This document shows, piece after piece, positions 1-64,000 of a DNA stretch of 64,000 bases. Source of the DNA: Nitrospirota bacterium. Lineage in GTDB: Bacteria > Nitrospirota > Thermodesulfovibrionia > Thermodesulfovibrionales > JdFR-86. Made by a program: the position numbers and the translations under genes. The stretch is from positions 160,001 through 224,000 of the forward strand of contig CAVRJY010000002.1 in assembly GCA_963721805.1 (NCBI GenBank), in the 5' to 3' direction. Within the stretch, counting starts at the first letter, position 1. Each line of letters starts with the position of its first letter. The notes below the pieces were generated by a model. It saw only the letters and a list, made by a program, of their open reading frames with translations, was not told where the DNA came from and searched no databases.

Positions 1-179
1 CCATGGACGAGGCGTTCCTCATCTCGGGCAACGAGATCCGCGTGGGCGTAAGCGTGGGTATCAGCATCTGCCCGGATGACGGCACCACCGCCGACGAGCT
101 GATGAAGAAATCGGACATCGCGATGTACAAGACAAAGCTCGAAGACGGCGAGGTCTGCAGCTTCTACTCCGAGGGCTGA
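1..179 (+). CDS. C-terminal fragment of a GGDEF-domain (diguanylate cyclase family) protein, truncated by the window edge
   Basis: Frame from base 3 reads ...IRVGVSVGISICPDDGTTADELMKKSDIAMYKTK...*, the typical SxGxxxxP...ADxAMYxAK tail of GGDEF domains; TGA at 177-179. Confidence 0.8.
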   Translation, partial: MDEAFLISGNEIRVGVSVGISICPDDGTTADELMKKSDIAMYKTKLEDGEVCSFYSEG

Positions 180-182
180 ACG

Positions 183-216
183 AAAAAGGGGACGGGCAGT
201 CTCCTGTCCGTCCCCT
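183..216 (-). terminator. Intrinsic terminator between convergent genes
   Basis: Hairpin AGGGGACGGGCAG-TCTC-CTGTCCGTCCCCT preceded by an A-run (U-tail on the minus strand), downstream of pgk. Confidence 0.75.
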
Positions 217-279
217 CTAAATGATCCGATCCTTATTCCGCAGCAAATTCCAGCGCAGCGTAAATTTGCTGCGAGCCCC

Positions 280-1482
280 TTATTCCCTGTCCGTGAGTGC
301 CGAGATGCCGGGCAGGTCGCGGCCTTCCAGCAGCTGCAGCGATGCGCCCCCGCCGGTCGATATGAACGAGATCGAGTCCGAGACCCCGGCGCGGTGCACC
401 GCCAGGTCCGTGTCCCCGCCGCCCACAATCGTAAGCGCGAATGCGTCGGCCACCGAGTGCGCCACAGCGAACGTCCCGCGCGAGAACGCGTCTACCTCGA
501 ACAGCCCCATAGGGCCGTTCCAGAGCACGGTCTTCGCGTTTGCCAGCGCGGCGCTAAACAGCCTGACCGACGCGGGCCCGATGTCCAGCGCGCGCCAGCC
601 GCGCGGGATCTCCTGCGTCGGGACTATCTTCGTCTCGGCCCCCGGGTCGGTGCTCTGCGCGATGACGACGTCCACCGGCAGGTAGAACTTCACGTTGTTC
701 TTCCTGAGCTTGTCCCTGATCTTCTCGGCCAGCCCGAGCATGTCCGGCTCGACTATCGAGTCGCCTACCTCGTAGCCCATGGCCTTTATAAACGTAAACG
801 CCATCCCGCCGCCGACGATGACCTTGTCGACCTTGTCCGAGAGGTTCTCTAGCACGCCGATCTTCCCCGAGACCTTAGCCCCGCCCAGGATCGCGACGAA
901 CGGGCGCACCGGGTTGCTCACCACGCCCTTGAGGTACTCGATCTCCTTTTTCATAAGGAAGCCGACGCCGGCCGGGATGTACTTTGCGATGCCGACTATC
1001 GAGGCGTGCGCGCGGTGCGATGCGCCGAAGGCGTCGTCTAGGTAGAGGTCAGCGTTTGCGGCCAGGGCCTTGGCGAACTCATCGTCGTTGGCCTCCTCGC
1101 CCGGATGGAAGCGGAGGTTCTCGAGCACGAGGACGTCGCCGTTTTTCATCTTGTCGACCGCGGCCGTCACCTCAGGCCCGATGCAGTCCGGGACGAAGTT
1201 GACCTCCTTGTTCAGGAGCCTCTGGAGGCGCTTGGCCACGAGGCCGAGGCTGGATTTGGGGTCCGGCTTGCCCTTCGGCCTGCCGAGGTGCGAGGCCACG
1301 ATGACCCGCGCCCCCTCGTCGATGCAGTAGTTGATCGTCGGCAGGGCCGAGCGTATGCGGTGGTCGTCCGTGATCATCAGGTTTTCGTCCACCGGCACGT
1401 TGAAGTCCACGCGGATGAAGACGCGCTTGCCCTTAAGCTGCATGTCCTCGATGGTCAGTTTCTTGAAAATCGAGCTGCTCAT
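280..1482 (-). CDS. pgk: Phosphoglycerate kinase
   Basis: RVDFNVP, SHLGRP, LENLRF, GGAKV, WNGPMG, GGGDT and STGGGASL motifs. Confidence 0.98.
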   Translation of the reverse strand: MSSSIFKKLTIEDMQLKGKRVFIRVDFNVPVDENLMITDDHRIRSALPTINYCIDEGARVIVASHLGRPKGKPDPKSSLGLVAKRLQRLLNKEVNFVPDCIGPEVTAAVDKMKNGDVLVLENLRFHPGEEANDDEFAKALAANADLYLDDAFGASHRAHASIVGIAKYIPAGVGFLMKKEIEYLKGVVSNPVRPFVAILGGAKVSGKIGVLENLSDKVDKVIVGGGMAFTFIKAMGYEVGDSIVEPDMLGLAEKIRDKLRKNNVKFYLPVDVVIAQSTDPGAETKIVPTQEIPRGWRALDIGPASVRLFSAALANAKTVLWNGPMGLFEVDAFSRGTFAVAHSVADAFALTIVGGGDTDLAVHRAGVSDSISFISTGGGASLQLLEGRDLPGISALTDRE

Positions 1483-1491
1483 CTCGTGCGC

Positions 1492-3758
<2,267 letters not shown>

Positions 3759-3908
3759 TCGGCCTCCGGGCGCAACCCAAACTTTGTTGATATGAACATT
3801 ATGGAAACACTCTCCCTATGTTTGCCGCAAGGTTTTGGCTTAATACGGATATGCCAAGAATACGATAATATTATCACGGACGGATAAGGAAAGCAATTTA
3901 AGGCAAAC

Positions 3909-5039
<1,131 letters not shown>

Positions 5040-5510
5040 CTAACTTGCCAGGCGCTCAAGCGCGATGCGGAGCGCCTCTTCGGGGCCGGGGGCCGCGAGC
5101 ACGCCCTTGATCTCCCACGAGCCGAGCCCTATGACCGGCTTCTCCATCTGGAGGAAAAACGCGATCTCCGAAAGCGTCCCGTACCCGCCGCGCACGGCTA
5201 TCGCCGCGTCCGCGGTGCGGGCGATCACGGCGTTTCGGGCTATCCCGAGGCCGGTGGGGATCGCGATATCAATATTGGGGTTCGCCTCGGAGCGGCGCTC
5301 TCCGGGCAGGATGCCGATAGTCAGGCCGCCCGAGGCGTTGGCGCCGCGTGCGGCGGCCTCCATCACCCCGCCCAGGCCGCCGCATACGAGCACGCAGCCA
5401 GCTTCGGCTAAAAGACGGCCTATGGCCGCGGCCTCGTCTAACGCCCTCTTACCGGCGGTTCGGCTGCCGATGACCGCGATCAGGGGGCCTGATAATAGTG
5501 TCTTCTTCAA
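5040..5510 (-). CDS. TIGR00725 family (LOG-like Rossmann fold) protein
   Basis: IAVIG, CGGLGGVMEAAARGA, IPTGLGIARN, GGYGTLSEIA; start uncertain (TTG at 5510 chosen; the ORF-track extension to 5555 runs into a repeat). Confidence 0.85.
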   Translation of the reverse strand: MKKTLLSGPLIAVIGSRTAGKRALDEAAAIGRLLAEAGCVLVCGGLGGVMEAAARGANASGGLTIGILPGERRSEANPNIDIAIPTGLGIARNAVIARTADAAIAVRGGYGTLSEIAFFLQMEKPVIGLGSWEIKGVLAAPGPEEALRIALERLAS

Positions 5511-5542
5511 GGGAGCATTATATTTTATGTGGGAGCTTTTTT

Positions 5543-5731
5543 CAAAGCGCTCCAAATCGCTTGATACGTCGTTGGGCTTCGAAGACTCGCCCTCGAAGTA
5601 CGTCTCAGTACGTCGTCGGGCGGTCTTCTCGCCCTGCCTTGTCTGAAGACGATTTGGGCGCGCTTTCGGGGGTGGGAAAAAGGAGGGGGCCAGTCGGCCC
5701 CGCCCCCCGGCCCCCCGAGGTCAACGGCATT
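5543..5731 (-). repeat. Palindromic intergenic element family A, copy 1
   Basis: Highly similar to 42477-42652 and the reverse complement of 50658-50833; long imperfect hairpin 5544-5666; ends in GTCAACGGCATT. Confidence 0.9.
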
Positions 5732-5741
5732 GATTGAATAT

Positions 5742-5806
5742 GAGCGGGGAAGGGGCCCCGTGAATAAGTGAGCGAAGCGATTAGAAGAGGTGCCCGTGGC
5801 ACCCCC
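5742..5806 (-). repeat. Short intergenic element family B, copy 1
   Basis: 18-mer GGGGGTGCCACGGGCACC (5789-5806, minus strand) identical to 63707-63724; similar downstream hairpin layout. Confidence 0.55.
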
Positions 5807-5833
5807 CCCGGCCATCGTGAGATGGCCGGGGGG
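5803..5833. terminator. GC-rich hairpin downstream of the repeat lipoprotein gene
   Basis: CCCCCCGGCCATC-GTGA-GATGGCCGGGGGG perfect stem; no clear U-tail. Confidence 0.45.
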
Positions 5834-5846
5834 AAGGGGCTTCAGG

Positions 5847-7250
5847 TTATTTGTAGATGCTCATGAACGTCTGGATGCTCGTGGCGTCGGACTGGTCCCA
5901 TGTGATGAGGGCGGTGCCGTGGTCGCTCATCGCGACCTGTACGTCATGGGTGTCCTGCCCGTCGGGGCTGATGTTGTCCGTAAGGGCGGAGGGGTTGGTC
6001 CATGCCCCACTTCTGTATTCGCTCTTGAAGATCTGCAAGGTCGTGCCGTCACTCTGCGGCCAGGTGATGATCGCGTTTCCGTTGTCGTCCATCGCGACCT
6101 GGGGGATCGTGGTGTTCTGACCTGCTATGCTGATGTGATCCGTAAGCGAGGAGGGGTTCGTCCACGAGCCGCTTCTGTACTCGCTCTTGAATATCTGCGT
6201 GTTCGTGCCGTCGTACTGCTGCCAGGTGATTATCGCGTTTCCGTTGTCGTCCATCGCGACCTCAGGATAAACCGCGTTCTGCCCGTCGGGGCTTATGTAA
6301 TCCGTAATCAGCGGGTTGGCCCATGCGGCGCTTCTGTACTCGCTTTTGTAAATCAGGTAGTTTGAGCCGTTGTATTGTGTCCATGTGATGATCGCGTTTC
6401 CATTGTTGTCCATCGCGACCTCGGGCTGCCCGGCGAGTTGCCCGTCGGGGCTGATGTTATCCGTAAGAGAGGAGGGGTCGGTCCATGCTCCGCTTCTGTA
6501 TTCGCTCTTGAAGATCTGCGTGGCCGAGCCGTCGGACTGCTCCCAGATTATGATCGCGTTTCCGCTTGCGTCCATCGCGACCTTGGCGTAGCTGGCGTCC
6601 TGCCCGTCGGGGCTGATGTTGTCAGCGAGGTTGGCCGGGTTGGTCCATGTGCTGCCGTCGTATGTGCTCCTGTAGACCTGCTGGTTCGAGCCGTCGGGCT
6701 GAAGCCAGGTGATGACCGCGGTCCCGTCGTCGGACATCGCGACCTGCGGGTTGCCGGTATGCGTCCCGTCCGGGCTGATATTATCCGAAATGCTGGCCGG
6801 GAACGTCCACGATCCGCTACGGTACTCGGCCTTGAATACCTGATAGAACGAGCCGTCGTACTGGCTCCATACGATTATCGCGTTGCCGTTGTTGTCCATC
6901 GCGACCATCGGCGAGACGGACGTGTGCCCGTCGATGCTGACGATATCGGCGAGGCTGGCGGGCGTGGTCCATGAGCCGCCCCGGTACTCGGCCTTATATA
7001 TCTGGGTCTCGACTCCATCGTTTTGGTACCATACGACTATCGCGTCTCCGCTGTTGTCCATCGCGACCTGCGGAAAGTGCACGTCCTGCCCGTTGGGGCT
7101 GAGGTTGTCAGTAAGCGATGAGGGATTCGTCCATGCGGCTGATGAGCCGCCGCTGTCGCTGCTGCTGCTGCCCGTGCAGCCGACCGCAAAGGTCAAGAGC
7201 ATCAGAGCCAATACCGCAATTAACGAACGGACAATCCTGATTTTAACCAT
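5847..7250 (-). CDS. Predicted lipoprotein with eight ~54-aa tandem repeats (probable beta-propeller)
   Basis: Signal peptide with lipobox FAVG-C, Ser-rich linker, eight repeats of WTNPxxLxDNISPDG...PQVAMDxxGNAIIxWxQ...IFKSEYR; GGGGAGA RBS before ATG 7250. Confidence 0.85.
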   Translation of the reverse strand: MVKIRIVRSLIAVLALMLLTFAVGCTGSSSSDSGGSSAAWTNPSSLTDNLSPNGQDVHFPQVAMDNSGDAIVVWYQNDGVETQIYKAEYRGGSWTTPASLADIVSIDGHTSVSPMVAMDNNGNAIIVWSQYDGSFYQVFKAEYRSGSWTFPASISDNISPDGTHTGNPQVAMSDDGTAVITWLQPDGSNQQVYRSTYDGSTWTNPANLADNISPDGQDASYAKVAMDASGNAIIIWEQSDGSATQIFKSEYRSGAWTDPSSLTDNISPDGQLAGQPEVAMDNNGNAIITWTQYNGSNYLIYKSEYRSAAWANPLITDYISPDGQNAVYPEVAMDDNGNAIITWQQYDGTNTQIFKSEYRSGSWTNPSSLTDHISIAGQNTTIPQVAMDDNGNAIITWPQSDGTTLQIFKSEYRSGAWTNPSALTDNISPDGQDTHDVQVAMSDHGTALITWDQSDATSIQTFMSIYK

Positions 7251-7381
7251 ATCTCCCCCCGAACGCGCTGGATTTAAACTGCCGCGTATTATGGACAGTC
7301 CCGGAATAAATTGCAAGCACAATATATTAATTCAAATTACCAGCCTTAGACTCCGCCGGGGCGTTGTGATAGAATTTTCAT

Positions 7382-8185
7382 ATGAAGAGATCCCCCGCCG
7401 TGGCAGGCCAGTTCTATCCGGGCAACCCGCAGGCCCTCGCGGCCGACGTCGCCGCGATGTCGGACCCGGAGGCCGTGCGCGCCGATACGATTGGCGCGGT
7501 CTGTCCGCACGCCGGGCTGGTATACTCGGGCGGCGTGGCCGGGGCGGTATACTCGCGGATCAAGGCCCCGCACACGTTCATCATCCTCGGCCCGAACCAC
7601 ACCGGGCGCGGCGCGGACGTCGCGATCATGGCCGAGGGCGCATGGGCTGTGCCGGGCGGCGAGTGCAAGATCGACGCTAAGCTCGCCCGCGCGATCATGG
7701 GGCTCTCCCCGCTCGTCGAGCCGGACGACGAGGCCCACCGCTACGAGCACTCGATAGAGGTCCAGCTCCCGTTCATCCTCCACCATGCCCCCGGCGCCCT
7801 TATCGTGCCGATAACGATCATGTTCGCCACTTTGCAGGACCTCAAGGCCCTCGGCCGCGCCATAGCAGAGACGGTGCGAGGCGCGGGCTATCCGGTCGTG
7901 ATCGTGGCGAGCTCTGACATGAGCCACTTCAACACGGACGCCGAGGCGCGAGTGCAGGATGCGATGGCGATAGAGCACCTGCTTACGCTTGATCCCGGCG
8001 GGCTTTACAGCACCGTGCGCGGGCATAACATATCTATGTGCGGCGTGCTGCCCGCCACAGCGATGCTCGAGGCCGCCAACCACCTAGGCGCGAGCAAGGC
8101 CGAGCTCGTGCGCTATGCGACCTCCGGCGAGACGAGCGGGGACTACGACCGGGTGGTCGGATACGCCGGGGTGTTAGTCACCTAA
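7382..8185 (+). CDS. amrB: AmmeMemoRadiSam system protein B (Memo-like)
   Basis: RSPAVAGQFYP, PHAGLVYSG, GPNHTG, EHSIEVQLPF, ASSDMSH, MCG, VVGYA. Confidence 0.93.
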   Translation: MKRSPAVAGQFYPGNPQALAADVAAMSDPEAVRADTIGAVCPHAGLVYSGGVAGAVYSRIKAPHTFIILGPNHTGRGADVAIMAEGAWAVPGGECKIDAKLARAIMGLSPLVEPDDEAHRYEHSIEVQLPFILHHAPGALIVPITIMFATLQDLKALGRAIAETVRGAGYPVVIVASSDMSHFNTDAEARVQDAMAIEHLLTLDPGGLYSTVRGHNISMCGVLPATAMLEAANHLGASKAELVRYATSGETSGDYDRVVGYAGVLVT

Positions 8186-8186
8186 G

Positions 8187-8783
8187 TTGGACCCGCTGGA
8201 GATCATCCGGGCGCGCTACCGCGAACACCCCAAGGCGCTGTCTGCGCTGCTCGCGCACTCCGAGGCAGTGGCCGAGAAGGCCATCGCGTGCGCCGCGCGC
8301 GTCGCCCACCTCAAGCCGGATCTGGCGTTCATCCGCGAGGCCGCGATGCTCCACGACATCGGGATCATCGAGTGCGACGCCCCGCAGCTTGGCTGTCACG
8401 GGCCGCACCCCTATATCTGCCACGGGTACCTCGGGGCCGAGATGCTGAGGGCCGAGGGTTTACCGCGCCATGCCGTGGTCTGCGAGACGCATGTGGGAGT
8501 GGGGCTGACGGCGGCCGAGATCATCGAGAAGGGCTTCCCGATCCCTGGCCGCGACATGGTCCCCGAGAGCATCGAGGAGGTCATCATCAGCTTCGCGGAC
8601 AAGTTCTTCTCGAAGGATGAGCGGCCGGGCGAGGAGAAGCCGCTCTGGCTCATCCGCGAGCGCATAGACCGCTTCGGCCCAGGCAAGCTCGATGTGTTCG
8701 ATAAGTGGTGCCAACTGTTCGGTGTACGCCTGAGAGAAGGGCCAGTCGGCCCCATTGACAGTGGCCGCGGCGGGCGGATATAA
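8187..8783 (+). CDS. HD/HDIG domain metal-dependent phosphohydrolase
   Basis: HSxxVA, AMLHDIG, YICHGYLG, HVGVG, ADKFFSK; TTG start just after the amrB stop. Confidence 0.85.
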   Translation: MDPLEIIRARYREHPKALSALLAHSEAVAEKAIACAARVAHLKPDLAFIREAAMLHDIGIIECDAPQLGCHGPHPYICHGYLGAEMLRAEGLPRHAVVCETHVGVGLTAAEIIEKGFPIPGRDMVPESIEEVIISFADKFFSKDERPGEEKPLWLIRERIDRFGPGKLDVFDKWCQLFGVRLREGPVGPIDSGRGGRI

Positions 8784-8784
8784 T
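8755..8784 (+). promoter_or_regulatory. Sigma70-type promoter of the leuA leader
   Basis: TTGACA (8755-8760), 18-nt spacer, TATAAT (8779-8784). Confidence 0.8.
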
Positions 8785-8790
8785 TGGATC

Positions 8791-8932
8791 ATGTACGCGC
8801 GCGCGATATCAGAGAGGCGACTTAGCGGAGCCGGGAGGCTCTATCTGCCCGCTATCGCCCGCTGCACCTGAATCGCAGCAGAGATAGCAACGGATAAGGC
8901 CACGGCGCTTAAGCCCGTGGCCTTTTTATTTT
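8791..8932 (+). promoter_or_regulatory. Candidate transcription attenuator upstream of leuA (26-codon leader ORF 8791-8871 plus terminator 8896-8932)
   Basis: Leader MYARAISERRLSGAGRLYLPAIARCT*, mutually exclusive stems, then hairpin AAGGCCACGG...CCGTGGCCTT followed by a T-rich tail. Confidence 0.6.
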
Positions 8933-8959
8933 GATGACCAGATAATCAGGGAGGCATAT

Positions 8960-10473
8960 ATGACAGAGGCAAGACGCATCAGGATATTCGACACCACGCT
9001 CCGTGACGGCGAGCAGTCGCCCGGCTGCTCGATGACCGCGGAGGAAAAGCTGCTGATCGCCAAGCAGCTTAGCCGCATGGGCGTGGACATCATAGAGGCC
9101 GGGTTCGCGATCAGCTCGCAGGGCGACTTCGACTCGATCAAGCGCATAGCCAATGAGGTCGCAGGGGCCGGTGATATGCTCGCTCGCGCGCGCGAAGGAG
9201 ATGGACATCAAGCGCGCGTACGAGGCGATCAAGGACGCGCCCAAGCGGCGCATCCATACGTTTCACTCGACCTCGGACATCCACCTCAAGTATCAGGTCA
9301 AGATAGACCGCGCCGAGGCGCTTAAGCGCTCGGTCGAGATGGTCAAGCTCGCGCGCTCTCTGGTCGAGGACGTCGAGTTCTCGCCGATGGACGCGACGCG
9401 GACGGATACCGGATACCTCTGCGAGGTCGTAGAGGCCGTGATCGCGGCCGGGGCGAGCACCGTGAACATCCCGGACACCGTCGGATACACCCTGCCCGAG
9501 GAGTTCGGGACGCTCATCGCATACGATCAAGGAGCGCATCGGAGACAGCGCGATCATCGCGGTGCACTGCCACAACGACCTCGGGCTCTCGGTCGCTAAC
9601 TCGCTTAGCGCGGTGCTAAACGGCGCGGGGCAGGTCGAGTGCACGATCAACGGGATAGGCGAGCGCGCCGGGAACTGCTCGATGGAGGAGGTCGTGATGG
9701 CGCTGCGCACGCGGCGGGACTTCTATCAGGCCGACACCGGCATCCGCACCGAGGAGATCATCAGATCGAGCCGCCTGCTGACGAAGATCACGGGCATAGA
9801 GGTGCAGCCCAACAAGGCTATAGTCGGGGCCAACGCGTTTAGCCATGAGAGCGGGATACACCAGGACGGCCTTCTCAAGGACAAGTCCACGTACGAGATT
9901 ATCCGGCCAGAAACTATCGGGTTGGTTAGCACTAAATTGGTTTTAGGAAAGCACTCGGGGCGGCACGCGTTTAAGGACAGGCTCACCGAGCTTGGGTATA
10001 CGCTGACGCCCGATGAGATCGAGGCCGCGTTCGTGAAGTTCAAGCACCTCGCGGACCAGAAGAAGGACATCTTTGACGAGGACCTGGAGGCCATAGTCTC
10101 GGACGAGCTTCACCGCCCGAACGAGCTGTACACGCTAAAGAAGCTCGATATCTCTTGCGGCACCGAGCATAAGCCGGTCGCGACCGTTGCGATCACGACG
10201 CCGGAGGGCGAGAAGAAGATCACCTCGGAGGGCGACGGCCCGGTGGACGCGGCGTTTAAGGGCATCGCGGAACTCACGGGCACTAAGAGCAGGCTGCTGA
10301 AGTTCGAGGTCAAGAGCGTCACGGGCGGGATGGACGCGCTGGGCGAGGTGATGGTATCGCTGGAAGAGGACGGAAAGACCGTCCGGGGCGTCGGGGCGGA
10401 TACGGATATAATCGTTGCGTCCGCGAAGGCGTATCTCACCGCGATAAATAAATTAGCTGCGAGGACGTGCTGA
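8960..10473 (+). pseudogene. leuA: 2-isopropylmalate synthase, split by two +1 frameshifts in this sequence (probably assembly errors)
   Basis: [40 protein letters not shown] and GKHSG lie in three consecutive frames; extra bases near 9161 and 9525. Confidence 0.92.
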
Positions 10474-10637
10474 GAAAGCCGCGCTAAATTGGCTGATACT
10501 GCGTCACGGCTGCGGCCCCAATCCTCAACGTACGTCACAGTACGCCTCCGGTTGTGGTCCTCGCCGTTCCTTGTCTGAGCATAATTTATCGCGCTTTGGT
10601 GATGCCAGCGCTCCATGAGCGAGCGGTCAACGGCATT
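10474..10637 (-). repeat. Palindromic intergenic element family A, copy 2 (divergent subtype)
   Basis: Shares GATACTGCGT, GTAC-N6-GTAC, CCTTGTCTGA, CGCGCTTT and GTCAACGGCATT with the other copies; stems are different but still complementary. Confidence 0.8.
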
Positions 10638-10721
10638 AACTGATGTGCGCTCCTGCTAGTTGTGCGTCCGCGCAATAAAATATTGTCGTTTGCAATATAT
10701 ATGAGTTGTGTCCCTAATTAT

Positions 10722-11507
10722 CTACTTAAATAGTCCTTCAATTGCGGGCCCAATCTGACCCCATACAGTTGAAAGATTTGACGCTACGGCCAACATTTGT
10801 AAGGACGTATTGATTAGTCCGTTCTTTCTTGTTTCCTTTGGTGTTTCATATTGCGTCACAAGATATTCAACATGTTCCATTTGCTCCTTTATTTCCGTGT
10901 CACTCATTTTCGATTCTTTAATTGCAGTAAGAAGCTTGTCAAACAGTTCAGCGTCAGCGATGCTTGTTTCCTTCATTTTTTCAATATGTCCGTGAATAGA
11001 TCCATAGACCGTTCCAGTATTAATTGCGCCTACATCCCCACGTACGTTAATTACTGTTCCGCCATGTGACGGGATTTCTAGCTTCAACTCTTCCTGCATA
11101 ATATTTATTTTGTTTGCTATACGCGACGAATATTTCAGCTTATCGCGTTCACAGCTTTTAGCGAAAGCTTGCTTCGCCATCTCAGGGACCATATGGAGGG
11201 AAATTCGAGAATAAGCCGCCTCGATGAATCCATTGGCAATCCTAATAAATTCACCATTTAGTGTTTCATAATAAGCTCCCGATGGTAGTGAGGCCGCTCT
11301 TGATAATGCAGTCTTCTCGGCGGATAATAGTTTATCCAACAATTCATCCAAATACTTTTTTCCAATTTCGATGAGTTGGGATGAGAATGGCCCGCTATGA
11401 TGTCCTCTACTTGCCTCTGAGTCAGCCGCCTGCTCACATTCCTCATTAATTTGTTTGAAGTATTGTTCCACTAGTATCTCAGATTGCATTCTAGTATAAG
11501 CTTGCAT
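10722..11507 (-). CDS. AT-rich hypothetical protein (261 aa)
   Basis: Long open frame in AT-rich DNA; GGAGG RBS before ATG 11507; no family recognised with confidence. Confidence 0.75.
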   Translation of the reverse strand: MQAYTRMQSEILVEQYFKQINEECEQAADSEASRGHHSGPFSSQLIEIGKKYLDELLDKLLSAEKTALSRAASLPSGAYYETLNGEFIRIANGFIEAAYSRISLHMVPEMAKQAFAKSCERDKLKYSSRIANKINIMQEELKLEIPSHGGTVINVRGDVGAINTGTVYGSIHGHIEKMKETSIADAELFDKLLTAIKESKMSDTEIKEQMEHVEYLVTQYETPKETRKNGLINTSLQMLAVASNLSTVWGQIGPAIEGLFK

Positions 11508-11582
11508 GGCAACCTCCAATGTAAGAGAAATAGTACAACAGATACATTCTTTTCTCTGATCGTAAAATAACATATTTGACCG

Positions 11583-11609
11583 CATACCACAACACCCCGG
11601 AACTGGTCA
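11583..11609 (+). repeat. 27-bp direct repeat, left of the TA module
   Basis: CATACCACAACACCCCGGAACTGGTCA; 24/27 identical to 12314-12340. Confidence 0.8.
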
Positions 11610-11632
11610 GCAGAACATCGCACCTCGCCAAC

Positions 11633-11653
11633 TTATAACGTATATGTTATAAT
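11633..11653 (+). promoter_or_regulatory. TA operon operator overlapping an extended -10 box
   Basis: Palindrome TTATAAC-GTATAT-GTTATAA overlapping TGnTATAAT, 5 nt before the toxin ATG. Confidence 0.7.
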
Positions 11654-11658
11654 TAACC

Positions 11659-12015
11659 ATGGACTGGACGGTGGAGTTTTACCGCGACTCCAAAGGCGGT
11701 GAGCCGGTGGCGGAGTTCCTCGATGTGCTTCCGGTTGAGCCGAGGGCCAAGGTGCTTAGGCTCATGGAGTTGCTTGCGCGCTACGGTGTTCTGCTCAAAG
11801 AGCCGCATACGAAGCAGATACGCGGCAAGATACGGGAGCTGCGCGTGACGGACAGCATCGGGGCCGTGCGCGTGCTCTACTTCGGGCATACGGGAAAGCG
11901 GCTTATTCTGCTGCACGGGTTTGTGAAGAAGTCAGACAAGACGCCGCAAAAAGAGATAGACATTGCCGAGCGGAGGATGCGCGATTTCCTCGACCGGCAG
12001 GGAGGTATCAGATGA
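11659..12015 (+). CDS. Type II toxin, RelE/HigB (Gp49-like) family
   Basis: WTVEFY...PVAEFL, EPHTKQIRGKIRELR, ILLHGFVKKSDKTP..EI..A..R. Confidence 0.92.
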   Translation: MDWTVEFYRDSKGGEPVAEFLDVLPVEPRAKVLRLMELLARYGVLLKEPHTKQIRGKIRELRVTDSIGAVRVLYFGHTGKRLILLHGFVKKSDKTPQKEIDIAERRMRDFLDRQGGIR

Positions 12016-12308
12016 AGGGCAGGACGTTAAGCGAGTACATCGGACAGCAGAAGAAAAGCCCCGAGTTTCGGAAGGCGTGGGAAAATCTAGACCCCGAATT
12101 CGAGCTTATGGAGAGCCTGCTTAAGGCGCGTCAGCGCTCCGGGCTTACGCAGGCCGAGCTTGCGGAGAAGATAGGCACCAAGCAGCCCGCCCTTTCGAGG
12201 CTTGAGCGCGGGGGGTTCAGGAAGGCGACGGTCGAGACCCTGCACAAGATAGCGGACGCGCTTGACGTAGAGCTGGTCGTGAAGCTTCAGCCCTCGCGCA
12301 AGCATTAA
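12012..12308 (+). CDS. XRE-family HTH antitoxin (HigA-like)
   Basis: ARQRSGLTQAELAEKIGTKQPALSRLERG; ATGA overlap with the toxin gene. Confidence 0.92.
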   Translation: MKGRTLSEYIGQQKKSPEFRKAWENLDPEFELMESLLKARQRSGLTQAELAEKIGTKQPALSRLERGGFRKATVETLHKIADALDVELVVKLQPSRKH

Positions 12309-12313
12309 CCCCC

Positions 12314-12340
12314 CATAGCATAAAACCCCGGAACTGGTCA
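12314..12340 (+). repeat. 27-bp direct repeat, right of the TA module
   Basis: CATAGCATAAAACCCCGGAACTGGTCA; matches 11583-11609. Confidence 0.8.
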
Positions 12341-12397
12341 ATAGGAACTGGTTCCTAGGAACCAGTTCCCAGGAATCGGTTCCCATGGACGCGTTCC
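12330..12397. repeat. Tandem array of 14-bp palindromic units (consensus GGAACnnGTTCC)
   Basis: GGAACTGGTCAATA GGAACTGGTTCCTA GGAACCAGTTCCCA GGAATCGGTTCCCA plus a degenerate fifth unit; units 2 and 3 form a perfect 26-bp palindrome. Confidence 0.75.
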
Positions 12398-12608
12398 GCC
12401 AAGAAGTTCTATCCTCAGCCATGATGTATATAGTAGACATATTAAAGAGGCCGGAAAACCGGGAGGCCGCATGGAAAACGTTTCTGAACGCCTAAACACG
12501 GGGGCGGTCAAATAAATGCGAAATTCCGAAGGGTTGAGGCATGTTTTGAATTTTCATTTGAACGCTATAAAAAAATCGCGCGTGTCCGGGCGCGGAATGT
12601 ATATAACG

Positions 12609-12772
12609 ATGCCGTTGACAGCTCGCACGATTATGCAGGACTACACCAAAGCGCGAGAAATCGTCTTCAGACAAGGAAGCGTGAGAAAATCGTCCCGCAA
12701 GTGTACTGAGATGTACTCTGGAGGGCGATTTTCGAGCGATGACGCAGTATCAAGCGATTTGGCGCGGCTTTC
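12609..12772 (+). repeat. Palindromic intergenic element family A, copy 3 (divergent subtype)
   Basis: ATGCCGTTGAC...CAAAGCGCG..AATCGTCTTCAGACAAGG...GTACTGAGATGTAC...ACGCAGTATCAAGCGATTTGGCGCGGCTTTC. Confidence 0.85.
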
Positions 12773-12847
12773 CAGCTCGCGTGTAAACCAACTAACCCTC
12801 TATGTTATTATTTATGCTTAATCTCAAGCTAAGGAGTTGATACCATT

Positions 12848-14107
12848 ATGATGACGATAACAGAGAAGATCTTCGCCGCACATTCAGGTAAAGCCGAGGT
12901 CGCCCCCGGCGAGCTGGTAAACGCCAAGTTGGACTTCGTGCTGGCAAACGACATCACCGCGCCTATCGCGATTTCGGAGTTCAAAAAGACCGGCGCGACC
13001 AAGGTCTTTGACGCACAGCGTGTTTCTTTGATCCCGGACCACTTCTCGCCCAACAAGGACATCAAGGCCGCCGAGCAGTGCAAGATACTGCGCGAGTTCT
13101 CGCGCGAGCAGGCGCTTACTAACTACTTCGAGGTCGGCCGCATGGGCATCGAGCACGCACTGCTGCCGGAGCTTGGCGTGGTGCTGCCGGGCGATATGAT
13201 TATCGGCGCGGACAGCCACACCTGCACGTACGGCGCGCTCGGCGCGTTCTCGACAGGCGTGGGCTCGACGGACGTCGCGGCGGCGATGGCCACCGGCGAG
13301 TGCTGGTTTAAGGTGCCGGAGTCGATGAAATTTATCTACAAGGGCAAGCTCAATAAATGGGTCGGGGGTAAGGACCTGATCCTGCACACGATCGGCGACA
13401 TCGGCGTGGACGGCGCGCTGTATCGCGCGATGGAGTTCGAGGGCGAGGTCATCCGCTCGATGCCGATGTACGGCAGGCTCACGATATGCAACATGGCGAT
13501 AGAGGCCGGAGGCAAGAACGGGATCATCGTCCCGGACGAGATCACCGAGGCATACGTCAAGGGCCGCGCCAAGAGGCCGTATAAGTTTTATACCTCGGAC
13601 GCCGGGGCGAAGTACGTCGAGGTGCGCGAGTACGACTGCTCGAAGATCCCGCCCACCGTGGCATGCCCCTCGCTGCCGAGCAACACCAAGCCCGCGGCCG
13701 AGCTGTCGGCCATCACGATAGACCAGGCCGTGATCGGCTCGTGCACGAACGGAAGGTTAGAGGACCTGCGCGAGGCCGCATCGGTGCTCAAAGGCCGTAA
13801 GGTCCACCCGTATGTCAGGCTCGTCGTATTCCCCGGCACGCAACAGATATACCTCGACGCGATGGAAGAGGGCATCATCCGCACGCTGATCGAGGCGGGG
13901 GCGGCCGTATCGACCCCGACATGCGGCCCGTGCCTTGGCGGGCACATGGGAGTGCTCGCAAAGGGCGAGCGCGCTATCGCGACGACGAACCGCAACTTCG
14001 TAGGCCGCATGGGACACCCCGAGAGCGAGGTCTACCTGAGCAACCCGGCGGTCGCGGCGGCGTCCGCGGTTCTGGGCCGCATTGGATTGCCCGACGAGCT
14101 GAAATAA
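12848..14107 (+). CDS. leuC: 3-isopropylmalate dehydratase large subunit
   Basis: [49 protein letters not shown]. Confidence 0.95.
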
Positions 14108-14575
14108 TTGTCATCACCAGAGGATAAACTTAAAGAACTTGGGATATCGCTCCCGGAGGTGCCGAAGCCGCTCGGGAGCTACGTCCCTTCGCTGATCAGC
14201 GGCAACCTTCTATATACAAGCGGGCAGCTTCCGCTCATAGACGGCAAGCTGATGCACACAGGCAAGCTGGGCAGCGAGGTCACATTGGAAGAGGGCCGCC
14301 TCTGCGCCCGGCGATGCGCGATCAACGCCCTCGCGGTCGCGAAGGCGCAGCTTGGCGGGCTTGACAGGATAGGGCGCGTAATCAAGATCACGGGCTATGT
14401 CGCCTCGGCCACGGGATTCACCGGCCAGCCGGGCGTGCTCAACGGCGCGTCGGACCTGATGGTGGAGGTATTGGGCGAGGCCGGGCGGCACGTGCGAGTG
14501 GCGGTAGGCGTTGCGGTGCTGCCGCTGGATGCCCCGGTCGAGATAGAGTTCGTCTTTGAGGTGATACCGGCCTAG
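14108..14575 (+). CDS. RidA/YjgF family protein
   Basis: LKELGISLP..PKP.GSYVP, SGQLP, NGASDL, GRHxRxAVGVxxLP.DAPVEIE; TTG start. Confidence 0.9.
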   Translation: MSSPEDKLKELGISLPEVPKPLGSYVPSLISGNLLYTSGQLPLIDGKLMHTGKLGSEVTLEEGRLCARRCAINALAVAKAQLGGLDRIGRVIKITGYVASATGFTGQPGVLNGASDLMVEVLGEAGRHVRVAVGVAVLPLDAPVEIEFVFEVIPA

Positions 14576-16554
14576 CTTACGTTGTAGCCCGCCTCCGCGA
14601 GCATACTCTCGTCCTCGTCTATCATGCGTAAAAAAGAATTTACCAGGAACGGGTCGAACTGCGTGCCCGCGCCGCGCCTGATCTCGGCCTTGACGATCTG
14701 GAGGCTGAGGGCCTTCCTGTACGGCCTGTCCGAGAGCATCGCGTCGAAGGTGTCGACGACCGCGAGTATGCGGGCTTTGAGCGATATCTCGTCACCGGCG
14801 ATGCCGTACGGGTATCCCGTGCCGTCGTAGCGCTCGTGGTGCTGGAGTATCGTGGTGCGCACGCCCTGGAGCGTCCCGATCGGGCCGAGTATCTCGTCGC
14901 CGATGATCGGGTGGGCCTGGATCAGGCTGAACTCGGCGTTCGTGAGCCTGCCTGCCTTGTTCAGGACGGCCGAGTCGATGCCTATCTTGCCTATGTCGTG
15001 CAGGATCGAGGCGTGCTCGAAGAGCTCTATCTCGCGGTGGTCGAGCCCGATGTAGCGGCCGAGCTTCAGGCCCATGAACTTCACGCGCTCGGAGTGGCCG
15101 CGCGTGTAGCGGTCGCTGGCCTCAAGCGCGTTGACGAGCGCCTGTATCGTGCCGAAGTAGTTGCTCTTGACCGTCTCGTACAGCCATGCGTTCTCGATAG
15201 CGACCACGGCCTGGTTCGCCATCGTGCCGAGCAGGCTCAGGTCGTCCTCGCTGAACGCCGAGCCGTCGAGCTTGCGCTCCAGCAGCAGGCCGCCGATGAC
15301 CTGCCCCTTCATCTTGATCGGGACGCCTACGGCCGGGGACTGGCCTTCGGGCGCGGAGGACTGGCCCCCGTCCCCGCAGCACAGCACGGTCCTGCCCTCG
15401 CCGATCAGGTCGGCGTAGTACGGGTTTTCGTCCGACGGGATGTCCTTGGCCCGCTCGACCCCGATGCCGTGGGCGTACTGCATCGTGATCGACGAGTGGC
15501 CGTTGCGCATTATTCTGATGGACCCGCGCTCGACCTGCATCAGCTCGGCTGCGGTGCGGATGATGAGCTTTATCAGGTCCTCGGTCTCGATGACCGAGGC
15601 CAGGACGCGGCCGATCTCGTTTACGCTCTTTAAGCTCTCGACGATCTTCTCGAGCTCTATGTTTTTTGTCTTGACCTCCTTAGAGAGGCTCAGCACGGCC
15701 CTGTTTGCGGTCTCGACCTCGCGTATCTTGTGCTCGAGGCTCAGGTTGAGCTCTTCGAGCCTGCCCTTGTGGTCGAGCTCGACGCGCGCGCGGGATATCT
15801 CCTTTTCCTTCCTGAGCCCCTTTTCGTGCAGCGCGCGGACCTCGGCCACCATGTGGTTGAACGCCGCGCCCACCGCCCCTAACTCGTCGTCCGAGCCGAC
15901 CGGGGCCTGGGCGTCCCAGTCTCCGGCCTCGACCCTGCGCATCGAGTCCATGAGTCCGGCCACGGGCATGGAGACGAACCGCGTGAACAGCATGCGCGTC
16001 AGCAGGAGGACGCCGAATACGGTCAGCAGGCCGGTGAAAATCATGATGCGCTTCAGGGATGCGAAGTCCGTGACGCTTTGGGAGATGTCGTACTTGATCT
16101 CGATGATGCCGTTGACGCGGTCGCTCTCGTTATGGCAGCCGAAGCACTGCACGCGGTTGAGCACCGGGTTGTAGTATGTGATCGAGCCGTCCCCTATCCG
16201 GTGGCTCGCGTTAAGGGGATCGAGGCCGATGAGGTCCGACGCCGGGAGCTTCTGTCCGAGCTCTGCCTGGTTAGCGGATTTCAGCACCAGTCCGGTCGGG
16301 GAGATGATCCTGAGGCTCAGGATCTTCTGGTTCTCTCCGATGTCCTCGACCGATTTCTGTACGTCCTCGGTGTTGCCCTGGCTCATGGAGACGTCGATGC
16401 CCTTGAGGATGATGGCGCTTAAGGTCTTTACGTCCTCGGCCTTCGAGGCCACCATCCAGCGGTACTGGAAGCTCAGGGCGATAGCGGTCGAGACCCCTAT
16501 CGCGGCCACCAGGCATACAGCTACCGCTACCGTTATCTTCGCCCTCAGTTCCAT
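14572..16554 (-). CDS. Membrane HD-GYP c-di-GMP phosphodiesterase with periplasmic CxxCH sensor, HAMP and GAF domains
   Basis: Two TM segments flanking CFGCH; HAMP (DELG..AFNHM); GAF (F.EDDL.LL..MANQA.VAIENA); GHSERV, LHDIGKIG, HHERYDGTGYP; start uncertain (16554-16575). Confidence 0.9.
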   Translation of the reverse strand: MELRAKITVAVAVCLVAAIGVSTAIALSFQYRWMVASKAEDVKTLSAIILKGIDVSMSQGNTEDVQKSVEDIGENQKILSLRIISPTGLVLKSANQAELGQKLPASDLIGLDPLNASHRIGDGSITYYNPVLNRVQCFGCHNESDRVNGIIEIKYDISQSVTDFASLKRIMIFTGLLTVFGVLLLTRMLFTRFVSMPVAGLMDSMRRVEAGDWDAQAPVGSDDELGAVGAAFNHMVAEVRALHEKGLRKEKEISRARVELDHKGRLEELNLSLEHKIREVETANRAVLSLSKEVKTKNIELEKIVESLKSVNEIGRVLASVIETEDLIKLIIRTAAELMQVERGSIRIMRNGHSSITMQYAHGIGVERAKDIPSDENPYYADLIGEGRTVLCCGDGGQSSAPEGQSPAVGVPIKMKGQVIGGLLLERKLDGSAFSEDDLSLLGTMANQAVVAIENAWLYETVKSNYFGTIQALVNALEASDRYTRGHSERVKFMGLKLGRYIGLDHREIELFEHASILHDIGKIGIDSAVLNKAGRLTNAEFSLIQAHPIIGDEILGPIGTLQGVRTTILQHHERYDGTGYPYGIAGDEISLKARILAVVDTFDAMLSDRPYRKALSLQIVKAEIRRGAGTQFDPFLVNSFLRMIDEDESMLAEAGYNVS

Positions 16555-16718
16555 TGAGTGGACATACCCCTCCAATTATTTGAAAGCAATAAATATGCCC
16601 ACCTCCAAAAGATTGCAATTGCTCGATAATGCCGCGTAAATACTGCGAGAAATCCCGTCTATTGCTCGAAATGACGCAGCTGCCTGTACCTTTTTGGGAT
16701 TTCATTCTGTTAAACTTC

Positions 16719-18025
16719 ATGATGCCTAAGTCAATCGTAGCGATAGTAGGAAGGCCAAATGTAGGGAAATCCACGCTTTTTAACCGCATTGTCGGACGCC
16801 AGGCCGCGATAGTCGAGGACATACCGGGCGTCACGCGCGACCGCAACTACCTTGACGCCACCTGGGACGAGCATGCATTCATAGTGGTGGACACGGGAGG
16901 GTTTTATGCGGCCCCGCAAGATGACATAACCGTCCAGATGAGGGAGCAGGCGATGTACGCGGTGGATGAGGCCGACGTTATAATCCACATGCTGGACGGC
17001 CCGGACGGGCTCACCCCTCCAGACCGCGATCTTGCCGCGCTGTTGCGCGTCTCGGGAAAGCCGGTCGTATGGGCCGTAAACAAGATAGACTCCCCGAAGC
17101 GCGAAGCCCAGTTTCTGCCGGAGTTCTACGCCCTGGGGGCCGAGGACATCGTCCCGATATCCTCGGCGCACGGCCATAACATAGACGAGCTGATGGAGCG
17201 CGTCCTGGTGCACGTGAAATCCTCTGAGGCTGAGGAGTCCGAATACCCGGCCATCGCCGTGATCGGCAGGCCGAACGCCGGGAAATCCACGCTCGTAAAC
17301 GCGCTGCTGGGTAAGGACCGGATGCTCGTAAGCCCGATAGCCGGGACCACGCGCGACTCGATAGACTCGGTCTGCTCATACCACAAGCGCAAGTACCTCC
17401 TGATCGACACCGCCGGCATACGCCGCAAGGACTCGCGGGGATACAGCCTGGAGCGCTTCGCCTTCGTGCGCGCGATGAAGAGCATAGAGCGCGCCGACGT
17501 CGCGGTGATCGTGATCGACGCGACCGCCGGCATAGTCTCGGACGACCAGAAGATCGCCGGGCTCGTGCACGAGCAGGGCAAGAGCGCGCTCTTTCTCCTG
17601 AGCAAATGGGACCTGCTTACGGAGCACGAGGAGGCATTAAAGCGCTTCATGAACGAGTTTCAGCGCAAGTTCTGGTTCTTCGACCACGCGCCGGTGCTCA
17701 CCGCCTCGGGATCGACCGGCGGAGGATAACCAAGATCTTCCCTATAGTGGACGAGCTCGTCGAGCAGCGGAGCAAGCGCATAAGCGGCGCGGAGCTTAAC
17801 GCGATGCTCAAGACCTTCACGCTGCCTCCGAGCAAGGGCCACAAGGTAAAGCTCTCGTACATCTCGCAGGTCGGCGTCGAGCCACCTCGTTTTGCGGTAT
17901 TCACGAACAACCCCGAGGGGTTCGACCAGGCGCGCATCCGCGCGGTCGAGGCCCGGCTCAGGGAGAGCTTCTCGTTCGCCGGCTCGCCGATAAGACTGTA
18001 CATAAGGGCCAAGGACAAGGACTGA
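16719..18025 (+). pseudogene. der: Ribosome biogenesis GTPase Der, one frameshift in this sequence (probably an assembly error)
   Basis: Two GTPase domains (GRPNVGKST, DTGG, NKID; GRPNAGKST, DTAG); C-terminal KH-like domain (PP.F..F.N, F.F.GSPIRL) continues in another frame after ~17710. Confidence 0.92.
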
Positions 18026-18037
18026 GGAGCATCCGCC

Positions 18038-18886
18038 ATGCGCTTTGTCATGCTATACATCCGAAGCGTGAGGGACTTCATCCGCGACGGCGGCATGATG
18101 CTCGCCGGGTCGCTCTCGTTTTTCTCGATGATGGCGATGGTGCCGCTGAGCCTGTTTCTCCTTTCGGTGCTCGCGCAATTAGTCGGCACCGACCCGGGGT
18201 TCCTGAAGTTCTTCACCGCGAGGTTCTCGGGCATGTTCCCGAAGGCAGCCGGCGACGTGGCCGAGGGGATCAGGAAGCTCATCACAGCGAGGGGCATGGG
18301 CAGCGTAGGGCTGGGGCTTTATGCGGTGCTCTCGGTCCAGTTTTACTGGGCCCTGCACAAATCCATAGACGCGGTCTTCAAGTGCCACAAGAAGCGGATG
18401 TTCATCCTGACCGTGCTGATCTCGTTCCTAGTGGTATCGATGATGGTCGTGTTCCTGTTTCTCTCGTTCACGCTGGCGTCGGCCGTGACGTTCCTGAGCG
18501 ACCTTGCGCGCGACGTCTCGTGGCTTCAGCTCTCGGGCTTCAAGAGGTTCGTCTTCCGCTACGTGCTCTCCCCCGTGGTGTCCACCCTTATCCTGCTTAC
18601 GATCTACGCCCTGATGCCTATGAAGCGCATACGCCTGGAAAACGCGTTTAAGGGCGCCCTCGCCACTGCCGTCATGCTCGAGATCGCCAAGGGCCTCTTT
18701 ACGCTCTACGTCCGAAACGTCCTGAGCCTGGACACCATCTACGGCTCGCTCACCTCGTTCGTCGTATTCATGCTCTGGGTGTATTACTCGTGCGCGATAT
18801 TCCTGATCGGCGGGGAGCTGGTCAACAACCTCGAAGGCGGCGGCAGGGATACGGTCAGCGTGCTTGGCCGAGTCCGCCGCAAATAA
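18038..18886 (+). CDS. YihY/virulence factor BrkB family membrane protein
   Basis: AGSLSFFSMMAMVP; IYGSL..V.FMLWVYYS..IFLIGGEL; multiple TM segments. Confidence 0.9.
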   Translation: MRFVMLYIRSVRDFIRDGGMMLAGSLSFFSMMAMVPLSLFLLSVLAQLVGTDPGFLKFFTARFSGMFPKAAGDVAEGIRKLITARGMGSVGLGLYAVLSVQFYWALHKSIDAVFKCHKKRMFILTVLISFLVVSMMVVFLFLSFTLASAVTFLSDLARDVSWLQLSGFKRFVFRYVLSPVVSTLILLTIYALMPMKRIRLENAFKGALATAVMLEIAKGLFTLYVRNVLSLDTIYGSLTSFVVFMLWVYYSCAIFLIGGELVNNLEGGGRDTVSVLGRVRRK

Positions 18887-19580
18887 ACTGCACCACGCTC
18901 AGCGCGGCGATGGCCGCGGTCTCGGCCCTCAGCGTCCGGGGGCCGAGCGTCGCTACCTTAAGCCCGGCGTCCGATGCGAGCGTGACCTCATCGGCCGTAA
19001 GCCCGCCCTCCGGGCCGACAATCAATATGAACTCGCCCGCCGAAATAGCATCCGCGCTGCTGACCGCAGAGCCGCCTTCCTCCCAAAACACCAGCCCGGC
19101 CGCATTCGCGGGCAGCGATGCGATGAACGCCGCGTAGTCCGTGACCGGTTGGATGACAGGGGGCCGGGGCTGTACGGACTGCCGCGCGGCCTCCGATGCT
19201 ATCTTCTCCCACCGGGGCTGCTTGCGCGTCTCGCGCACCTCGCAGCGGGAGGTCGCAATCGGCACAATAGAAGACACCCCAAGCTCGGTAGCCTTCTGGA
19301 TCACTAGGTCCATCTTCGCGCCCTTAAGCACGCCCTGCGCGAGCGTAATCCTGACGGGTGGCGCGGGTATGGGCGTGAGGGCGCCGATGACCTCGATCAC
19401 GGTGCGGGACTTCTCGAGCGTGAGGATCACGGCATCGCTTCGAAGCCCGCCGTCGTGGATCAGCTCGACATGGTCGCCGGGTGACATCCTGAGCACGGTC
19501 GCGAGGTATCTGGCCTCCTCAGGCCGCAGTATTATTTTTGTCTCTCCGGGGGGGATCGCGGGAAGGATTAGCCTCGGCAT
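18855..19580 (-). CDS. rsmE: 16S rRNA m3U1498 methyltransferase
   Basis: VLRM..GD, K..KMDLVIQKATELGV, EAARQS, VGPEGGL, LGPRTLRAETA. Confidence 0.95.
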   Translation of the reverse strand: MPRLILPAIPPGETKIILRPEEARYLATVLRMSPGDHVELIHDGGLRSDAVILTLEKSRTVIEVIGALTPIPAPPVRITLAQGVLKGAKMDLVIQKATELGVSSIVPIATSRCEVRETRKQPRWEKIASEAARQSVQPRPPVIQPVTDYAAFIASLPANAAGLVFWEEGGSAVSSADAISAGEFILIVGPEGGLTADEVTLASDAGLKVATLGPRTLRAETAAIAALSVVQFICGGLGQAR

Positions 19581-19589
19581 GACGATGCG

Positions 19590-20069
19590 CTATGCGCCGC
19601 CCGAACGCCTTAGCTCGTCGAATCTTCTTACAGCCTCGAACATTACGCCCCCGGTGGGGAGCCTCACCGGGCTTGCCTTCAGGTACGAGGGAAGCTCCTC
19701 GATGAACTCAAACGCGCCGCCCGGCAGGCGCAGTATCTCGATCACGACGTCCTCGGCCCCGCGCCTGAGCGCGCCCTGCATGGCCTCGGCATCATCCCCT
19801 CCCATCAGCAGCCCGAACAGCGGCATGGCCTCGGCGCGCGCGCGCTCAAACGATTCGCGGATGCGGTCTTCGGAGAGGTCGAGTATGCCGGCGAGCTTGC
19901 GCTTGAGGTCCGAGGCCAGGATCATCCTGCCGTCTTCAAAGCACAGGCAGGCGTCAAGGCTCTCGGCGTTTACGAGGAGCACGCCGCTTTTGCGGCTGGA
20001 CTCTATCCACTGCAGGATGTCCGTGACCGGGAAGGCCGATATCTCGCCCTTTATTCCGCGCTTCATCAC
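19590..20069 (-). CDS. DUF4388 (PATAN-like) domain protein
   Basis: IKGEISAFPVTDILQWI...KSGVL, F.DGR, G.FEF, EAVRRFDE. Confidence 0.75.
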   Translation of the reverse strand: MMKRGIKGEISAFPVTDILQWIESSRKSGVLLVNAESLDACLCFEDGRMILASDLKRKLAGILDLSEDRIRESFERARAEAMPLFGLLMGGDDAEAMQGALRRGAEDVVIEILRLPGGAFEFIEELPSYLKASPVRLPTGGVMFEAVRRFDELRRSGGA

Positions 20070-21196
20070 TACTGGCCCGCGAAGAGGTTTTTGAACTTGT
20101 CTTTAATCCCGTGCGCGGCGTGCGGATCCTCAGTGGATGCGCCTTCGAAGGAATGCGCGAACTCCTCGAGCAGCTCCCTTTGCCGCGCCGAGAGTTTCCT
20201 CGGCACGTCGACGCTCACGATCACGACATGGTCGCCGCGCGAGCGTCCGCCGAGCTTCGGCACCCCCTTGCCCCTCACCGTAAAGCGCGAGGAGGGCTGG
20301 GTGCCGGGCGGGATCTTGAGCTTCTGCGGGCCCTCGAGCGTCGGGACCTCGATCTCGGCCCCGAGCGCGGCCTGCGCGAATGTTATCACGCTCTCGGTGT
20401 ATATCGTCTGCCCGTCGCGCTGGAAGAGCTCGTGCGGGGCGATGTCGAGCACGACGTAGAGGTCTCCGGCCGGGCCGCCGTCCATGCCTGGGTCGCCCTC
20501 GCCCGTAAGCTTCAACCTCGAGCCCGCGTCCACCCCTGGTGGAATCTTGATCGAGACCTGCCGGGGCTGGCGGAGCCGTCCGTCGCCGTTGCACCTGGGG
20601 CAGGGGTCGCTGATCAGGGTGCCGGTGCCCCTGCACGTGGGGCAGGTCTTGGCGATGCTGAAGAACCCCTGCTGAAACCTCACCTGCCCGCGGCCGCCGC
20701 AGTCGCGGCATGGGGTCCGCCTGCCGGAGACCGAGCCGGTGCCGGAGCAGTCCGGGCATTTCTCCCATTTCATTATGTCGATGATCTTCTCGGTGCCGAA
20801 CGCGGACTCCTCGAGCGTTATCTCCATGTCGTAGCGCAGGTCGCTGCCCTTGGATCCGCGCCGGTTCCGGCCGCCGCCCGCGCCTCCGAAGAACTCGCCG
20901 AACAGGTCCTCGAATATGTCGCCCATGCCCGCGCCGGCCGTGCTGAACCCGCCAAACCCTCCGGCGCCTCCACCCATGCCTTCTGCGGTGCCGAAGCGGT
21001 CGAAGTTGGCGCGTTTCTGGGAGTCGCTCAGGCAGGAGTATGCCTCGTTGATCTCCTTGAAGCGCTCTTCGGCCTGCTTGTCGGCCGGGAAGTGGTCGGG
21101 GTGGCACTCGAGCGCGAGCTTGCGGAAGGCCTTCTTTATCTCGGTTTCAGAGGCGTCGCGGCCGACGCCGAGTATCTTATAGTAGTCTTTGCCCAT
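20069..21196 (-). CDS. dnaJ: Chaperone DnaJ
   Basis: J domain with HPD, G/F-rich region, four CxxCxGxG repeats. Confidence 0.97.
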
Positions 21197-21271
21197 ATCT
21201 TTGAGGATAACATAAGTAAGCGGGCGGAGGCCCGTTTTCAGGGGTCCCCGCCCGCCACTTTTATCAGCCCG

Positions 21272-23215
<1,944 letters not shown>

Positions 23216-23276
23216 CTTGAAAATCCTCCTTTTATAGCACTCAAATAATACACCTTATCGTGGCGAATTTGAATGG

Positions 23277-23828
23277 TTAGTTATTGCCCTGCCCGGGCCG
23301 CTTCGATACCGCGACCATCGTCGCGCGCAGTACCTTGTCCTTATACATGTAGCCTTTCCTGAATGCCGCGACCACGGTGCCCTCCTCGGCGTCCGGCTGC
23401 TCGACATGGCTGATCGCGTGGTGAAACTGCGGGTCGAACGGCCGGCCCTCGGCCTCTATGGCCTGAAGCCCGTACTTCTCTAACGTGCGCATCAGCTCGC
23501 GCCGCGTGGCCTCGACGCCCTCGGCGAGGCCCTTGCAGGCCTCCGGGGCCTCGGCCATGTGCGCCAGCGCGATCTCCATGTTGTCGACCGAGGTCAGGAG
23601 TTCGGCCATGAGCTGCTCGTTTTGGTACTTGAAGATGTCCTCGCGGTCGCGGTTGACGCGCTTTTTGTAGTTTTCGAACTCCGCGTACAGGCGCATGAGC
23701 TTGTCGCGCTCGGCGTCCAGCTCGGCCTTCGGCACGCACTCGCCCGGCGGGGCGGCCTCATCCTCCGGCTCGGCCACCAGCTCCACGTCGTCAGCGGTGA
23801 ACTCGTCGTCCTTTTCTTCTTCGCTCAT
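23277..23828 (-). CDS. grpE: Nucleotide exchange factor GrpE
   Basis: RLYAEFENYKKR, FDPQFHHAI, KGYMYKDKVLR; ATG at 23828. Confidence 0.95.
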   Translation of the reverse strand: MSEEEKDDEFTADDVELVAEPEDEAAPPGECVPKAELDAERDKLMRLYAEFENYKKRVNRDREDIFKYQNEQLMAELLTSVDNMEIALAHMAEAPEACKGLAEGVEATRRELMRTLEKYGLQAIEAEGRPFDPQFHHAISHVEQPDAEEGTVVAAFRKGYMYKDKVLRATMVAVSKRPGQGNN

Positions 23829-23839
23829 CGTTACGGTCC

Positions 23840-24856
23840 TTATCTTGATATGGTGTTCGAGATCAGCCTCGCGGCCGCCTCGACTATCGGTATGGATTTC
23901 ACGTAGTCCATCCGGGTCGGGCCGATCATCCCGATGCTCCCGATCACGCGGCCGCCCTGCGTATAGGGCGCGAGTATTATGCTCAGGCGGCTTATGTCCA
24001 GCAGAGGGTTCTCCGAGCCTATCAGGATGTGGACGCCCTCGTCGCCCATCATGCCCTCGATGAGCTTCAGTATCGCGTGCTTGTCTTCGAGAGCGCCCAC
24101 CAGATCTCCCAGGCGGTTGGCGAAGTCCGGCAGCCCCAGCAGCATGGACATGCCCGACAGTATCACGTCGCCTTCGGGGTAGGTGAGGGCCTCTCTGCAT
24201 ATCTCGGCCGCGCGCGTCACCAGTATGTCCGCAATCGCGCTTTCGCGCGCGAGCTGCCCCATGAGCCTGAGCCTGATCTCGCTGATCGGCTGGCCCGAGA
24301 ACTCAGAGTTCATGAAGTCCGATATCTTGTTGAGGTCGCGCTGCGAGAGGTCGATGTCCATGTTGATGATCTTGTTTTTGATGAGCCCCTCGTTCGTAAG
24401 CAGGATGACCGCGATCTGCCGCCCCCTGTACCTGAACATCTGCACGCGGTTTAGCGTGCTGCCCTCTGGCCGCAGCGGCACCGCGAAGGCGAGGTAGTGC
24501 GAGATCTCAGAGAGTACGGAGATGGCCTCGCGCAGGACGTTGTTCATGTCCGTGCGGACCTCGTGCACGCGGCGCTCCATGGCCTCGGCGCTCGCGGCCT
24601 CGGCGCTCATCGGCTCGCGGCTAAGCGTGTCGACGTAATAGCGGTAGCCCTTGTCAGTCGGCACGCGGCCGGCAGAGGTGTGGGGCTGCGAGAGGAAGCC
24701 CATCTCCTCGAGGTCGGCCATGATGTTGCGGATCGTGGCCGGCGAGAGGTTAAACTCAAAGCGCTTGGTCACGAAGCGCGACCCCACGGGCTCGGCCTTC
24801 TGTATGTAGCTCTTAACTATAGAGCAGAGCACTCTTTCCGTTCGTTCGTTCAGCAT
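23840..24856 (-). CDS. hrcA: Heat-inducible transcription repressor
   Basis: EPVGS, SPATIRNIMADLE, QPHTSAGRVPTDKGYRYYV, IGPTRMDY. Confidence 0.97.
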   Translation of the reverse strand: MLNERTERVLCSIVKSYIQKAEPVGSRFVTKRFEFNLSPATIRNIMADLEEMGFLSQPHTSAGRVPTDKGYRYYVDTLSREPMSAEAASAEAMERRVHEVRTDMNNVLREAISVLSEISHYLAFAVPLRPEGSTLNRVQMFRYRGRQIAVILLTNEGLIKNKIINMDIDLSQRDLNKISDFMNSEFSGQPISEIRLRLMGQLARESAIADILVTRAAEICREALTYPEGDVILSGMSMLLGLPDFANRLGDLVGALEDKHAILKLIEGMMGDEGVHILIGSENPLLDISRLSIILAPYTQGGRVIGSIGMIGPTRMDYVKSIPIVEAAARLISNTISR

Positions 24857-24868
24857 ATGGCCCTCAAA

Positions 24869-24895
24869 TTAGCACTCTCGGCATTAGAGTGCTAA
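24869..24895. promoter_or_regulatory. CIRCE element (HrcA operator)
   Basis: Perfect TTAGCACTC-N9-GAGTGCTAA immediately upstream of hrcA. Confidence 0.97.
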
Positions 24896-24900
24896 TTTTT

Positions 24901-24930
24901 AATTTAGCATCCGCGTCCATGCGGTGTCAA
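24901..24930 (-). promoter_or_regulatory. Sigma70-type promoter of the hrcA-grpE-dnaK operon
   Basis: Minus strand TTGACA, 18-nt spacer, TGc-TAAATT, directly upstream of CIRCE. Confidence 0.7.
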
Positions 24931-25138
24931 GCAATTGAAAAACGGGCGTAATTTGATTGAAATATAGTCTATAAAGGACAACCCGCATGTGCCCGCGCGA
25001 ATGCTAAAAAATTTGACGATGGTTGCGGAATTTGTGTATATTACTGCAGCATGCGCCGTTAAAGTATTAATGTAAGAGTAATACAGCGGCAAGGTCTGTG
25101 ACCCTGTGACGTCTGGCGATTGAAAAGGAGACTCCCTG

Positions 25139-25735
25139 ATGCCCCAGGCCGATAAAAAGCAAAAGAATGCTCAAAAGGGTTCGGTCGCGGCGGCCGACGC
25201 CGCGCTCTATGCCCGAAGCCTCATCGAGGCGAGCCTCGACCCCCTCGTAACGATCAGCCCCGAGGGGAAGATCACGGACGTCAACGAGGCGACCATCAAA
25301 GTCACCGGGGTATCGAGAGAAAGCCTGATCGGCACGGACTTCTCGGACTACTTCACCGAGCCCGAGAACGCCCGCTCCGGTTACGAGCAGGTCTTTTCGA
25401 AGGGTTACGTCACGGACTACCCGCTTACGATCAGGCACCGCGACGGAAGGCTCACGAACGTCCTGTATAACGCATCGGTTTACAGGGACGTCAAGGGTAA
25501 CGTGCTTGGGGTGTTCGCCGCGGCGCGCGACGTGACCGCGCAGAAAGATGCCGAGGAGAAGGTCGCGGAGCAGCGCAGCCGCGAGCAGCAGCGGGCCCGC
25601 GAGCTTGAGCGCCTCGCCGAACTCGAGAGGTTCCAGAAGCTCACGGTCGGCCGCGAGCTTAAGATGATCGAGCTTAAGAAGGAAAACGATGAGCTGAGGC
25701 GCAAATTGGAGCAGTGCACGGGAGAGAAGGCCTGA
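25139..25735 (+). CDS. Stand-alone PAS domain protein with C-terminal coiled coil
   Basis: YARSLIEASLDPLVTISPEGKITDVN...YPLTIRH...GVFAAARDVT; tail ERFQKLTVGRELKMIELKKE. Confidence 0.88.
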   Translation: MPQADKKQKNAQKGSVAAADAALYARSLIEASLDPLVTISPEGKITDVNEATIKVTGVSRESLIGTDFSDYFTEPENARSGYEQVFSKGYVTDYPLTIRHRDGRLTNVLYNASVYRDVKGNVLGVFAAARDVTAQKDAEEKVAEQRSREQQRARELERLAELERFQKLTVGRELKMIELKKENDELRRKLEQCTGEKA

Positions 25736-25737
25736 CG

Positions 25738-26646
25738 TTGGAGCAGCAAAACAGCCAAGGGTACGCTCCCCCGGAAGCGGACACCGAGGATTTCACCAAG
25801 GCCCTCCTGAACATCCTAGAGGACTCTTCGGACGAGAAGTCCGGGCTCGAGGACATGCAGCGCGCGATGCTGAACATCCTCGATGATTTCGACGTTGAGC
25901 GCATAAAGGTGGAGGCCGCCAACCGCGAGCTTCAGGAATCGTTCGAATCGCTGCGCGTGGCGAAGGAGGCGGCCGAGGCCTCCTCGCGCGAGATCGAGGC
26001 CTTCAGCTACTCGGTATCTCACGACCTGCGCGCCCCGCTTAGGAGCGTATCTGGCTTCAGCCAGCTCCTGCTCGCGGATTATGCCGAGAGGCTCGACGAG
26101 GAGGGCAGGGATTACCTCAGGCGCATGATGGCCGCCGCCGAAAAAATGGGCGTGCTCATCGACGACCTCCTGAAGCTCTCGAGGGTCTCGAGGGCCGCTA
26201 TGGAGCGCGAGATGGTCGACCTGAGCGCGATAGCCAGAAAGGTCTTCGATAATCTCGCGGCCCTGAACCCCGCAAGACAGGTCGAGACCGTCATCGCGGA
26301 CGGTCTGAAGGTTAGCGGTGACGCGCGGCTGCTGACGATAGCACTGGAGAACCTCCTGGGCAATGCATGGAAGTTCACGGAAAGGCGCGACAAGGCGGTC
26401 ATAGAGTTCGGGGTTGATTATTGCGATGACGAGAGGGTATTTTTCATTAAGGACAACGGAGCGGGCTTCGACATGACGTACGTGGGCAAGCTCTTCAACC
26501 CCTTCCAGCGGCTGCACAAGGCCGAGGAGTTTCAGGGCACGGGCATCGGGCTCGCGACCGTAAAGAGGATCATCGACCGCCACGGCGGCCGTGTATGGAT
26601 AGCCGGGGAGGTTGGGACGGGAACGGTAGTCTATTTCACGCTGTAA
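25738..26646 (+). CDS. Cytoplasmic histidine kinase (phytochrome-type kinase core)
   Basis: FSYSVSHDLRAPLR, NLLGNAWKFT, DNGAGFD, FQRLH, GTGIGLA; TTG start chosen. Confidence 0.92.
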   Translation: MEQQNSQGYAPPEADTEDFTKALLNILEDSSDEKSGLEDMQRAMLNILDDFDVERIKVEAANRELQESFESLRVAKEAAEASSREIEAFSYSVSHDLRAPLRSVSGFSQLLLADYAERLDEEGRDYLRRMMAAAEKMGVLIDDLLKLSRVSRAAMEREMVDLSAIARKVFDNLAALNPARQVETVIADGLKVSGDARLLTIALENLLGNAWKFTERRDKAVIEFGVDYCDDERVFFIKDNGAGFDMTYVGKLFNPFQRLHKAEEFQGTGIGLATVKRIIDRHGGRVWIAGEVGTGTVVYFTL

Positions 26647-26670
26647 AGAATAAAGGGGAGGAATACTAAC

Positions 26671-27102
26671 ATGAATACTAAGAAGATTCTCTTGGTCGAG
26701 GACAACCCCGACGACGTGAAGCTCACGATGCGGGCGCTGAAGGACGCCAATATCGCAAACGAGGTCGTATTGGCCTCCGACGGGGTCGAGGCCATAGAAT
26801 ACCTCTTCGGCACCGGCAAATACGAGGGCCGCGACGCCAGCGTGCAGCCGCAGGTGATACTTTTAGACCTCAAGATGCCGCGGATGGACGGGATCGAGAC
26901 GCTCCAGCGCATACGCGCGGACGCCAGGACGAAGGTCCTGCCGGTGGTCATACTCACCACCTCCAACGAGGACCGCGACAGGCTCGAGAGCTACAAGCTC
27001 GGGGCCAACAGCTACATACGCAAGCCGGTGGACTTCACGCAGTTTGTCGAGGCGGTCAAGCAGTTGGGGCTTTACTGGCTCGTACTCAACGAGGCCCCTT
27101 GA
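26671..27102 (+). CDS. Single-domain response regulator (Rcp-like)
   Basis: ILLVEDNPDD, LLDLKMP, LTTS, GANSYIRKPVDF, YWL. Confidence 0.93.
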   Translation: MNTKKILLVEDNPDDVKLTMRALKDANIANEVVLASDGVEAIEYLFGTGKYEGRDASVQPQVILLDLKMPRMDGIETLQRIRADARTKVLPVVILTTSNEDRDRLESYKLGANSYIRKPVDFTQFVEAVKQLGLYWLVLNEAP

Positions 27103-28184
27103 TGGGGATGCCGCTTAGGGTGCTGATCGTCGAGGATTCCGAGGACGATACCTTATTACTGGTCCGCAAGCTCGGCAAGGAAGGCTTCGAGGTGCGGCAC
27201 GAGCGCGTCGAGACCGCCGATGAGATGAAAGCCGCCCTCGATGCCCGGCAGTGGGACCTGATTCTCTCGGATTACAGCCTGCCGCGCTTCAGCGGCCTAA
27301 ACGCGCTGGAGGTCCTGAAGCAGAGCGGGCTGGACCTGCCGTTCATCATCGTCTCGGGCACGATCGGCGAGGAGGTGGCCGTAGGCGCGATGAGGGCCGG
27401 GGCGAACGATTACGTCCTGAAGGGCAACCTCAAGAGGCTCATCCCCGCGATTAAGCGCGAACTGGGCGATGCGGTGCAGCGGCGCACCCGCAGGCAGGCA
27501 GAGGAGGAAAGCGCGAGGCTTCAGGAACAACTGAGGGAATCCCACAAGGCCGAGGCCGAACTCAAGGCATCGAACGAGGCCAAGACGATGATGCTCAAGG
27601 AGGTCCACCACAGGGTCAAGAACAACCTCATGGTGATACAGAGCCTCCTGTCGCTCCAGATGAGAAACATCGAGGACGAGAGATACCGCTCATCGTTTAA
27701 GGAGGCCATAGACAGGGTCAAGAGCATGACCCTGATCCATGAGAGGCTCCAAAGCTCAACGGACCTGAGGAACATCGAGGCCGTGGAGTATATCCGCAAC
27801 CTCTGTAACAAGCTCTTCCGCAACTATTGCACGGCAGGCATCGTCAGGCTCTCGTATGATCTTGAGGATTCCTCCATTGACGTTGACACGATGATACCGC
27901 TGGGGCTGATCCTCAACGAACTCGTCTCGAACGCCTCGAAGTACGCATTCGCGCCGGAGCGGGAGGGTACGCTCGTGATATCTTTAAAAAAACTCGGCGG
28001 CCGCGAGTATGAACTCGCGGTGAGGGACAACGGGATCGGGCTGCCGGAGGGCTTCGATATTGCGCGGCCGGCATCGCTGGGGCTCTCGATCGTGACCACG
28101 CTGGTCAAGCAGCTGGGCGGGGAGCTGAACGTCTCCGGCGATGGCGGGACGGAGTTCAGGATTCGGTTTAAGGACGCGGGCTGA
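27102..28184 (+). CDS. Receiver plus HisKA_2-type histidine kinase
   Basis: N-terminal REC (LIVEDSEDD, DYSLP); EVHHRVKNNL, NELVSNA.KYAF, DNGIGLP, SLGL. Confidence 0.9.
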   Translation: MGMPLRVLIVEDSEDDTLLLVRKLGKEGFEVRHERVETADEMKAALDARQWDLILSDYSLPRFSGLNALEVLKQSGLDLPFIIVSGTIGEEVAVGAMRAGANDYVLKGNLKRLIPAIKRELGDAVQRRTRRQAEEESARLQEQLRESHKAEAELKASNEAKTMMLKEVHHRVKNNLMVIQSLLSLQMRNIEDERYRSSFKEAIDRVKSMTLIHERLQSSTDLRNIEAVEYIRNLCNKLFRNYCTAGIVRLSYDLEDSSIDVDTMIPLGLILNELVSNASKYAFAPEREGTLVISLKKLGGREYELAVRDNGIGLPEGFDIARPASLGLSIVTTLVKQLGGELNVSGDGGTEFRIRFKDAG

Positions 28185-28294
28185 TCCACCCTGTAAGCCG
28201 CGGCGCACCGGCCTCATGCTGAATCCGTCACGCTTCGGCGCGATGAGCTTATAATAGTATCGATCCGTCCGCTGTCACCGATCAAGAAAGAACG

Positions 28295-29581
28295 ATGAAA
28301 CCCTGTTTATATAAGACGATAGCCTTAGCCATCGCCGCCGTCCTGACCCTCGGCGCACCGGCGTATGCGAGGGACTGGAGCATGCCTATCACGGTTGGGG
28401 CCGGGGGCAGCGCGGCCAGGATCACGCTTGGGATAGCCAACGGCGTGACGGCCTGGCATGATGCCGGCCGCGACCAGCCCAGACTGTTCAGGGGGGCGTC
28501 CATTGACGCGTATTTCCCGCGCCCGGGCTGGGGGGTGGTCGTCGCCGGGCAGGTGATAGCGGCATACCAGCGGGAGGGCCGCGGGAAGCCGCGCCAGGAG
28601 CATCACTTCGAGGTGATCAGCGCGCCGGGGACGGTCGAGCTTAGATGGGACATCTCCAAGGTGCCGCCCGGTATCCGTATGGGGCTCTATGACAGCGCGA
28701 CGGGGGCGGTTACGGACATGCGTTCGGTCTGGAGCACGCAGTTCTATGGCGGGAGCCAGCCCCACGGCTTTACGGTGATCGAGGACGATGGCGATCAGCC
28801 TGTGCCCGCGGCCCCCCGTTGGATAACCACGGCGATCTCCGCAAGGGACATCGCGCTCGGCTGGTCCGGGGACCCGGTGGCCGACCTCGGCGGGTACAAG
28901 CTGTACGTCGGAACCAGGAGCGGGTCGTATGACCGCAGCATAGACCTCAAGGACGCCCAGAGCTACACGTTTAAGCGCGGCGACGCAAGCGAGGTATATT
29001 ATCTGGCGCTCACCGCATACAACCAAGACGGTGACGAGAGCGAGCGCTCGCAGGAGGTCGTCTTCGGCCGGCCGCTCCCGGCTCTTACGGTGACAAAGAC
29101 CGGCCCCGGAGAGGTGACGGCAGCCACGGGCTCGCTCTCCTGGAGCGGGGCCACCGGCAGATCCGAGTATCCCGCGAATGCGCCGGTGACGCTCAGCGCG
29201 GCCGCCTCCGGCGGGTCGCATTTCGTCAGGTGGAAGGGATGCGAAAGCGCGAAGGGCGCAAGCTGCCGCGTGGTAATGAGCGGGGACAAGACCGTAACCG
29301 CCACGTTCAGCGCATGCAGCTCAAAGACGAGGCTGGACAGTTCGAACAAGCTGATAAACAGGGCGAGGCAGGAGATCAAGGTGGATGTGACGGACACCGG
29401 GGGCTGCGGCTGGACAGCTGCCAGCCACGCGGACTGGATAAAGGTCTCTCCGGCAAGCGGCGGGGAGGGCGGCGTGACCCTTACGGTGGATCAAAACAAC
29501 GCCGACGACCCGAGGATGGGCACCGTCTCAATCGGCAGCAGGACGTTTACGGTCGTTCAGACGGATACGGAGAGGCTCTAG
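28295..29581 (+). CDS. Secreted multidomain beta-sandwich protein (FN3, InlB B-like repeat, BACON-like)
   Basis: Signal peptide; FN3 (GYKLYVG..SG.Y, YYLALTAYN..G.ESE.S.EV); VTLSA....F..W.GC....C.V.M..DKTVTATF; C.WTA.S...WI.V...R.GTV.I. Confidence 0.75.
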   Translation: MKPCLYKTIALAIAAVLTLGAPAYARDWSMPITVGAGGSAARITLGIANGVTAWHDAGRDQPRLFRGASIDAYFPRPGWGVVVAGQVIAAYQREGRGKPRQEHHFEVISAPGTVELRWDISKVPPGIRMGLYDSATGAVTDMRSVWSTQFYGGSQPHGFTVIEDDGDQPVPAAPRWITTAISARDIALGWSGDPVADLGGYKLYVGTRSGSYDRSIDLKDAQSYTFKRGDASEVYYLALTAYNQDGDESERSQEVVFGRPLPALTVTKTGPGEVTAATGSLSWSGATGRSEYPANAPVTLSAAASGGSHFVRWKGCESAKGASCRVVMSGDKTVTATFSACSSKTRLDSSNKLINRARQEIKVDVTDTGGCGWTAASHADWIKVSPASGGEGGVTLTVDQNNADDPRMGTVSIGSRTFTVVQTDTERL

Positions 29582-29733
29582 GGCCGGCCGGGCCGCCACT
29601 ATTTTTTAACCGCATGGCAACGGGGGTGCTTCGATATTTTTTGTTGGCGGGCCTCGGCGCATCCATCCCCGGTTTCCGCGCGGATATCGGCCAATTTTTT
29701 CGGCGCATAAAAGAAATATGTTAAATTATTGGC

Positions 29734-31551
29734 ATGGGCGAGGCTTCGAATGGTGAAGGGAAAGACCATGTCAGTCAGGGCGGCAACGATAAAGCATTCA
29801 ACCTCACGCAGGAGCCGCCGTCAAGTGTAAGCCCGCAAGGGGCTTCTTCAATTAACAGGCTTGTCCCGGTCCTCGCAGTGCTGCTTGTCTCATTTGCGGT
29901 ATATGTCAATGCCCTTTCCGGCGATTTCGTGTATGACGATACGCATCAGGTGCTCGAAAATCCCTGGATTAAAGACATTGGCAACATACCGGAGATCTTC
30001 TCGAAAAACGTCTGGGGTTTCCGGTCGGCCTCGTACGTCTCGAACTATTACAGGCCGCTGATGCACATCGTCTATATGTTCGATTACGGGTTTTCAGGCC
30101 TGAACCCCTGGGGGTTTCATCTGATCAATCTCCTGTTTCATTGCGGGGTATCGGTCCTCGTATTTTTGACCATACGGGAGCTGTTTGGCGGCGAGTCAGC
30201 GCCGTCTTCCTACCGTTCGCCGCCGCTGGTCGCCGCGATGCTGTTTGCCGCGCACCCCATCCACGCCGAGGCGGTTGCCTGGATCGCCGGGCTGCCGGAC
30301 CTGGGATTTACGTTTTTCTTCCTGCTCTCGTTCTATTTCCATATCAGGTCGAGGGCCGTGTTTTCGGTCAGCTATTGGATATCCGTTGCGTGCTATGCCG
30401 TTGCGGCCCTGTTTAAGGAACCGGCCCTGACCCTGCCCGCGATCCTTTTTGCGTACGATTACGCATTCCGTAGTCAACGGCCCCGTCTCGCGGATTATGC
30501 GAAGCAATATGCGCCCTACATGGCGGTCGCGATCGGCTATCTCGTACTGAGGGTCCATGCCCTCGGAGGGTTCGCTCCGAAGGTGAAGCCTGCTGCCCTG
30601 AGCGCTTATCAGTATGCCATAAACGTATTCCCGCTCTTTATCCAGTATCTCGGAAAACTCCTGCTTCCGCTGGATCTCAATGCCTATTATGTCTTTCACC
30701 CGATCTCGTCGCTTGGTGAATTGAAGGGCGCGCTTTCCCTGGCGGCCACGGCGGTATTTGCGGTCCTCTTTGCCGTGGCCATGAAAAAAAGCAGGGTGGC
30801 CTTCCTGGGCCTCGTGTTCCTCACAGTCCCGCTCCTCCCGGCGCTTTACATCCCCGCGCTGGGCGCTAATGCCTTCACCGAGAGATACCTTTACCTTCCC
30901 TCCTTTGGGTACGTGCTGATACTCGCGAGCCTGCTGTCTTTGGCCAATAAGAAGCTGCCGCGGGCGGGCGCGGCTGTCGCGATAGCCCTTATTGCGGTAG
31001 CGGGTTTATATGCAGTTGGGACCGTACGGAGAAATACGCTCTGGAAGGATAATGTCAGCCTATGGACTGATACGGTCATGAAGTCGCCCGACAGCGCGGT
31101 GGCCCATGACGAGCTAGGCGCCGCATACAAAGCCCAGGGCCGGCTCGATAGGGCCGTGGCGGAATTCCAGATCGCCCTAAGGCTCGAGCCCTCATTCGCG
31201 TTTGCGTATAATAATCTCGGCGCCGCGTACAAATCCCAAGGACGGCTCGACAGTGCTGTGGAGGCCTATCAGGCAGCCCTGCGGCTGGAGCCCGATTCAG
31301 CGGACACCCATTACAACCTCGGCAACGCATACGCGTCTCAGGGCCGGCCGGACATGGCGGCGGCTGAGTTTCAGGCGTCATTGCGGTTGCATCCAGATTT
31401 CGCATGGGCCCATTATAACCTCGGCCTCGCATACGAATCCGAGGGCCGTCCGGATATGGCGGCCGAAGAATTCCGCACGGCATTGAGGCTGAAGCCCGAT
31501 AGCTATAAGGCGCTGCAGAGCCTCAACGATATCCTTTCAAGGCGGCGCTAA
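29734..31551 (+). CDS. TMTC-like GT-C membrane glycosyltransferase with C-terminal TPRs
   Basis: FVYDD, YYRPL, FH..NL..H, HPIHAEAVAWI, LFKE, ERYLYLP, then TPR repeats (AHYNLG). Confidence 0.85.
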   Translation: MGEASNGEGKDHVSQGGNDKAFNLTQEPPSSVSPQGASSINRLVPVLAVLLVSFAVYVNALSGDFVYDDTHQVLENPWIKDIGNIPEIFSKNVWGFRSASYVSNYYRPLMHIVYMFDYGFSGLNPWGFHLINLLFHCGVSVLVFLTIRELFGGESAPSSYRSPPLVAAMLFAAHPIHAEAVAWIAGLPDLGFTFFFLLSFYFHIRSRAVFSVSYWISVACYAVAALFKEPALTLPAILFAYDYAFRSQRPRLADYAKQYAPYMAVAIGYLVLRVHALGGFAPKVKPAALSAYQYAINVFPLFIQYLGKLLLPLDLNAYYVFHPISSLGELKGALSLAATAVFAVLFAVAMKKSRVAFLGLVFLTVPLLPALYIPALGANAFTERYLYLPSFGYVLILASLLSLANKKLPRAGAAVAIALIAVAGLYAVGTVRRNTLWKDNVSLWTDTVMKSPDSAVAHDELGAAYKAQGRLDRAVAEFQIALRLEPSFAFAYNNLGAAYKSQGRLDSAVEAYQAALRLEPDSADTHYNLGNAYASQGRPDMAAAEFQASLRLHPDFAWAHYNLGLAYESEGRPDMAAEEFRTALRLKPDSYKALQSLNDILSRRR

Positions 31552-31731
31552 CGCGCATTGACGAGCATTTCGGGACGGCCGTCCGGGCCCGGAAATTATC
31601 GCGCCCATTCCCGCAATTTGACAAAACCGCATTGAAAGCTGATTATAGTAGTGGCTTTTTTGTTCTTTCAAGATGGAGGGCAGATTGACGACCGGTTTTG
31701 ACGCGCCTTCGCTGGAGGGCGCGGGGATATA

Positions 31732-33798
31732 ATGGATTTCTGGGACATGTTCGCAACCCCCCTGGGGCTGGCCTACGCCTCTACCTCCTTCCTTATCCTC
31801 GTGATGCTGACCGCCGGGGCGATGCGCAGGTGGCAGTCCGCGATGGTGCCCGTGACGTTCGCGCTGGCCGCGCTCGCATCGGCCGGGGCGGTGGCGGCCG
31901 GGGTATGGACCGTAGCGACCGGCAGCGTCGAGCGCATGGTCCTGCCGATGGGGCTCCCCTCGCTGCAGTTCCACCTGAGGCTCGACCCGCTGGCCGGGTT
32001 CTTCCTCGCGGTGGTCGGGCTGCTGACCGTATACGTCTCGATCTATTCGATGGGCTACGTGCGCGAGTTCCTCTCGCGCCGCAGGGTGACGCGGCTCGTC
32101 GTGTTCTACTGCATGTTCGTGCTGGGCATGATGCTCGTGGTGCTTGCCGACGACGCCCTGTTTTTCCTGATCGCATGGGAGACGATGGCCGCGTCCTCGT
32201 ATTTCCTCGTGATATTCGAAGACGAGCGCGCCGAGAACCGCCGCGCCGCGTTCCTCTATATGGTGATGGCCCACGTCGGCGCGGTGACGATCATGCTCGC
32301 CTTCGGCGTGCTTGCGGGCCAGTCGGCCGGGTTTGAGGACTTCAGGGGATACACGTTCGACGCGATGAGGCAGGCGCAGTTCTCCCCCGGCTGGGCCTCG
32401 GCCGCATTTTTGCTGGCGTTCGTCGGCTTCGGGGCAAAGGCCGGGGTCCTGCCGCTGCACGTATGGCTGCCCGAGGCCCATCCCGTAGCGCCATCGAACG
32501 TCTCGGCGCTCATGAGCGGCGTGATGCTCAAGACCGCGATCTACGGGATCGTCCGCGTCACGTTCGACCTGATCCACATCTTCCCCTGGTGGTGGGGCGC
32601 GGTGGTGCTCGCCGTGGGGCTCGTAAGCACCGTGATGGGCGTGCTATACGCCCTGATGCAGCACGACTTAAAACGCCTGCTTGCGTACCACTCGGTCGAG
32701 AACATCGGGATCATACTCATAGGCGTCGGGCTCTCGATGATATTCACCTCGTTTAACCTGCCACGCATGGCCGCGCTCGCGATGCTCGCGGCGCTGTTTC
32801 ACACGATCAACCACGCGATGTTCAAGGGCCTGCTGTTCATGGGCGCGGGCTCGGTGCTGCACGCCACGCACGAGCGCGACATGGACGAGATGGGCGGCCT
32901 GATACACCGCATGCCCTGGACCGCGGCGCTGTTTCTGGTAGGCTGCATATCGATCTCGGCGCTGCCGCCCTTTAACGGGTTCGTCTCTGAGTGGCTCACG
33001 TTTCAGGCGTTCCTGCTCTCGCCCATGATACCCAACAGCATCATCAAGCTCCTGCTGCCGATGGGCGCCGCGCTCCTCGCGCTCGCCGCCGCGCTTGCGG
33101 CCGCGTGCTTCGTCAAGGCCTTCGGGGTCACGTTCCTCGGCCACTGGCGCGGCCACCGCGACATTGCCACGATACACGAGGCCGACTGGTTCATGCGCGG
33201 CGGCATGGCGCTCGCGGCCCTGACCTGCCTGGCCCTCGGCGTGCTGCCGACGTTCTTCGTCTCATGGGCCGGCGCGATCACCCAGCAGATCGTGGGCGCG
33301 AACATCGCCGCTTCGTCCTCCTCATGGGGCTGGGTCTGGCTTACGCCCATAGCGCCCGAGCGCGCCTCATACTCCGGCTTCTACGTCTTCGCCGGCTGCA
33401 TACTGGTCTTCTCTTTGGTGTATATAGTGCTGCACGTCAAGCCCGGCCGGGTCCAGCGCGTCGATATCTGGGACTGCGGGTTTAAGAAGCTGACCCCGAG
33501 GATGCAGTATACCTCGACCGCATTCGCGATGCCGATCAGGAGGATATTCGGTTTTCTCTTCATGATAAAAGAGACATGGCGCCTCAAGCCCCAGACCGCC
33601 AACGCGGCCTTCCCGCGCAGGATCAATTACGCCCTGCGGGTGCGCGACCGCCTGTGGTTCTGGCTTTACGCGCCGGTGATCGAGTCCTCCAAATGGATCT
33701 CGCGCAAGGTCGGCCTGCTGCAGCAGGGCCGCATCCAGACCTACCTGATCTACTCGTTCCTGACCATCATCGTGCTGTTCTGGATAAAATCGCTATGA
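31732..33798 (+). CDS. hyfB: HyfB-like proton-translocating membrane subunit
   Basis: KAGVLPLHVWLPEAHPVAPS, KRLLAYHSVENIG, LPPFNGFVSEW, W.CG, MQYT. Confidence 0.9.
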   Translation: MDFWDMFATPLGLAYASTSFLILVMLTAGAMRRWQSAMVPVTFALAALASAGAVAAGVWTVATGSVERMVLPMGLPSLQFHLRLDPLAGFFLAVVGLLTVYVSIYSMGYVREFLSRRRVTRLVVFYCMFVLGMMLVVLADDALFFLIAWETMAASSYFLVIFEDERAENRRAAFLYMVMAHVGAVTIMLAFGVLAGQSAGFEDFRGYTFDAMRQAQFSPGWASAAFLLAFVGFGAKAGVLPLHVWLPEAHPVAPSNVSALMSGVMLKTAIYGIVRVTFDLIHIFPWWWGAVVLAVGLVSTVMGVLYALMQHDLKRLLAYHSVENIGIILIGVGLSMIFTSFNLPRMAALAMLAALFHTINHAMFKGLLFMGAGSVLHATHERDMDEMGGLIHRMPWTAALFLVGCISISALPPFNGFVSEWLTFQAFLLSPMIPNSIIKLLLPMGAALLALAAALAAACFVKAFGVTFLGHWRGHRDIATIHEADWFMRGGMALAALTCLALGVLPTFFVSWAGAITQQIVGANIAASSSSWGWVWLTPIAPERASYSGFYVFAGCILVFSLVYIVLHVKPGRVQRVDIWDCGFKKLTPRMQYTSTAFAMPIRRIFGFLFMIKETWRLKPQTANAAFPRRINYALRVRDRLWFWLYAPVIESSKWISRKVGLLQQGRIQTYLIYSFLTIIVLFWIKSL

Positions 33799-34739
33799 CG
33801 ATGAAGGCGGTGCTGATGCAGGTCTTGCAGATCGCGGTGCTCATGGGGCTCTCGCCCGCGCTGGTCGGCTGGGTCAGGACGCTCAAGTGCTGGACGCAGG
33901 GCCGGAGCACTCCGGGGATATTGCAGCCCTACCGCGACCTGAGGAAGCTCTTCGCCAAGGACGTCGTGATCGCGCACAACGCCTCGTGGATATTCAGGAG
34001 CATGCCGTATCTCGTGTTCGGCACCGCGATACTCGCCGGCGGCGTCGTGCCGATGCTCTCGCTGGACCTGCCGTTCGCGCTCGCGGCCGACGCGATAGTG
34101 CTGGTCGGGCTCTTCGCGTTCGCGAGGTTCTTCACCGCCCTGGCGGGGATGGACATAGGCACCGCGTTTGGGGGCATGGGCTCGAGCCGCGAGATGATGG
34201 TCGCCTCGCTCGCGGAGCCCGCGACGCTGATGGTCATCTTCACGGTATCGCTGATATGCGGCTCGACCTCGTTTGTGAAGATCGCGGAGGTCGTCACCAC
34301 GCTGGGGCTCGGCTTCAAGCCCTCGTTGGTCTTCACGTTCATCGCGTTCGTGATCATAGTGCTTGCCGAAAACGGCCGCGTGCCGGTCGACAACCCCGCG
34401 ACCCACCTGGAACTCACGATGCTCCACGAGGCGATGATCCTCGAGTACTCCGGCCGCCACCTCGCGCTGATAGAGTGGGCGATGATGATGAAGCTGTTTT
34501 TGTACCTCTCGGTCGGAAATGTCCTGTTCTTTCCGGTGGGCATCGCGCTCTCGGACGACCCGGCGGCGCTCGCTATCGCCGCGGGGTGGCTTATCGGGAA
34601 GCTCGCGTTTTCAAGCTTCGTGATCGTGATGATCGAGACCGTGCTGGCGAAGATGCGGCTTTTCCGCGTTACCGAGTTTCTGAGCGGCGCATTCCTGATC
34701 GCGACGCTCGGGATGCTCTCGCACTTCATACTGGAATGA
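33795..34739 (+). CDS. hyfC: HyfC/HycD-like (NuoH family) membrane subunit
   Basis: QPYRDLRKLF.K, FGGMGSSRE, ENGRVPVDNPATHLELTM.HEAM.LEYSG. Confidence 0.9.
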   Translation: MTMKAVLMQVLQIAVLMGLSPALVGWVRTLKCWTQGRSTPGILQPYRDLRKLFAKDVVIAHNASWIFRSMPYLVFGTAILAGGVVPMLSLDLPFALAADAIVLVGLFAFARFFTALAGMDIGTAFGGMGSSREMMVASLAEPATLMVIFTVSLICGSTSFVKIAEVVTTLGLGFKPSLVFTFIAFVIIVLAENGRVPVDNPATHLELTMLHEAMILEYSGRHLALIEWAMMMKLFLYLSVGNVLFFPVGIALSDDPAALAIAAGWLIGKLAFSSFVIVMIETVLAKMRLFRVTEFLSGAFLIATLGMLSHFILE

Positions 34740-34746
34740 GGGCTCA

Positions 34747-35412
34747 ATGGACATAACCACGCTTGGCGAGATAAACGGTTTTCTGGCGGCCTTCGTGCTG
34801 CTGACCGCGTTTGGGATGCTCGCGCAAAAGCGCATCAATACGCTCATATCGCTTTTTGCGTGGCAGGGGCTTTTCCTCTCGGTCAACACCGCGATAGTGG
34901 GGTTCGTCGCGAGCCAGCACCACCTCTATATCTCCTCGGTGCTCACGCTCTCGATGAAGGTGTTTCTGCTGCCGTACATCCTGCACCGCCTGATCGCGAA
35001 GCTCAAGATCAAAAAAGAGGTCGAGTCGCTCGTGAACATCCCGATGACGATGCTGATCGGCATCGCGCTCGTGGTGCTCTCTTATTACCTCACCGCCCCG
35101 ATCATCGCGCTCTCGACCGTGGTGACGCGCTCCACGCTCGCCGTGGCGCTCGCGACGGTCATGATCGGGCTTCTCATCATGATCACGCGCAAGCACGCGG
35201 TCTCGCAGGTCATAGGGTTTCTCGCTCTGGAGAACGGGCTTTTCTTCGCGGCGACGAGCGCGACGTACGGCATGCCGCTCGTCGTGGAGCTCGGCGTGGC
35301 GCTCGACGTCCTGATCGCCGCGTTCGTCTTCGGGATATTCTTTTTCCATATCAACACTACGTTTGACAGCCTTGACGTGGAGCAGATGGCGAAGCTCAAA
35401 GAGGAAATGTGA
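34747..35412 (+). CDS. hyfE: HyfE-like membrane subunit
   Basis: QVIGFL.LENGL, MPLVVELG...DV. Confidence 0.88.
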   Translation: MDITTLGEINGFLAAFVLLTAFGMLAQKRINTLISLFAWQGLFLSVNTAIVGFVASQHHLYISSVLTLSMKVFLLPYILHRLIAKLKIKKEVESLVNIPMTMLIGIALVVLSYYLTAPIIALSTVVTRSTLAVALATVMIGLLIMITRKHAVSQVIGFLALENGLFFAATSATYGMPLVVELGVALDVLIAAFVFGIFFFHINTTFDSLDVEQMAKLKEEM

Positions 35413-36857
35413 TACTTCAGGTAATGCTCGGGGTGCCGTTCCTTGCGGCCATAGCGCTGGCCTTCATAGGCGACCGCAAATACGCCCCGGAGGTCAACAT
35501 AGGCTGCTCGGCCATATCGCTGGTCGTCTCGGTCATGATCGCTGTCCGCGTCTGGGACACCGGCCCTTTCATGAGCGAGGGGAAGTTTTTCTTTATCGAC
35601 CCCTTCAACGTGTACCTGGCGGTCCTGACCGCGTTCGTCTCGATGACGACCGCGATGTTCAGCCGCCGCTACATGCGGCGCGAGCGCGAGCACGGGCGCG
35701 TCGGCCACGTGGGCATGAGGTTCTACCACGCGATGTTCCAGCTCTTCATATTCGCGATGCTCCTGTGCCTGCTCACCAACAACATAGGCGTGCTCTGGAT
35801 AGCCATGGAGCTTGCCACGCTCTCAACCGTGCTGCTGGTCTCGCTCTACCGCACGCCCACCGCTATAGAGGCCGCGTGGAAGTATTTCATCCTCTGCGGC
35901 GTGGGCATAGCGCAGGCCCTGTTCGGGACGGTGCTGCTGTACTTCGCGGCCGAGAAGGTCCTGGGGGAGGGCGGCGACGCCCTGCTGTGGACGAACCTCT
36001 ATGCCGCGAGCGACAAGCTCGAGCCGACGATCCTCTCGCTCGCGTTCGTCTTCCTGATGGTCGGCTACGGGACGAAGGTCGGACTGGTGCCGCTGCATAA
36101 CTGGCTCCCCGACGCGCACAGCGAGGGCCCCACGCCCGTATCTGCCGTACTCTCTGGGCTCCTACTTAATGTCGCGCTCTACGCCCTCGTGCGCTGCAAG
36201 GTGCTCGTCGACGGCGCGACGCACTCCCACCAGGCCGGATACATAATGATGGGCTTCGGGATGCTGTCGATACTCGTGGCGGCATTTTCTTTGTTAAGGC
36301 AGAAGGATATAAAACGGCTGTTTTCGTATTCCTCGATCGAGCACATGGGGCTTGCGACGTTCGCCTTCGGGCTCGGAGGCAAGATCGCGACGTTCGGCGC
36401 GCTGCTGCACATGCTCATGCACAGCCTCGCCAAGTCCTCGATATTCTTCACCGTAGGGCATGCCTCGCAGATGCACTGGACCCAGCGGATCGACCGCATA
36501 CGCGGCCTCATACGCGGCAACCCGCTCGTGGGCTGGGGGCTGATCCTGGGGGTGATGGCGATCGTCGGGATGCCCCCGTTTGGGGTGTTCACGAGCGAGT
36601 TTCTGATCATCACGGCCACGATGAAGGACGCCCCGTACATGACGCCCTTTCTTTTATTGGGATTGGGGGTGGCGTTCGCCTCGCTGGTCGGAAAGGCGCA
36701 GGGCATGGTCGCCGGAGAGGTGCCGGAGTACCAAAAACCGCTCAAGGCCGCGCACGTGCCTGTGATCCTGCACATGGCTCTGGTGCTGCTGATAGGGCTG
36801 AAGATGCCGGACTTCCTTAACAAGTGGTTCGAGCTTGCGGCGGGGCTGCTGAAATGA
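35409..36857 (+). CDS. hyfF: HyfF-like membrane subunit
   Basis: EAAWKYFILC, GYGTKVGL.PLH.WLPDAHSE.P, KRLFSYSSIEHMG. Confidence 0.92.
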   Translation: MILQVMLGVPFLAAIALAFIGDRKYAPEVNIGCSAISLVVSVMIAVRVWDTGPFMSEGKFFFIDPFNVYLAVLTAFVSMTTAMFSRRYMRREREHGRVGHVGMRFYHAMFQLFIFAMLLCLLTNNIGVLWIAMELATLSTVLLVSLYRTPTAIEAAWKYFILCGVGIAQALFGTVLLYFAAEKVLGEGGDALLWTNLYAASDKLEPTILSLAFVFLMVGYGTKVGLVPLHNWLPDAHSEGPTPVSAVLSGLLLNVALYALVRCKVLVDGATHSHQAGYIMMGFGMLSILVAAFSLLRQKDIKRLFSYSSIEHMGLATFAFGLGGKIATFGALLHMLMHSLAKSSIFFTVGHASQMHWTQRIDRIRGLIRGNPLVGWGLILGVMAIVGMPPFGVFTSEFLIITATMKDAPYMTPFLLLGLGVAFASLVGKAQGMVAGEVPEYQKPLKAAHVPVILHMALVLLIGLKMPDFLNKWFELAAGLLK

Positions 36858-38429
36858 TCCAGCTCGCCAAGGCCATAGCGTTCAAGCTCGGGCGCGACGT
36901 CGAGTTCGACAACACTCTAAACCCGTCAAGCGTGGCGTATTGCTCGGTGCCGCTGGGGAGGTTCCCTGATGCGGCATACGAGATGAAGAAGGCCAACGCG
37001 CTTCTGGCCGGGGAGTGGGCGTCGGACGAGACGCCGTTCGGACGCGGTTTCGGCGTATACGCATGCTTTAGGTGGGGCGGCGAGTACCTGATCGTCCGTT
37101 GCTGATATCCCGAAGGGCGAGCGGACATTCCCTAGCATCACCGGGAGTTTTATCGCGGCTTACCGCTTCGAGCGCCAGATACACAGCCTGATGGGCCTGA
37201 TGCCGCTTGGACACCCGGACCTGAGGCCGTGGATAAAGTTCGAGGACTGGCCTGCCACCGCATGGCCGCTCAGGAAGGGCTTTGACGCTAAAACGAAAAT
37301 GCCGCGCGTCGAGGGCGAATACGCCTGGGCGCGCGCCGAAGGCGCCGGGGTGTACGAGATCCCTGTGGGGCCAGTGCATGCCGGGATAATCGAGCCCGGG
37401 CACTTCAGGTTCCAGGCCGTCGGAGAGACGATCTTAAATTTGGAAGAACGCCTGGGCTACGTGCACAAGGGGATCGAGAAAAGGTTCGAGTCGATGGGCT
37501 GGGCCGAGGGCGTGGCGCTTGCCGCGCGCGTCTCGGGCGATACGACCGTGGCGCACTCGACCGCGTATTCGATGGCCGTCGAGGCGCTCTGCGGATGCGG
37601 GGTGCCGGAGCGCGCGATGTGGCTTCGGGCGCTGATGCTCGAGCGCGAGCGCATAGCCAACCACCTGGGCGACATAGGCGCGATCTGCAACGACGTCGCG
37701 TTCGCGTTCGCGCTCTACCAGCTATCGATGCTCAGGGAGCTTGTGCTCAGGACAAACATGCGCCTCTTCGGCCACCGCTTCATGATGGACCGCGTCGTGC
37801 CCGGAGGCGTGACCACTGACCTGCCGGCCGACGGGGGCCGCGTGATAATGGAAGAACTCGAAGGGGTCTCGAAGGACTTCGAGCGTGTCGTCGCGGTTAT
37901 AGACGAAAACTCCTCGCTCGACGACCGCCTCAGGGATGCCGGGCTCCTGAGCGCCGAGCGTGCGCGCGAGCTCTCGCTCGTGGGCATCGCGGCGCGCGCA
38001 AGCGGGCTTAACGTCGATTGCCGCGTGTTCGCGCCCTACACTCCATATGACAAGGCCGATGTCCAGGTGCCGGTGCACGTAAGCGGGGACGTGCACGCGC
38101 GGGTCTGGGTGCGGATCTACGAGATACGTGAGTCCATGCGCATCATACGCTTCATACTCGATAACATGCCCTCAGGGCAGATACGCTCCGAAGGGCTTGC
38201 AGTCCCCGCGCCGGATACCTCGGGGTTCGCGGCGGTCGAGGGATGGCGCGGCGAGATCATCTACTGGGTGCAGGCCGGGCCGAACGGAGAGCCCAACCGC
38301 GTGATGCCCCGCGACCCCTCGAGCCTGAACTGGATCGCGCTGGAGCAGTGCGTACCCGGCAACATCGTCCCGGACTTCCCGGTCTGCAACAAGAGCTTCA
38401 ACCAATCCTACTCGGGGCATGACTTATGA
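36854..38429 (+). pseudogene. HyfG/NuoCD-like large subunit without Ni ligands (Ehr type); one +1 frameshift near 37100
   Basis: Removing one T at ~37100 joins 36854.. to RADIPKGERTFPSITGSFIAAYRFERQIHSLMG; GPVHAGIIEPGHFRF, GYVHKGIEK; RVSGD replaces RxCxxC and DFPVCNKSFNQSYSGHDL replaces DPCxxC. Confidence 0.88.
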
Positions 38430-38938
38430 TCAGGATATTCAGACAGATACTGCGCACCGGGATAGTGACCGAGCCGCTAGCCGAAGACGGGGGCGAGCTC
38501 ATCGAGGTGTGCACCGAGCTCGAGGCCGGGATCAAGAAGGTCTTCCGCGGCAGCCTCACGATCAGGGAGGTCGACGCCGGGTCCTGTAACGGCTGCGAAC
38601 TCGAGATCCATGCGGTGAACAATTCGTTCTACAACTGCGAGCGCTACGGCGTGCACTTCACCGCCTCGCCGCGCTTCGCTGACATGCTGCTCGTCACAGG
38701 CCCGGTCACAAGGAACATGGAGATCGCGCTTAAGCGCACGTACGACTCCACTCCCACGCCGAGGCTCGTCGTCGCTACGGGCGACTGCGGCTGCAACGGC
38801 GGCGTCTTCGGAGAGAGCTACGCCTCGCTCGGCGCGGTGAGCAACGTCATTCCCGTCGACGTCCTGGTCCCCGGCTGCCCGCCCACGCCGACCGCGATAC
38901 TCAAGGGCATCCTCGCGGCCGTAAACACCCGGCGCTGA
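38426..38938 (+). CDS. HyfI/NuoB-like Fe-S small subunit
   Basis: DAGSCNGCELEI, ASPR.AD.LLVTGPV, GDC, PVD..VPGCPP.P. Confidence 0.9.
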   Translation: MIRIFRQILRTGIVTEPLAEDGGELIEVCTELEAGIKKVFRGSLTIREVDAGSCNGCELEIHAVNNSFYNCERYGVHFTASPRFADMLLVTGPVTRNMEIALKRTYDSTPTPRLVVATGDCGCNGGVFGESYASLGAVSNVIPVDVLVPGCPPTPTAILKGILAAVNTRR

Positions 38939-38946
38939 GCCCCGGA

Positions 38947-40164
38947 TTGGGGGCCAAGCTCCATTACGGATGGGTCGTCGCGGCCGCGGGCTCGCTTGCG
39001 GTCTTCGCTTGCCTCGGCCTCGGCAGGTTCGCCCTCGGGATGCTGCTGCCCTCCATGTCAGGCCCGCTCGGGCTCAGCTACTCCCAGATGGGCTTCATCG
39101 GCACCGCTAACTTCGCAGGCTACCTCCTCTCGGTCGGCATCGCCGGCAATCTGTCAATGCGCTTCGGCGCGCGAAGGCTGATCTCGGCCTCGCTCGTGCT
39201 AGTCGGCATATCGATGCTGCTGGTCAGCCGCTCTGACGGGTTCGTACAGATCATGCTCCTTTATTTCATCACCGGAGTTGGCAGCGGCGGGGCCAACATC
39301 CCGATGCTCGGCCTCGTCTCGGCCTGGTTTTCGCGCGCCAGGCGGGGCAGGGCCGCGGGGTTCATCGTGATCGGCAGCGGATTTGCGATCATCGCCACCG
39401 GCCCGCTCATACCGTTCATCAACTCACAGCCCTCCCTCGGCGGCTGGCGCACGAGCTGGATGGTGCTCGGCCTCGCGGTCCTCGTATCGGCCGCGATATG
39501 CTATGCGCTGCTCAGAGACAGCCCGGCCGAGCTGGGGCTCGAACCCGCCGGGGCCGGGCTCTCGCCTCCACGAGTGATGCCCGCCGGCAATGCCGTGGAG
39601 CCCCTTCACCGCCTGGGGATCATCTACCACCTCGGCGCGGTCTACTTCCTGTTCGGGTACACCTATGTGATATACGCCACGTTCGTCGTGACCTCGCTCG
39701 TGAAAGAGCGCGGATACACCGAGGCCGCCGCCGGCCGCCTCTGGTCGCTGGTCGGCCTCGTGAGCTTGCTATCGGGGCCGCTCTTCGGCGCTCTCTCGGA
39801 CCACATTGGCAGGCGCATGGGCCTCGCCCTGGTCTTCGTGCTTCAGGCCGCGTCCTATGCGCTGATGGCCACCGGGCTTCCGGGGCTGCCGCTGTATCTC
39901 TCGATATCGTGCTACGGTATAGCCATGTGGAGCATACCCTCGATCATGGCCGCCGCGGTCGGCGACTACGTCGGCGCGATGCGCGCGCCGCAGGCCTTCG
40001 GGCTGATTACGGCGTTCTTCGCCGCCGGGCAGATATCCGGGCCCGCGATAGCCGGGATGGTCGCCGAGGCCTCGGGAGGGTTCTCCTCCAGCTTCGCGAT
40101 GGCCGCTGTCATGGCAACGCTCGCGATCGCGCTGTCGCTCGCGCTCAGGAGGCCGGCTCACTGA
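38947..40164 (+). CDS. MFS transporter (YbfB/YjiJ-like)
   Basis: GLGRFA..MLLP.M, ANFAGYL, YVIYATF, G.LSD.IGRR, GQI.GP; about 12 TM segments. Confidence 0.88.
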   Translation: MGAKLHYGWVVAAAGSLAVFACLGLGRFALGMLLPSMSGPLGLSYSQMGFIGTANFAGYLLSVGIAGNLSMRFGARRLISASLVLVGISMLLVSRSDGFVQIMLLYFITGVGSGGANIPMLGLVSAWFSRARRGRAAGFIVIGSGFAIIATGPLIPFINSQPSLGGWRTSWMVLGLAVLVSAAICYALLRDSPAELGLEPAGAGLSPPRVMPAGNAVEPLHRLGIIYHLGAVYFLFGYTYVIYATFVVTSLVKERGYTEAAAGRLWSLVGLVSLLSGPLFGALSDHIGRRMGLALVFVLQAASYALMATGLPGLPLYLSISCYGIAMWSIPSIMAAAVGDYVGAMRAPQAFGLITAFFAAGQISGPAIAGMVAEASGGFSSSFAMAAVMATLAIALSLALRRPAH

Positions 40165-40508
40165 TGACCCGCCACCGACGCCCCCGCCCGGCCGAGCCCC
40201 CGGTGCCCGATGAGCGGCGCATGACCGTGCGGCGCGAGATCACGGAGCTGCTCGGGCGCGGCGCGTTCACCACGCGGCAGATCTCGCTTGAGCTCCGCGT
40301 GCCGGAGCGCGAGGTCGAGGACCACCTGCTGCACATACGCCGCACGCTCGGCCACGGCCGCGCGCGGTTTGAGGTCACGCCTTCGGAGTGCGAGGACTGC
40401 GGGTTCGTATTTACGAAGCGCGAGCGCCTCTCGATGCCGGGCCGCTGCCCTTCCTGCGGCGGGACGCGCATCACCGGGCCTGCGTTTAGCATCCGCGCAA
40501 TCGAATAA
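40164..40508 (+). CDS. Winged-HTH plus zinc-ribbon putative transcriptional regulator (COG3357-like)
   Basis: TVRREITELL...EREV.DHL.HI.RT, P.ECEDCGFVF..R.RL..PGRCPSC; ATG overlaps the MFS stop. Confidence 0.8.
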   Translation: MTRHRRPRPAEPPVPDERRMTVRREITELLGRGAFTTRQISLELRVPEREVEDHLLHIRRTLGHGRARFEVTPSECEDCGFVFTKRERLSMPGRCPSCGGTRITGPAFSIRAIE

Positions 40509-40546
40509 TATCTATACGTTTTATCCATAAACGTTTATAATAGGCG

Positions 40547-42454
40547 ATGCCATTAAACAGACGCTCCGATTGCCGTTTTGAGGTCAGGCACATCGGGCTC
40601 CCGCAGGAATGGGAGATCGTGGAGTTGTCGCGCGCGGGTGCGCTGATCGTAAACCGCGCGGCTGAGTTCGCCGAGCCCCCCGAGCCGTTTGCAGTGCAGA
40701 TAGGCCCGCTTGTGCTGCAGGCCCGCCCGATATGGGTCAGGGGCGCCGAGATGGGCGTGGCCTTCACCCCCGGCATCGAGGACGTCAAGGTCCCGAGGAT
40801 CTTCGCCTTGCGGCCGCACGACGAGAGCTTCCCCGCCATGATACAGATACCGGCCGACGAGTTCTCGAAGTACAGCGCCGAGGACACGATCTGCACGCTC
40901 GTAAACTTCATGGTCGAACTCGACAGCCCCTCTACGGACATCAACAAGCTCAAGAGCTTCATCGAGCAGATCGGCGAGCTGGGCTCCGGCGATGACGCCG
41001 CCGCTGCCGAGCCGCCACAGGCCGAACCGCCGGAGGGCAAGCCAAAGCCCCTGCCGCCGAGTTCGAGGCTGCTCAAGCAGGTGCTGATGGACAAGGCCTG
41101 CGAGGGCGGCCGCTGCGAGGGCGTAAACGAGGTCAACATAGATTTCGCGATCTCCCTCCTTGGGCTCGAGCAGCTGAAGTCCGTCACGCGCGGCTTCGCG
41201 CAGAAGAAGCTCGCGCAGGTCAGCTCCTCGATGAAGAGCTTTAAAAGCTACAGCGCGTACACGACGCTCAAGACCGTGCTCTTTAACCGCATCTCGCAGC
41301 TCTTCGGCTACCAGGACCCGGATGGCGAGGGGGCCTCGATACTCCAGTTCGAGACCGCCGGGATCGAGGCCCTGATCAACCGTTCCAGCGGCGTACTCGA
41401 TGCCTACTACACCTCGGCCACGCGCGTCTACAGCAACATGTCGCGCCGGTACGAGCGCGCCCTGTTCGGCAAGGACCTCATCGAGGTCAACCGGCACTTC
41501 TTCGATAACCTCGGCGAGTTCGACGCGATGTACGGCGGGTACGTCATGGCCCACCAGGCCCTGAACATGCAATACCTGCCATCGCCCGAGCTGAAGATCA
41601 CGATCAACAAGGACGCTCTTAATTTCTCGCTCGTCGCTCACATGACCTTCCTGGGCCTGAAGTTCGCTATGGACCGCGACCGCGTCTCGGGGCTCATCCT
41701 GATACAGAAGCTCATGGGCCGCGGCCTGAACTCCACCAAGGCCGGCGACTTCGTCAACGACTGCGTGAGCGAGGCCAACAAGGTGCTCGACGACTTCGGG
41801 ATGAAGGGCAAGATAGGCGTGGCCTCACCCCCGCCGAAGTCCTCGATAGTGCTCAAGTACCTCCCGGAGACCCCGAGGTACAAGCACATTATAGACACCT
41901 TCCGGAACTTCGAGCAGTCGCAGAGCCGGCGGCTCGCGCTCCGGTACGAGGACTCCTCATACGCGCACTTCATTCTCAGGCGGCTCATAAACGACCCCGA
42001 CTGCCTGCTGAGCCGCCGCGCGAGCTGCGTGGTGCCCTGCGCCAACCTCTCGGAGCGGCCGCTGTACCTCGACGACTTCTCGAACTTCGACCTGCTGATA
42101 TTCAAGGACATCGACCGCCTGCCATCAAACCACGTGCGCGACTTCATCAGGATATGGAACTCCTTCGAGGGCTCGATAGTCGTGACGTTCGACAAGTTCA
42201 GCTTCATCGACTACACGCTCAGGCCGCTCTATACGATCCTCAAGGACAACGTGGTGGACTTCCCCTCGTATTTCGCCGAGGACGAGACTTACAGGCGCAT
42301 GGTCGGGCACACGCTTGAGTGTCTCGTACCGTATCTGGGCGGGAAGGCCCCGGAGTATGCGGCGCCAGATAATGGCCAGGGGCTGTTTCTTGACCGGGTA
42401 TATACGATGGACTATATCTTCTCGCGCACGTTCCTCACGAAAGAGATTATCTAG
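40547..42454 (+). CDS. Hypothetical protein with PilZ-like N-terminus and a degenerate HDOD-like region
   Basis: 635-aa ORF with host-like codon usage; RRSDCR and ELSRAG resemble PilZ motifs; AISLLGL..LK resembles an HDOD helix. Confidence 0.65.
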   Translation: MPLNRRSDCRFEVRHIGLPQEWEIVELSRAGALIVNRAAEFAEPPEPFAVQIGPLVLQARPIWVRGAEMGVAFTPGIEDVKVPRIFALRPHDESFPAMIQIPADEFSKYSAEDTICTLVNFMVELDSPSTDINKLKSFIEQIGELGSGDDAAAAEPPQAEPPEGKPKPLPPSSRLLKQVLMDKACEGGRCEGVNEVNIDFAISLLGLEQLKSVTRGFAQKKLAQVSSSMKSFKSYSAYTTLKTVLFNRISQLFGYQDPDGEGASILQFETAGIEALINRSSGVLDAYYTSATRVYSNMSRRYERALFGKDLIEVNRHFFDNLGEFDAMYGGYVMAHQALNMQYLPSPELKITINKDALNFSLVAHMTFLGLKFAMDRDRVSGLILIQKLMGRGLNSTKAGDFVNDCVSEANKVLDDFGMKGKIGVASPPPKSSIVLKYLPETPRYKHIIDTFRNFEQSQSRRLALRYEDSSYAHFILRRLINDPDCLLSRRASCVVPCANLSERPLYLDDFSNFDLLIFKDIDRLPSNHVRDFIRIWNSFEGSIVVTFDKFSFIDYTLRPLYTILKDNVVDFPSYFAEDETYRRMVGHTLECLVPYLGGKAPEYAAPDNGQGLFLDRVYTMDYIFSRTFLTKEII

Positions 42455-42476
42455 GCCGCTTCCGAGCGTCTTTCTT

Positions 42477-42652
42477 CAAAGCGCTCCAAATCGCTTGATA
42501 CTGCGTTGGGCATTCAAAGACTCGCCCTCTATGTACGTCCCAGTACACCATCGGGCGGTCTTCTCGCCCTGCCTTGTCTGAAGACGATTTGGGCGCGCTT
42601 TCGGGGGGCACGGACGAAGGACGCCCCCCGCGCCCCACGAGGTCAAAGGCAT
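42477..42652 (-). repeat. Palindromic intergenic element family A, copy 4
   Basis: Near-identical to the reverse complement of 50658-50833; ends in GTCAAAGGCAT. Confidence 0.9.
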
Positions 42653-43054
42653 GTTCTGATGTCCGCGCTTAGGTATAGTTACGCATTCCGCGCGCATGCG
42701 CGCGCGTTTTTGCAGTTTTTGTTCGGATGCTGGGCGTAAAAACGCGGCTAACTTCCTGAAAAACCTCATTAGTTTGTCAGCCCAATGTTCGGATGTTCGG
42801 ATAAAAACCGCGCTTTTTGGCCCATTATCCGAACAAGCTATCCGGCCTCCCGCTGCCTCTGTCCAGCCCGTTAAACATGACGCTATCATGCTCATGCCAC
42901 CACTATACACCAAAGAATGCCAAACTTTGGTTTATATATAAACCTAAGTTGATAGGAAAAATTAGGGGCCATGCGTTTTCTACTAACTTACGATTAACTA
43001 TAGTTAGTTATTTATGCTAACATGCAAATAGTTTTAATTATTGGAGGGTAATAA

Positions 43055-44191
43055 ATGAGCAAGACTGTTTTTATATTAGGTGCGGGCTTTTCGGCTCCGG
43101 CAGGTATTCCGGTGCAGGACAAAATAATGACTGCTGTTCCACAATCCGTGCGTGATAGGAAATATTTTAATCATGTCACCAAATATTATTCTGATATTTT
43201 CAGGATTGAAAAAATCACAGATTATGGGAAGATTCCGCTTGAAGATATATTTACATTTTTTGATCGCGCTATTGCAAATGGGGAAGATACTAATGCTTTT
43301 TCCTATCGCGACACAATACAGATTCAAAGAGCCTTTAGAAAGACAATCGCTATGGTTATCTACAATAGCATGCGCTTATTTGTTGAAGATGAATCAAAAG
43401 GCGATATTAGAAATGCATACAGCGATTTTTTTAGTGAAGTGGTAGCGAAAAGGATTGAAAACAATGCAAATGACTATGACCCGCTAGCTATATTAAGTAC
43501 AAACTGGGACACATTGCCTGAATATTTCATCCAACTGATAGAAAAGAAGTTAAAAAGGAAAATAATGTTTGACTATTGTTGTTATGATTATGACTATTTC
43601 GAGAGGAAGGAGAAACATACACCATCAATTCATCTGAAGGCTAAAGGTTTTTATAATATTAAAATACATAAATTGCATGGCTCTCTGAACTGGAGCTATT
43701 GCTCTAATTGCGGAAGGTTGTGGCTGAAGCTTCGCAGTAAGTTCCCTCCTGTATTCTTCGAGAAACAGGCAAACAATTGTCATAATTGTGAAAACGTGCG
43801 GTTACGTCGGTTATTAATAATGCCGACGATGCTTAAAGATATAAATAACACCCATCTAAAAATGGTTTGGCATAATGCCCTGATGGATCTTCAAGAAGCA
43901 GAGAGAATATTTTTCATCGGTTATTCCTTTCCTCTTGCTGATTTTGAATTCAGGTATATGCTTGCCAAAGCTATCGCAGGTGGAAAACGAAAAAAAGTTC
44001 GTGCAATATTATATCCGCCAGATAAGGCTCAAGGTCATTTTCTGAGACTGGGTGATTATAAGAAAGCGCTCATGATAAGGGATGATACAGCAGAGCGATA
44101 TTGTAACTTTTTTGGTGGGCATGATTTTCAGTGTAAATATATGGATGTAATAGATGTTATGAAAAAACCTGATATTATCTGGGATTGGTGA
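43055..44191 (+). CDS. SIR2-like (SIR2_2) domain protein, AT-rich
   Basis: VFILGAGFS..AGIP, STNWD, KLHGSLNW, CSNC...CHNC, IMPT..K, FIGYSFP..D; GGAGG RBS. Confidence 0.85.
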   Translation: MSKTVFILGAGFSAPAGIPVQDKIMTAVPQSVRDRKYFNHVTKYYSDIFRIEKITDYGKIPLEDIFTFFDRAIANGEDTNAFSYRDTIQIQRAFRKTIAMVIYNSMRLFVEDESKGDIRNAYSDFFSEVVAKRIENNANDYDPLAILSTNWDTLPEYFIQLIEKKLKRKIMFDYCCYDYDYFERKEKHTPSIHLKAKGFYNIKIHKLHGSLNWSYCSNCGRLWLKLRSKFPPVFFEKQANNCHNCENVRLRRLLIMPTMLKDINNTHLKMVWHNALMDLQEAERIFFIGYSFPLADFEFRYMLAKAIAGGKRKKVRAILYPPDKAQGHFLRLGDYKKALMIRDDTAERYCNFFGGHDFQCKYMDVIDVMKKPDIIWDW

Positions 44192-44216
44192 TAAGAATCG
44201 TGGAGTTTAAGCTCGA

Positions 44217-45236
44217 CTAAAACAAGCTCTGCGGTATCTTGATGCCGAGATGTTCGTACGCCCCGCGCGTTGCCATGCGGCCGCGTGGCGTGCGTTCTAT
44301 CATCCCTACCTGAAGCAGAAACGGCTCGCAGACGTCTTCCAAGGTATCGCGCTCCTCGCTCAGGGATGCGGCCAAGGTCTCAATACCGACCGGCCCGCCG
44401 CCGAACTTCTCGATCATGCATCTTAAGAACTGCCGGTCGAGGTCGTCGAGTCCCAAGTGGTCGATCTCGAGCGACTTAAGCGAGCTTTGTGCCATCTTTA
44501 TGTCGATGGACCCGTCGCCGAGCACCTCGGCGAAGTCGCGTACGCGCCTCAGGAGCCGGTTTGCTATGCGCGGCGTGCCGCGCGACCGGCCTGCTATCTC
44601 AAGCGCCGCGTCCGGCGTAATCTTCGTTCCCAGTATCGCGGCCGATCTGATTACGACCCGCTTCAGTTCCTCCGGAGAGTAGAACTCAAGGCGGCTTACC
44701 ACCCCGAAGCGCGCACGCAACGGAGAGGTCATCAGGCCCGTTCTGGTCGTCGCGCCGATCAATGTAAACCTCGGAAGGTTGAGCTTGAGGCTCCGGGCGT
44801 TCGGCCCTTGGCCTATGATGATATCTAGCTGGTAGTCCTCCATCGCGGGGTAGAGCACCTCCTCGACGACGCGCGAGAGGCGGTGTATCTCGTCGATGAA
44901 CAGGATGTCGAACTCCTGCAAGTTCGTGAGTATCGCGGCAAGGTCGCCCTGCCGCTCGATCACCGGGCCGGAGGTCGACCGGATGTTGACGTTGAGTTCC
45001 GAGGCTATGATGTGCGCGAGCGTGGTCTTCCCCAGGCCCGGAGGGCCATAGAAAAGGACGTGGTCTAGCGCCTCTTTGCGCTTCGCCGCGGCCTGCAGGA
45101 ATACGCGCAAGTTTTCCTTGAGCTTGCCCTGCCCTACGAACTCCTCGAAGCTCCGGGGCCGGAGGCTGAGTTCCAGCGCCGAGTCCTCGCCCTTAAGCTC
45201 GGGGGCTACGGGGCTGTCGTCTTCGCGCCTAGCCAA
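44217..45236 (-). CDS. ruvB: Holliday junction branch migration helicase RuvB
   Basis: [49 protein letters not shown]. Confidence 0.98.
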
Positions 45237-45822
45237 GCTGCGACCCGCCGGTGAGGTGCTTGAGGGTTTCCTTAATCAGCGCCTCAACCGTATCCTCGGC
45301 GCGGCCGCGCACGGCCTCGAGGGCCTCGATAGCCTCGGCCTTCTTATACCCGAGGTTAACGAGCGCGGAGAGGGCGTCCTCGTATGCGCTGCCGTATTGG
45401 GTCGGGCTTGCTGACTCATCCGTCGGGAGCTTGCCCTTCATCTCAAGCACGATGCGCTGGGCGGTCTTCTTCCCCAGGCCCGGCACCTTGGCGAGCGCCG
45501 CGGCGTCCCCGGCCTCTACGGTGCGGACGAAGGCCTCGACCGACATAGATGAGATCACGTTCATCGCGACCTTCGGGCCGATGCCGGATATCGCGGTGAG
45601 GGCCAGGAACATGCGCTTCTGTTCCTCGTCTACGAAGCCGAAGAGCTGTAGCGCGTCCTCGCGCACGTGGGTGTGGATGAACAGGAAGACCTCGCGGCCC
45701 TCGGGGGGGAGCGAGGCGAGCGTCCCGGTAGGTACGGTGACCAGATATCCGACGCCGCCGGCCTCGACGAGCACGCCCTGCGGGGACTTGTGCGTAAGCC
45801 TTCCCCGCAGAGAGCCGATCAC
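45229..45822 (-). CDS. ruvA: Holliday junction DNA-binding protein RuvA
   Basis: [39 protein letters not shown]. Confidence 0.97.
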
Positions 45823-46415
45823 TGAGCGGCCACCGCCTTGTTGAATGAATCCCGCTGCATGTGGCAGAGGCAGAGCGCGAGCGCGTCGGCGCTGTCGGCC
45901 GAGAGCTCGCCCTTATAGTTCAGGAGCTTCTTGACCATCTCGGCGACCTGTTCCTTCTCGGCCCTGCCGTTTCCGGTGACCGCCTTCTTGACCTCGACCG
46001 CGGTGTACTCCGCGATCTTGAGCCCGGCGATCGAGGCGGTGACCAGTATCGCGCCGCGCGCGTGGCCAAGCCCCAGCGCCGCCCTCACGTTATGCGAGAA
46101 GAAGATCTTCTCTATCGCTGCCTCGGTTGGGCGGTACTGCTCGATCACGGACTCGAGTTCCGTGTGCAGCTCGGCCAGCCGTTCGTGCAGAGGCTTCTTG
46201 CCCGCCGTGAGGTCGATCCTGCCCGAGGCCACGTACGTCCCGTTGCCGTCGACGATCCCATACCCGCAGTACCGCGTGCCGGGGTCTATCCCGATGATTC
46301 TGCGGGGGCCGGAGGCCATGCTTCGCGGCCTAGCGGCAGGGGCCGCAGCGGCTGCCTCTGTCTTTTCCTCAGGCTTTTCCTGAGGCTTCTTTGAAAACAT
46401 GTCAAATATGCCCAT
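45819..46415 (-). CDS. ruvC: Crossover junction endonuclease RuvC with an N-terminal extension
   Basis: IIGIDPG, AIE.IF, LGHARG, EY...VKKAVTG.G.A.KEQV, D.ADALA. Confidence 0.95.
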   Translation of the reverse strand: MGIFDMFSKKPQEKPEEKTEAAAAAPAARPRSMASGPRRIIGIDPGTRYCGYGIVDGNGTYVASGRIDLTAGKKPLHERLAELHTELESVIEQYRPTEAAIEKIFFSHNVRAALGLGHARGAILVTASIAGLKIAEYTAVEVKKAVTGNGRAEKEQVAEMVKKLLNYKGELSADSADALALCLCHMQRDSFNKAVAAQ

Positions 46416-46449
46416 AGTGTGAAATTATACCTCAGGGGGGCGGGATTTT

Positions 46450-48078
46450 TCAGTCGGAGCGCTTCGGGCCTAAGATGGAGATGCCCTCGAGGCTGCGCTT
46501 ATCTGCGGGGTCCATCCTGAGGGCCCTCTCGAAATACCCGCGCGCGCGCGCCGGATACCCCAGTTCGAGGAAGACATGCCCGCTCTCGGCCAGGTACTGC
46601 GGGTTCTGGGGGTCGAGGCTCAGCGCTTTGCGGTACTCGGCCTCGGCCTCCTTGAGCCTGCCTGCCTTGTGGTGGAGCTGCCCCAGCGCGAAGTGGAACT
46701 GGTGGACCCCGGGGCTGAAATCTATCGCCTCGTTAAACGCGCGCGCCGCCTCATCGAGGCGTCCGCGGCGGAACGCCTCCCTGCCTTCATCGAATTTCCT
46801 GTTGGCCTTAGAGGCCGGGTCGTGCATGGCCGCGACGCCGGCGAGGCCCTCGCGGTCATATACGCCCCGCAGCGCGTCGTCGTTAAGCGTGTTGTAGGCC
46901 GACGTGATGAATGCGAATATCTCGTTGAGCTTCTCCCTGACGTGCTCGTCCAGCGAGACGTGGCGGTCCGGGTGGAACTCCACGACCTTCGCGTAGAATG
47001 CCCTCTTTATATCGGCCTTCGAGGCGCCCTTGTTGAGGCCCAGCACGCCGTAATAGCCGAGCTCGCGGAGGTTGGAGTGCAGCGCGAGCGCCCGGTCCGC
47101 GAACTCGTCCTCTCCGCCGCCCTCCCGCGGATAATCTATCAGCCCGATGAGCGAGGCCGCATGCAGGACCTTGATCACGCGCTGCTCATCGGCCGGGTGC
47201 GCGGCGAGTATCTCTGCCGCGCTCGAGCGGCCGTTGCAGGCGGTCAGCACCTCGCGAGCCTCCTCCGGGATGCAATTGCAATCCGCCCCCGTAAGCGCGG
47301 GCACGCCGGATGCCTCAGGCCGCATGGATTCTATCTGGCCGGGATCCGTGATGCTCATGACTCCTACGAAGATCAGCTCCGGGGTCGGGATGCCGATCGG
47401 GTTTAACCGGGCCGGGCGCTGAGAGTCCTCGACGAGCACGAACTGCCCCTCCCGGAGCTGGAAGAAGCCGCATATGACCGCCCGTGCGCTCTCGCCGACG
47501 GCCTCGATCACGTCCTCCCGCCTGATGCCTCCCGCCGAGGAAAATATTTCTATAGGCGGCTGCCCGGTGAGCTTCTCGACAGCGGCGGCCTGCCCCATCT
47601 GGGCGGCTGTGATGAGCCCCCGGTTGGCGAGCATCGCCGCCGGCGACTCCCAGGCGCCGTTGGACGTGGCCGCTGTGACCTTCCCCTCGCTCAGGTAGAT
47701 CTTCCTCTGGAGCTTGCCGCTCGTGACATAGAGTATGCCGCTTCGGCCGCTGCGGTGCAGGCCCGCCAGGATGTCGGGGGCCGCGAAGTCGCGCAGCTGG
47801 CCGCTCAGCTGCCCGGTCCTGTCGAGGCCGAGCCGCAGCGCGCCTCCGCGCGCCTTGCGCTTCCATACCACGCGGCCGCTGCAGCGGATGCCCAGCTCCG
47901 CTGACGTGACGCTGACCCTCTCGCCGACCTCCACGCCCGGCGCGCCGCCGTCCAGCTCTGCGCAAAAACCGCCCAGGGAATAATCCACTATCTCGGCCGC
48001 ATGGCGTTCGCCCGCGATCTCGAGTTCTGTAAGGACCTTTCTATTTCTGCGCGTGAAATTTCTCCGGTCGCCGCTCAT
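46450..48078 (-). CDS. PilZ-DUF4388-J domain-TPR protein
   Basis: RRNFTR and DYSLGG (PilZ); G.LRDF...DIL..L...GRSGIL (DUF4388); YYGVLG...FHPD...I..AY.TL (J domain); TPRs. Confidence 0.8.
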   Translation of the reverse strand: MSGDRRNFTRRNRKVLTELEIAGERHAAEIVDYSLGGFCAELDGGAPGVEVGERVSVTSAELGIRCSGRVVWKRKARGGALRLGLDRTGQLSGQLRDFAAPDILAGLHRSGRSGILYVTSGKLQRKIYLSEGKVTAATSNGAWESPAAMLANRGLITAAQMGQAAAVEKLTGQPPIEIFSSAGGIRREDVIEAVGESARAVICGFFQLREGQFVLVEDSQRPARLNPIGIPTPELIFVGVMSITDPGQIESMRPEASGVPALTGADCNCIPEEAREVLTACNGRSSAAEILAAHPADEQRVIKVLHAASLIGLIDYPREGGGEDEFADRALALHSNLRELGYYGVLGLNKGASKADIKRAFYAKVVEFHPDRHVSLDEHVREKLNEIFAFITSAYNTLNDDALRGVYDREGLAGVAAMHDPASKANRKFDEGREAFRRGRLDEAARAFNEAIDFSPGVHQFHFALGQLHHKAGRLKEAEAEYRKALSLDPQNPQYLAESGHVFLELGYPARARGYFERALRMDPADKRSLEGISILGPKRSD

Positions 48079-48159
48079 CGCGATATTATACCCCACCGCC
48101 GCGTGAGGATGAAGCCCATAAAACGGCCCGGCAGTAGGCGAGCCCGGCAAAAATTGGCC

Positions 48160-48189
48160 TTGACAAAACCAAGGACGGTCGTTTAGTGT
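48160..48189 (+). promoter_or_regulatory. Putative sigma70 promoter of hup
   Basis: TTGACA, 18-nt spacer, TAGTGT. Confidence 0.5.
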
Positions 48190-48248
48190 ATTTCTAACTT
48201 AATTCTGCTTGCATCCAACCAAAGCTATACGGAAAGGAGGGGGATAAC

Positions 48249-48521
48249 ATGACAAAGGCTGATTTGATCGAGAAGGTCGCAACGGGCACGGGTCTCAGCA
48301 AGGCCGACGCCGGAAGGGCGCTGGATTCCGCCATCGATGCGGTCAAGGCATCTTTAAAGAAAGGCCAGAAGGTCACGCTGGTAGGTTTCGGCACTTTCTC
48401 GGTATCCAAGAGAAAGGCGCGCAAGGGCCGCAACCCGAGAACCGGCGAAGAGATAAAGATTGCCGCCACGAAGACACCCAAGTTCACCGCGGGTAAGGTT
48501 CTCAAAGACGCGATAAAGTAA
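48249..48521 (+). CDS. hup: HU family DNA-binding protein
   Basis: [37 protein letters not shown]. Confidence 0.97.
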
Positions 48522-48544
48522 CTGGGTCTTGGCGAAGGAAATTT

Positions 48545-48582
48545 AACGGGGCGGGGAGGGTTCATCTCCCGGCCCCGTTTTC
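48545..48582 (+). terminator. Intrinsic terminator after hup
   Basis: AACGGGGCGGGGAG...CTCCCGGCCCCGTT followed by TT. Confidence 0.7.
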
Positions 48583-48786
48583 ATTCTATCACTCGAAGCC
48601 TGCCGGATAATCTCTGAAGCAAGTTTTGATTTTCCCTGCCCGCCGGCGTTCAAGGAGGCTGTTGCATGCCGTACTGGTGACGATAGTCGCCATGAGGGTT
48701 TACGCACTTTTCTTGGTGACTTCTTTTGTGCGAGCAAAAGAAGTTACTGCTGGGCGCGGGGGCGCAGAGCATCCCGCATCAATCCC

Positions 48787-49995
48787 CTAAAAAACGCTGA
48801 CCTTTCCGTATTCGCCGTCGAAGCCCGCTTCAAGGCTCACCTCGCCGCCCCTCATGCGCCCGATGCCCCCTGCGATCTCGGGGCAGCACGCTGACGCTAT
48901 CTCATCCAGGGGTGCATCAAGAAGGATATGAAACTCGCTGCCCAGCGCCCCAAGCATGTCCATGTATGCGTTCCTGACCCCCTTGGTGTTCACGCCGCGC
49001 CCCATATGCTCGGCGATGATCTCCTCAAGCGGCACTATGTACCTAAATCCGTCGGGCTTCGGCTCCTCGCGGTCGGCCAGCAGTTCCACGCGGTGCAGCA
49101 CGCCCATAGTCAGCCGCCTGCCGCATACGGTGCAGATGCCCTTGAGCGGGATCGTCTCTCTGGGCGTGAGGCTCACGCCGCACTTGCGGTGGCCGTCGTT
49201 GTGGTACTTCCCCTCCTCGGGGAAGAACTCTATCGTGCCGCGGTATCCCTCGCGCGTGCGCAGGGCGCGGATGAACTCGGGGTACGAGCGTCCGCAATCG
49301 AACAGCGTCGCCTCGCGACCGAGCTTCGCCGGGGAGTGCGCATCGGAGTTCGAGACGAGCGTGATCCTGTCGAGCCCGGAGAGCCTGCGGTTCATCGAGG
49401 GGTCCGAGGAAAGCCCGGTCTCTATCGCGTGGATATGGGGCGCGAGGTCCCCGTAGCACTCCTCGAGCGAGTCAAACCCGGAGACCGCCCCGAATACCGA
49501 GAAGTGCGGGGTCCAGGCATGGGCCGGTATGACCTCGATCTCCGGTGATACATCGAGGCATATCTCAAGGAGCCGCCTGGCGTCGAGACCGAGGATCGGA
49601 CGGCCGTCGGAATGTATGTTGCCGATGGCCGCGAGCCTCTTGTTAAGCTTGTGGGCCTCCCTGAAGCCGGGCGCCAGAAGCAGCGAGTGGACCTTGCGGG
49701 TGCGGCCGCCCTTTGAGTATATCGAGCTTATCTCGGCCGTGAGGATGAAGCGCACCTCCGCGCGGCAGCGCTCCGGGACGTCCGCCGTCTCCAGCGGCGG
49801 CTTGAGCTTATATAGCCCCTCCCCGGCCGGCGTGAGCTTTTCCTTGAGCTCCGCGATCCATCCGGGGTGGGTGAAGTCGCCGGTGCCGATGACCTCAATG
49901 CCCTTAAGCTGCGCCCAACGCCATATCGCCTCGGGCCGCATCTCCGGGCTCGTCGCGCGCGAGTATCTGGAATGCACGTGCAGGTCCGCTATCAT
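48787..49995 (-). CDS. Endonuclease Q family / TIGR00375 PHP-domain protein
   Basis: [67 protein letters not shown]. Confidence 0.9.
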
Positions 49996-50074
49996 CAGCC
50001 ATTATAGCCGATACGGGCCGCCGCGCTCCTCTATGGTAAAATATTACGTTCGCTATTTAAGGGGGCATGTCAAT

Positions 50075-50659
50075 ATGGAAGATCTCAAGGAAAAGGGCAG
50101 GGCGCTGATGGAGGGCTCGGTGAACAGCCTCCTGGGCGTGCTCGAGCGCGAACGGTACGCCGAGATGCTCGGCGAGGCCGCCTCGGCGATAGCCGGGTGT
50201 TTCAAGGCTGGCGGCAAGCTCCTGATATTCGGCAACGGCGGCTCGGCGGCCGACGCCCAGCACATCGCGGCCGAGTTCGTAGGGCGGTTCAAGCTCGAGC
50301 GCCCCGGCCTGCCTGCCATCGCGCTTACGGCCAACACCTCGGTGCTCACCGCATGGAGCAACGACTACGAGTTCGAGACCGTGTTTTCGCGCCAGGTACA
50401 GGCGCTCGGCATCAAGGGCGACGTGGCGTGGGGGATCTCGACGAGCGGCAACTCCCCGAACGTCGTCGCGGCGCTTAGGAAGGCGCGCGAGCTTGGGCTG
50501 GTAACGGTCGGCCTGAGCGGAAACGGCGGGGGCAGGATGGCATCTCTCTGCGACATAAACCTCACCGTGGCCACCAAGGACACGCCGCGCATACAGGAGG
50601 CCCACCTCGTGGGCTACCACATCATCTGCAAGCTTGTAGAGGACGCTTTATACGGTTAA
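50075..50659 (+). CDS. gmhA: D-sedoheptulose 7-phosphate isomerase
   Basis: [41 protein letters not shown]. Confidence 0.96.
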
Positions 50660-50833
50660 TGCCATTGACCGCGTGGGGCGCGGGGGGCGTCCGCTTTTCG
50701 TGCCCCCCGAAAGCGCGCCCAAATCGTCTTCAGACAAGGCAGGGCGAGAAGACCGCCCGATGGTGTACTGAGACGTACATAGAGGGCGAGTCTTTGAAGC
50801 CCAACGCAGTATCAAGCGATTTGGAGCGCTTTC
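50658..50833 (+). repeat. Palindromic intergenic element family A, copy 5
   Basis: AATGCCATTGAC...GAAAGCGC..CCAAATCG...GTACTGAGACGTAC...CGATTTGG.GCGCTTTC; overlaps the gmhA stop codon. Confidence 0.9.
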
Positions 50834-50843
50834 CACCCATCCC

Positions 50844-51815
50844 CTAATCCAGAACCGTCGATGTCCATTCGCGGTTTGCTATATACCACCTGACGGTCTC
50901 TTCCAACCCGGTGTCGAGGTCGGTCTTTGGCTCCCATCCGAGGATAGCGCGCGCCTTTGTGATGTCGGCCATCGTCTCGGTCATGTCGGCCTTGTGGAAG
51001 GGTCTGTTCTCGATCGTGGCCTTCTTGCCTAAGAGCCGCTCGACGGTGCTTATCAGATAAGATAATGGCTGCGGGTCCTTGCCGCCTCCGAGGTTGATGA
51101 CCTCATACCCAAGCGGCTTGAGCGCCAGCAGCGTGCCCGAGGCGATGTCGTCTATGTAGGTGAAGTCCCTCGTCTGCGAGCCGTCGCCGAGGACCGTAAG
51201 CGGCACCCCGTTGTCGATCCACTTTATGAAACGAAATATGCTCATGTCAGGCCTGCCGGCCGGGCCGTATACCGTGAAGTACCTCAGCACCGATATGTCG
51301 AGCCCGTGAAGATAGTGGTAAGTGTAGGCCATCGCCTCGGCCGCCTTCTTCGTGGCAGCGTAGGGCGAGATCGGGGTGTTTACGGGCAGGTCTTCCTTAA
51401 ACGGCACCGGCTGCCCGGCATAGAGCGAAGAGGTCGAGGCCAGGACCATTTTCTTTACGCCGTGGCGCTTCATCATCTCAAGCAGGTTTAGCGTGCCCGT
51501 CGCGTTCGTGTTCATATAGACGAACGGGTTTTCGATGCTGTAGCGCACCCCGGCGCGCGCCGCGAGGTTGATGACTGCATCGAATTTATGCTCCCTGAAG
51601 ATGCGCTCCATCGTGTCGAGGTGTTCGATGTCCCCGCGCTCAAACGTGAAGGCCGGATTGCCCCTGAGCGCCCCGGCGCGGTGGTCCTTGACCCGCACGT
51701 CGTAATAGTCGTTCATGTTGTCTATGCCCACGACGCGGTCTCCGGATTGCAGCAGCATCTCTGACGTGCGCGCGCCGATGAACCCCGCGGCCCCTGTAAC
51801 CAGTATCGTCCTCAT
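50844..51815 (-). CDS. NAD-dependent nucleotide-sugar epimerase (UDP-glucuronate 4-epimerase-like)
   Basis: TGAAGFIG, LAARAGVRYS, YAATK, FTVYGP.GRPDM, RDFTYIDD. Confidence 0.9.
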   Translation of the reverse strand: MRTILVTGAAGFIGARTSEMLLQSGDRVVGIDNMNDYYDVRVKDHRAGALRGNPAFTFERGDIEHLDTMERIFREHKFDAVINLAARAGVRYSIENPFVYMNTNATGTLNLLEMMKRHGVKKMVLASTSSLYAGQPVPFKEDLPVNTPISPYAATKKAAEAMAYTYHYLHGLDISVLRYFTVYGPAGRPDMSIFRFIKWIDNGVPLTVLGDGSQTRDFTYIDDIASGTLLALKPLGYEVINLGGGKDPQPLSYLISTVERLLGKKATIENRPFHKADMTETMADITKARAILGWEPKTDLDTGLEETVRWYIANREWTSTVLD

Positions 51816-51914
51816 AAGTCCTCCTGTATGATCCGTATATTATAGCACCGCCGGCGCTCGATGGGCCTCCGGGTTGATTTTTCGGGCCCCGATCTGTTGA
51901 AATTCCGGGATATC

Positions 51915-52784
51915 ATGAAATTCAGGTACGAGACAAAAGACCGGATAATCTTCTATGCCGGTTACTTCTTCTACAAGGTCTTCCTCAACTGGTTCGAGGT
52001 CCGGCGGCCGAAGCTCAAGATGTTCCTCTATGAGCTTATGTATTCCGCGAGGAAGGTCTTTGACTACGAAGCCCTCCTGCCCTCACCGTTTGGCGACGAC
52101 ACCGTAGTGACCCGCTTCGGGACGTTTAAGATAAGGCCCCGCACCGTGGACATGTCAAACGTCTCCCCAGCGTTCGAGCGGAGGGACGTAAACTACATGC
52201 TCCGGCTGCTCGGCGCGCTCAGGGCCGAAAACCGCCGCGTGATGTTCCTCGATATCGGGGCCGACATAGGGACGTTCGCTGTAACGGTCGGCAATAGCCT
52301 TAAGGGCTACCGGGGGCTGCGCGTCCATGCGTTTGAGCCCTCGCCAACGAGCTTCAAGATACTGACCGAGAACATCCGCATCAACGGGCTCGAGGCCACC
52401 TCTGCACTCCATAATTTCGCGCTATTTAGCAAGGACGGCGTCGAGATGGAGTTTCAGTTCAACCCCGTGGCGCCGGGCTCAAGCGGCCTTATGCTTCAGG
52501 GCGCGGACGCGGACAAGACCAAAGTCCTCGCGCGGACGCTCGATGCGGTCTTGGGCGCCGAGGCCGCCGGATTCGACGCGATAGTGTTTAAGATCGACGT
52601 CGAGGGCGTCGAGGCCGACGTCCTGGACGGGGCTCGCGGCATACTCGCATCCGGGCGGGACATATATCTGATGGTCGAGGACTTCATCGAGCCCTCGATA
52701 GTGCGGTACCTGGAGGCGCGGGGCGCGCGGTTCCTCTGCAAGCTGACGCCGTACAACAGCTGGTGGCACATCCGCGGGGCGTAA
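51915..52784 (+). CDS. FkbM family methyltransferase
   Basis: FLDIGA.IG, AFEP, LD, KIDVEG.E..VL.G. Confidence 0.88.
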   Translation: MKFRYETKDRIIFYAGYFFYKVFLNWFEVRRPKLKMFLYELMYSARKVFDYEALLPSPFGDDTVVTRFGTFKIRPRTVDMSNVSPAFERRDVNYMLRLLGALRAENRRVMFLDIGADIGTFAVTVGNSLKGYRGLRVHAFEPSPTSFKILTENIRINGLEATSALHNFALFSKDGVEMEFQFNPVAPGSSGLMLQGADADKTKVLARTLDAVLGAEAAGFDAIVFKIDVEGVEADVLDGARGILASGRDIYLMVEDFIEPSIVRYLEARGARFLCKLTPYNSWWHIRGA

Positions 52785-52803
52785 GGGCCGGAGCCCGCGC
52801 GGC

Positions 52804-53022
52804 CTACCTGGATTCCCTGTATACCTCTATCGCGATCTCCGGGCAGACCTCGGCGCACAGCGCGCAGCCGCTGCACTTCTCCGGCGAGACGGACGTCAGG
52901 AAATAAAACCCGGCCTTGTTAAATACGCCGCCGAGGGCGAGCACCCCCGAAGGGCAGGCCTTGATGCAGTGTCCGCAGCCCTTGCACAGCTCCCAGTTTA
53001 TCAATACTGTCCCTTTATTCAT
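52804..53022 (-). CDS. 2x[4Fe-4S] ferredoxin (2-oxoacid oxidoreductase delta-subunit-like)
   Basis: CKGCGHCIKACP and CSGCALCAEVCPE.AI.VY; N..GF motif. Confidence 0.9.
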   Translation of the reverse strand: MNKGTVLINWELCKGCGHCIKACPSGVLALGGVFNKAGFYFLTSVSPEKCSGCALCAEVCPEIAIEVYRESR

Positions 53023-54653
53023 TTGATTATCTCCCTTGCGTGCGACAGCGATGCCGAGGTGACCGCGCCGCCGAGCATGCGAGCTATCTCCTCCTCGCGT
53101 GCGCGGCCCCGCAGCTCGCTCACCGTGACCGAGACCGAGCCGCCCGCCGGGGTCTTCTCGATCCTGTAATGCGCGTCCGCGACCGAGGCTATCTGTGCGA
53201 GGTGCGTGATGCATATCACCTGGTGCGTCGAGGCGAGTTCCCTCAGGCGTTCGGCCACGCTGACCGCCGTAGCTCCGCCGATGCCGGCGTCCACCTCGTC
53301 GAAGACGAGCACCGGGACCTCCGATGCGGCCCTGAGCACGCATTTCAGCGCCAGCATGATGCGCGAGAGCTCTCCGCCCGAGGCCACGCGCGCAAGCGGT
53401 TTTAGCGGCTCGCCCTGGTTGGCCGAGAAATACAGCTCGACCGCGTCCATCCCGCGCGGCGTGGGTGCGGCCTCGCCGATGCGCACCGCGAACCTCGCGC
53501 GCTCCAGCGCAAGCCCCGCCAGTATCGGCTGGATGGCCGTTTCGATCTTCGCGGCGGCCGCCTTCCTGCCCTCCGTGAGTTTGGCGGCGGCAGTCTTTAC
53601 CGCTGTCTCAGCGCGGGCGAGTTCCCCCTCGAGCGCGGCCGCGCTCTCCGAGGCGTGCTCGAGCATCTGTAGCTCCGAGTTTGCCTCCTCCATGTATTTA
53701 AGGACGTCCTCGATCGAGTCTCCGTATTTTTTCTTCAGGCCGCGTATCGCGTCGCGCCGGGCCTCGACCGTCTCGAGCCTTGAGGGGTCAGGCTGGTAGC
53801 GCTCCTTAAGCGAGCGAAGCTCCTGTGCGGCGTCCTCGATCAGGGGCAGCGCCTCCTCGATGGCCTTTCTGATATTCTCGGCAGACGTATCCAGGGCGGC
53901 GATCTCACGGAGCAAAACGGCCGCTGCCGCTACGCGCTCTATGGCCGAGCCGTCAGAGGAGTACAGCCCCTCGTATGCGGCCTCGGCCCGCTCCCTGAGC
54001 TTCTCCGTGTTCGCGAGGATCGCGCGCTCCTCGTCGAGCTCGCGGTCCTCGCCGGGGATGGGCGAGACCGCCGAGATCTCGTCTGCCTGAAACTTGAGCA
54101 GGTCGACCCTCCGCTCCCGCTCGCGCACGTCCTCCCTTAGCGCATCGATCCGCTTCCTGATCGCCTGCACCTCGGCGTATGCCGCGCTGAACGCGTTGCG
54201 CTCGGCATCCAGGCCGCCATATGTGTCGATAATCTGAAGCTGCGTCTCTGGCTCCAGGAGGCTCTGGTGCTCGTGCTGGCTGTGGAAGTCCACGAGGGTC
54301 GAGCCCAGCGCCGAGAGCGACTGCACAGTGACGAGCGAGCCGTTTACGTACGCGCGCGACTTGCCGCCCGCGCTCAATATCCGGCGTATGATGATCCCCT
54401 CGCTGCTATCGATGCCCATGTCCTTGAGCATGGGGTGTCCGGCGATCTCGAACGAGGCCTCCACGGCCGCCTCGTCCCGGCCGGACTTGATCATCTCTGA
54501 GCTGGCCCTCTCGCCAAGCGCGAGGCCGAGCGAGCCGGCGATGATAGACTTCCCGGCCCCGGTCTCTCCGGTAAGCGCGGTGAGGCCCGGCCCGAAGCGA
54601 AGCGCGAGGGCGTCGATTATCGCGAAGTTCCTGACGCGCAGTTCCCTGAGCAT
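53019..54653 (-). CDS. recN: DNA repair protein RecN
   Basis: NFAII, LTGETGAGKS, QHEHQ.L, ASGGELSR, FDEVDAGIGG, ITHL.QIA. Confidence 0.97.
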   Translation of the reverse strand: MLRELRVRNFAIIDALALRFGPGLTALTGETGAGKSIIAGSLGLALGERASSEMIKSGRDEAAVEASFEIAGHPMLKDMGIDSSEGIIIRRILSAGGKSRAYVNGSLVTVQSLSALGSTLVDFHSQHEHQSLLEPETQLQIIDTYGGLDAERNAFSAAYAEVQAIRKRIDALREDVRERERRVDLLKFQADEISAVSPIPGEDRELDEERAILANTEKLRERAEAAYEGLYSSDGSAIERVAAAAVLLREIAALDTSAENIRKAIEEALPLIEDAAQELRSLKERYQPDPSRLETVEARRDAIRGLKKKYGDSIEDVLKYMEEANSELQMLEHASESAAALEGELARAETAVKTAAAKLTEGRKAAAAKIETAIQPILAGLALERARFAVRIGEAAPTPRGMDAVELYFSANQGEPLKPLARVASGGELSRIMLALKCVLRAASEVPVLVFDEVDAGIGGATAVSVAERLRELASTHQVICITHLAQIASVADAHYRIEKTPAGGSVSVTVSELRGRAREEEIARMLGGAVTSASLSHAREIIK

Positions 54654-54656
54654 GCG

Positions 54657-55139
54657 CTATCGCCGGTTAAAGAGCGGGTAGAGTTTGTCGTACGTGGCGA
54701 GCAGGTGCTCGGGGATAACGCGGACCTCGTCCTGCACCGCCATGAAGCTCGAATCCCCGACCCAGCGCGGCACGACGTGCATGTGCAGGTGCTCGCGTAT
54801 CCCCGCCCCCGCGGCCTGCCCGATATTGATCCCGACGTTGAAGCCCTCGGGCCTCAGGGCCTCCTTCAGGATGTCCACCGAGAGCGTCGTCAGCGTCATC
54901 ATCTCGGTCAGGACCTCGACCGGCAGCCCCTCGAAGCTCGATGTGTGGAAGTACGGGACCACCATCAGGTGCCCGCCCGTGTATGGGAAGCGGTTCATGA
55001 TGACGAAGCAGCGCTCGGCGCGGTACAGGATCACGTTGTCGCGGTCCTTATCCTCCTTGGGCAGGTCGCAGAATATGCAGCCGGGGCCCTTCTTGCCGAG
55101 GATGTACTCGATGCGCCACGGGGCCCAGATCGTCTTCAC
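54657..55139 (-). CDS. HIT family hydrolase (Ap4A phosphorylase-like)
   Basis: WAPWR..YI, CIFC, N.FPY..GHLMV.P, G.AAGAG...HLHMHVVPRW.GD. Confidence 0.92.
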   Translation of the reverse strand: MKTIWAPWRIEYILGKKGPGCIFCDLPKEDKDRDNVILYRAERCFVIMNRFPYTGGHLMVVPYFHTSSFEGLPVEVLTEMMTLTTLSVDILKEALRPEGFNVGINIGQAAGAGIREHLHMHVVPRWVGDSSFMAVQDEVRVIPEHLLATYDKLYPLFNRR

Positions 55140-55900
55140 TTCGGCGACCTCCCCATCAGGCTCAGGACCTTCAGGGCGTCCTCCCAGACCCGCGCTTTTT
55201 CCTTGGGGTTTCTTAGCAGGTACGCCGGGTGGAACGTCGGCATAAGCGGTATGCCCTCGAAGTGCTGGAGCGTGCCGCGGAGCCTGCTGATCGGCGTGTT
55301 CGTATTTAGCAGCGCATGTGAGGCCACGCCCCCCAGGGCCATGATCACGGCAGGGGAGATGATGCGCGCCTGCTCGGTGATGAACTGGATGCACGAGGCG
55401 ACCTCGTCGCCCTCCGGCGCGCGGTTTCCGGGCGGGCGGCACTTCACTATGTTGCCGATGTATACCTCTTCGCGCTTAAAACCCATCTTGTCTATCAGCT
55501 TTGAAAGGAGCTGCCCGGCCTCACCGACAAAAGGCCGTCCCTGCTCGTCCTCGTCGCGACCCGGGCCCTCGCCGATGAACATCAGGCGCGCGTTCGGGTC
55601 GCCCTCGCCAAATACGATATTCGTGCGCCCGGCCGCCAGCCGGCAGCGGTGGCAGTCCCCGAGCTTATGGCTGAGTTCCTCAAGCGCGATGGCCTTGGCC
55701 TTAGGGACGTGCCTGCGGTCGGTTTTCATGACGAGCGTCGAGGCCGGGGCCGCGCCCTGAGCCGCAGCGGCTGGCGCGGCTGGCGCCATCGAGGCCATGA
55801 GCCTCAGTCCGTCCATGTCAACGGGCATGCGCTCGATGCCGAGGGCGTCGTAGAACTCAAGCAGCCTTTTAGCCGCGGCCCGGGGCTGAGTGTGTGGCAT
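55136..55900 (-). CDS. Family 4 uracil-DNA glycosylase
   Basis: CHRC.L, VFGEG, GEGPG..ED.QG.PFVG.AG, KCRPP.NR, TFHPAYLLR. Confidence 0.93.
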   Translation of the reverse strand: MPHTQPRAAAKRLLEFYDALGIERMPVDMDGLRLMASMAPAAPAAAAQGAAPASTLVMKTDRRHVPKAKAIALEELSHKLGDCHRCRLAAGRTNIVFGEGDPNARLMFIGEGPGRDEDEQGRPFVGEAGQLLSKLIDKMGFKREEVYIGNIVKCRPPGNRAPEGDEVASCIQFITEQARIISPAVIMALGGVASHALLNTNTPISRLRGTLQHFEGIPLMPTFHPAYLLRNPKEKARVWEDALKVLSLMGRSPK

Positions 55901-56751
55901 TACCTGCCCCCCCAGCGCAGCTTCTCTCTGAGCACGTGGAAGTAGTCCCTGCCGGTCGGCATGAGGAGCCTGGTGACGTGCAGGGACTTGCGCACCGTGA
56001 CCGTGTCGTTTTTCATAAGCGGGAGCCCGCGCTGGCCGTCGAGCGTGAGCACGACGTCATCGGAGGCCGCGCTTAAGGTGATCGCGACCTCCGCGTCCTC
56101 CGAAAGCACGATAGGCCTGTTCGTGAGCGTGTGCGGGCATATCGGGGTGAGCACTGTGGCGCGGGTTGCGGGGTACAGGATCGGCCCCCCGGCCGAGAGC
56201 GTATACCCGGTCGATCCGGTCGGGGTCGCGACGATCAGGCCGTCGGCCTTGTACACGGTGACGAAGCTCCCGTCCACCGCGCACCGCAGGTCGATCATGC
56301 GCGCCAGAGCGCCCTTGTTTATCACCACGTCGTTAAGCACGGTGGAGGAATCGATCACGCTGCCGTCTCTGGTGAGCGCCGCATCGAGCATCATGCGCTC
56401 CTCGAGCGTGCATTCGCCGGAGAGGACGCGGCCCATGCAATCGCGCAGCTCGTCGCGGCCAAACTCGGTGATGAACCCCAGCCCGCCGAGGTTGACGCCC
56501 AGCAGCGGCGTGCCGCGCAGCGCGGCGATCCTCGCCCCGCGCAGCATCGTCCCGTCTCCCCCAAGGACGACTATCACGTCCGCGCCTGTGGCGATATCCT
56601 CATCCGGCACGCCGGTGCGCCCGGCCAGAGGTGCGGCCTCGAGCTCGATCAGTACGCGGGCCCCGCGGCCCTCGACCCACGGGAGGAACCCCCCGAGGAT
56701 CCCGGCGAGTTCCGGGTGTCCGCGCTTGCATATGATCCCGACGGTCTTCAT
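55900..56751 (-). CDS. nadK: NAD+ kinase
   Basis: LGGDGT.L, GVNLG.LGF, LND, DGLIVATPTGSTGY.LSAGGP, LDGQ. Confidence 0.96.
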   Translation of the reverse strand: MKTVGIICKRGHPELAGILGGFLPWVEGRGARVLIELEAAPLAGRTGVPDEDIATGADVIVVLGGDGTMLRGARIAALRGTPLLGVNLGGLGFITEFGRDELRDCMGRVLSGECTLEERMMLDAALTRDGSVIDSSTVLNDVVINKGALARMIDLRCAVDGSFVTVYKADGLIVATPTGSTGYTLSAGGPILYPATRATVLTPICPHTLTNRPIVLSEDAEVAITLSAASDDVVLTLDGQRGLPLMKNDTVTVRKSLHVTRLLMPTGRDYFHVLREKLRWGGR

Positions 56752-56841
56752 GTTAAGGCTATTATAATCAATTTTCCCGGTGGCCGGTTGGTGGCTGACA
56801 GGCCCCGCCCTTTATGGGGGCGCCTGTTCACTTTGCCACGG

Positions 56842-57909
56842 TCATTCGACGGCTTCCGGCAACTGTATTGCGACCACCGCGCCGTCGCGGTTGCTGAACT
56901 TCACGATGCCGCCAAGCTCCGCGACCAGCCCGAGTATCACCGTCATGCCCAGCGTGCCCGCGCCCTCGGGGTCGAACCCGTCCGGGAACCCCCCGCCGTT
57001 GTCGCTGATGTCGAGCCTGATCGAGTCTTTCTCCTGCGGCCTGCGGAGCCTTACGCCGATCCTGAGCGGGCCGCCGCCGGCGACGATGGCGTACTTTATC
57101 GAATTGGTGAGTACCTCGTTGACGAGCAGGCCGAGCTTGATCGTCCTGTCCACCGGCAGCACGACGCTGTCGCACTCGGTCGTGATCCTGATCGGCCTGG
57201 CGGACTGGAACGTCCTGACTATGTCAGTCGCGAGGTCGGTGATATACCCGTCGACGTTGACCTCGCTGATGCTGGCCGAACGGTACAGCCGCTCGTGGAT
57301 CATGAGCATGGACTTCATCCTGCCCTGAATCTCCAGCAGGTCGGCCTTCGTCTCCGGGCTCGAGGAAGCGGACGATTGCAGGTTGATGAGGCTGTGCAGG
57401 ATCGCGAGGTTGTTCTTCACGCGGTGGTAGACCTCGCGCACGAGCAGGTCCTTCTGCTTGAGGGCCTCCTCGAGCCGCCCGATCAGGGCCTCGCGCTCGA
57501 CGGTCCGCCTCTGGAGCTCCCGCTCCAGCGCGACCGCGCTTGAGCACCGCGCGATTGCCGAGCGCAACTTCTCGACGTCTATCGGCTTAATGATGTACTG
57601 GTCTATCCCGATCTCTATGGCGTCGAGCATGAACCCCGTGTCGTCGTACGCGGTCGTCACGATGGCTTTGACTTCGGCGTCCACGGCCCTGATGGCCCTC
57701 ATCATCGCGATCCCGTTTAAGACCGGCATGTTGAGGTCCGTGACCACGATGTCGGGCCTGTGCATCTTCCAGGCCTCCAGACCCTCGGCCCCGTTGCCGG
57801 CCACGTGGACCTCCCGCACCATCCTCTTGAGTATCTCCGAGACGTCCTCGCGCGAGATGCCCTCATCCTCGACATATAAAACTGAAACGTCCATTTTCGG
57901 ATCGTGCAC
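56842..57909 (-). CDS. Receiver plus HisKA_2-type histidine kinase
   Basis: LYVEDE, TDLNMP, KP; EVYHRVKNNL, NEVLTNSIKY, DNGGGFP. Confidence 0.88.
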   Translation of the reverse strand: MHDPKMDVSVLYVEDEGISREDVSEILKRMVREVHVAGNGAEGLEAWKMHRPDIVVTDLNMPVLNGIAMMRAIRAVDAEVKAIVTTAYDDTGFMLDAIEIGIDQYIIKPIDVEKLRSAIARCSSAVALERELQRRTVEREALIGRLEEALKQKDLLVREVYHRVKNNLAILHSLINLQSSASSSPETKADLLEIQGRMKSMLMIHERLYRSASISEVNVDGYITDLATDIVRTFQSARPIRITTECDSVVLPVDRTIKLGLLVNEVLTNSIKYAIVAGGGPLRIGVRLRRPQEKDSIRLDISDNGGGFPDGFDPEGAGTLGMTVILGLVAELGGIVKFSNRDGAVVAIQLPEAVE

Positions 57910-58006
57910 CCGGCACCTCTATCGCTAATTGACTGAGCTTGAGCCTCCAGACATCGCTGGCAGCCGCCTGAGCAATGGCTTCAAATTTTAATTACCACCT
58001 TACCTC

Positions 58007-58035
58007 ATGGTACAGTGGATATATGCTACTGTCAA
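58007..58035 (-). promoter_or_regulatory. Putative sigma70 promoter for the REC-kinase gene
   Basis: Minus strand TTGACA, 17-nt spacer, TACCAT. Confidence 0.55.
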
Positions 58036-58131
58036 GGAGTATATATGCCTATTTAACTGTTGCGGTAGATATACGGATAAGTTAAACTCAAGCCAGCTTT
58101 TTATGCCTATATCCCGGCGTCAGGAGGGGCG

Positions 58132-59118
58132 ATGTCCAAGCCTAAGCTCGCGATGTACTGGGCCGCCTCGTGCGGCGGCTGCGAGATAGCGCTCGTAAAC
58201 ATCAACGAGAAGTTGCTCGAGGCCGACGCGGCGCTGGATTTCATGTTCTGCCCCTGCCTGCTGGACACCAAGAAAAAAGACATCGAGGCGCTGCCGGACG
58301 GCGATATAGCGATCACGTTTTTTAACGGCGCGATACGCACCGGGGAGAACGCCGGGATGGCCCGCCTGCTGCGCCGCAAATCAAAGACGCTGGTCGCCTT
58401 CGGATCATGCGCTACCGAGGGCTGCATACCCGGGCTCGCAAATTTCTCGACGCGCAGCGAACAGCTCAGGGCGATTTACCAGGGCGGCCCCTCGCTCGAC
58501 AACCCCAAGGGGACCATCCCTTCCGAGAGCACCGATGTGGCCGAGGGCACGCTTACCATCCCGGCATACCTCGACCGCGTCTCGACGCTCGCGCAGACGG
58601 TCGATGTCGACTACTTCCTCCCCGGCTGCCCGCCCGAGCCGCACCAGATATGGGCCGTGGTAGAGCATGTGATATCCGGCAGGCCGCTGCCGGTCAAGGG
58701 CAGCGTGCTGGGCGCGGGCAGATCTTCCGTATGCGAGGGCTGCGCCCGCACCAAGGCCGACAAGAAGGTCAAGAGGTTCTATCGCAACTACGAAATAATC
58801 CCCGACCTCGAGCGCTGCCTGCTCGAGCAGGGGATCGTATGCATGGGCATCGCCACGCGCGACGGCTGCGGCGCGCTATGCCCCAACGTCAATATGCCGT
58901 GCATCGGCTGCTACGGCCCCCCGGAGGGCTGCGAGGACCAGGGCGCCCGGATGATCGGAGCGCTTGGGGCGATGGTCGATATCGGGGATACGAAGAGTGT
59001 CTCGGAGGACGAGATATCGCGGCGCATCTCGGCCGCGTTCGAGAGCGTGCCGGACTGGGCCGGGATGCTCTACAAGTTCAGCCTGCCGGGCTCGACGCTC
59101 GGCGGGAGGCGCGTATGA
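58132..59118 (+). CDS. mvhG: Group 3 [NiFe]-hydrogenase small subunit (MvhG-like)
   Basis: ASCGGC, AFGSCA..G.IPGL.N, LPGCPP, CLL.QG..C.G..TR.GC.A.CP...PC.GC.GP. Confidence 0.85.
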   Translation: MSKPKLAMYWAASCGGCEIALVNINEKLLEADAALDFMFCPCLLDTKKKDIEALPDGDIAITFFNGAIRTGENAGMARLLRRKSKTLVAFGSCATEGCIPGLANFSTRSEQLRAIYQGGPSLDNPKGTIPSESTDVAEGTLTIPAYLDRVSTLAQTVDVDYFLPGCPPEPHQIWAVVEHVISGRPLPVKGSVLGAGRSSVCEGCARTKADKKVKRFYRNYEIIPDLERCLLEQGIVCMGIATRDGCGALCPNVNMPCIGCYGPPEGCEDQGARMIGALGAMVDIGDTKSVSEDEISRRISAAFESVPDWAGMLYKFSLPGSTLGGRRV

Positions 59119-60596
59119 AGCGCATCTCGATAGACCCGATCACGCGGCTTGAGGGCCACGGCAAGATCGAGATCTTCCTCGACGAGCAGGGCGACGTGGC
59201 GAATACGTACTTCCAGATACCCGAGCTTCGCGGGTTCGAGCGTTTCTGCGTCGGGCGCATGGCTGAGGAGATGCCGGTCATCACGAACCGCATCTGCGGC
59301 GTATGCCCCGAGGCCCACCACATGGCCGCGTCCAAGGCATTAGACGAGCTGTTCGGCGCCGAGCCGCCTTCGGCCGCGAAGAAGCTCCGCGAGCTTCTCT
59401 ATATGGCATTCTTCGTAACCGACCACACGACGCACTTCTATGCCCTCGGAGGGCCGGACTTCATAGTTGGCCCCGACGCGCCGCCATCGGAGCGCAACAT
59501 CCTGGGCGTGATTCGCAAGGTCGGGCTGGGTATTGGCAGGATGGTCATCGAGTGCCGGGCGCGCAACCACGACGTGATCAAGGCGATCGGGGGCCGCGGC
59601 GTGCACCCGACCGGCGGCCTGCCCGGCGGCTGGAGCAGGCCGATCAACGAAGACGAGCGAGCGACCATCGAGGCGGCGGCCCATAAGAACATCGAGTTTG
59701 CGCAGTTCACGCTTAAGGCATTCGATACGCTCGTGCTCAAAAACCCGTCCTACCTCGACCTCGTGCTGTCGGACGTATACCTGCACCGCACCTATTCCAT
59801 GGGCCTCGTGGACGCCGATAACCGCGTGAACTTCTATGACGGGATGGTGCGCGTCGTCGACCCCGATGGGCGGGAGGCGTTTAAGTACCACCCGCGCGAT
59901 TATGCCGAGTACATAGCCGAGCGCGTCGAGCCCTGGAGCTACCTGAAGTTCCCGTATCTCAAGAAAATAGGCTGGAAGGGCCTTACGGACGGCCCCGATA
60001 GCGGCATATATACCGCCACTCCATTGTCGAGGTTAAACGTCTCGGACTCGATGGCCACGCCTCTGGCGCAGGCCGAGTTCGAGCGGATGTACGAGACCCT
60101 CGGCAGCAAGAGGGTAAACGACCGGTATCAGCCGGTGCACCACAGGCTGGTCACGCACTGGGCGAGGCTCGTGGAGCTGCTGTACGCCTCCGAGCGCATG
60201 CTGGAGCTCGCGACAGACCCCGAGATCACCTCACCTGATGTGCGCACGATACCGACCGGTAAGATCGTTGGCAAGGGGATCGGGTGCGTGGAGGCCCCGC
60301 GCGGCACTCTCACGCATCACTATGAGTCCGACGGCCGGGGCGTGCTTACGCGCGTCAACCTGATCGTCGGGACGACCAATAACTACGCGCCGATCAGCAT
60401 GTCTATCAAGCGCGCGGCCGAAAAGCTGATACAAAAAGGCAAGGTCGATGACGCGCTGCTTAACCAGGTCGAGATGGCCTTCAGGCTCTACGACCCGTGC
60501 CTCTCGTGCGCGACGCATTCGCTGCCCGGCGCGATGCCGCTTGAGATCACGATCCGCGACCACGATGGCAACCCGATAAGGAGCATAAGGCGATGA
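59115..60596 (+). CDS. mvhA: Group 3 [NiFe]-hydrogenase large subunit (MvhA-like)
   Basis: DPITRLEGHG, RGFE, RICGVC (L1), EAPRGTL.H, YDPCLSCATH (L2) followed by a cleavable tail. Confidence 0.9.
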   Translation: MKRISIDPITRLEGHGKIEIFLDEQGDVANTYFQIPELRGFERFCVGRMAEEMPVITNRICGVCPEAHHMAASKALDELFGAEPPSAAKKLRELLYMAFFVTDHTTHFYALGGPDFIVGPDAPPSERNILGVIRKVGLGIGRMVIECRARNHDVIKAIGGRGVHPTGGLPGGWSRPINEDERATIEAAAHKNIEFAQFTLKAFDTLVLKNPSYLDLVLSDVYLHRTYSMGLVDADNRVNFYDGMVRVVDPDGREAFKYHPRDYAEYIAERVEPWSYLKFPYLKKIGWKGLTDGPDSGIYTATPLSRLNVSDSMATPLAQAEFERMYETLGSKRVNDRYQPVHHRLVTHWARLVELLYASERMLELATDPEITSPDVRTIPTGKIVGKGIGCVEAPRGTLTHHYESDGRGVLTRVNLIVGTTNNYAPISMSIKRAAEKLIQKGKVDDALLNQVEMAFRLYDPCLSCATHSLPGAMPLEITIRDHDGNPIRSIRR

Positions 60597-61060
60597 GCGC
60601 CCGCACCGTGGTCATAGGGCTTGGCAACGTGATACTTTCTGACGACGGCGTCGGCATCCACGCCGCACGCCTGATACGAGAGCGCGCACCTGAGGGCGTG
60701 GACGTGGCGGAGGTGCATGCCGGAGGGCTCAGGCTCCTCGACGCGATGCTCGGATACGACCGCGCGTTGATCATAGACGCGATGCAGGGCGGCCTTGCGC
60801 CCGGCACGGTCCGCCGCTTCTCTGCCTCGGACGTTGCCGCCACGCGCAACATGACGAGCACGCATGACACGAGCCTCGGCGTGGCCTTACGGATGGCCTC
60901 GATGCTCGGGTTGAACGTCCCCGCGGACATAACCATATGGGGCATCGAGGCCCGCGATGCCGAGACATTCAGCGAGGAGCTTACGGCAGAGGTGCGCTCG
61001 GCGATGGATACGGTGGTTGGCGAGGTCATGGGCGCTATATGCGCGGGGGCTGCGATATGA
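60593..61060 (+). CDS. Hydrogenase maturation protease
   Basis: GLGN..L.DDGVG, IIDA, STH, F.EELT.EV. Confidence 0.93.
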   Translation: MSARTVVIGLGNVILSDDGVGIHAARLIRERAPEGVDVAEVHAGGLRLLDAMLGYDRALIIDAMQGGLAPGTVRRFSASDVAATRNMTSTHDTSLGVALRMASMLGLNVPADITIWGIEARDAETFSEELTAEVRSAMDTVVGEVMGAICAGAAI

Positions 61061-63012
61061 AAAAGGCGGTCTACCTCTGCAGGTGCGGCACGAACATTGC
61101 CGGGAAGATCGACGCCGATCAGGTCGCGGCAGGGATCGGCACTGACGCGGCGTATGTAAAGACAGTCGATTTCCTCTGCTCCGAAGACGGCAGGGAGTTT
61201 CTTGAGGCCGACCTCCGCGCCGAGGCACCGGAGCGTGTCGTGATCGCCGCATGCTCCCCCCGCGACCACGAAAAGACCTTCATGCGCGTCCTGAAGGCGG
61301 CCGGGATCAACCCATACCTCATGCAGATGGTGAACGTCCGCGAGCAGGTCGCGTGGGTCACCGAAGACCCCGCCGAAGCGACCGCGAAGGCCGTAAGGTG
61401 CATCCGCGCGGCGCTTAAGCGCGTAGAGTTGCAGGAGCCGCTCGAAGAGGGCTACATAGGCATGAACACCGCCGCGCTGATCGTGGGCGCCGGGCCGGCC
61501 GGGCTGCGCGCCGCGCTTGCGCTGGCCGAGGCCGGCCGCAAGGTCACGCTCGTCGAGAAGTCCCCGTTCATGGGCGGGATGCCGGTGCTCTTTGAGGAGG
61601 TGGCCCCGAACATGGAGTGCGGCCCCTGCATGCTAGAGCCCCTGATGGACGAGGTCCTGCACGGTGAGCACGCCGCGAACATAGAGCTCCTGACCCTCAG
61701 CGAGGTTAGCGGCGCAGTTGGTTTTTATGGCAACTTCACGGTCAAGATCCATCAAGCCGCGCGCCGCATAGACATGCAAAAATGCATCGGCTGCGCCGAG
61801 TGCGCGGCCGCATGCCCCGCATCCGCCCCGAACCCGTATAACTGCAACCTTAACGACCGCAAGGCGATAGACTTCCCATTCCCCGGCGCGCTGCCTAACG
61901 CGCCCGCCATCGACTGGCCGCTCTGCCTGCGCTCGCGGGGCGGGGACTGCAAGCTCTGTATCGAGGCATGCCCTGTCGAGGGCGCTATAGACTTCGGGGA
62001 CGAGGGCGCTGAGATCGAGCGCAAGGCCGGAGCGGTGCTGCTTGCGGTCGGCGCGTCGCTGTTTGACTGCGCGAGCATACCCGGCCTGGGATACGGCTCG
62101 GTGCCGGGCGTGATCACGAGCCTTGAGTTCGAGCGTATGATGGCCTCAAACGGCTCGAGCTCCGGAGCGCTCACGATGCCCTCGGGCGAGCCTCCGAAGT
62201 CCATCGCGATCATCCACTGCGTCGGGAGCCTCGATGAGAAGCGCCGCCGCTACTGTTCCGGCATATGCTGCGAGACCGCGTTTAAGTTTAACCATATGAT
62301 CGCGGCCAGGCTGCCCGGCGCGAAGGTCTATCACCTCTATAAGGAGCTTTCGATAGCGGGCAAGGAGGGGTTCTCGCTCTACCAAGACGCGCTGCATAGC
62401 CCCGATGCGAGCTTCATCCGCTATGGAGGCATCGAGGACATAGCGGTCGTTCCCCGGGGGCCGGGCCAGAGGCTCGCGTACATCAACGCCTCGCAATCTC
62501 ACGGTTCGCTCGATACCGATATGATAATCCTCTGCCCGGCGGTCGTGCCGTCCGAGGGCTCGCGCAGGCTGGGCGAGCTGTTCGATCTTTCGCCCGACCG
62601 CGAGGGGTTCTACGAGGAACTCCACGGCAGGCTCGATTCATCCAAAAGCAAGATCAAGGGCGTGTTCATCGCAGGGGCATGCCAGTCGCCGATGGACATC
62701 GCAGGGGCGATGAACCAGGGCATGGCGGCGGCAGGGTACATGCTCTCGGGGCTCGTCGAGGGACGAAAGCTGGAGGTCCAGCCAGCCACCGCCTCGGTGG
62801 ATGCCGAACGCTGCTCGGGATGCAGGGTATGCGTCCCGGTATGCCCATACAAGGCGATATCGTTCGACGAGCAGGAGAAGCGCGCCGAGGTAAACGCGGT
62901 GCTCTGCCAGGGCTGCGGCACCTGTGTCGCGGCCTGTCCGATAGGCGCGATCAAGGCCAGCCACTTCACCGCCGCCGAGATAATGGCCGAGATAAAGGGG
63001 GCGCTCGGATGA
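61057..63012 (+). CDS. hdrA: Heterodisulfide reductase subunit A-like flavo-iron-sulfur protein
   Basis: YLC.CG.NI, AACSPR.HE.TF, NVREQ.AWV, GAGPAG, EFER, HCVGS, YCS.ICC, AGACQ.P.DI, C-terminal ferredoxin motifs. Confidence 0.92.
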   Translation: MKKAVYLCRCGTNIAGKIDADQVAAGIGTDAAYVKTVDFLCSEDGREFLEADLRAEAPERVVIAACSPRDHEKTFMRVLKAAGINPYLMQMVNVREQVAWVTEDPAEATAKAVRCIRAALKRVELQEPLEEGYIGMNTAALIVGAGPAGLRAALALAEAGRKVTLVEKSPFMGGMPVLFEEVAPNMECGPCMLEPLMDEVLHGEHAANIELLTLSEVSGAVGFYGNFTVKIHQAARRIDMQKCIGCAECAAACPASAPNPYNCNLNDRKAIDFPFPGALPNAPAIDWPLCLRSRGGDCKLCIEACPVEGAIDFGDEGAEIERKAGAVLLAVGASLFDCASIPGLGYGSVPGVITSLEFERMMASNGSSSGALTMPSGEPPKSIAIIHCVGSLDEKRRRYCSGICCETAFKFNHMIAARLPGAKVYHLYKELSIAGKEGFSLYQDALHSPDASFIRYGGIEDIAVVPRGPGQRLAYINASQSHGSLDTDMIILCPAVVPSEGSRRLGELFDLSPDREGFYEELHGRLDSSKSKIKGVFIAGACQSPMDIAGAMNQGMAAAGYMLSGLVEGRKLEVQPATASVDAERCSGCRVCVPVCPYKAISFDEQEKRAEVNAVLCQGCGTCVAACPIGAIKASHFTAAEIMAEIKGALG

Positions 63013-63051
63013 GCGGCAAGGTCTTGAAATAATGGGCAAGGTGTTTAAATA

Positions 63052-63453
63052 ATGGGATACGAGCCGCGCATAATCGGGTTCCTCTGCAACTGGTGCTCAT
63101 ACGCCGGGGCGGACAAGGCAGGCTCGAGCCAGACGCCCTATCCGCCGAACGTAAGCGTCGTGCGCGTGATGTGCTCCGGCCGCGTCGAGCCGCAGTTCGT
63201 GATGAGCGCGTTTAAGGAGGGGGCAGACGGAGTTATAATACTTGCATGTCATCCCGGAGACTGTCATTATAAGGAGGGCAACTACCGTGCGGCCGGGCGC
63301 TTCGAACTCCTGCGCCGCGTGCTCGGGCAGATGGGCATACCGGAGGCCCGCGTGAGGATGGATTACGTCTCGGCCGGCGAGGGCGAGAAGTTCACCCGGC
63401 TGATAACCGGCATGGTCGACGATCTGAGGGCCCTCGGGCCCTGGATTGCATAG
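63052..63453 (+). CDS. mvhD: Hydrogenase [2Fe-2S] subunit MvhD
   Basis: FLCNWCSYAGAD, RVMCSGRV, GADGV...CHPGDCHY..GN, SA.EG. Confidence 0.93.
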   Translation: MGYEPRIIGFLCNWCSYAGADKAGSSQTPYPPNVSVVRVMCSGRVEPQFVMSAFKEGADGVIILACHPGDCHYKEGNYRAAGRFELLRRVLGQMGIPEARVRMDYVSAGEGEKFTRLITGMVDDLRALGPWIA

Positions 63454-63482
63454 ATACAAACTCGAAAGGGGGACTGATTTTT

Positions 63483-63707
63483 ATGGCGGTAAAAACCTTG
63501 GACCTCAAGGGCTTGAAGTGCCCGCAGCCGACGCTGAAGATGACCGTTGCGATAAATGCGATGGCCAAGGGGGACCTCCTCGAGGTCGAGGCCGACTGCC
63601 CGACATTCGAGGCCGATCTCAAGGGCTGGGCGCAGAGGACCAAGAAGGCCATCCTCTGGATAAAGGACGCGCCGGAGGGCGGCAAGCGCTGTCAGATCCA
63701 GATCTAG
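63483..63707 (+). CDS. tusA: TusA family sulfur carrier
   Basis: LD.KGL.CPQP, GD.LEV.AD.P...D...W. Confidence 0.88.
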   Translation: MAVKTLDLKGLKCPQPTLKMTVAINAMAKGDLLEVEADCPTFEADLKGWAQRTKKAILWIKDAPEGGKRCQIQI

Positions 63708-63780
63708 GGGGTGCCACGGGCACCCTTCACTATTCGAGGTGCATATCGCACCTCTCATCCAGGGGACTCCGTCCCCCCCC
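63707..63780 (+). repeat. Short intergenic element family B, copy 2
   Basis: GGGGGTGCCACGGGCACC, then hairpins GAGGTGC-ATATC-GCACCTC and GGGGAC-TCC-GTCCCC. Confidence 0.55.
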
Positions 63781-63811
63781 AGTAATTACAGAAAGTTAAA
63801 TCGCGGCAAAG

Positions 63812-63836
63812 AAAAGGGGCCTATCGGCCCCTTTTT
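63812..63836. terminator. Bidirectional intrinsic terminator
   Basis: AAAAGGGGCC-TATC-GGCCCCTTTTT between convergent genes. Confidence 0.8.
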
Positions 63837-63853
63837 AAGTGAGCGGTGGTTTT

Positions 63854-64000
63854 TCACCGCGAATATTTGCCGGGGGGCGCCGCCCCCTTCCTGCCGAACG
63901 CGAAGAGCCTGCTGAACCCGAACTCGATGCCTCGCACGGTGCGGTTGTCTTCGTAGCGCATCGCCACAGCGTACTTGAAATACTCGGCCTCCCACTCGGT
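63854..64000 (-). CDS. C-terminal fragment of an unidentified protein, truncated by the window edge
   Basis: Open frame TEWEAEYFKYAVAMRYEDNRTVRGIEFGFSRLFAFGRKGAAPPGKYSR* ending just before the terminator. Confidence 0.55.
   Translation of the reverse strand, partial: TEWEAEYFKYAVAMRYEDNRTVRGIEFGFSRLFAFGRKGAAPPGKYSR

Follow-up and report, generated by a model that had tools for sequence, protein, structure and literature searches.

What are the five long, imperfect hairpins that lie between the genes of a 64,000-nucleotide stretch of a Nitrospirota genome (the window), and do they act as structured RNA or as mobile DNA? The initial annotation had placed five copies in the window, and all of them were recovered at their positions and strands (Table 1). 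MAFFT aligns them as a ATGCCNTTGAC head, a variable spacer and a rod, and all five reach 132-155 bits with the covariance model R1; besides them, no further rod-like BLAST match was found in the window. Each rod folds into one long hairpin, with z-scores of -3.0 to -7.6 as RNA and of -5.6 and -3.8 as DNA. For copy 1 an RNA folding energy of -61 kcal/mol was obtained (z -7.6 against dinucleotide shuffles), and for copy 3 z is -3.0 (RNA) and -3.8 (DNA). The proposal that the bulges are purine-rich on one strand only could be retained for CAGACAAGG but not for the opposite bulge GACGCAGTATCA, which is mixed.

Copy 1 stands alone, flanked by tgt and a BNR-repeat gene (Pfam). The junction sequence places the leuA stop codon 1 nt from the outer (3') end of copy 2, and leuC begins 76 nt downstream of copy 3. 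A 635-aa gene (40547-42454) has its stop codon 22 nt from the 3' end of copy 4, for which a consensus scan revealed neither a sigma-70-like promoter nor a sense-strand terminator. Copy 5 occupies the whole gap between two convergent genes (Pfam of the neighbours), and the epimerase gene (50844-51815, minus strand) has its stop codon 10 nt from the 3' end of the copy. According to a synteny comparison, the ORF at 49529-50659 beside copy 5 is not conserved as a unit in relatives. Among sequencing runs, no RNA run covering the locus was found; two DNA metagenome runs over 38000-53000 yielded short contigs, none of them bridging a rod, and the observed joints were repeat chimeras.

Table 1. Rod copies and associated features, in positions of the window.
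Feature	Position	Strand	Remarks
Copy 1	5544..5730	-	Head motif, GC-rich spacer hairpin, 122-nt rod (rod 5543-5666); R1 152.7 bits
Copy 2	10476..10636	-	Short-spacer form, left end of cargo unit; R1 132.3 bits; RNA fold z -3.2
Copy 3	12609..12770	+	Short-spacer form, right end of leu cargo unit; R1 138.4 bits
Copy 4	42478..42652	-	GC-hairpin form; R1 150.6 bits; RNA fold z -6.7
Copy 5	50659..50832	+	Solo GC-hairpin form; R1 155.4 bits; RNA fold z -7.4
Whole rod-bounded unit	10474..12772		Inverted rods, heads inward, between leuA and leuC
Cargo of leu unit	10722..12308		Three ORFs, Pfam
287-aa ORF	10722-11585	-	No Pfam family
Gp49/HigB-like toxin	11659-12015	+	Pfam
HTH antitoxin	12012-12308	+	Pfam
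GGAACnnGTTCC palindrome cluster	12344..12369		Second repeat family, inner side of leu unit; sequence
Long module, 3' half	12478..12604	+	Directly 5' of copy 3; nhmmer profile positions 200-334
Long module, full	42653..43010	-	~360 nt, joined to 5' side of copy 4; nhmmer profile positions 3-360
Terminator-like GC hairpin, then T-run	42689..42706	+	Antisense to copy 4, inside long module; consensus scan

The description as a five-copy family turned out to be a large underestimate. In the genome of the window (G000; 94% complete, 2.78 Mb), 222 BLAST matches were obtained, 184 of them of at least 100 nt, which together amount to 33,083 bp or 1.19% of the genome. R1 gives at least 150 matches at 111-165 bits, and the rods, 151 of which are intact with 122±1 nt, are spread over 6 contigs. 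Whole elements of 160-185 nt are short, non-coding and multi-copy, as is classical for MITEs. The median divergence between rod copies is 23%, a value that indicates old copies and is unusual for an active MITE. The outer (3') border of the elements is sharp, the inner one ragged. Some copies are extended at their 5' side by a long module of about 360 nt, for which a consensus was derived from 19 long forms. At copy 4 this module exhibits repeated ATCCGAACA motifs as well as palindromes and has 20-34 BLAST partners in the genome; its terminator-like stretch is kept in the consensus. A gene reads into the 3' end of the rod, antisense to it, at 92 of 150 rods with a median distance of 18 nt, and a co-directional gene on the 5' side occurs at only 71 of 150, about half.

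Compensatory differences had been noticed between copies 2 and 3; these are real and, moreover, general across the family. Among 40 diverse copies from this genome, both sides have changed in 20 of 39 pairs (118 cells), and the covariation score is 0.215 compared to 0.104 after shuffling, with slid controls reaching at most 0.087. In a four-genus alignment 34 of 38 pairs have changed on both sides, and in the phylum-wide set 36 of 38 (388 cells), with a score of 0.653 compared to 0.185 shuffled. Neither within the genome nor phylum-wide did any of 500 shuffles score as high, counts that are not to be read as probabilities because the alignments A3-A6 were fitted to the covariance model and the sequences are related. 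RNAalifold predicted 36 pairs in the phylum-wide set unaided, 31 of them compensated.

The rod is built around two conserved internal loops (CAAGG / RAC-GNNGYA and CCG-GA-GGCGUA...UACGUU-GA-GG). Of the 38 phylum-wide sequences, 31 and 32 retain the tandem G·U, and G·U cells outnumber A·C cells by 198 to 84. Since the loops and the tandem G·U are conserved, the fold is strand-specific. The sense strand is the more stable one in 130 of 151 rods, and one copy scores 164 bits in forward direction and 32 bits as its reverse complement. That selection acts on a single-stranded fold, as had been suggested from the window alone, is therefore strongly supported by the covariation in genome and phylum, the tandem G·U and the sense-strand stability: throughout the phylum, compensatory change has preserved the fold of the rod on one strand.

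Among the genomes searched with covariance models, 4 of 11 from the family, 16 of 101 from the order and 24 of 151 from the phylum contain relatives of the rod. Rod-positive genomes always contain multiple copies, and the distribution is patchy by genus. These relatives surfaced only by covariance models; BLAST with copy 5 gave no match in 40 relatives. In G067 and G002, which belong to two other genera, the rod is embedded in elements of 175-216 nt that end in 18-nt terminal inverted repeats (TIRs). The ATGCCNTTGAC-type head is not conserved in other genera, and in G002 and G067 the TIR stands in its place. TIR motif counts are 63+62 in G067 and 17+16 in G002, compared to 1/0 and 0/0 in controls. 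Most ends in both genomes are flanked by TA (9-10 of 13), a palindromic dinucleotide that may itself belong to the TIR. A 1.7-kb TIR-bounded cargo element without a transposase was also found in G067. Short inverted rod pairs were not found there, the rods being mostly solo, and bracketing of cassettes may therefore be special to the genome of the window.

A comparison of the 64-kb window with Rfam 15 gave 0 matches at gathering thresholds, and at E<=5 over 42400-43100 only two chance matches outside the rod were obtained. Pattern scans of public collections, from which the window's own genome records may be excluded, detected a 21-base rod pattern at 2 genome_contigs loci and 6 metagenome_contigs loci, and a core pattern at 11 viral_contigs loci. 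These were rejected as chance matches: BLAST matched only the pattern of about 30 nt, and R2 scores were at most 15 bits for all of them. The literature search gave background on MITEs, REPINs and mobile insertion cassettes (MICs) only, with no description of the rod element.

Within 3 kb, 42 (-,+) rod pairs were counted in the genome and 4 of the (+,-) type, and none of 5000 orientation shuffles gave as high a number. Inverted rods whose heads point inward enclose low-GC cargo, which has a GC content of 0.454 compared to 0.618 in the flanks and is lower in 43 of 43 units. Toxin-antitoxin, restriction (RM) and IS genes are found in the cargo, and 48 of its 85 ORFs are without a Pfam family. 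About 50 such rod-bracketed units exist in the genome, some of them nested. Copies 2 and 3 form one such unit: the gap between leuA and leuC measures 7-35 nt in G002, G003, G007, G008 and G010 (five of nine relatives) and 2,374 nt here, and the rod-bounded unit was inserted between the two genes. Clusters of the GGAACnnGTTCC type, one of which lies in this unit, number 23 in the genome, and all 10 IS481-like copies are located in or beside them.

A Pfam scan of 53 window ORFs agrees with the statement that the window contains no cognate enzyme. In the genome, at 94% completeness, neither a reverse transcriptase (PF00078) nor TnpB (PF07282) was found, and TnpB/IscB guide RNA (omega RNA) and retron ncRNA were dismissed for want of these partners. 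An IS630-type DDE_3 transposase (PF13358), considered for the TA-flanked TIR form, was found in none of G000, G002, G003 and G067, metagenome-assembled genomes being liable to lack IS copies. Nor was any autonomous IS found to share these ends, the sole long TIR-bounded element being without a transposase. Y1 transposases occur in 12 of 16 rod-positive and 60 of 85 rod-negative genomes (101 in total), which is no association, and were not found in the rod-positive genomes G002, G003, G006 and G035. The Y1 genes of G000 are 6 identical IS200 copies with end hairpins of their own (CCCCGTGG...CCACGGGG) that are unrelated to the rod. IS200 as the mobiliser was ruled out, its ends being unlike the rod and Y1 unassociated with rods, and an IS200/IS605-derived PATE was rejected on the LE/RE hairpins of the resident IS200. 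A different module on the upstream side, in which TCACT comes after a hairpin, does resemble the right end of IS200. Tyrosine recombinases (PF00589) gave 7 matches in the genome.

The initial annotation had left open a structured ncRNA or a non-autonomous mobile element. Of these, mobility as non-autonomous DNA gained support from the leu insertion, the patchy occurrence among genera and the TIR-bounded copies elsewhere. On balance we favour, with moderate confidence, the view that a large family of non-autonomous, MITE-like mobile repeats includes the five hairpins and carries a selected structured module that probably acts at the RNA level. Copies would be inserted by a transposase acting in trans, and the rod would be a passenger module that works single-stranded, most likely as RNA in read-through transcripts. 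As the rods are paired with their heads inward, a transcript running out of a cassette on whichever side would cross a rod in sense orientation. A sense rod at both exits suggests, as a working model, that the rod may provide a structured 3' end for RNA or act as an insulator, making insertions beside host genes tolerable. Against this view stand the fruitless search for a cognate transposase, the form in this genome without TIRs or target-site duplications, the age of the copies, the missing promoter and sense-strand terminator at copy 4 and the many rods into whose 3' end a gene reads in antisense.

Alternatively, the rod could be a DNA-level site that folds as single-stranded DNA for a recombinase or transposase, comparable to attC sites or IS200/IS605 ends, and the pairs would be the ends of gene-capturing units. 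We consider this possible, if distinctly less probable. It is consistent with a conserved structure of variable stem sequence in which the unpaired bases are conserved and strand-specific, and with the fact that the rods fold as DNA too; the tandem G·T that DNA would carry phylum-wide, however, pairs weakly and is more typical of RNA. Target-site duplications above shuffled controls were not found at the units of this genome, where the form without TIRs shows a mean match between 5' and 3' flanks of 5.08 nt compared to 4.97 nt for shuffled partners. The sharp outer and ragged inner border, the nesting of units and a cargo reminiscent of integron cassettes (toxin-antitoxin pairs, many ORFs of unknown function) also fit such a site, but the sites are inverted and dispersed instead of forming an oriented array. 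No unit holds two long modules with ATCCGAACA (one in 28 units, none in 24, two in 0; P = 0.0066), and in 5 of 7 copies an IS30-like element has hit one fixed rod position, both of which would suit recognition of the rod as DNA. Against this, one end of a unit resembles the other no more than randomly paired rods resemble each other (identity 0.775 vs 0.776, in a test that cannot separate transposon from non-transposon models), no enzyme, Y1 included, co-occurs with the rods, and those of G067 lie in the interior of TIR-bounded MITEs, mostly solo.

Two further readings were weighed. The rods might be host-domesticated boundary elements at the edges of low-GC foreign DNA that bind a nucleoid or silencing protein or stop transcription and are no longer mobile. 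A host-like GC content of the rods next to AT-richer cargo, their position at junctions of cargo and core genes, the stop codons facing their 3' ends, the antisense terminator-like hairpin of the long module and the long conservation of the fold agree with this. Placement in fixed orientation would still require a mechanism, though, and the patchy presence among sister genera, the TIR-bounded copies in other genera and solo copies such as 1 and 5, which lie between core genes without foreign DNA, make it unlikely. Even less probable is that the rods are small-RNA genes in their own right, each with a promoter near the ATGCCGTTGACC head, giving a multi-copy trans-acting or protein-binding ncRNA whose dispersal is a by-product. 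The head does contain a TTGAC motif, the 3' end is sharp, and the strand-specific fold with conserved loops, tandem G·U and a GA/GA internal loop would suit an RNA. Yet there is no -10 element at workable spacing (0 promoter-like sites around copy 4 in the consensus scan), the head gives way to a TIR in G002 and G067, no Rfam family matches, and 150-200 diverged copies are unlike known sRNA families.

Repeats of such size in bacteria are as a rule regarded as selfish DNA with a short life. In the present case compensatory change has kept a 122-nt fold phylum-wide, in different repeat contexts, which indicates a function of the fold itself. Being absent from Rfam and, as far as our search goes, from the literature, the rod is a candidate for a new class of structured nucleic acid, one that offers hundreds of natural variants for analysis. 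Nearly all small foreign low-GC islands of this genome (toxin-antitoxin, restriction, defence-like, IS) are marked by rods, which hence provide a simple handle for spotting recently acquired DNA. The rods are also a specific target for the IS30-like element and provide a testable model of how insertions are tolerated beside, even inside, operons such as leu. More speculatively, and in our estimation rather doubtful, head-to-head rods may be landing pads or boundaries that capture and insulate low-GC foreign DNA, that is, an uncatalogued phylum-wide RNA or ssDNA module and a new gene-cassette system. If so, the rods would give both recombination homology or recognition and a transcript-end structure to some 50 bracketed cassettes in one genome.

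Among known systems, integron attC sites are imperfect palindromes defined by structure over sequence, with strand-specific extrahelical bases, and accompany small cassettes rich in toxin-antitoxin genes and ORFs of unknown function; in an array next to intI and attI they all face the same way. The rods are similarly structure-defined, with strand-specific unpaired bases beside small cargo rich in toxin-antitoxin genes, but they are dispersed in inverted pairs and lack the R/L box pattern, and an identity with an attC array was discarded on this arrangement. ERIC/IRU of enterobacteria and Correia (NEMIS) of Neisseria lie between genes as imperfect palindromes, about 100-170 nt in length, that can fold into one long hairpin. 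Their copy numbers range from tens to hundreds, they are transcribed together with their neighbours, and they are regarded as MITE-like. For background see PMC3184786 and PMC10969869. The rod elements are likewise intergenic, multi-copy, MITE-like and folded into a single long hairpin. No sequence or Rfam relation to them was found; rod stems covary phylum-wide around fixed loops, and the copies in G000 bracket foreign cassettes and have neither TIR nor TA duplication.

For REPINs with RAYT, long-lived populations of hairpin repeats, inverted doublets and compensatory hairpin change are reported (PMC3116915), and the rods resemble them as a long-lived within-genome hairpin population in inverted pairs with compensatory change. 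REP units measure 20-40 nt, however, and flank a single-copy RAYT, whereas the rod is asymmetric and 122 nt long. REP/REPIN-RAYT identity was rejected for this size, the unrelated hairpins of the six IS200 copies and the lack of Y1 tracking across 101 genomes. In mobile insertion cassettes and in MITE-bounded composites such as IMUs and TIME composites, passengers without a transposase lie between inverted short repeats (PMC4133298, PMC4337579); the rods, too, flank passenger genes as inverted repeats, and the 1.7-kb element of G067 is of such kind. In the known cases the ends are near-identical, derive from named IS and come with target-site duplications, whereas rod ends are diverged (mean identity 0.775), structured, 160-185 nt long and without duplication, and bound about 50 units in a single genome.

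All five copies of the repeat reported in the initial annotation could be aligned end to end, and the covariance model R1 of the rod, the bulged-hairpin part of the repeat, scores them at 132-155 bits. In each, the head motif A(T/A)GCCNTTGACC is followed by a spacer that varies and then by the rod, ~122 nt long; no sixth rod-like match is contained in the 64-kb window. All five rods form a single long hairpin with identical internal loops; the folding energies are -44.5 to -61 kcal/mol as RNA (z = -3.0 to -7.6 relative to dinucleotide-shuffled sequences), and z is -3.4 to -5.6 as DNA on either strand. While the copies proved real, the family is far larger than the five proposed. BLAST of the five copies against the source genome G000 (2.78 Mb in 9 contigs, 60% GC, 94% complete), in which the window occupies C2:160001-224000, gave 861 HSPs. 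After merging, these occupy 222 places distributed over six contigs and sum to 33,083 bp (1.19% of the genome). A motif-anchored search recovered 151 intact rods of near-constant length, of which 93 measure 122 nt and 46 either 121 or 123 nt, and R1 found at least 150 matches with 111-165 bits. Since the median pairwise divergence is 23% (5th-95th percentile 5-35%, 138 copies), the rods are not recent duplicates. Clustering resolved many small subfamilies with stem variants in mosaic combinations.

The 3' boundary of the rod is sharp, similarity stopping ~10 nt past GCGCTTT, and the 5' side is modular and ragged. The head motif, common to all copies in the genome, is followed by one of two spacer types, either a short one (GCTCGCACGAT...) or a G-run/C-run hairpin of variable contents. 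Upstream of ~56 copies a long module of ~360 nt is found, complete in 36 and as its 3' half alone in ~20. It contains repeated ATCCGAACA motifs and AT-rich palindromes, and its antisense strand carries a GC hairpin with a T-run. Many other rods, for example copies on contigs C4 and C1, are preceded by a different recurrent module, a hairpin with TCACT behind it. This module is similar to the right end of the IS200 present in the genome (...CCACGGGGAGCTTCACT) and may represent a remnant IS200-type end that became joined to the repeat. In the DNA metagenome runs X1 and X2, contig depth in the rod-containing bins 42509-43009 and 50525-51025 was 10-40x that of neighbouring bins. Run X2 also contains a relative that is ~85-95% identical and likewise carries the repeat.

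Coordinates of repeat copies and associated features (window coordinates, or contigs of the genome named)
Feature	Sequence	Coordinates	Strand	Remarks
Copy 1	window	5544-5730	-	R1 covariance model
Copy 2	window	10476-10636	-	R1 covariance model
Copy 3	window	12609-12770	+	R1 covariance model
Copy 4	window	42478-42652	-	R1 covariance model
Copy 5	window	50659-50832	+	R1 covariance model
Full long module	window	42653-43010		
Half long module	window	12478-12604		
GGAACnnGTTCC cluster	window	12344-12369		tandem palindromes
leuA	window	8960-10473		
leu unit	window	10474-12772		rod, 287-aa ORF, HigB-like toxin, HTH antitoxin, palindrome cluster, half module, rod
Head-to-head doublets	G000	C1:34170-34573, C1:655569-655920, C2:113027-113366, C5:25039-25389, C6:7058-7368		8-150 nt between heads
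IS200 copies	G000	C1:42213-42781, 366501-367100, 1251913-1252481, 1452061-1452630; C4:138455-139023, 146420-146988		
IS30-like copies at the rod position	G000	C1:387255-388339, C1:649324-650408, C1:759637-760721, C2:367111-368195, C2:397059-398143		
Further IS30-like copies	G000	C6:58607-59691, C1:626589-627673		
IS481-like copies (examples)	G000	C2:405942-406976, C1:669775-670809		
1.7-kb element	G067, locus L199 (contig C17)	464-2181		

The fold is conserved by compensatory change. Within G000, a MAFFT alignment of 40 copies picked for diversity, evaluated against a hand-drawn structure, exhibits changes on both sides in 20 of 39 pairs (118 cells), with 82.4% of cells paired compared to 75.2% in shuffles and a covariation score of 0.215 compared to 0.104; slid controls reached at most 0.087, and none of 500 shuffles equalled the observed pairs, paired cells or score. 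An alignment spanning four genera of the same family has compensatory change in 34 of 38 pairs (score 0.414 vs 0.138). In the phylum-wide set of 38 sequences these values rise to 36 of 38 pairs (388 cells), 87.0% vs 60.4% of cells paired and a score of 0.653 vs 0.185, with 0 of 500 shuffles as high; alignments A3-A6 were fitted to the covariance model and comprise related sequences, and shuffle counts are not probabilities. Unaided, RNAalifold predicted 36 pairs from the phylum-wide alignment, 31 of them with compensatory change. Constant unpaired or special positions are CAAGG in the 5' arm and RAC-GNNGYA in the 3' arm. The constant upper motif, CCG-GA-GGCGUA...UACGUU-GA-GG, holds a 3x2 GA-rich loop and a tandem G·U, the two G·U being kept in 31 and 32 of the 38 sequences.

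Read on the opposite strand, the tandem G·U would turn into two adjacent A·C mismatches. Within G000 there are 198 G·U cells compared to 84 A·C cells, a count dominated by a few columns. In 130 of 151 rods the sense strand gives a more stable fold than the complement (mean -55.7 vs -51.1 kcal/mol), and R1 scored one copy at 164 bits on the sense strand compared to 32 bits on the reverse complement. Taken together, these four observations place selection on the sense strand, the orientation already given in the initial annotation.

The repeat family is real and is found neither in Rfam nor in the literature searched. Rfam 15, which had been suggested for comparison, returned 0 matches in the window at gathering thresholds and nothing relevant around copy 4 at E<=5, leaving the rod without an Rfam counterpart; no description of it was found in the literature on MITEs, REPINs, TIMEs and mobile insertion cassettes. 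BLAST gave no match in 40 relatives, but covariance models do detect related rods. R1 matched 4 of 11 genomes of the own family, including 17, 26 and 13 matches in G002, G003 and G006. R2, a second model of the rod, matched 16 of 101 genomes of the order (families f1 3/9, f2 3/9, f3 4/9 and f4 5/9; none in f5-f13) and, at E<=1e-8, 24 of 151 genomes of the phylum, adding other orders (f22 11/11, f23 7/18, f18 2/7). Nearly every positive genome is multi-copy, with 49 copies in G067. Presence varies between sister genera, which fits gain and loss. Pattern matches in other public collections were rejected as relatives of the rod and are regarded as chance matches.

In G000, rods form inverted pairs with their 5' heads facing. 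Among neighbours within 3 kb (184 elements of at least 100 nt), the arrangement (-,+) occurred 42 times, compared to 4 for (+,-), 8 for (+,+) and 10 for (-,-), and 0 of 5000 orientation shuffles attained 42; plus and minus copies are near equal in almost all 50-kb bins. The DNA enclosed by a rod pair has a foreign composition, with a GC content of 0.454 vs 0.618 in the flanks and lower values in 43 of 43 units. A Pfam scan of 85 cargo ORFs, drawn from 40 of the 43 units, assigned a family to 37 and none to 48. Toxin-antitoxin parts (Gp49/HigB-HTH, MNT-HepT, MazE, Phd, HicB) occur along with a methylase-Mrr fusion, KAP NTPase, SRAP, HNH, kinases and transposases of IS200, IS30-like and IS481-like type. 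Nesting of units occurs, no target-site duplication was found around them, and the two ends of a unit resemble each other no more than random rods. Exactly one long or half module is present in 28 of 52 adjacent pairs and two in 0 (P = 0.0066). Five head-to-head rod doublets could be 'empty' versions of such units. Tandem GGAACnnGTTCC palindromes represent a second repeat family with 23 clusters in G000, usually located towards the interior of the units; they may form a protein-binding array.

One unit lies in the leu operon, beginning 1 nt past the leuA stop codon and stopping 76 nt short of leuC. Between the two genes lie 7-35 nt in G002, G003, G007, G008 and G010 (for the remaining four relatives, leuA lies outside the flank examined), and the unit is therefore an insertion into this operon, which may have arrived in a single step or in several. 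In G006 (locus L144, contig C101) a nucleotidyltransferase-like ORF (MNT-type antitoxin) instead of leuA directly precedes leuC, suggesting another insertion and hinting at independent uptake of foreign DNA at the same junction. The window leuA is split between three ORFs in different frames, which match the HMGL-like profile at positions 1-78, 66-178 and 192-259. Either indel errors of the assembly have broken it up, or it is a pseudogene with frameshifts beside the inserted unit.

The absence of a cognate enzyme from the window holds up: a Pfam scan of 53 window ORFs identified no transposase or recombinase among them. In G000, at 94% completeness, neither reverse transcriptase nor TnpB was found; seven tyrosine recombinases are present. 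IS630-type DDE_3 was not found in G000, G002, G003 and G067, assemblies that may miss IS copies. All six identical IS200 copies (144-aa Y1 transposase) lie within 2.5 kb of a rod, three of them inside rod-bounded units. Y1 genes occur in 72 of 101 order genomes irrespective of rods, and none was found in four rod-positive genomes. The end hairpins of IS200 are unrelated to the rod, and IS200 was rejected as its mobiliser. The IS30-like element (1,085 bp, 326-aa transposase with HTH_38) has seven near-identical copies, five of which sit at one rod position, directly past CAGACAAGG plus 6 nt; it therefore appears to be rod-specific. All ten near-identical copies of an IS481-like element (344-aa rve transposase, 5-8-nt duplications) are located within or beside GGAACnnGTTCC clusters.

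A different form, of MITE type, exists in G067 and G002, where the rod lies inside 175-216-nt elements with an 18-nt terminal inverted repeat (TIR) at both ends. The 15-nt core of the TIR, with at most one mismatch, occurs 63+62 and 17+16 times compared to 1/0 and 0/0 for controls. Most TIR ends (9-10 of 13) are flanked by TA, which may either belong to the repeat or represent a duplication. A 1.7-kb element of G067 has the same 18-nt ends and, as sole gene, one for a 332-aa signal-peptide (secreted) protein; containing neither rod nor transposase, it looks like a mobile insertion cassette. Rods in G067 are mostly solo, thus bracketing of cassettes is not universal, and the TIR-bounded form shows the rod to be a module in different mobile contexts.

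On balance, we infer that the rod is a non-autonomous mobile repeat with a structured module selected on one strand, which would probably act as RNA within read-through transcripts. With heads pointing inwards, cassette transcripts leaving in either direction would pass through a rod in sense orientation, an arrangement in keeping with a 3'-end or insulating function. The analysis demonstrates the copy number, the fold with its covariation and strand bias, the distribution, the low-GC cargo, the leu insertion and the TIR form; a mobiliser, action as RNA rather than DNA and the function are inferred. The main competing explanation takes the rod as a recognition site in folded single-stranded DNA and the inverted pairs as ends of cassette-type units; the conserved tandem G·U is compatible with either but leans towards RNA, and we consider this explanation rather unlikely.

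By crude ORF calls, the 3' end of 92 among 150 rods is turned towards the stop codon of a gene; the distance has a median of 18 nt and does not exceed 30 nt in 61 of them. Two lesser explanations are considered: domesticated boundary elements, which would agree with rods bordering low-GC cargo, seem improbable next to the variable presence between sister genera, and independent small RNA genes, for which the one-strand fold would speak, seem slightly more so. The closest known kinds are ERIC/Correia-type hairpin MITEs and REPINs, from which the rod family differs by a structure conserved phylum-wide, by fixed internal loops and by the bracketing of foreign gene cassettes.
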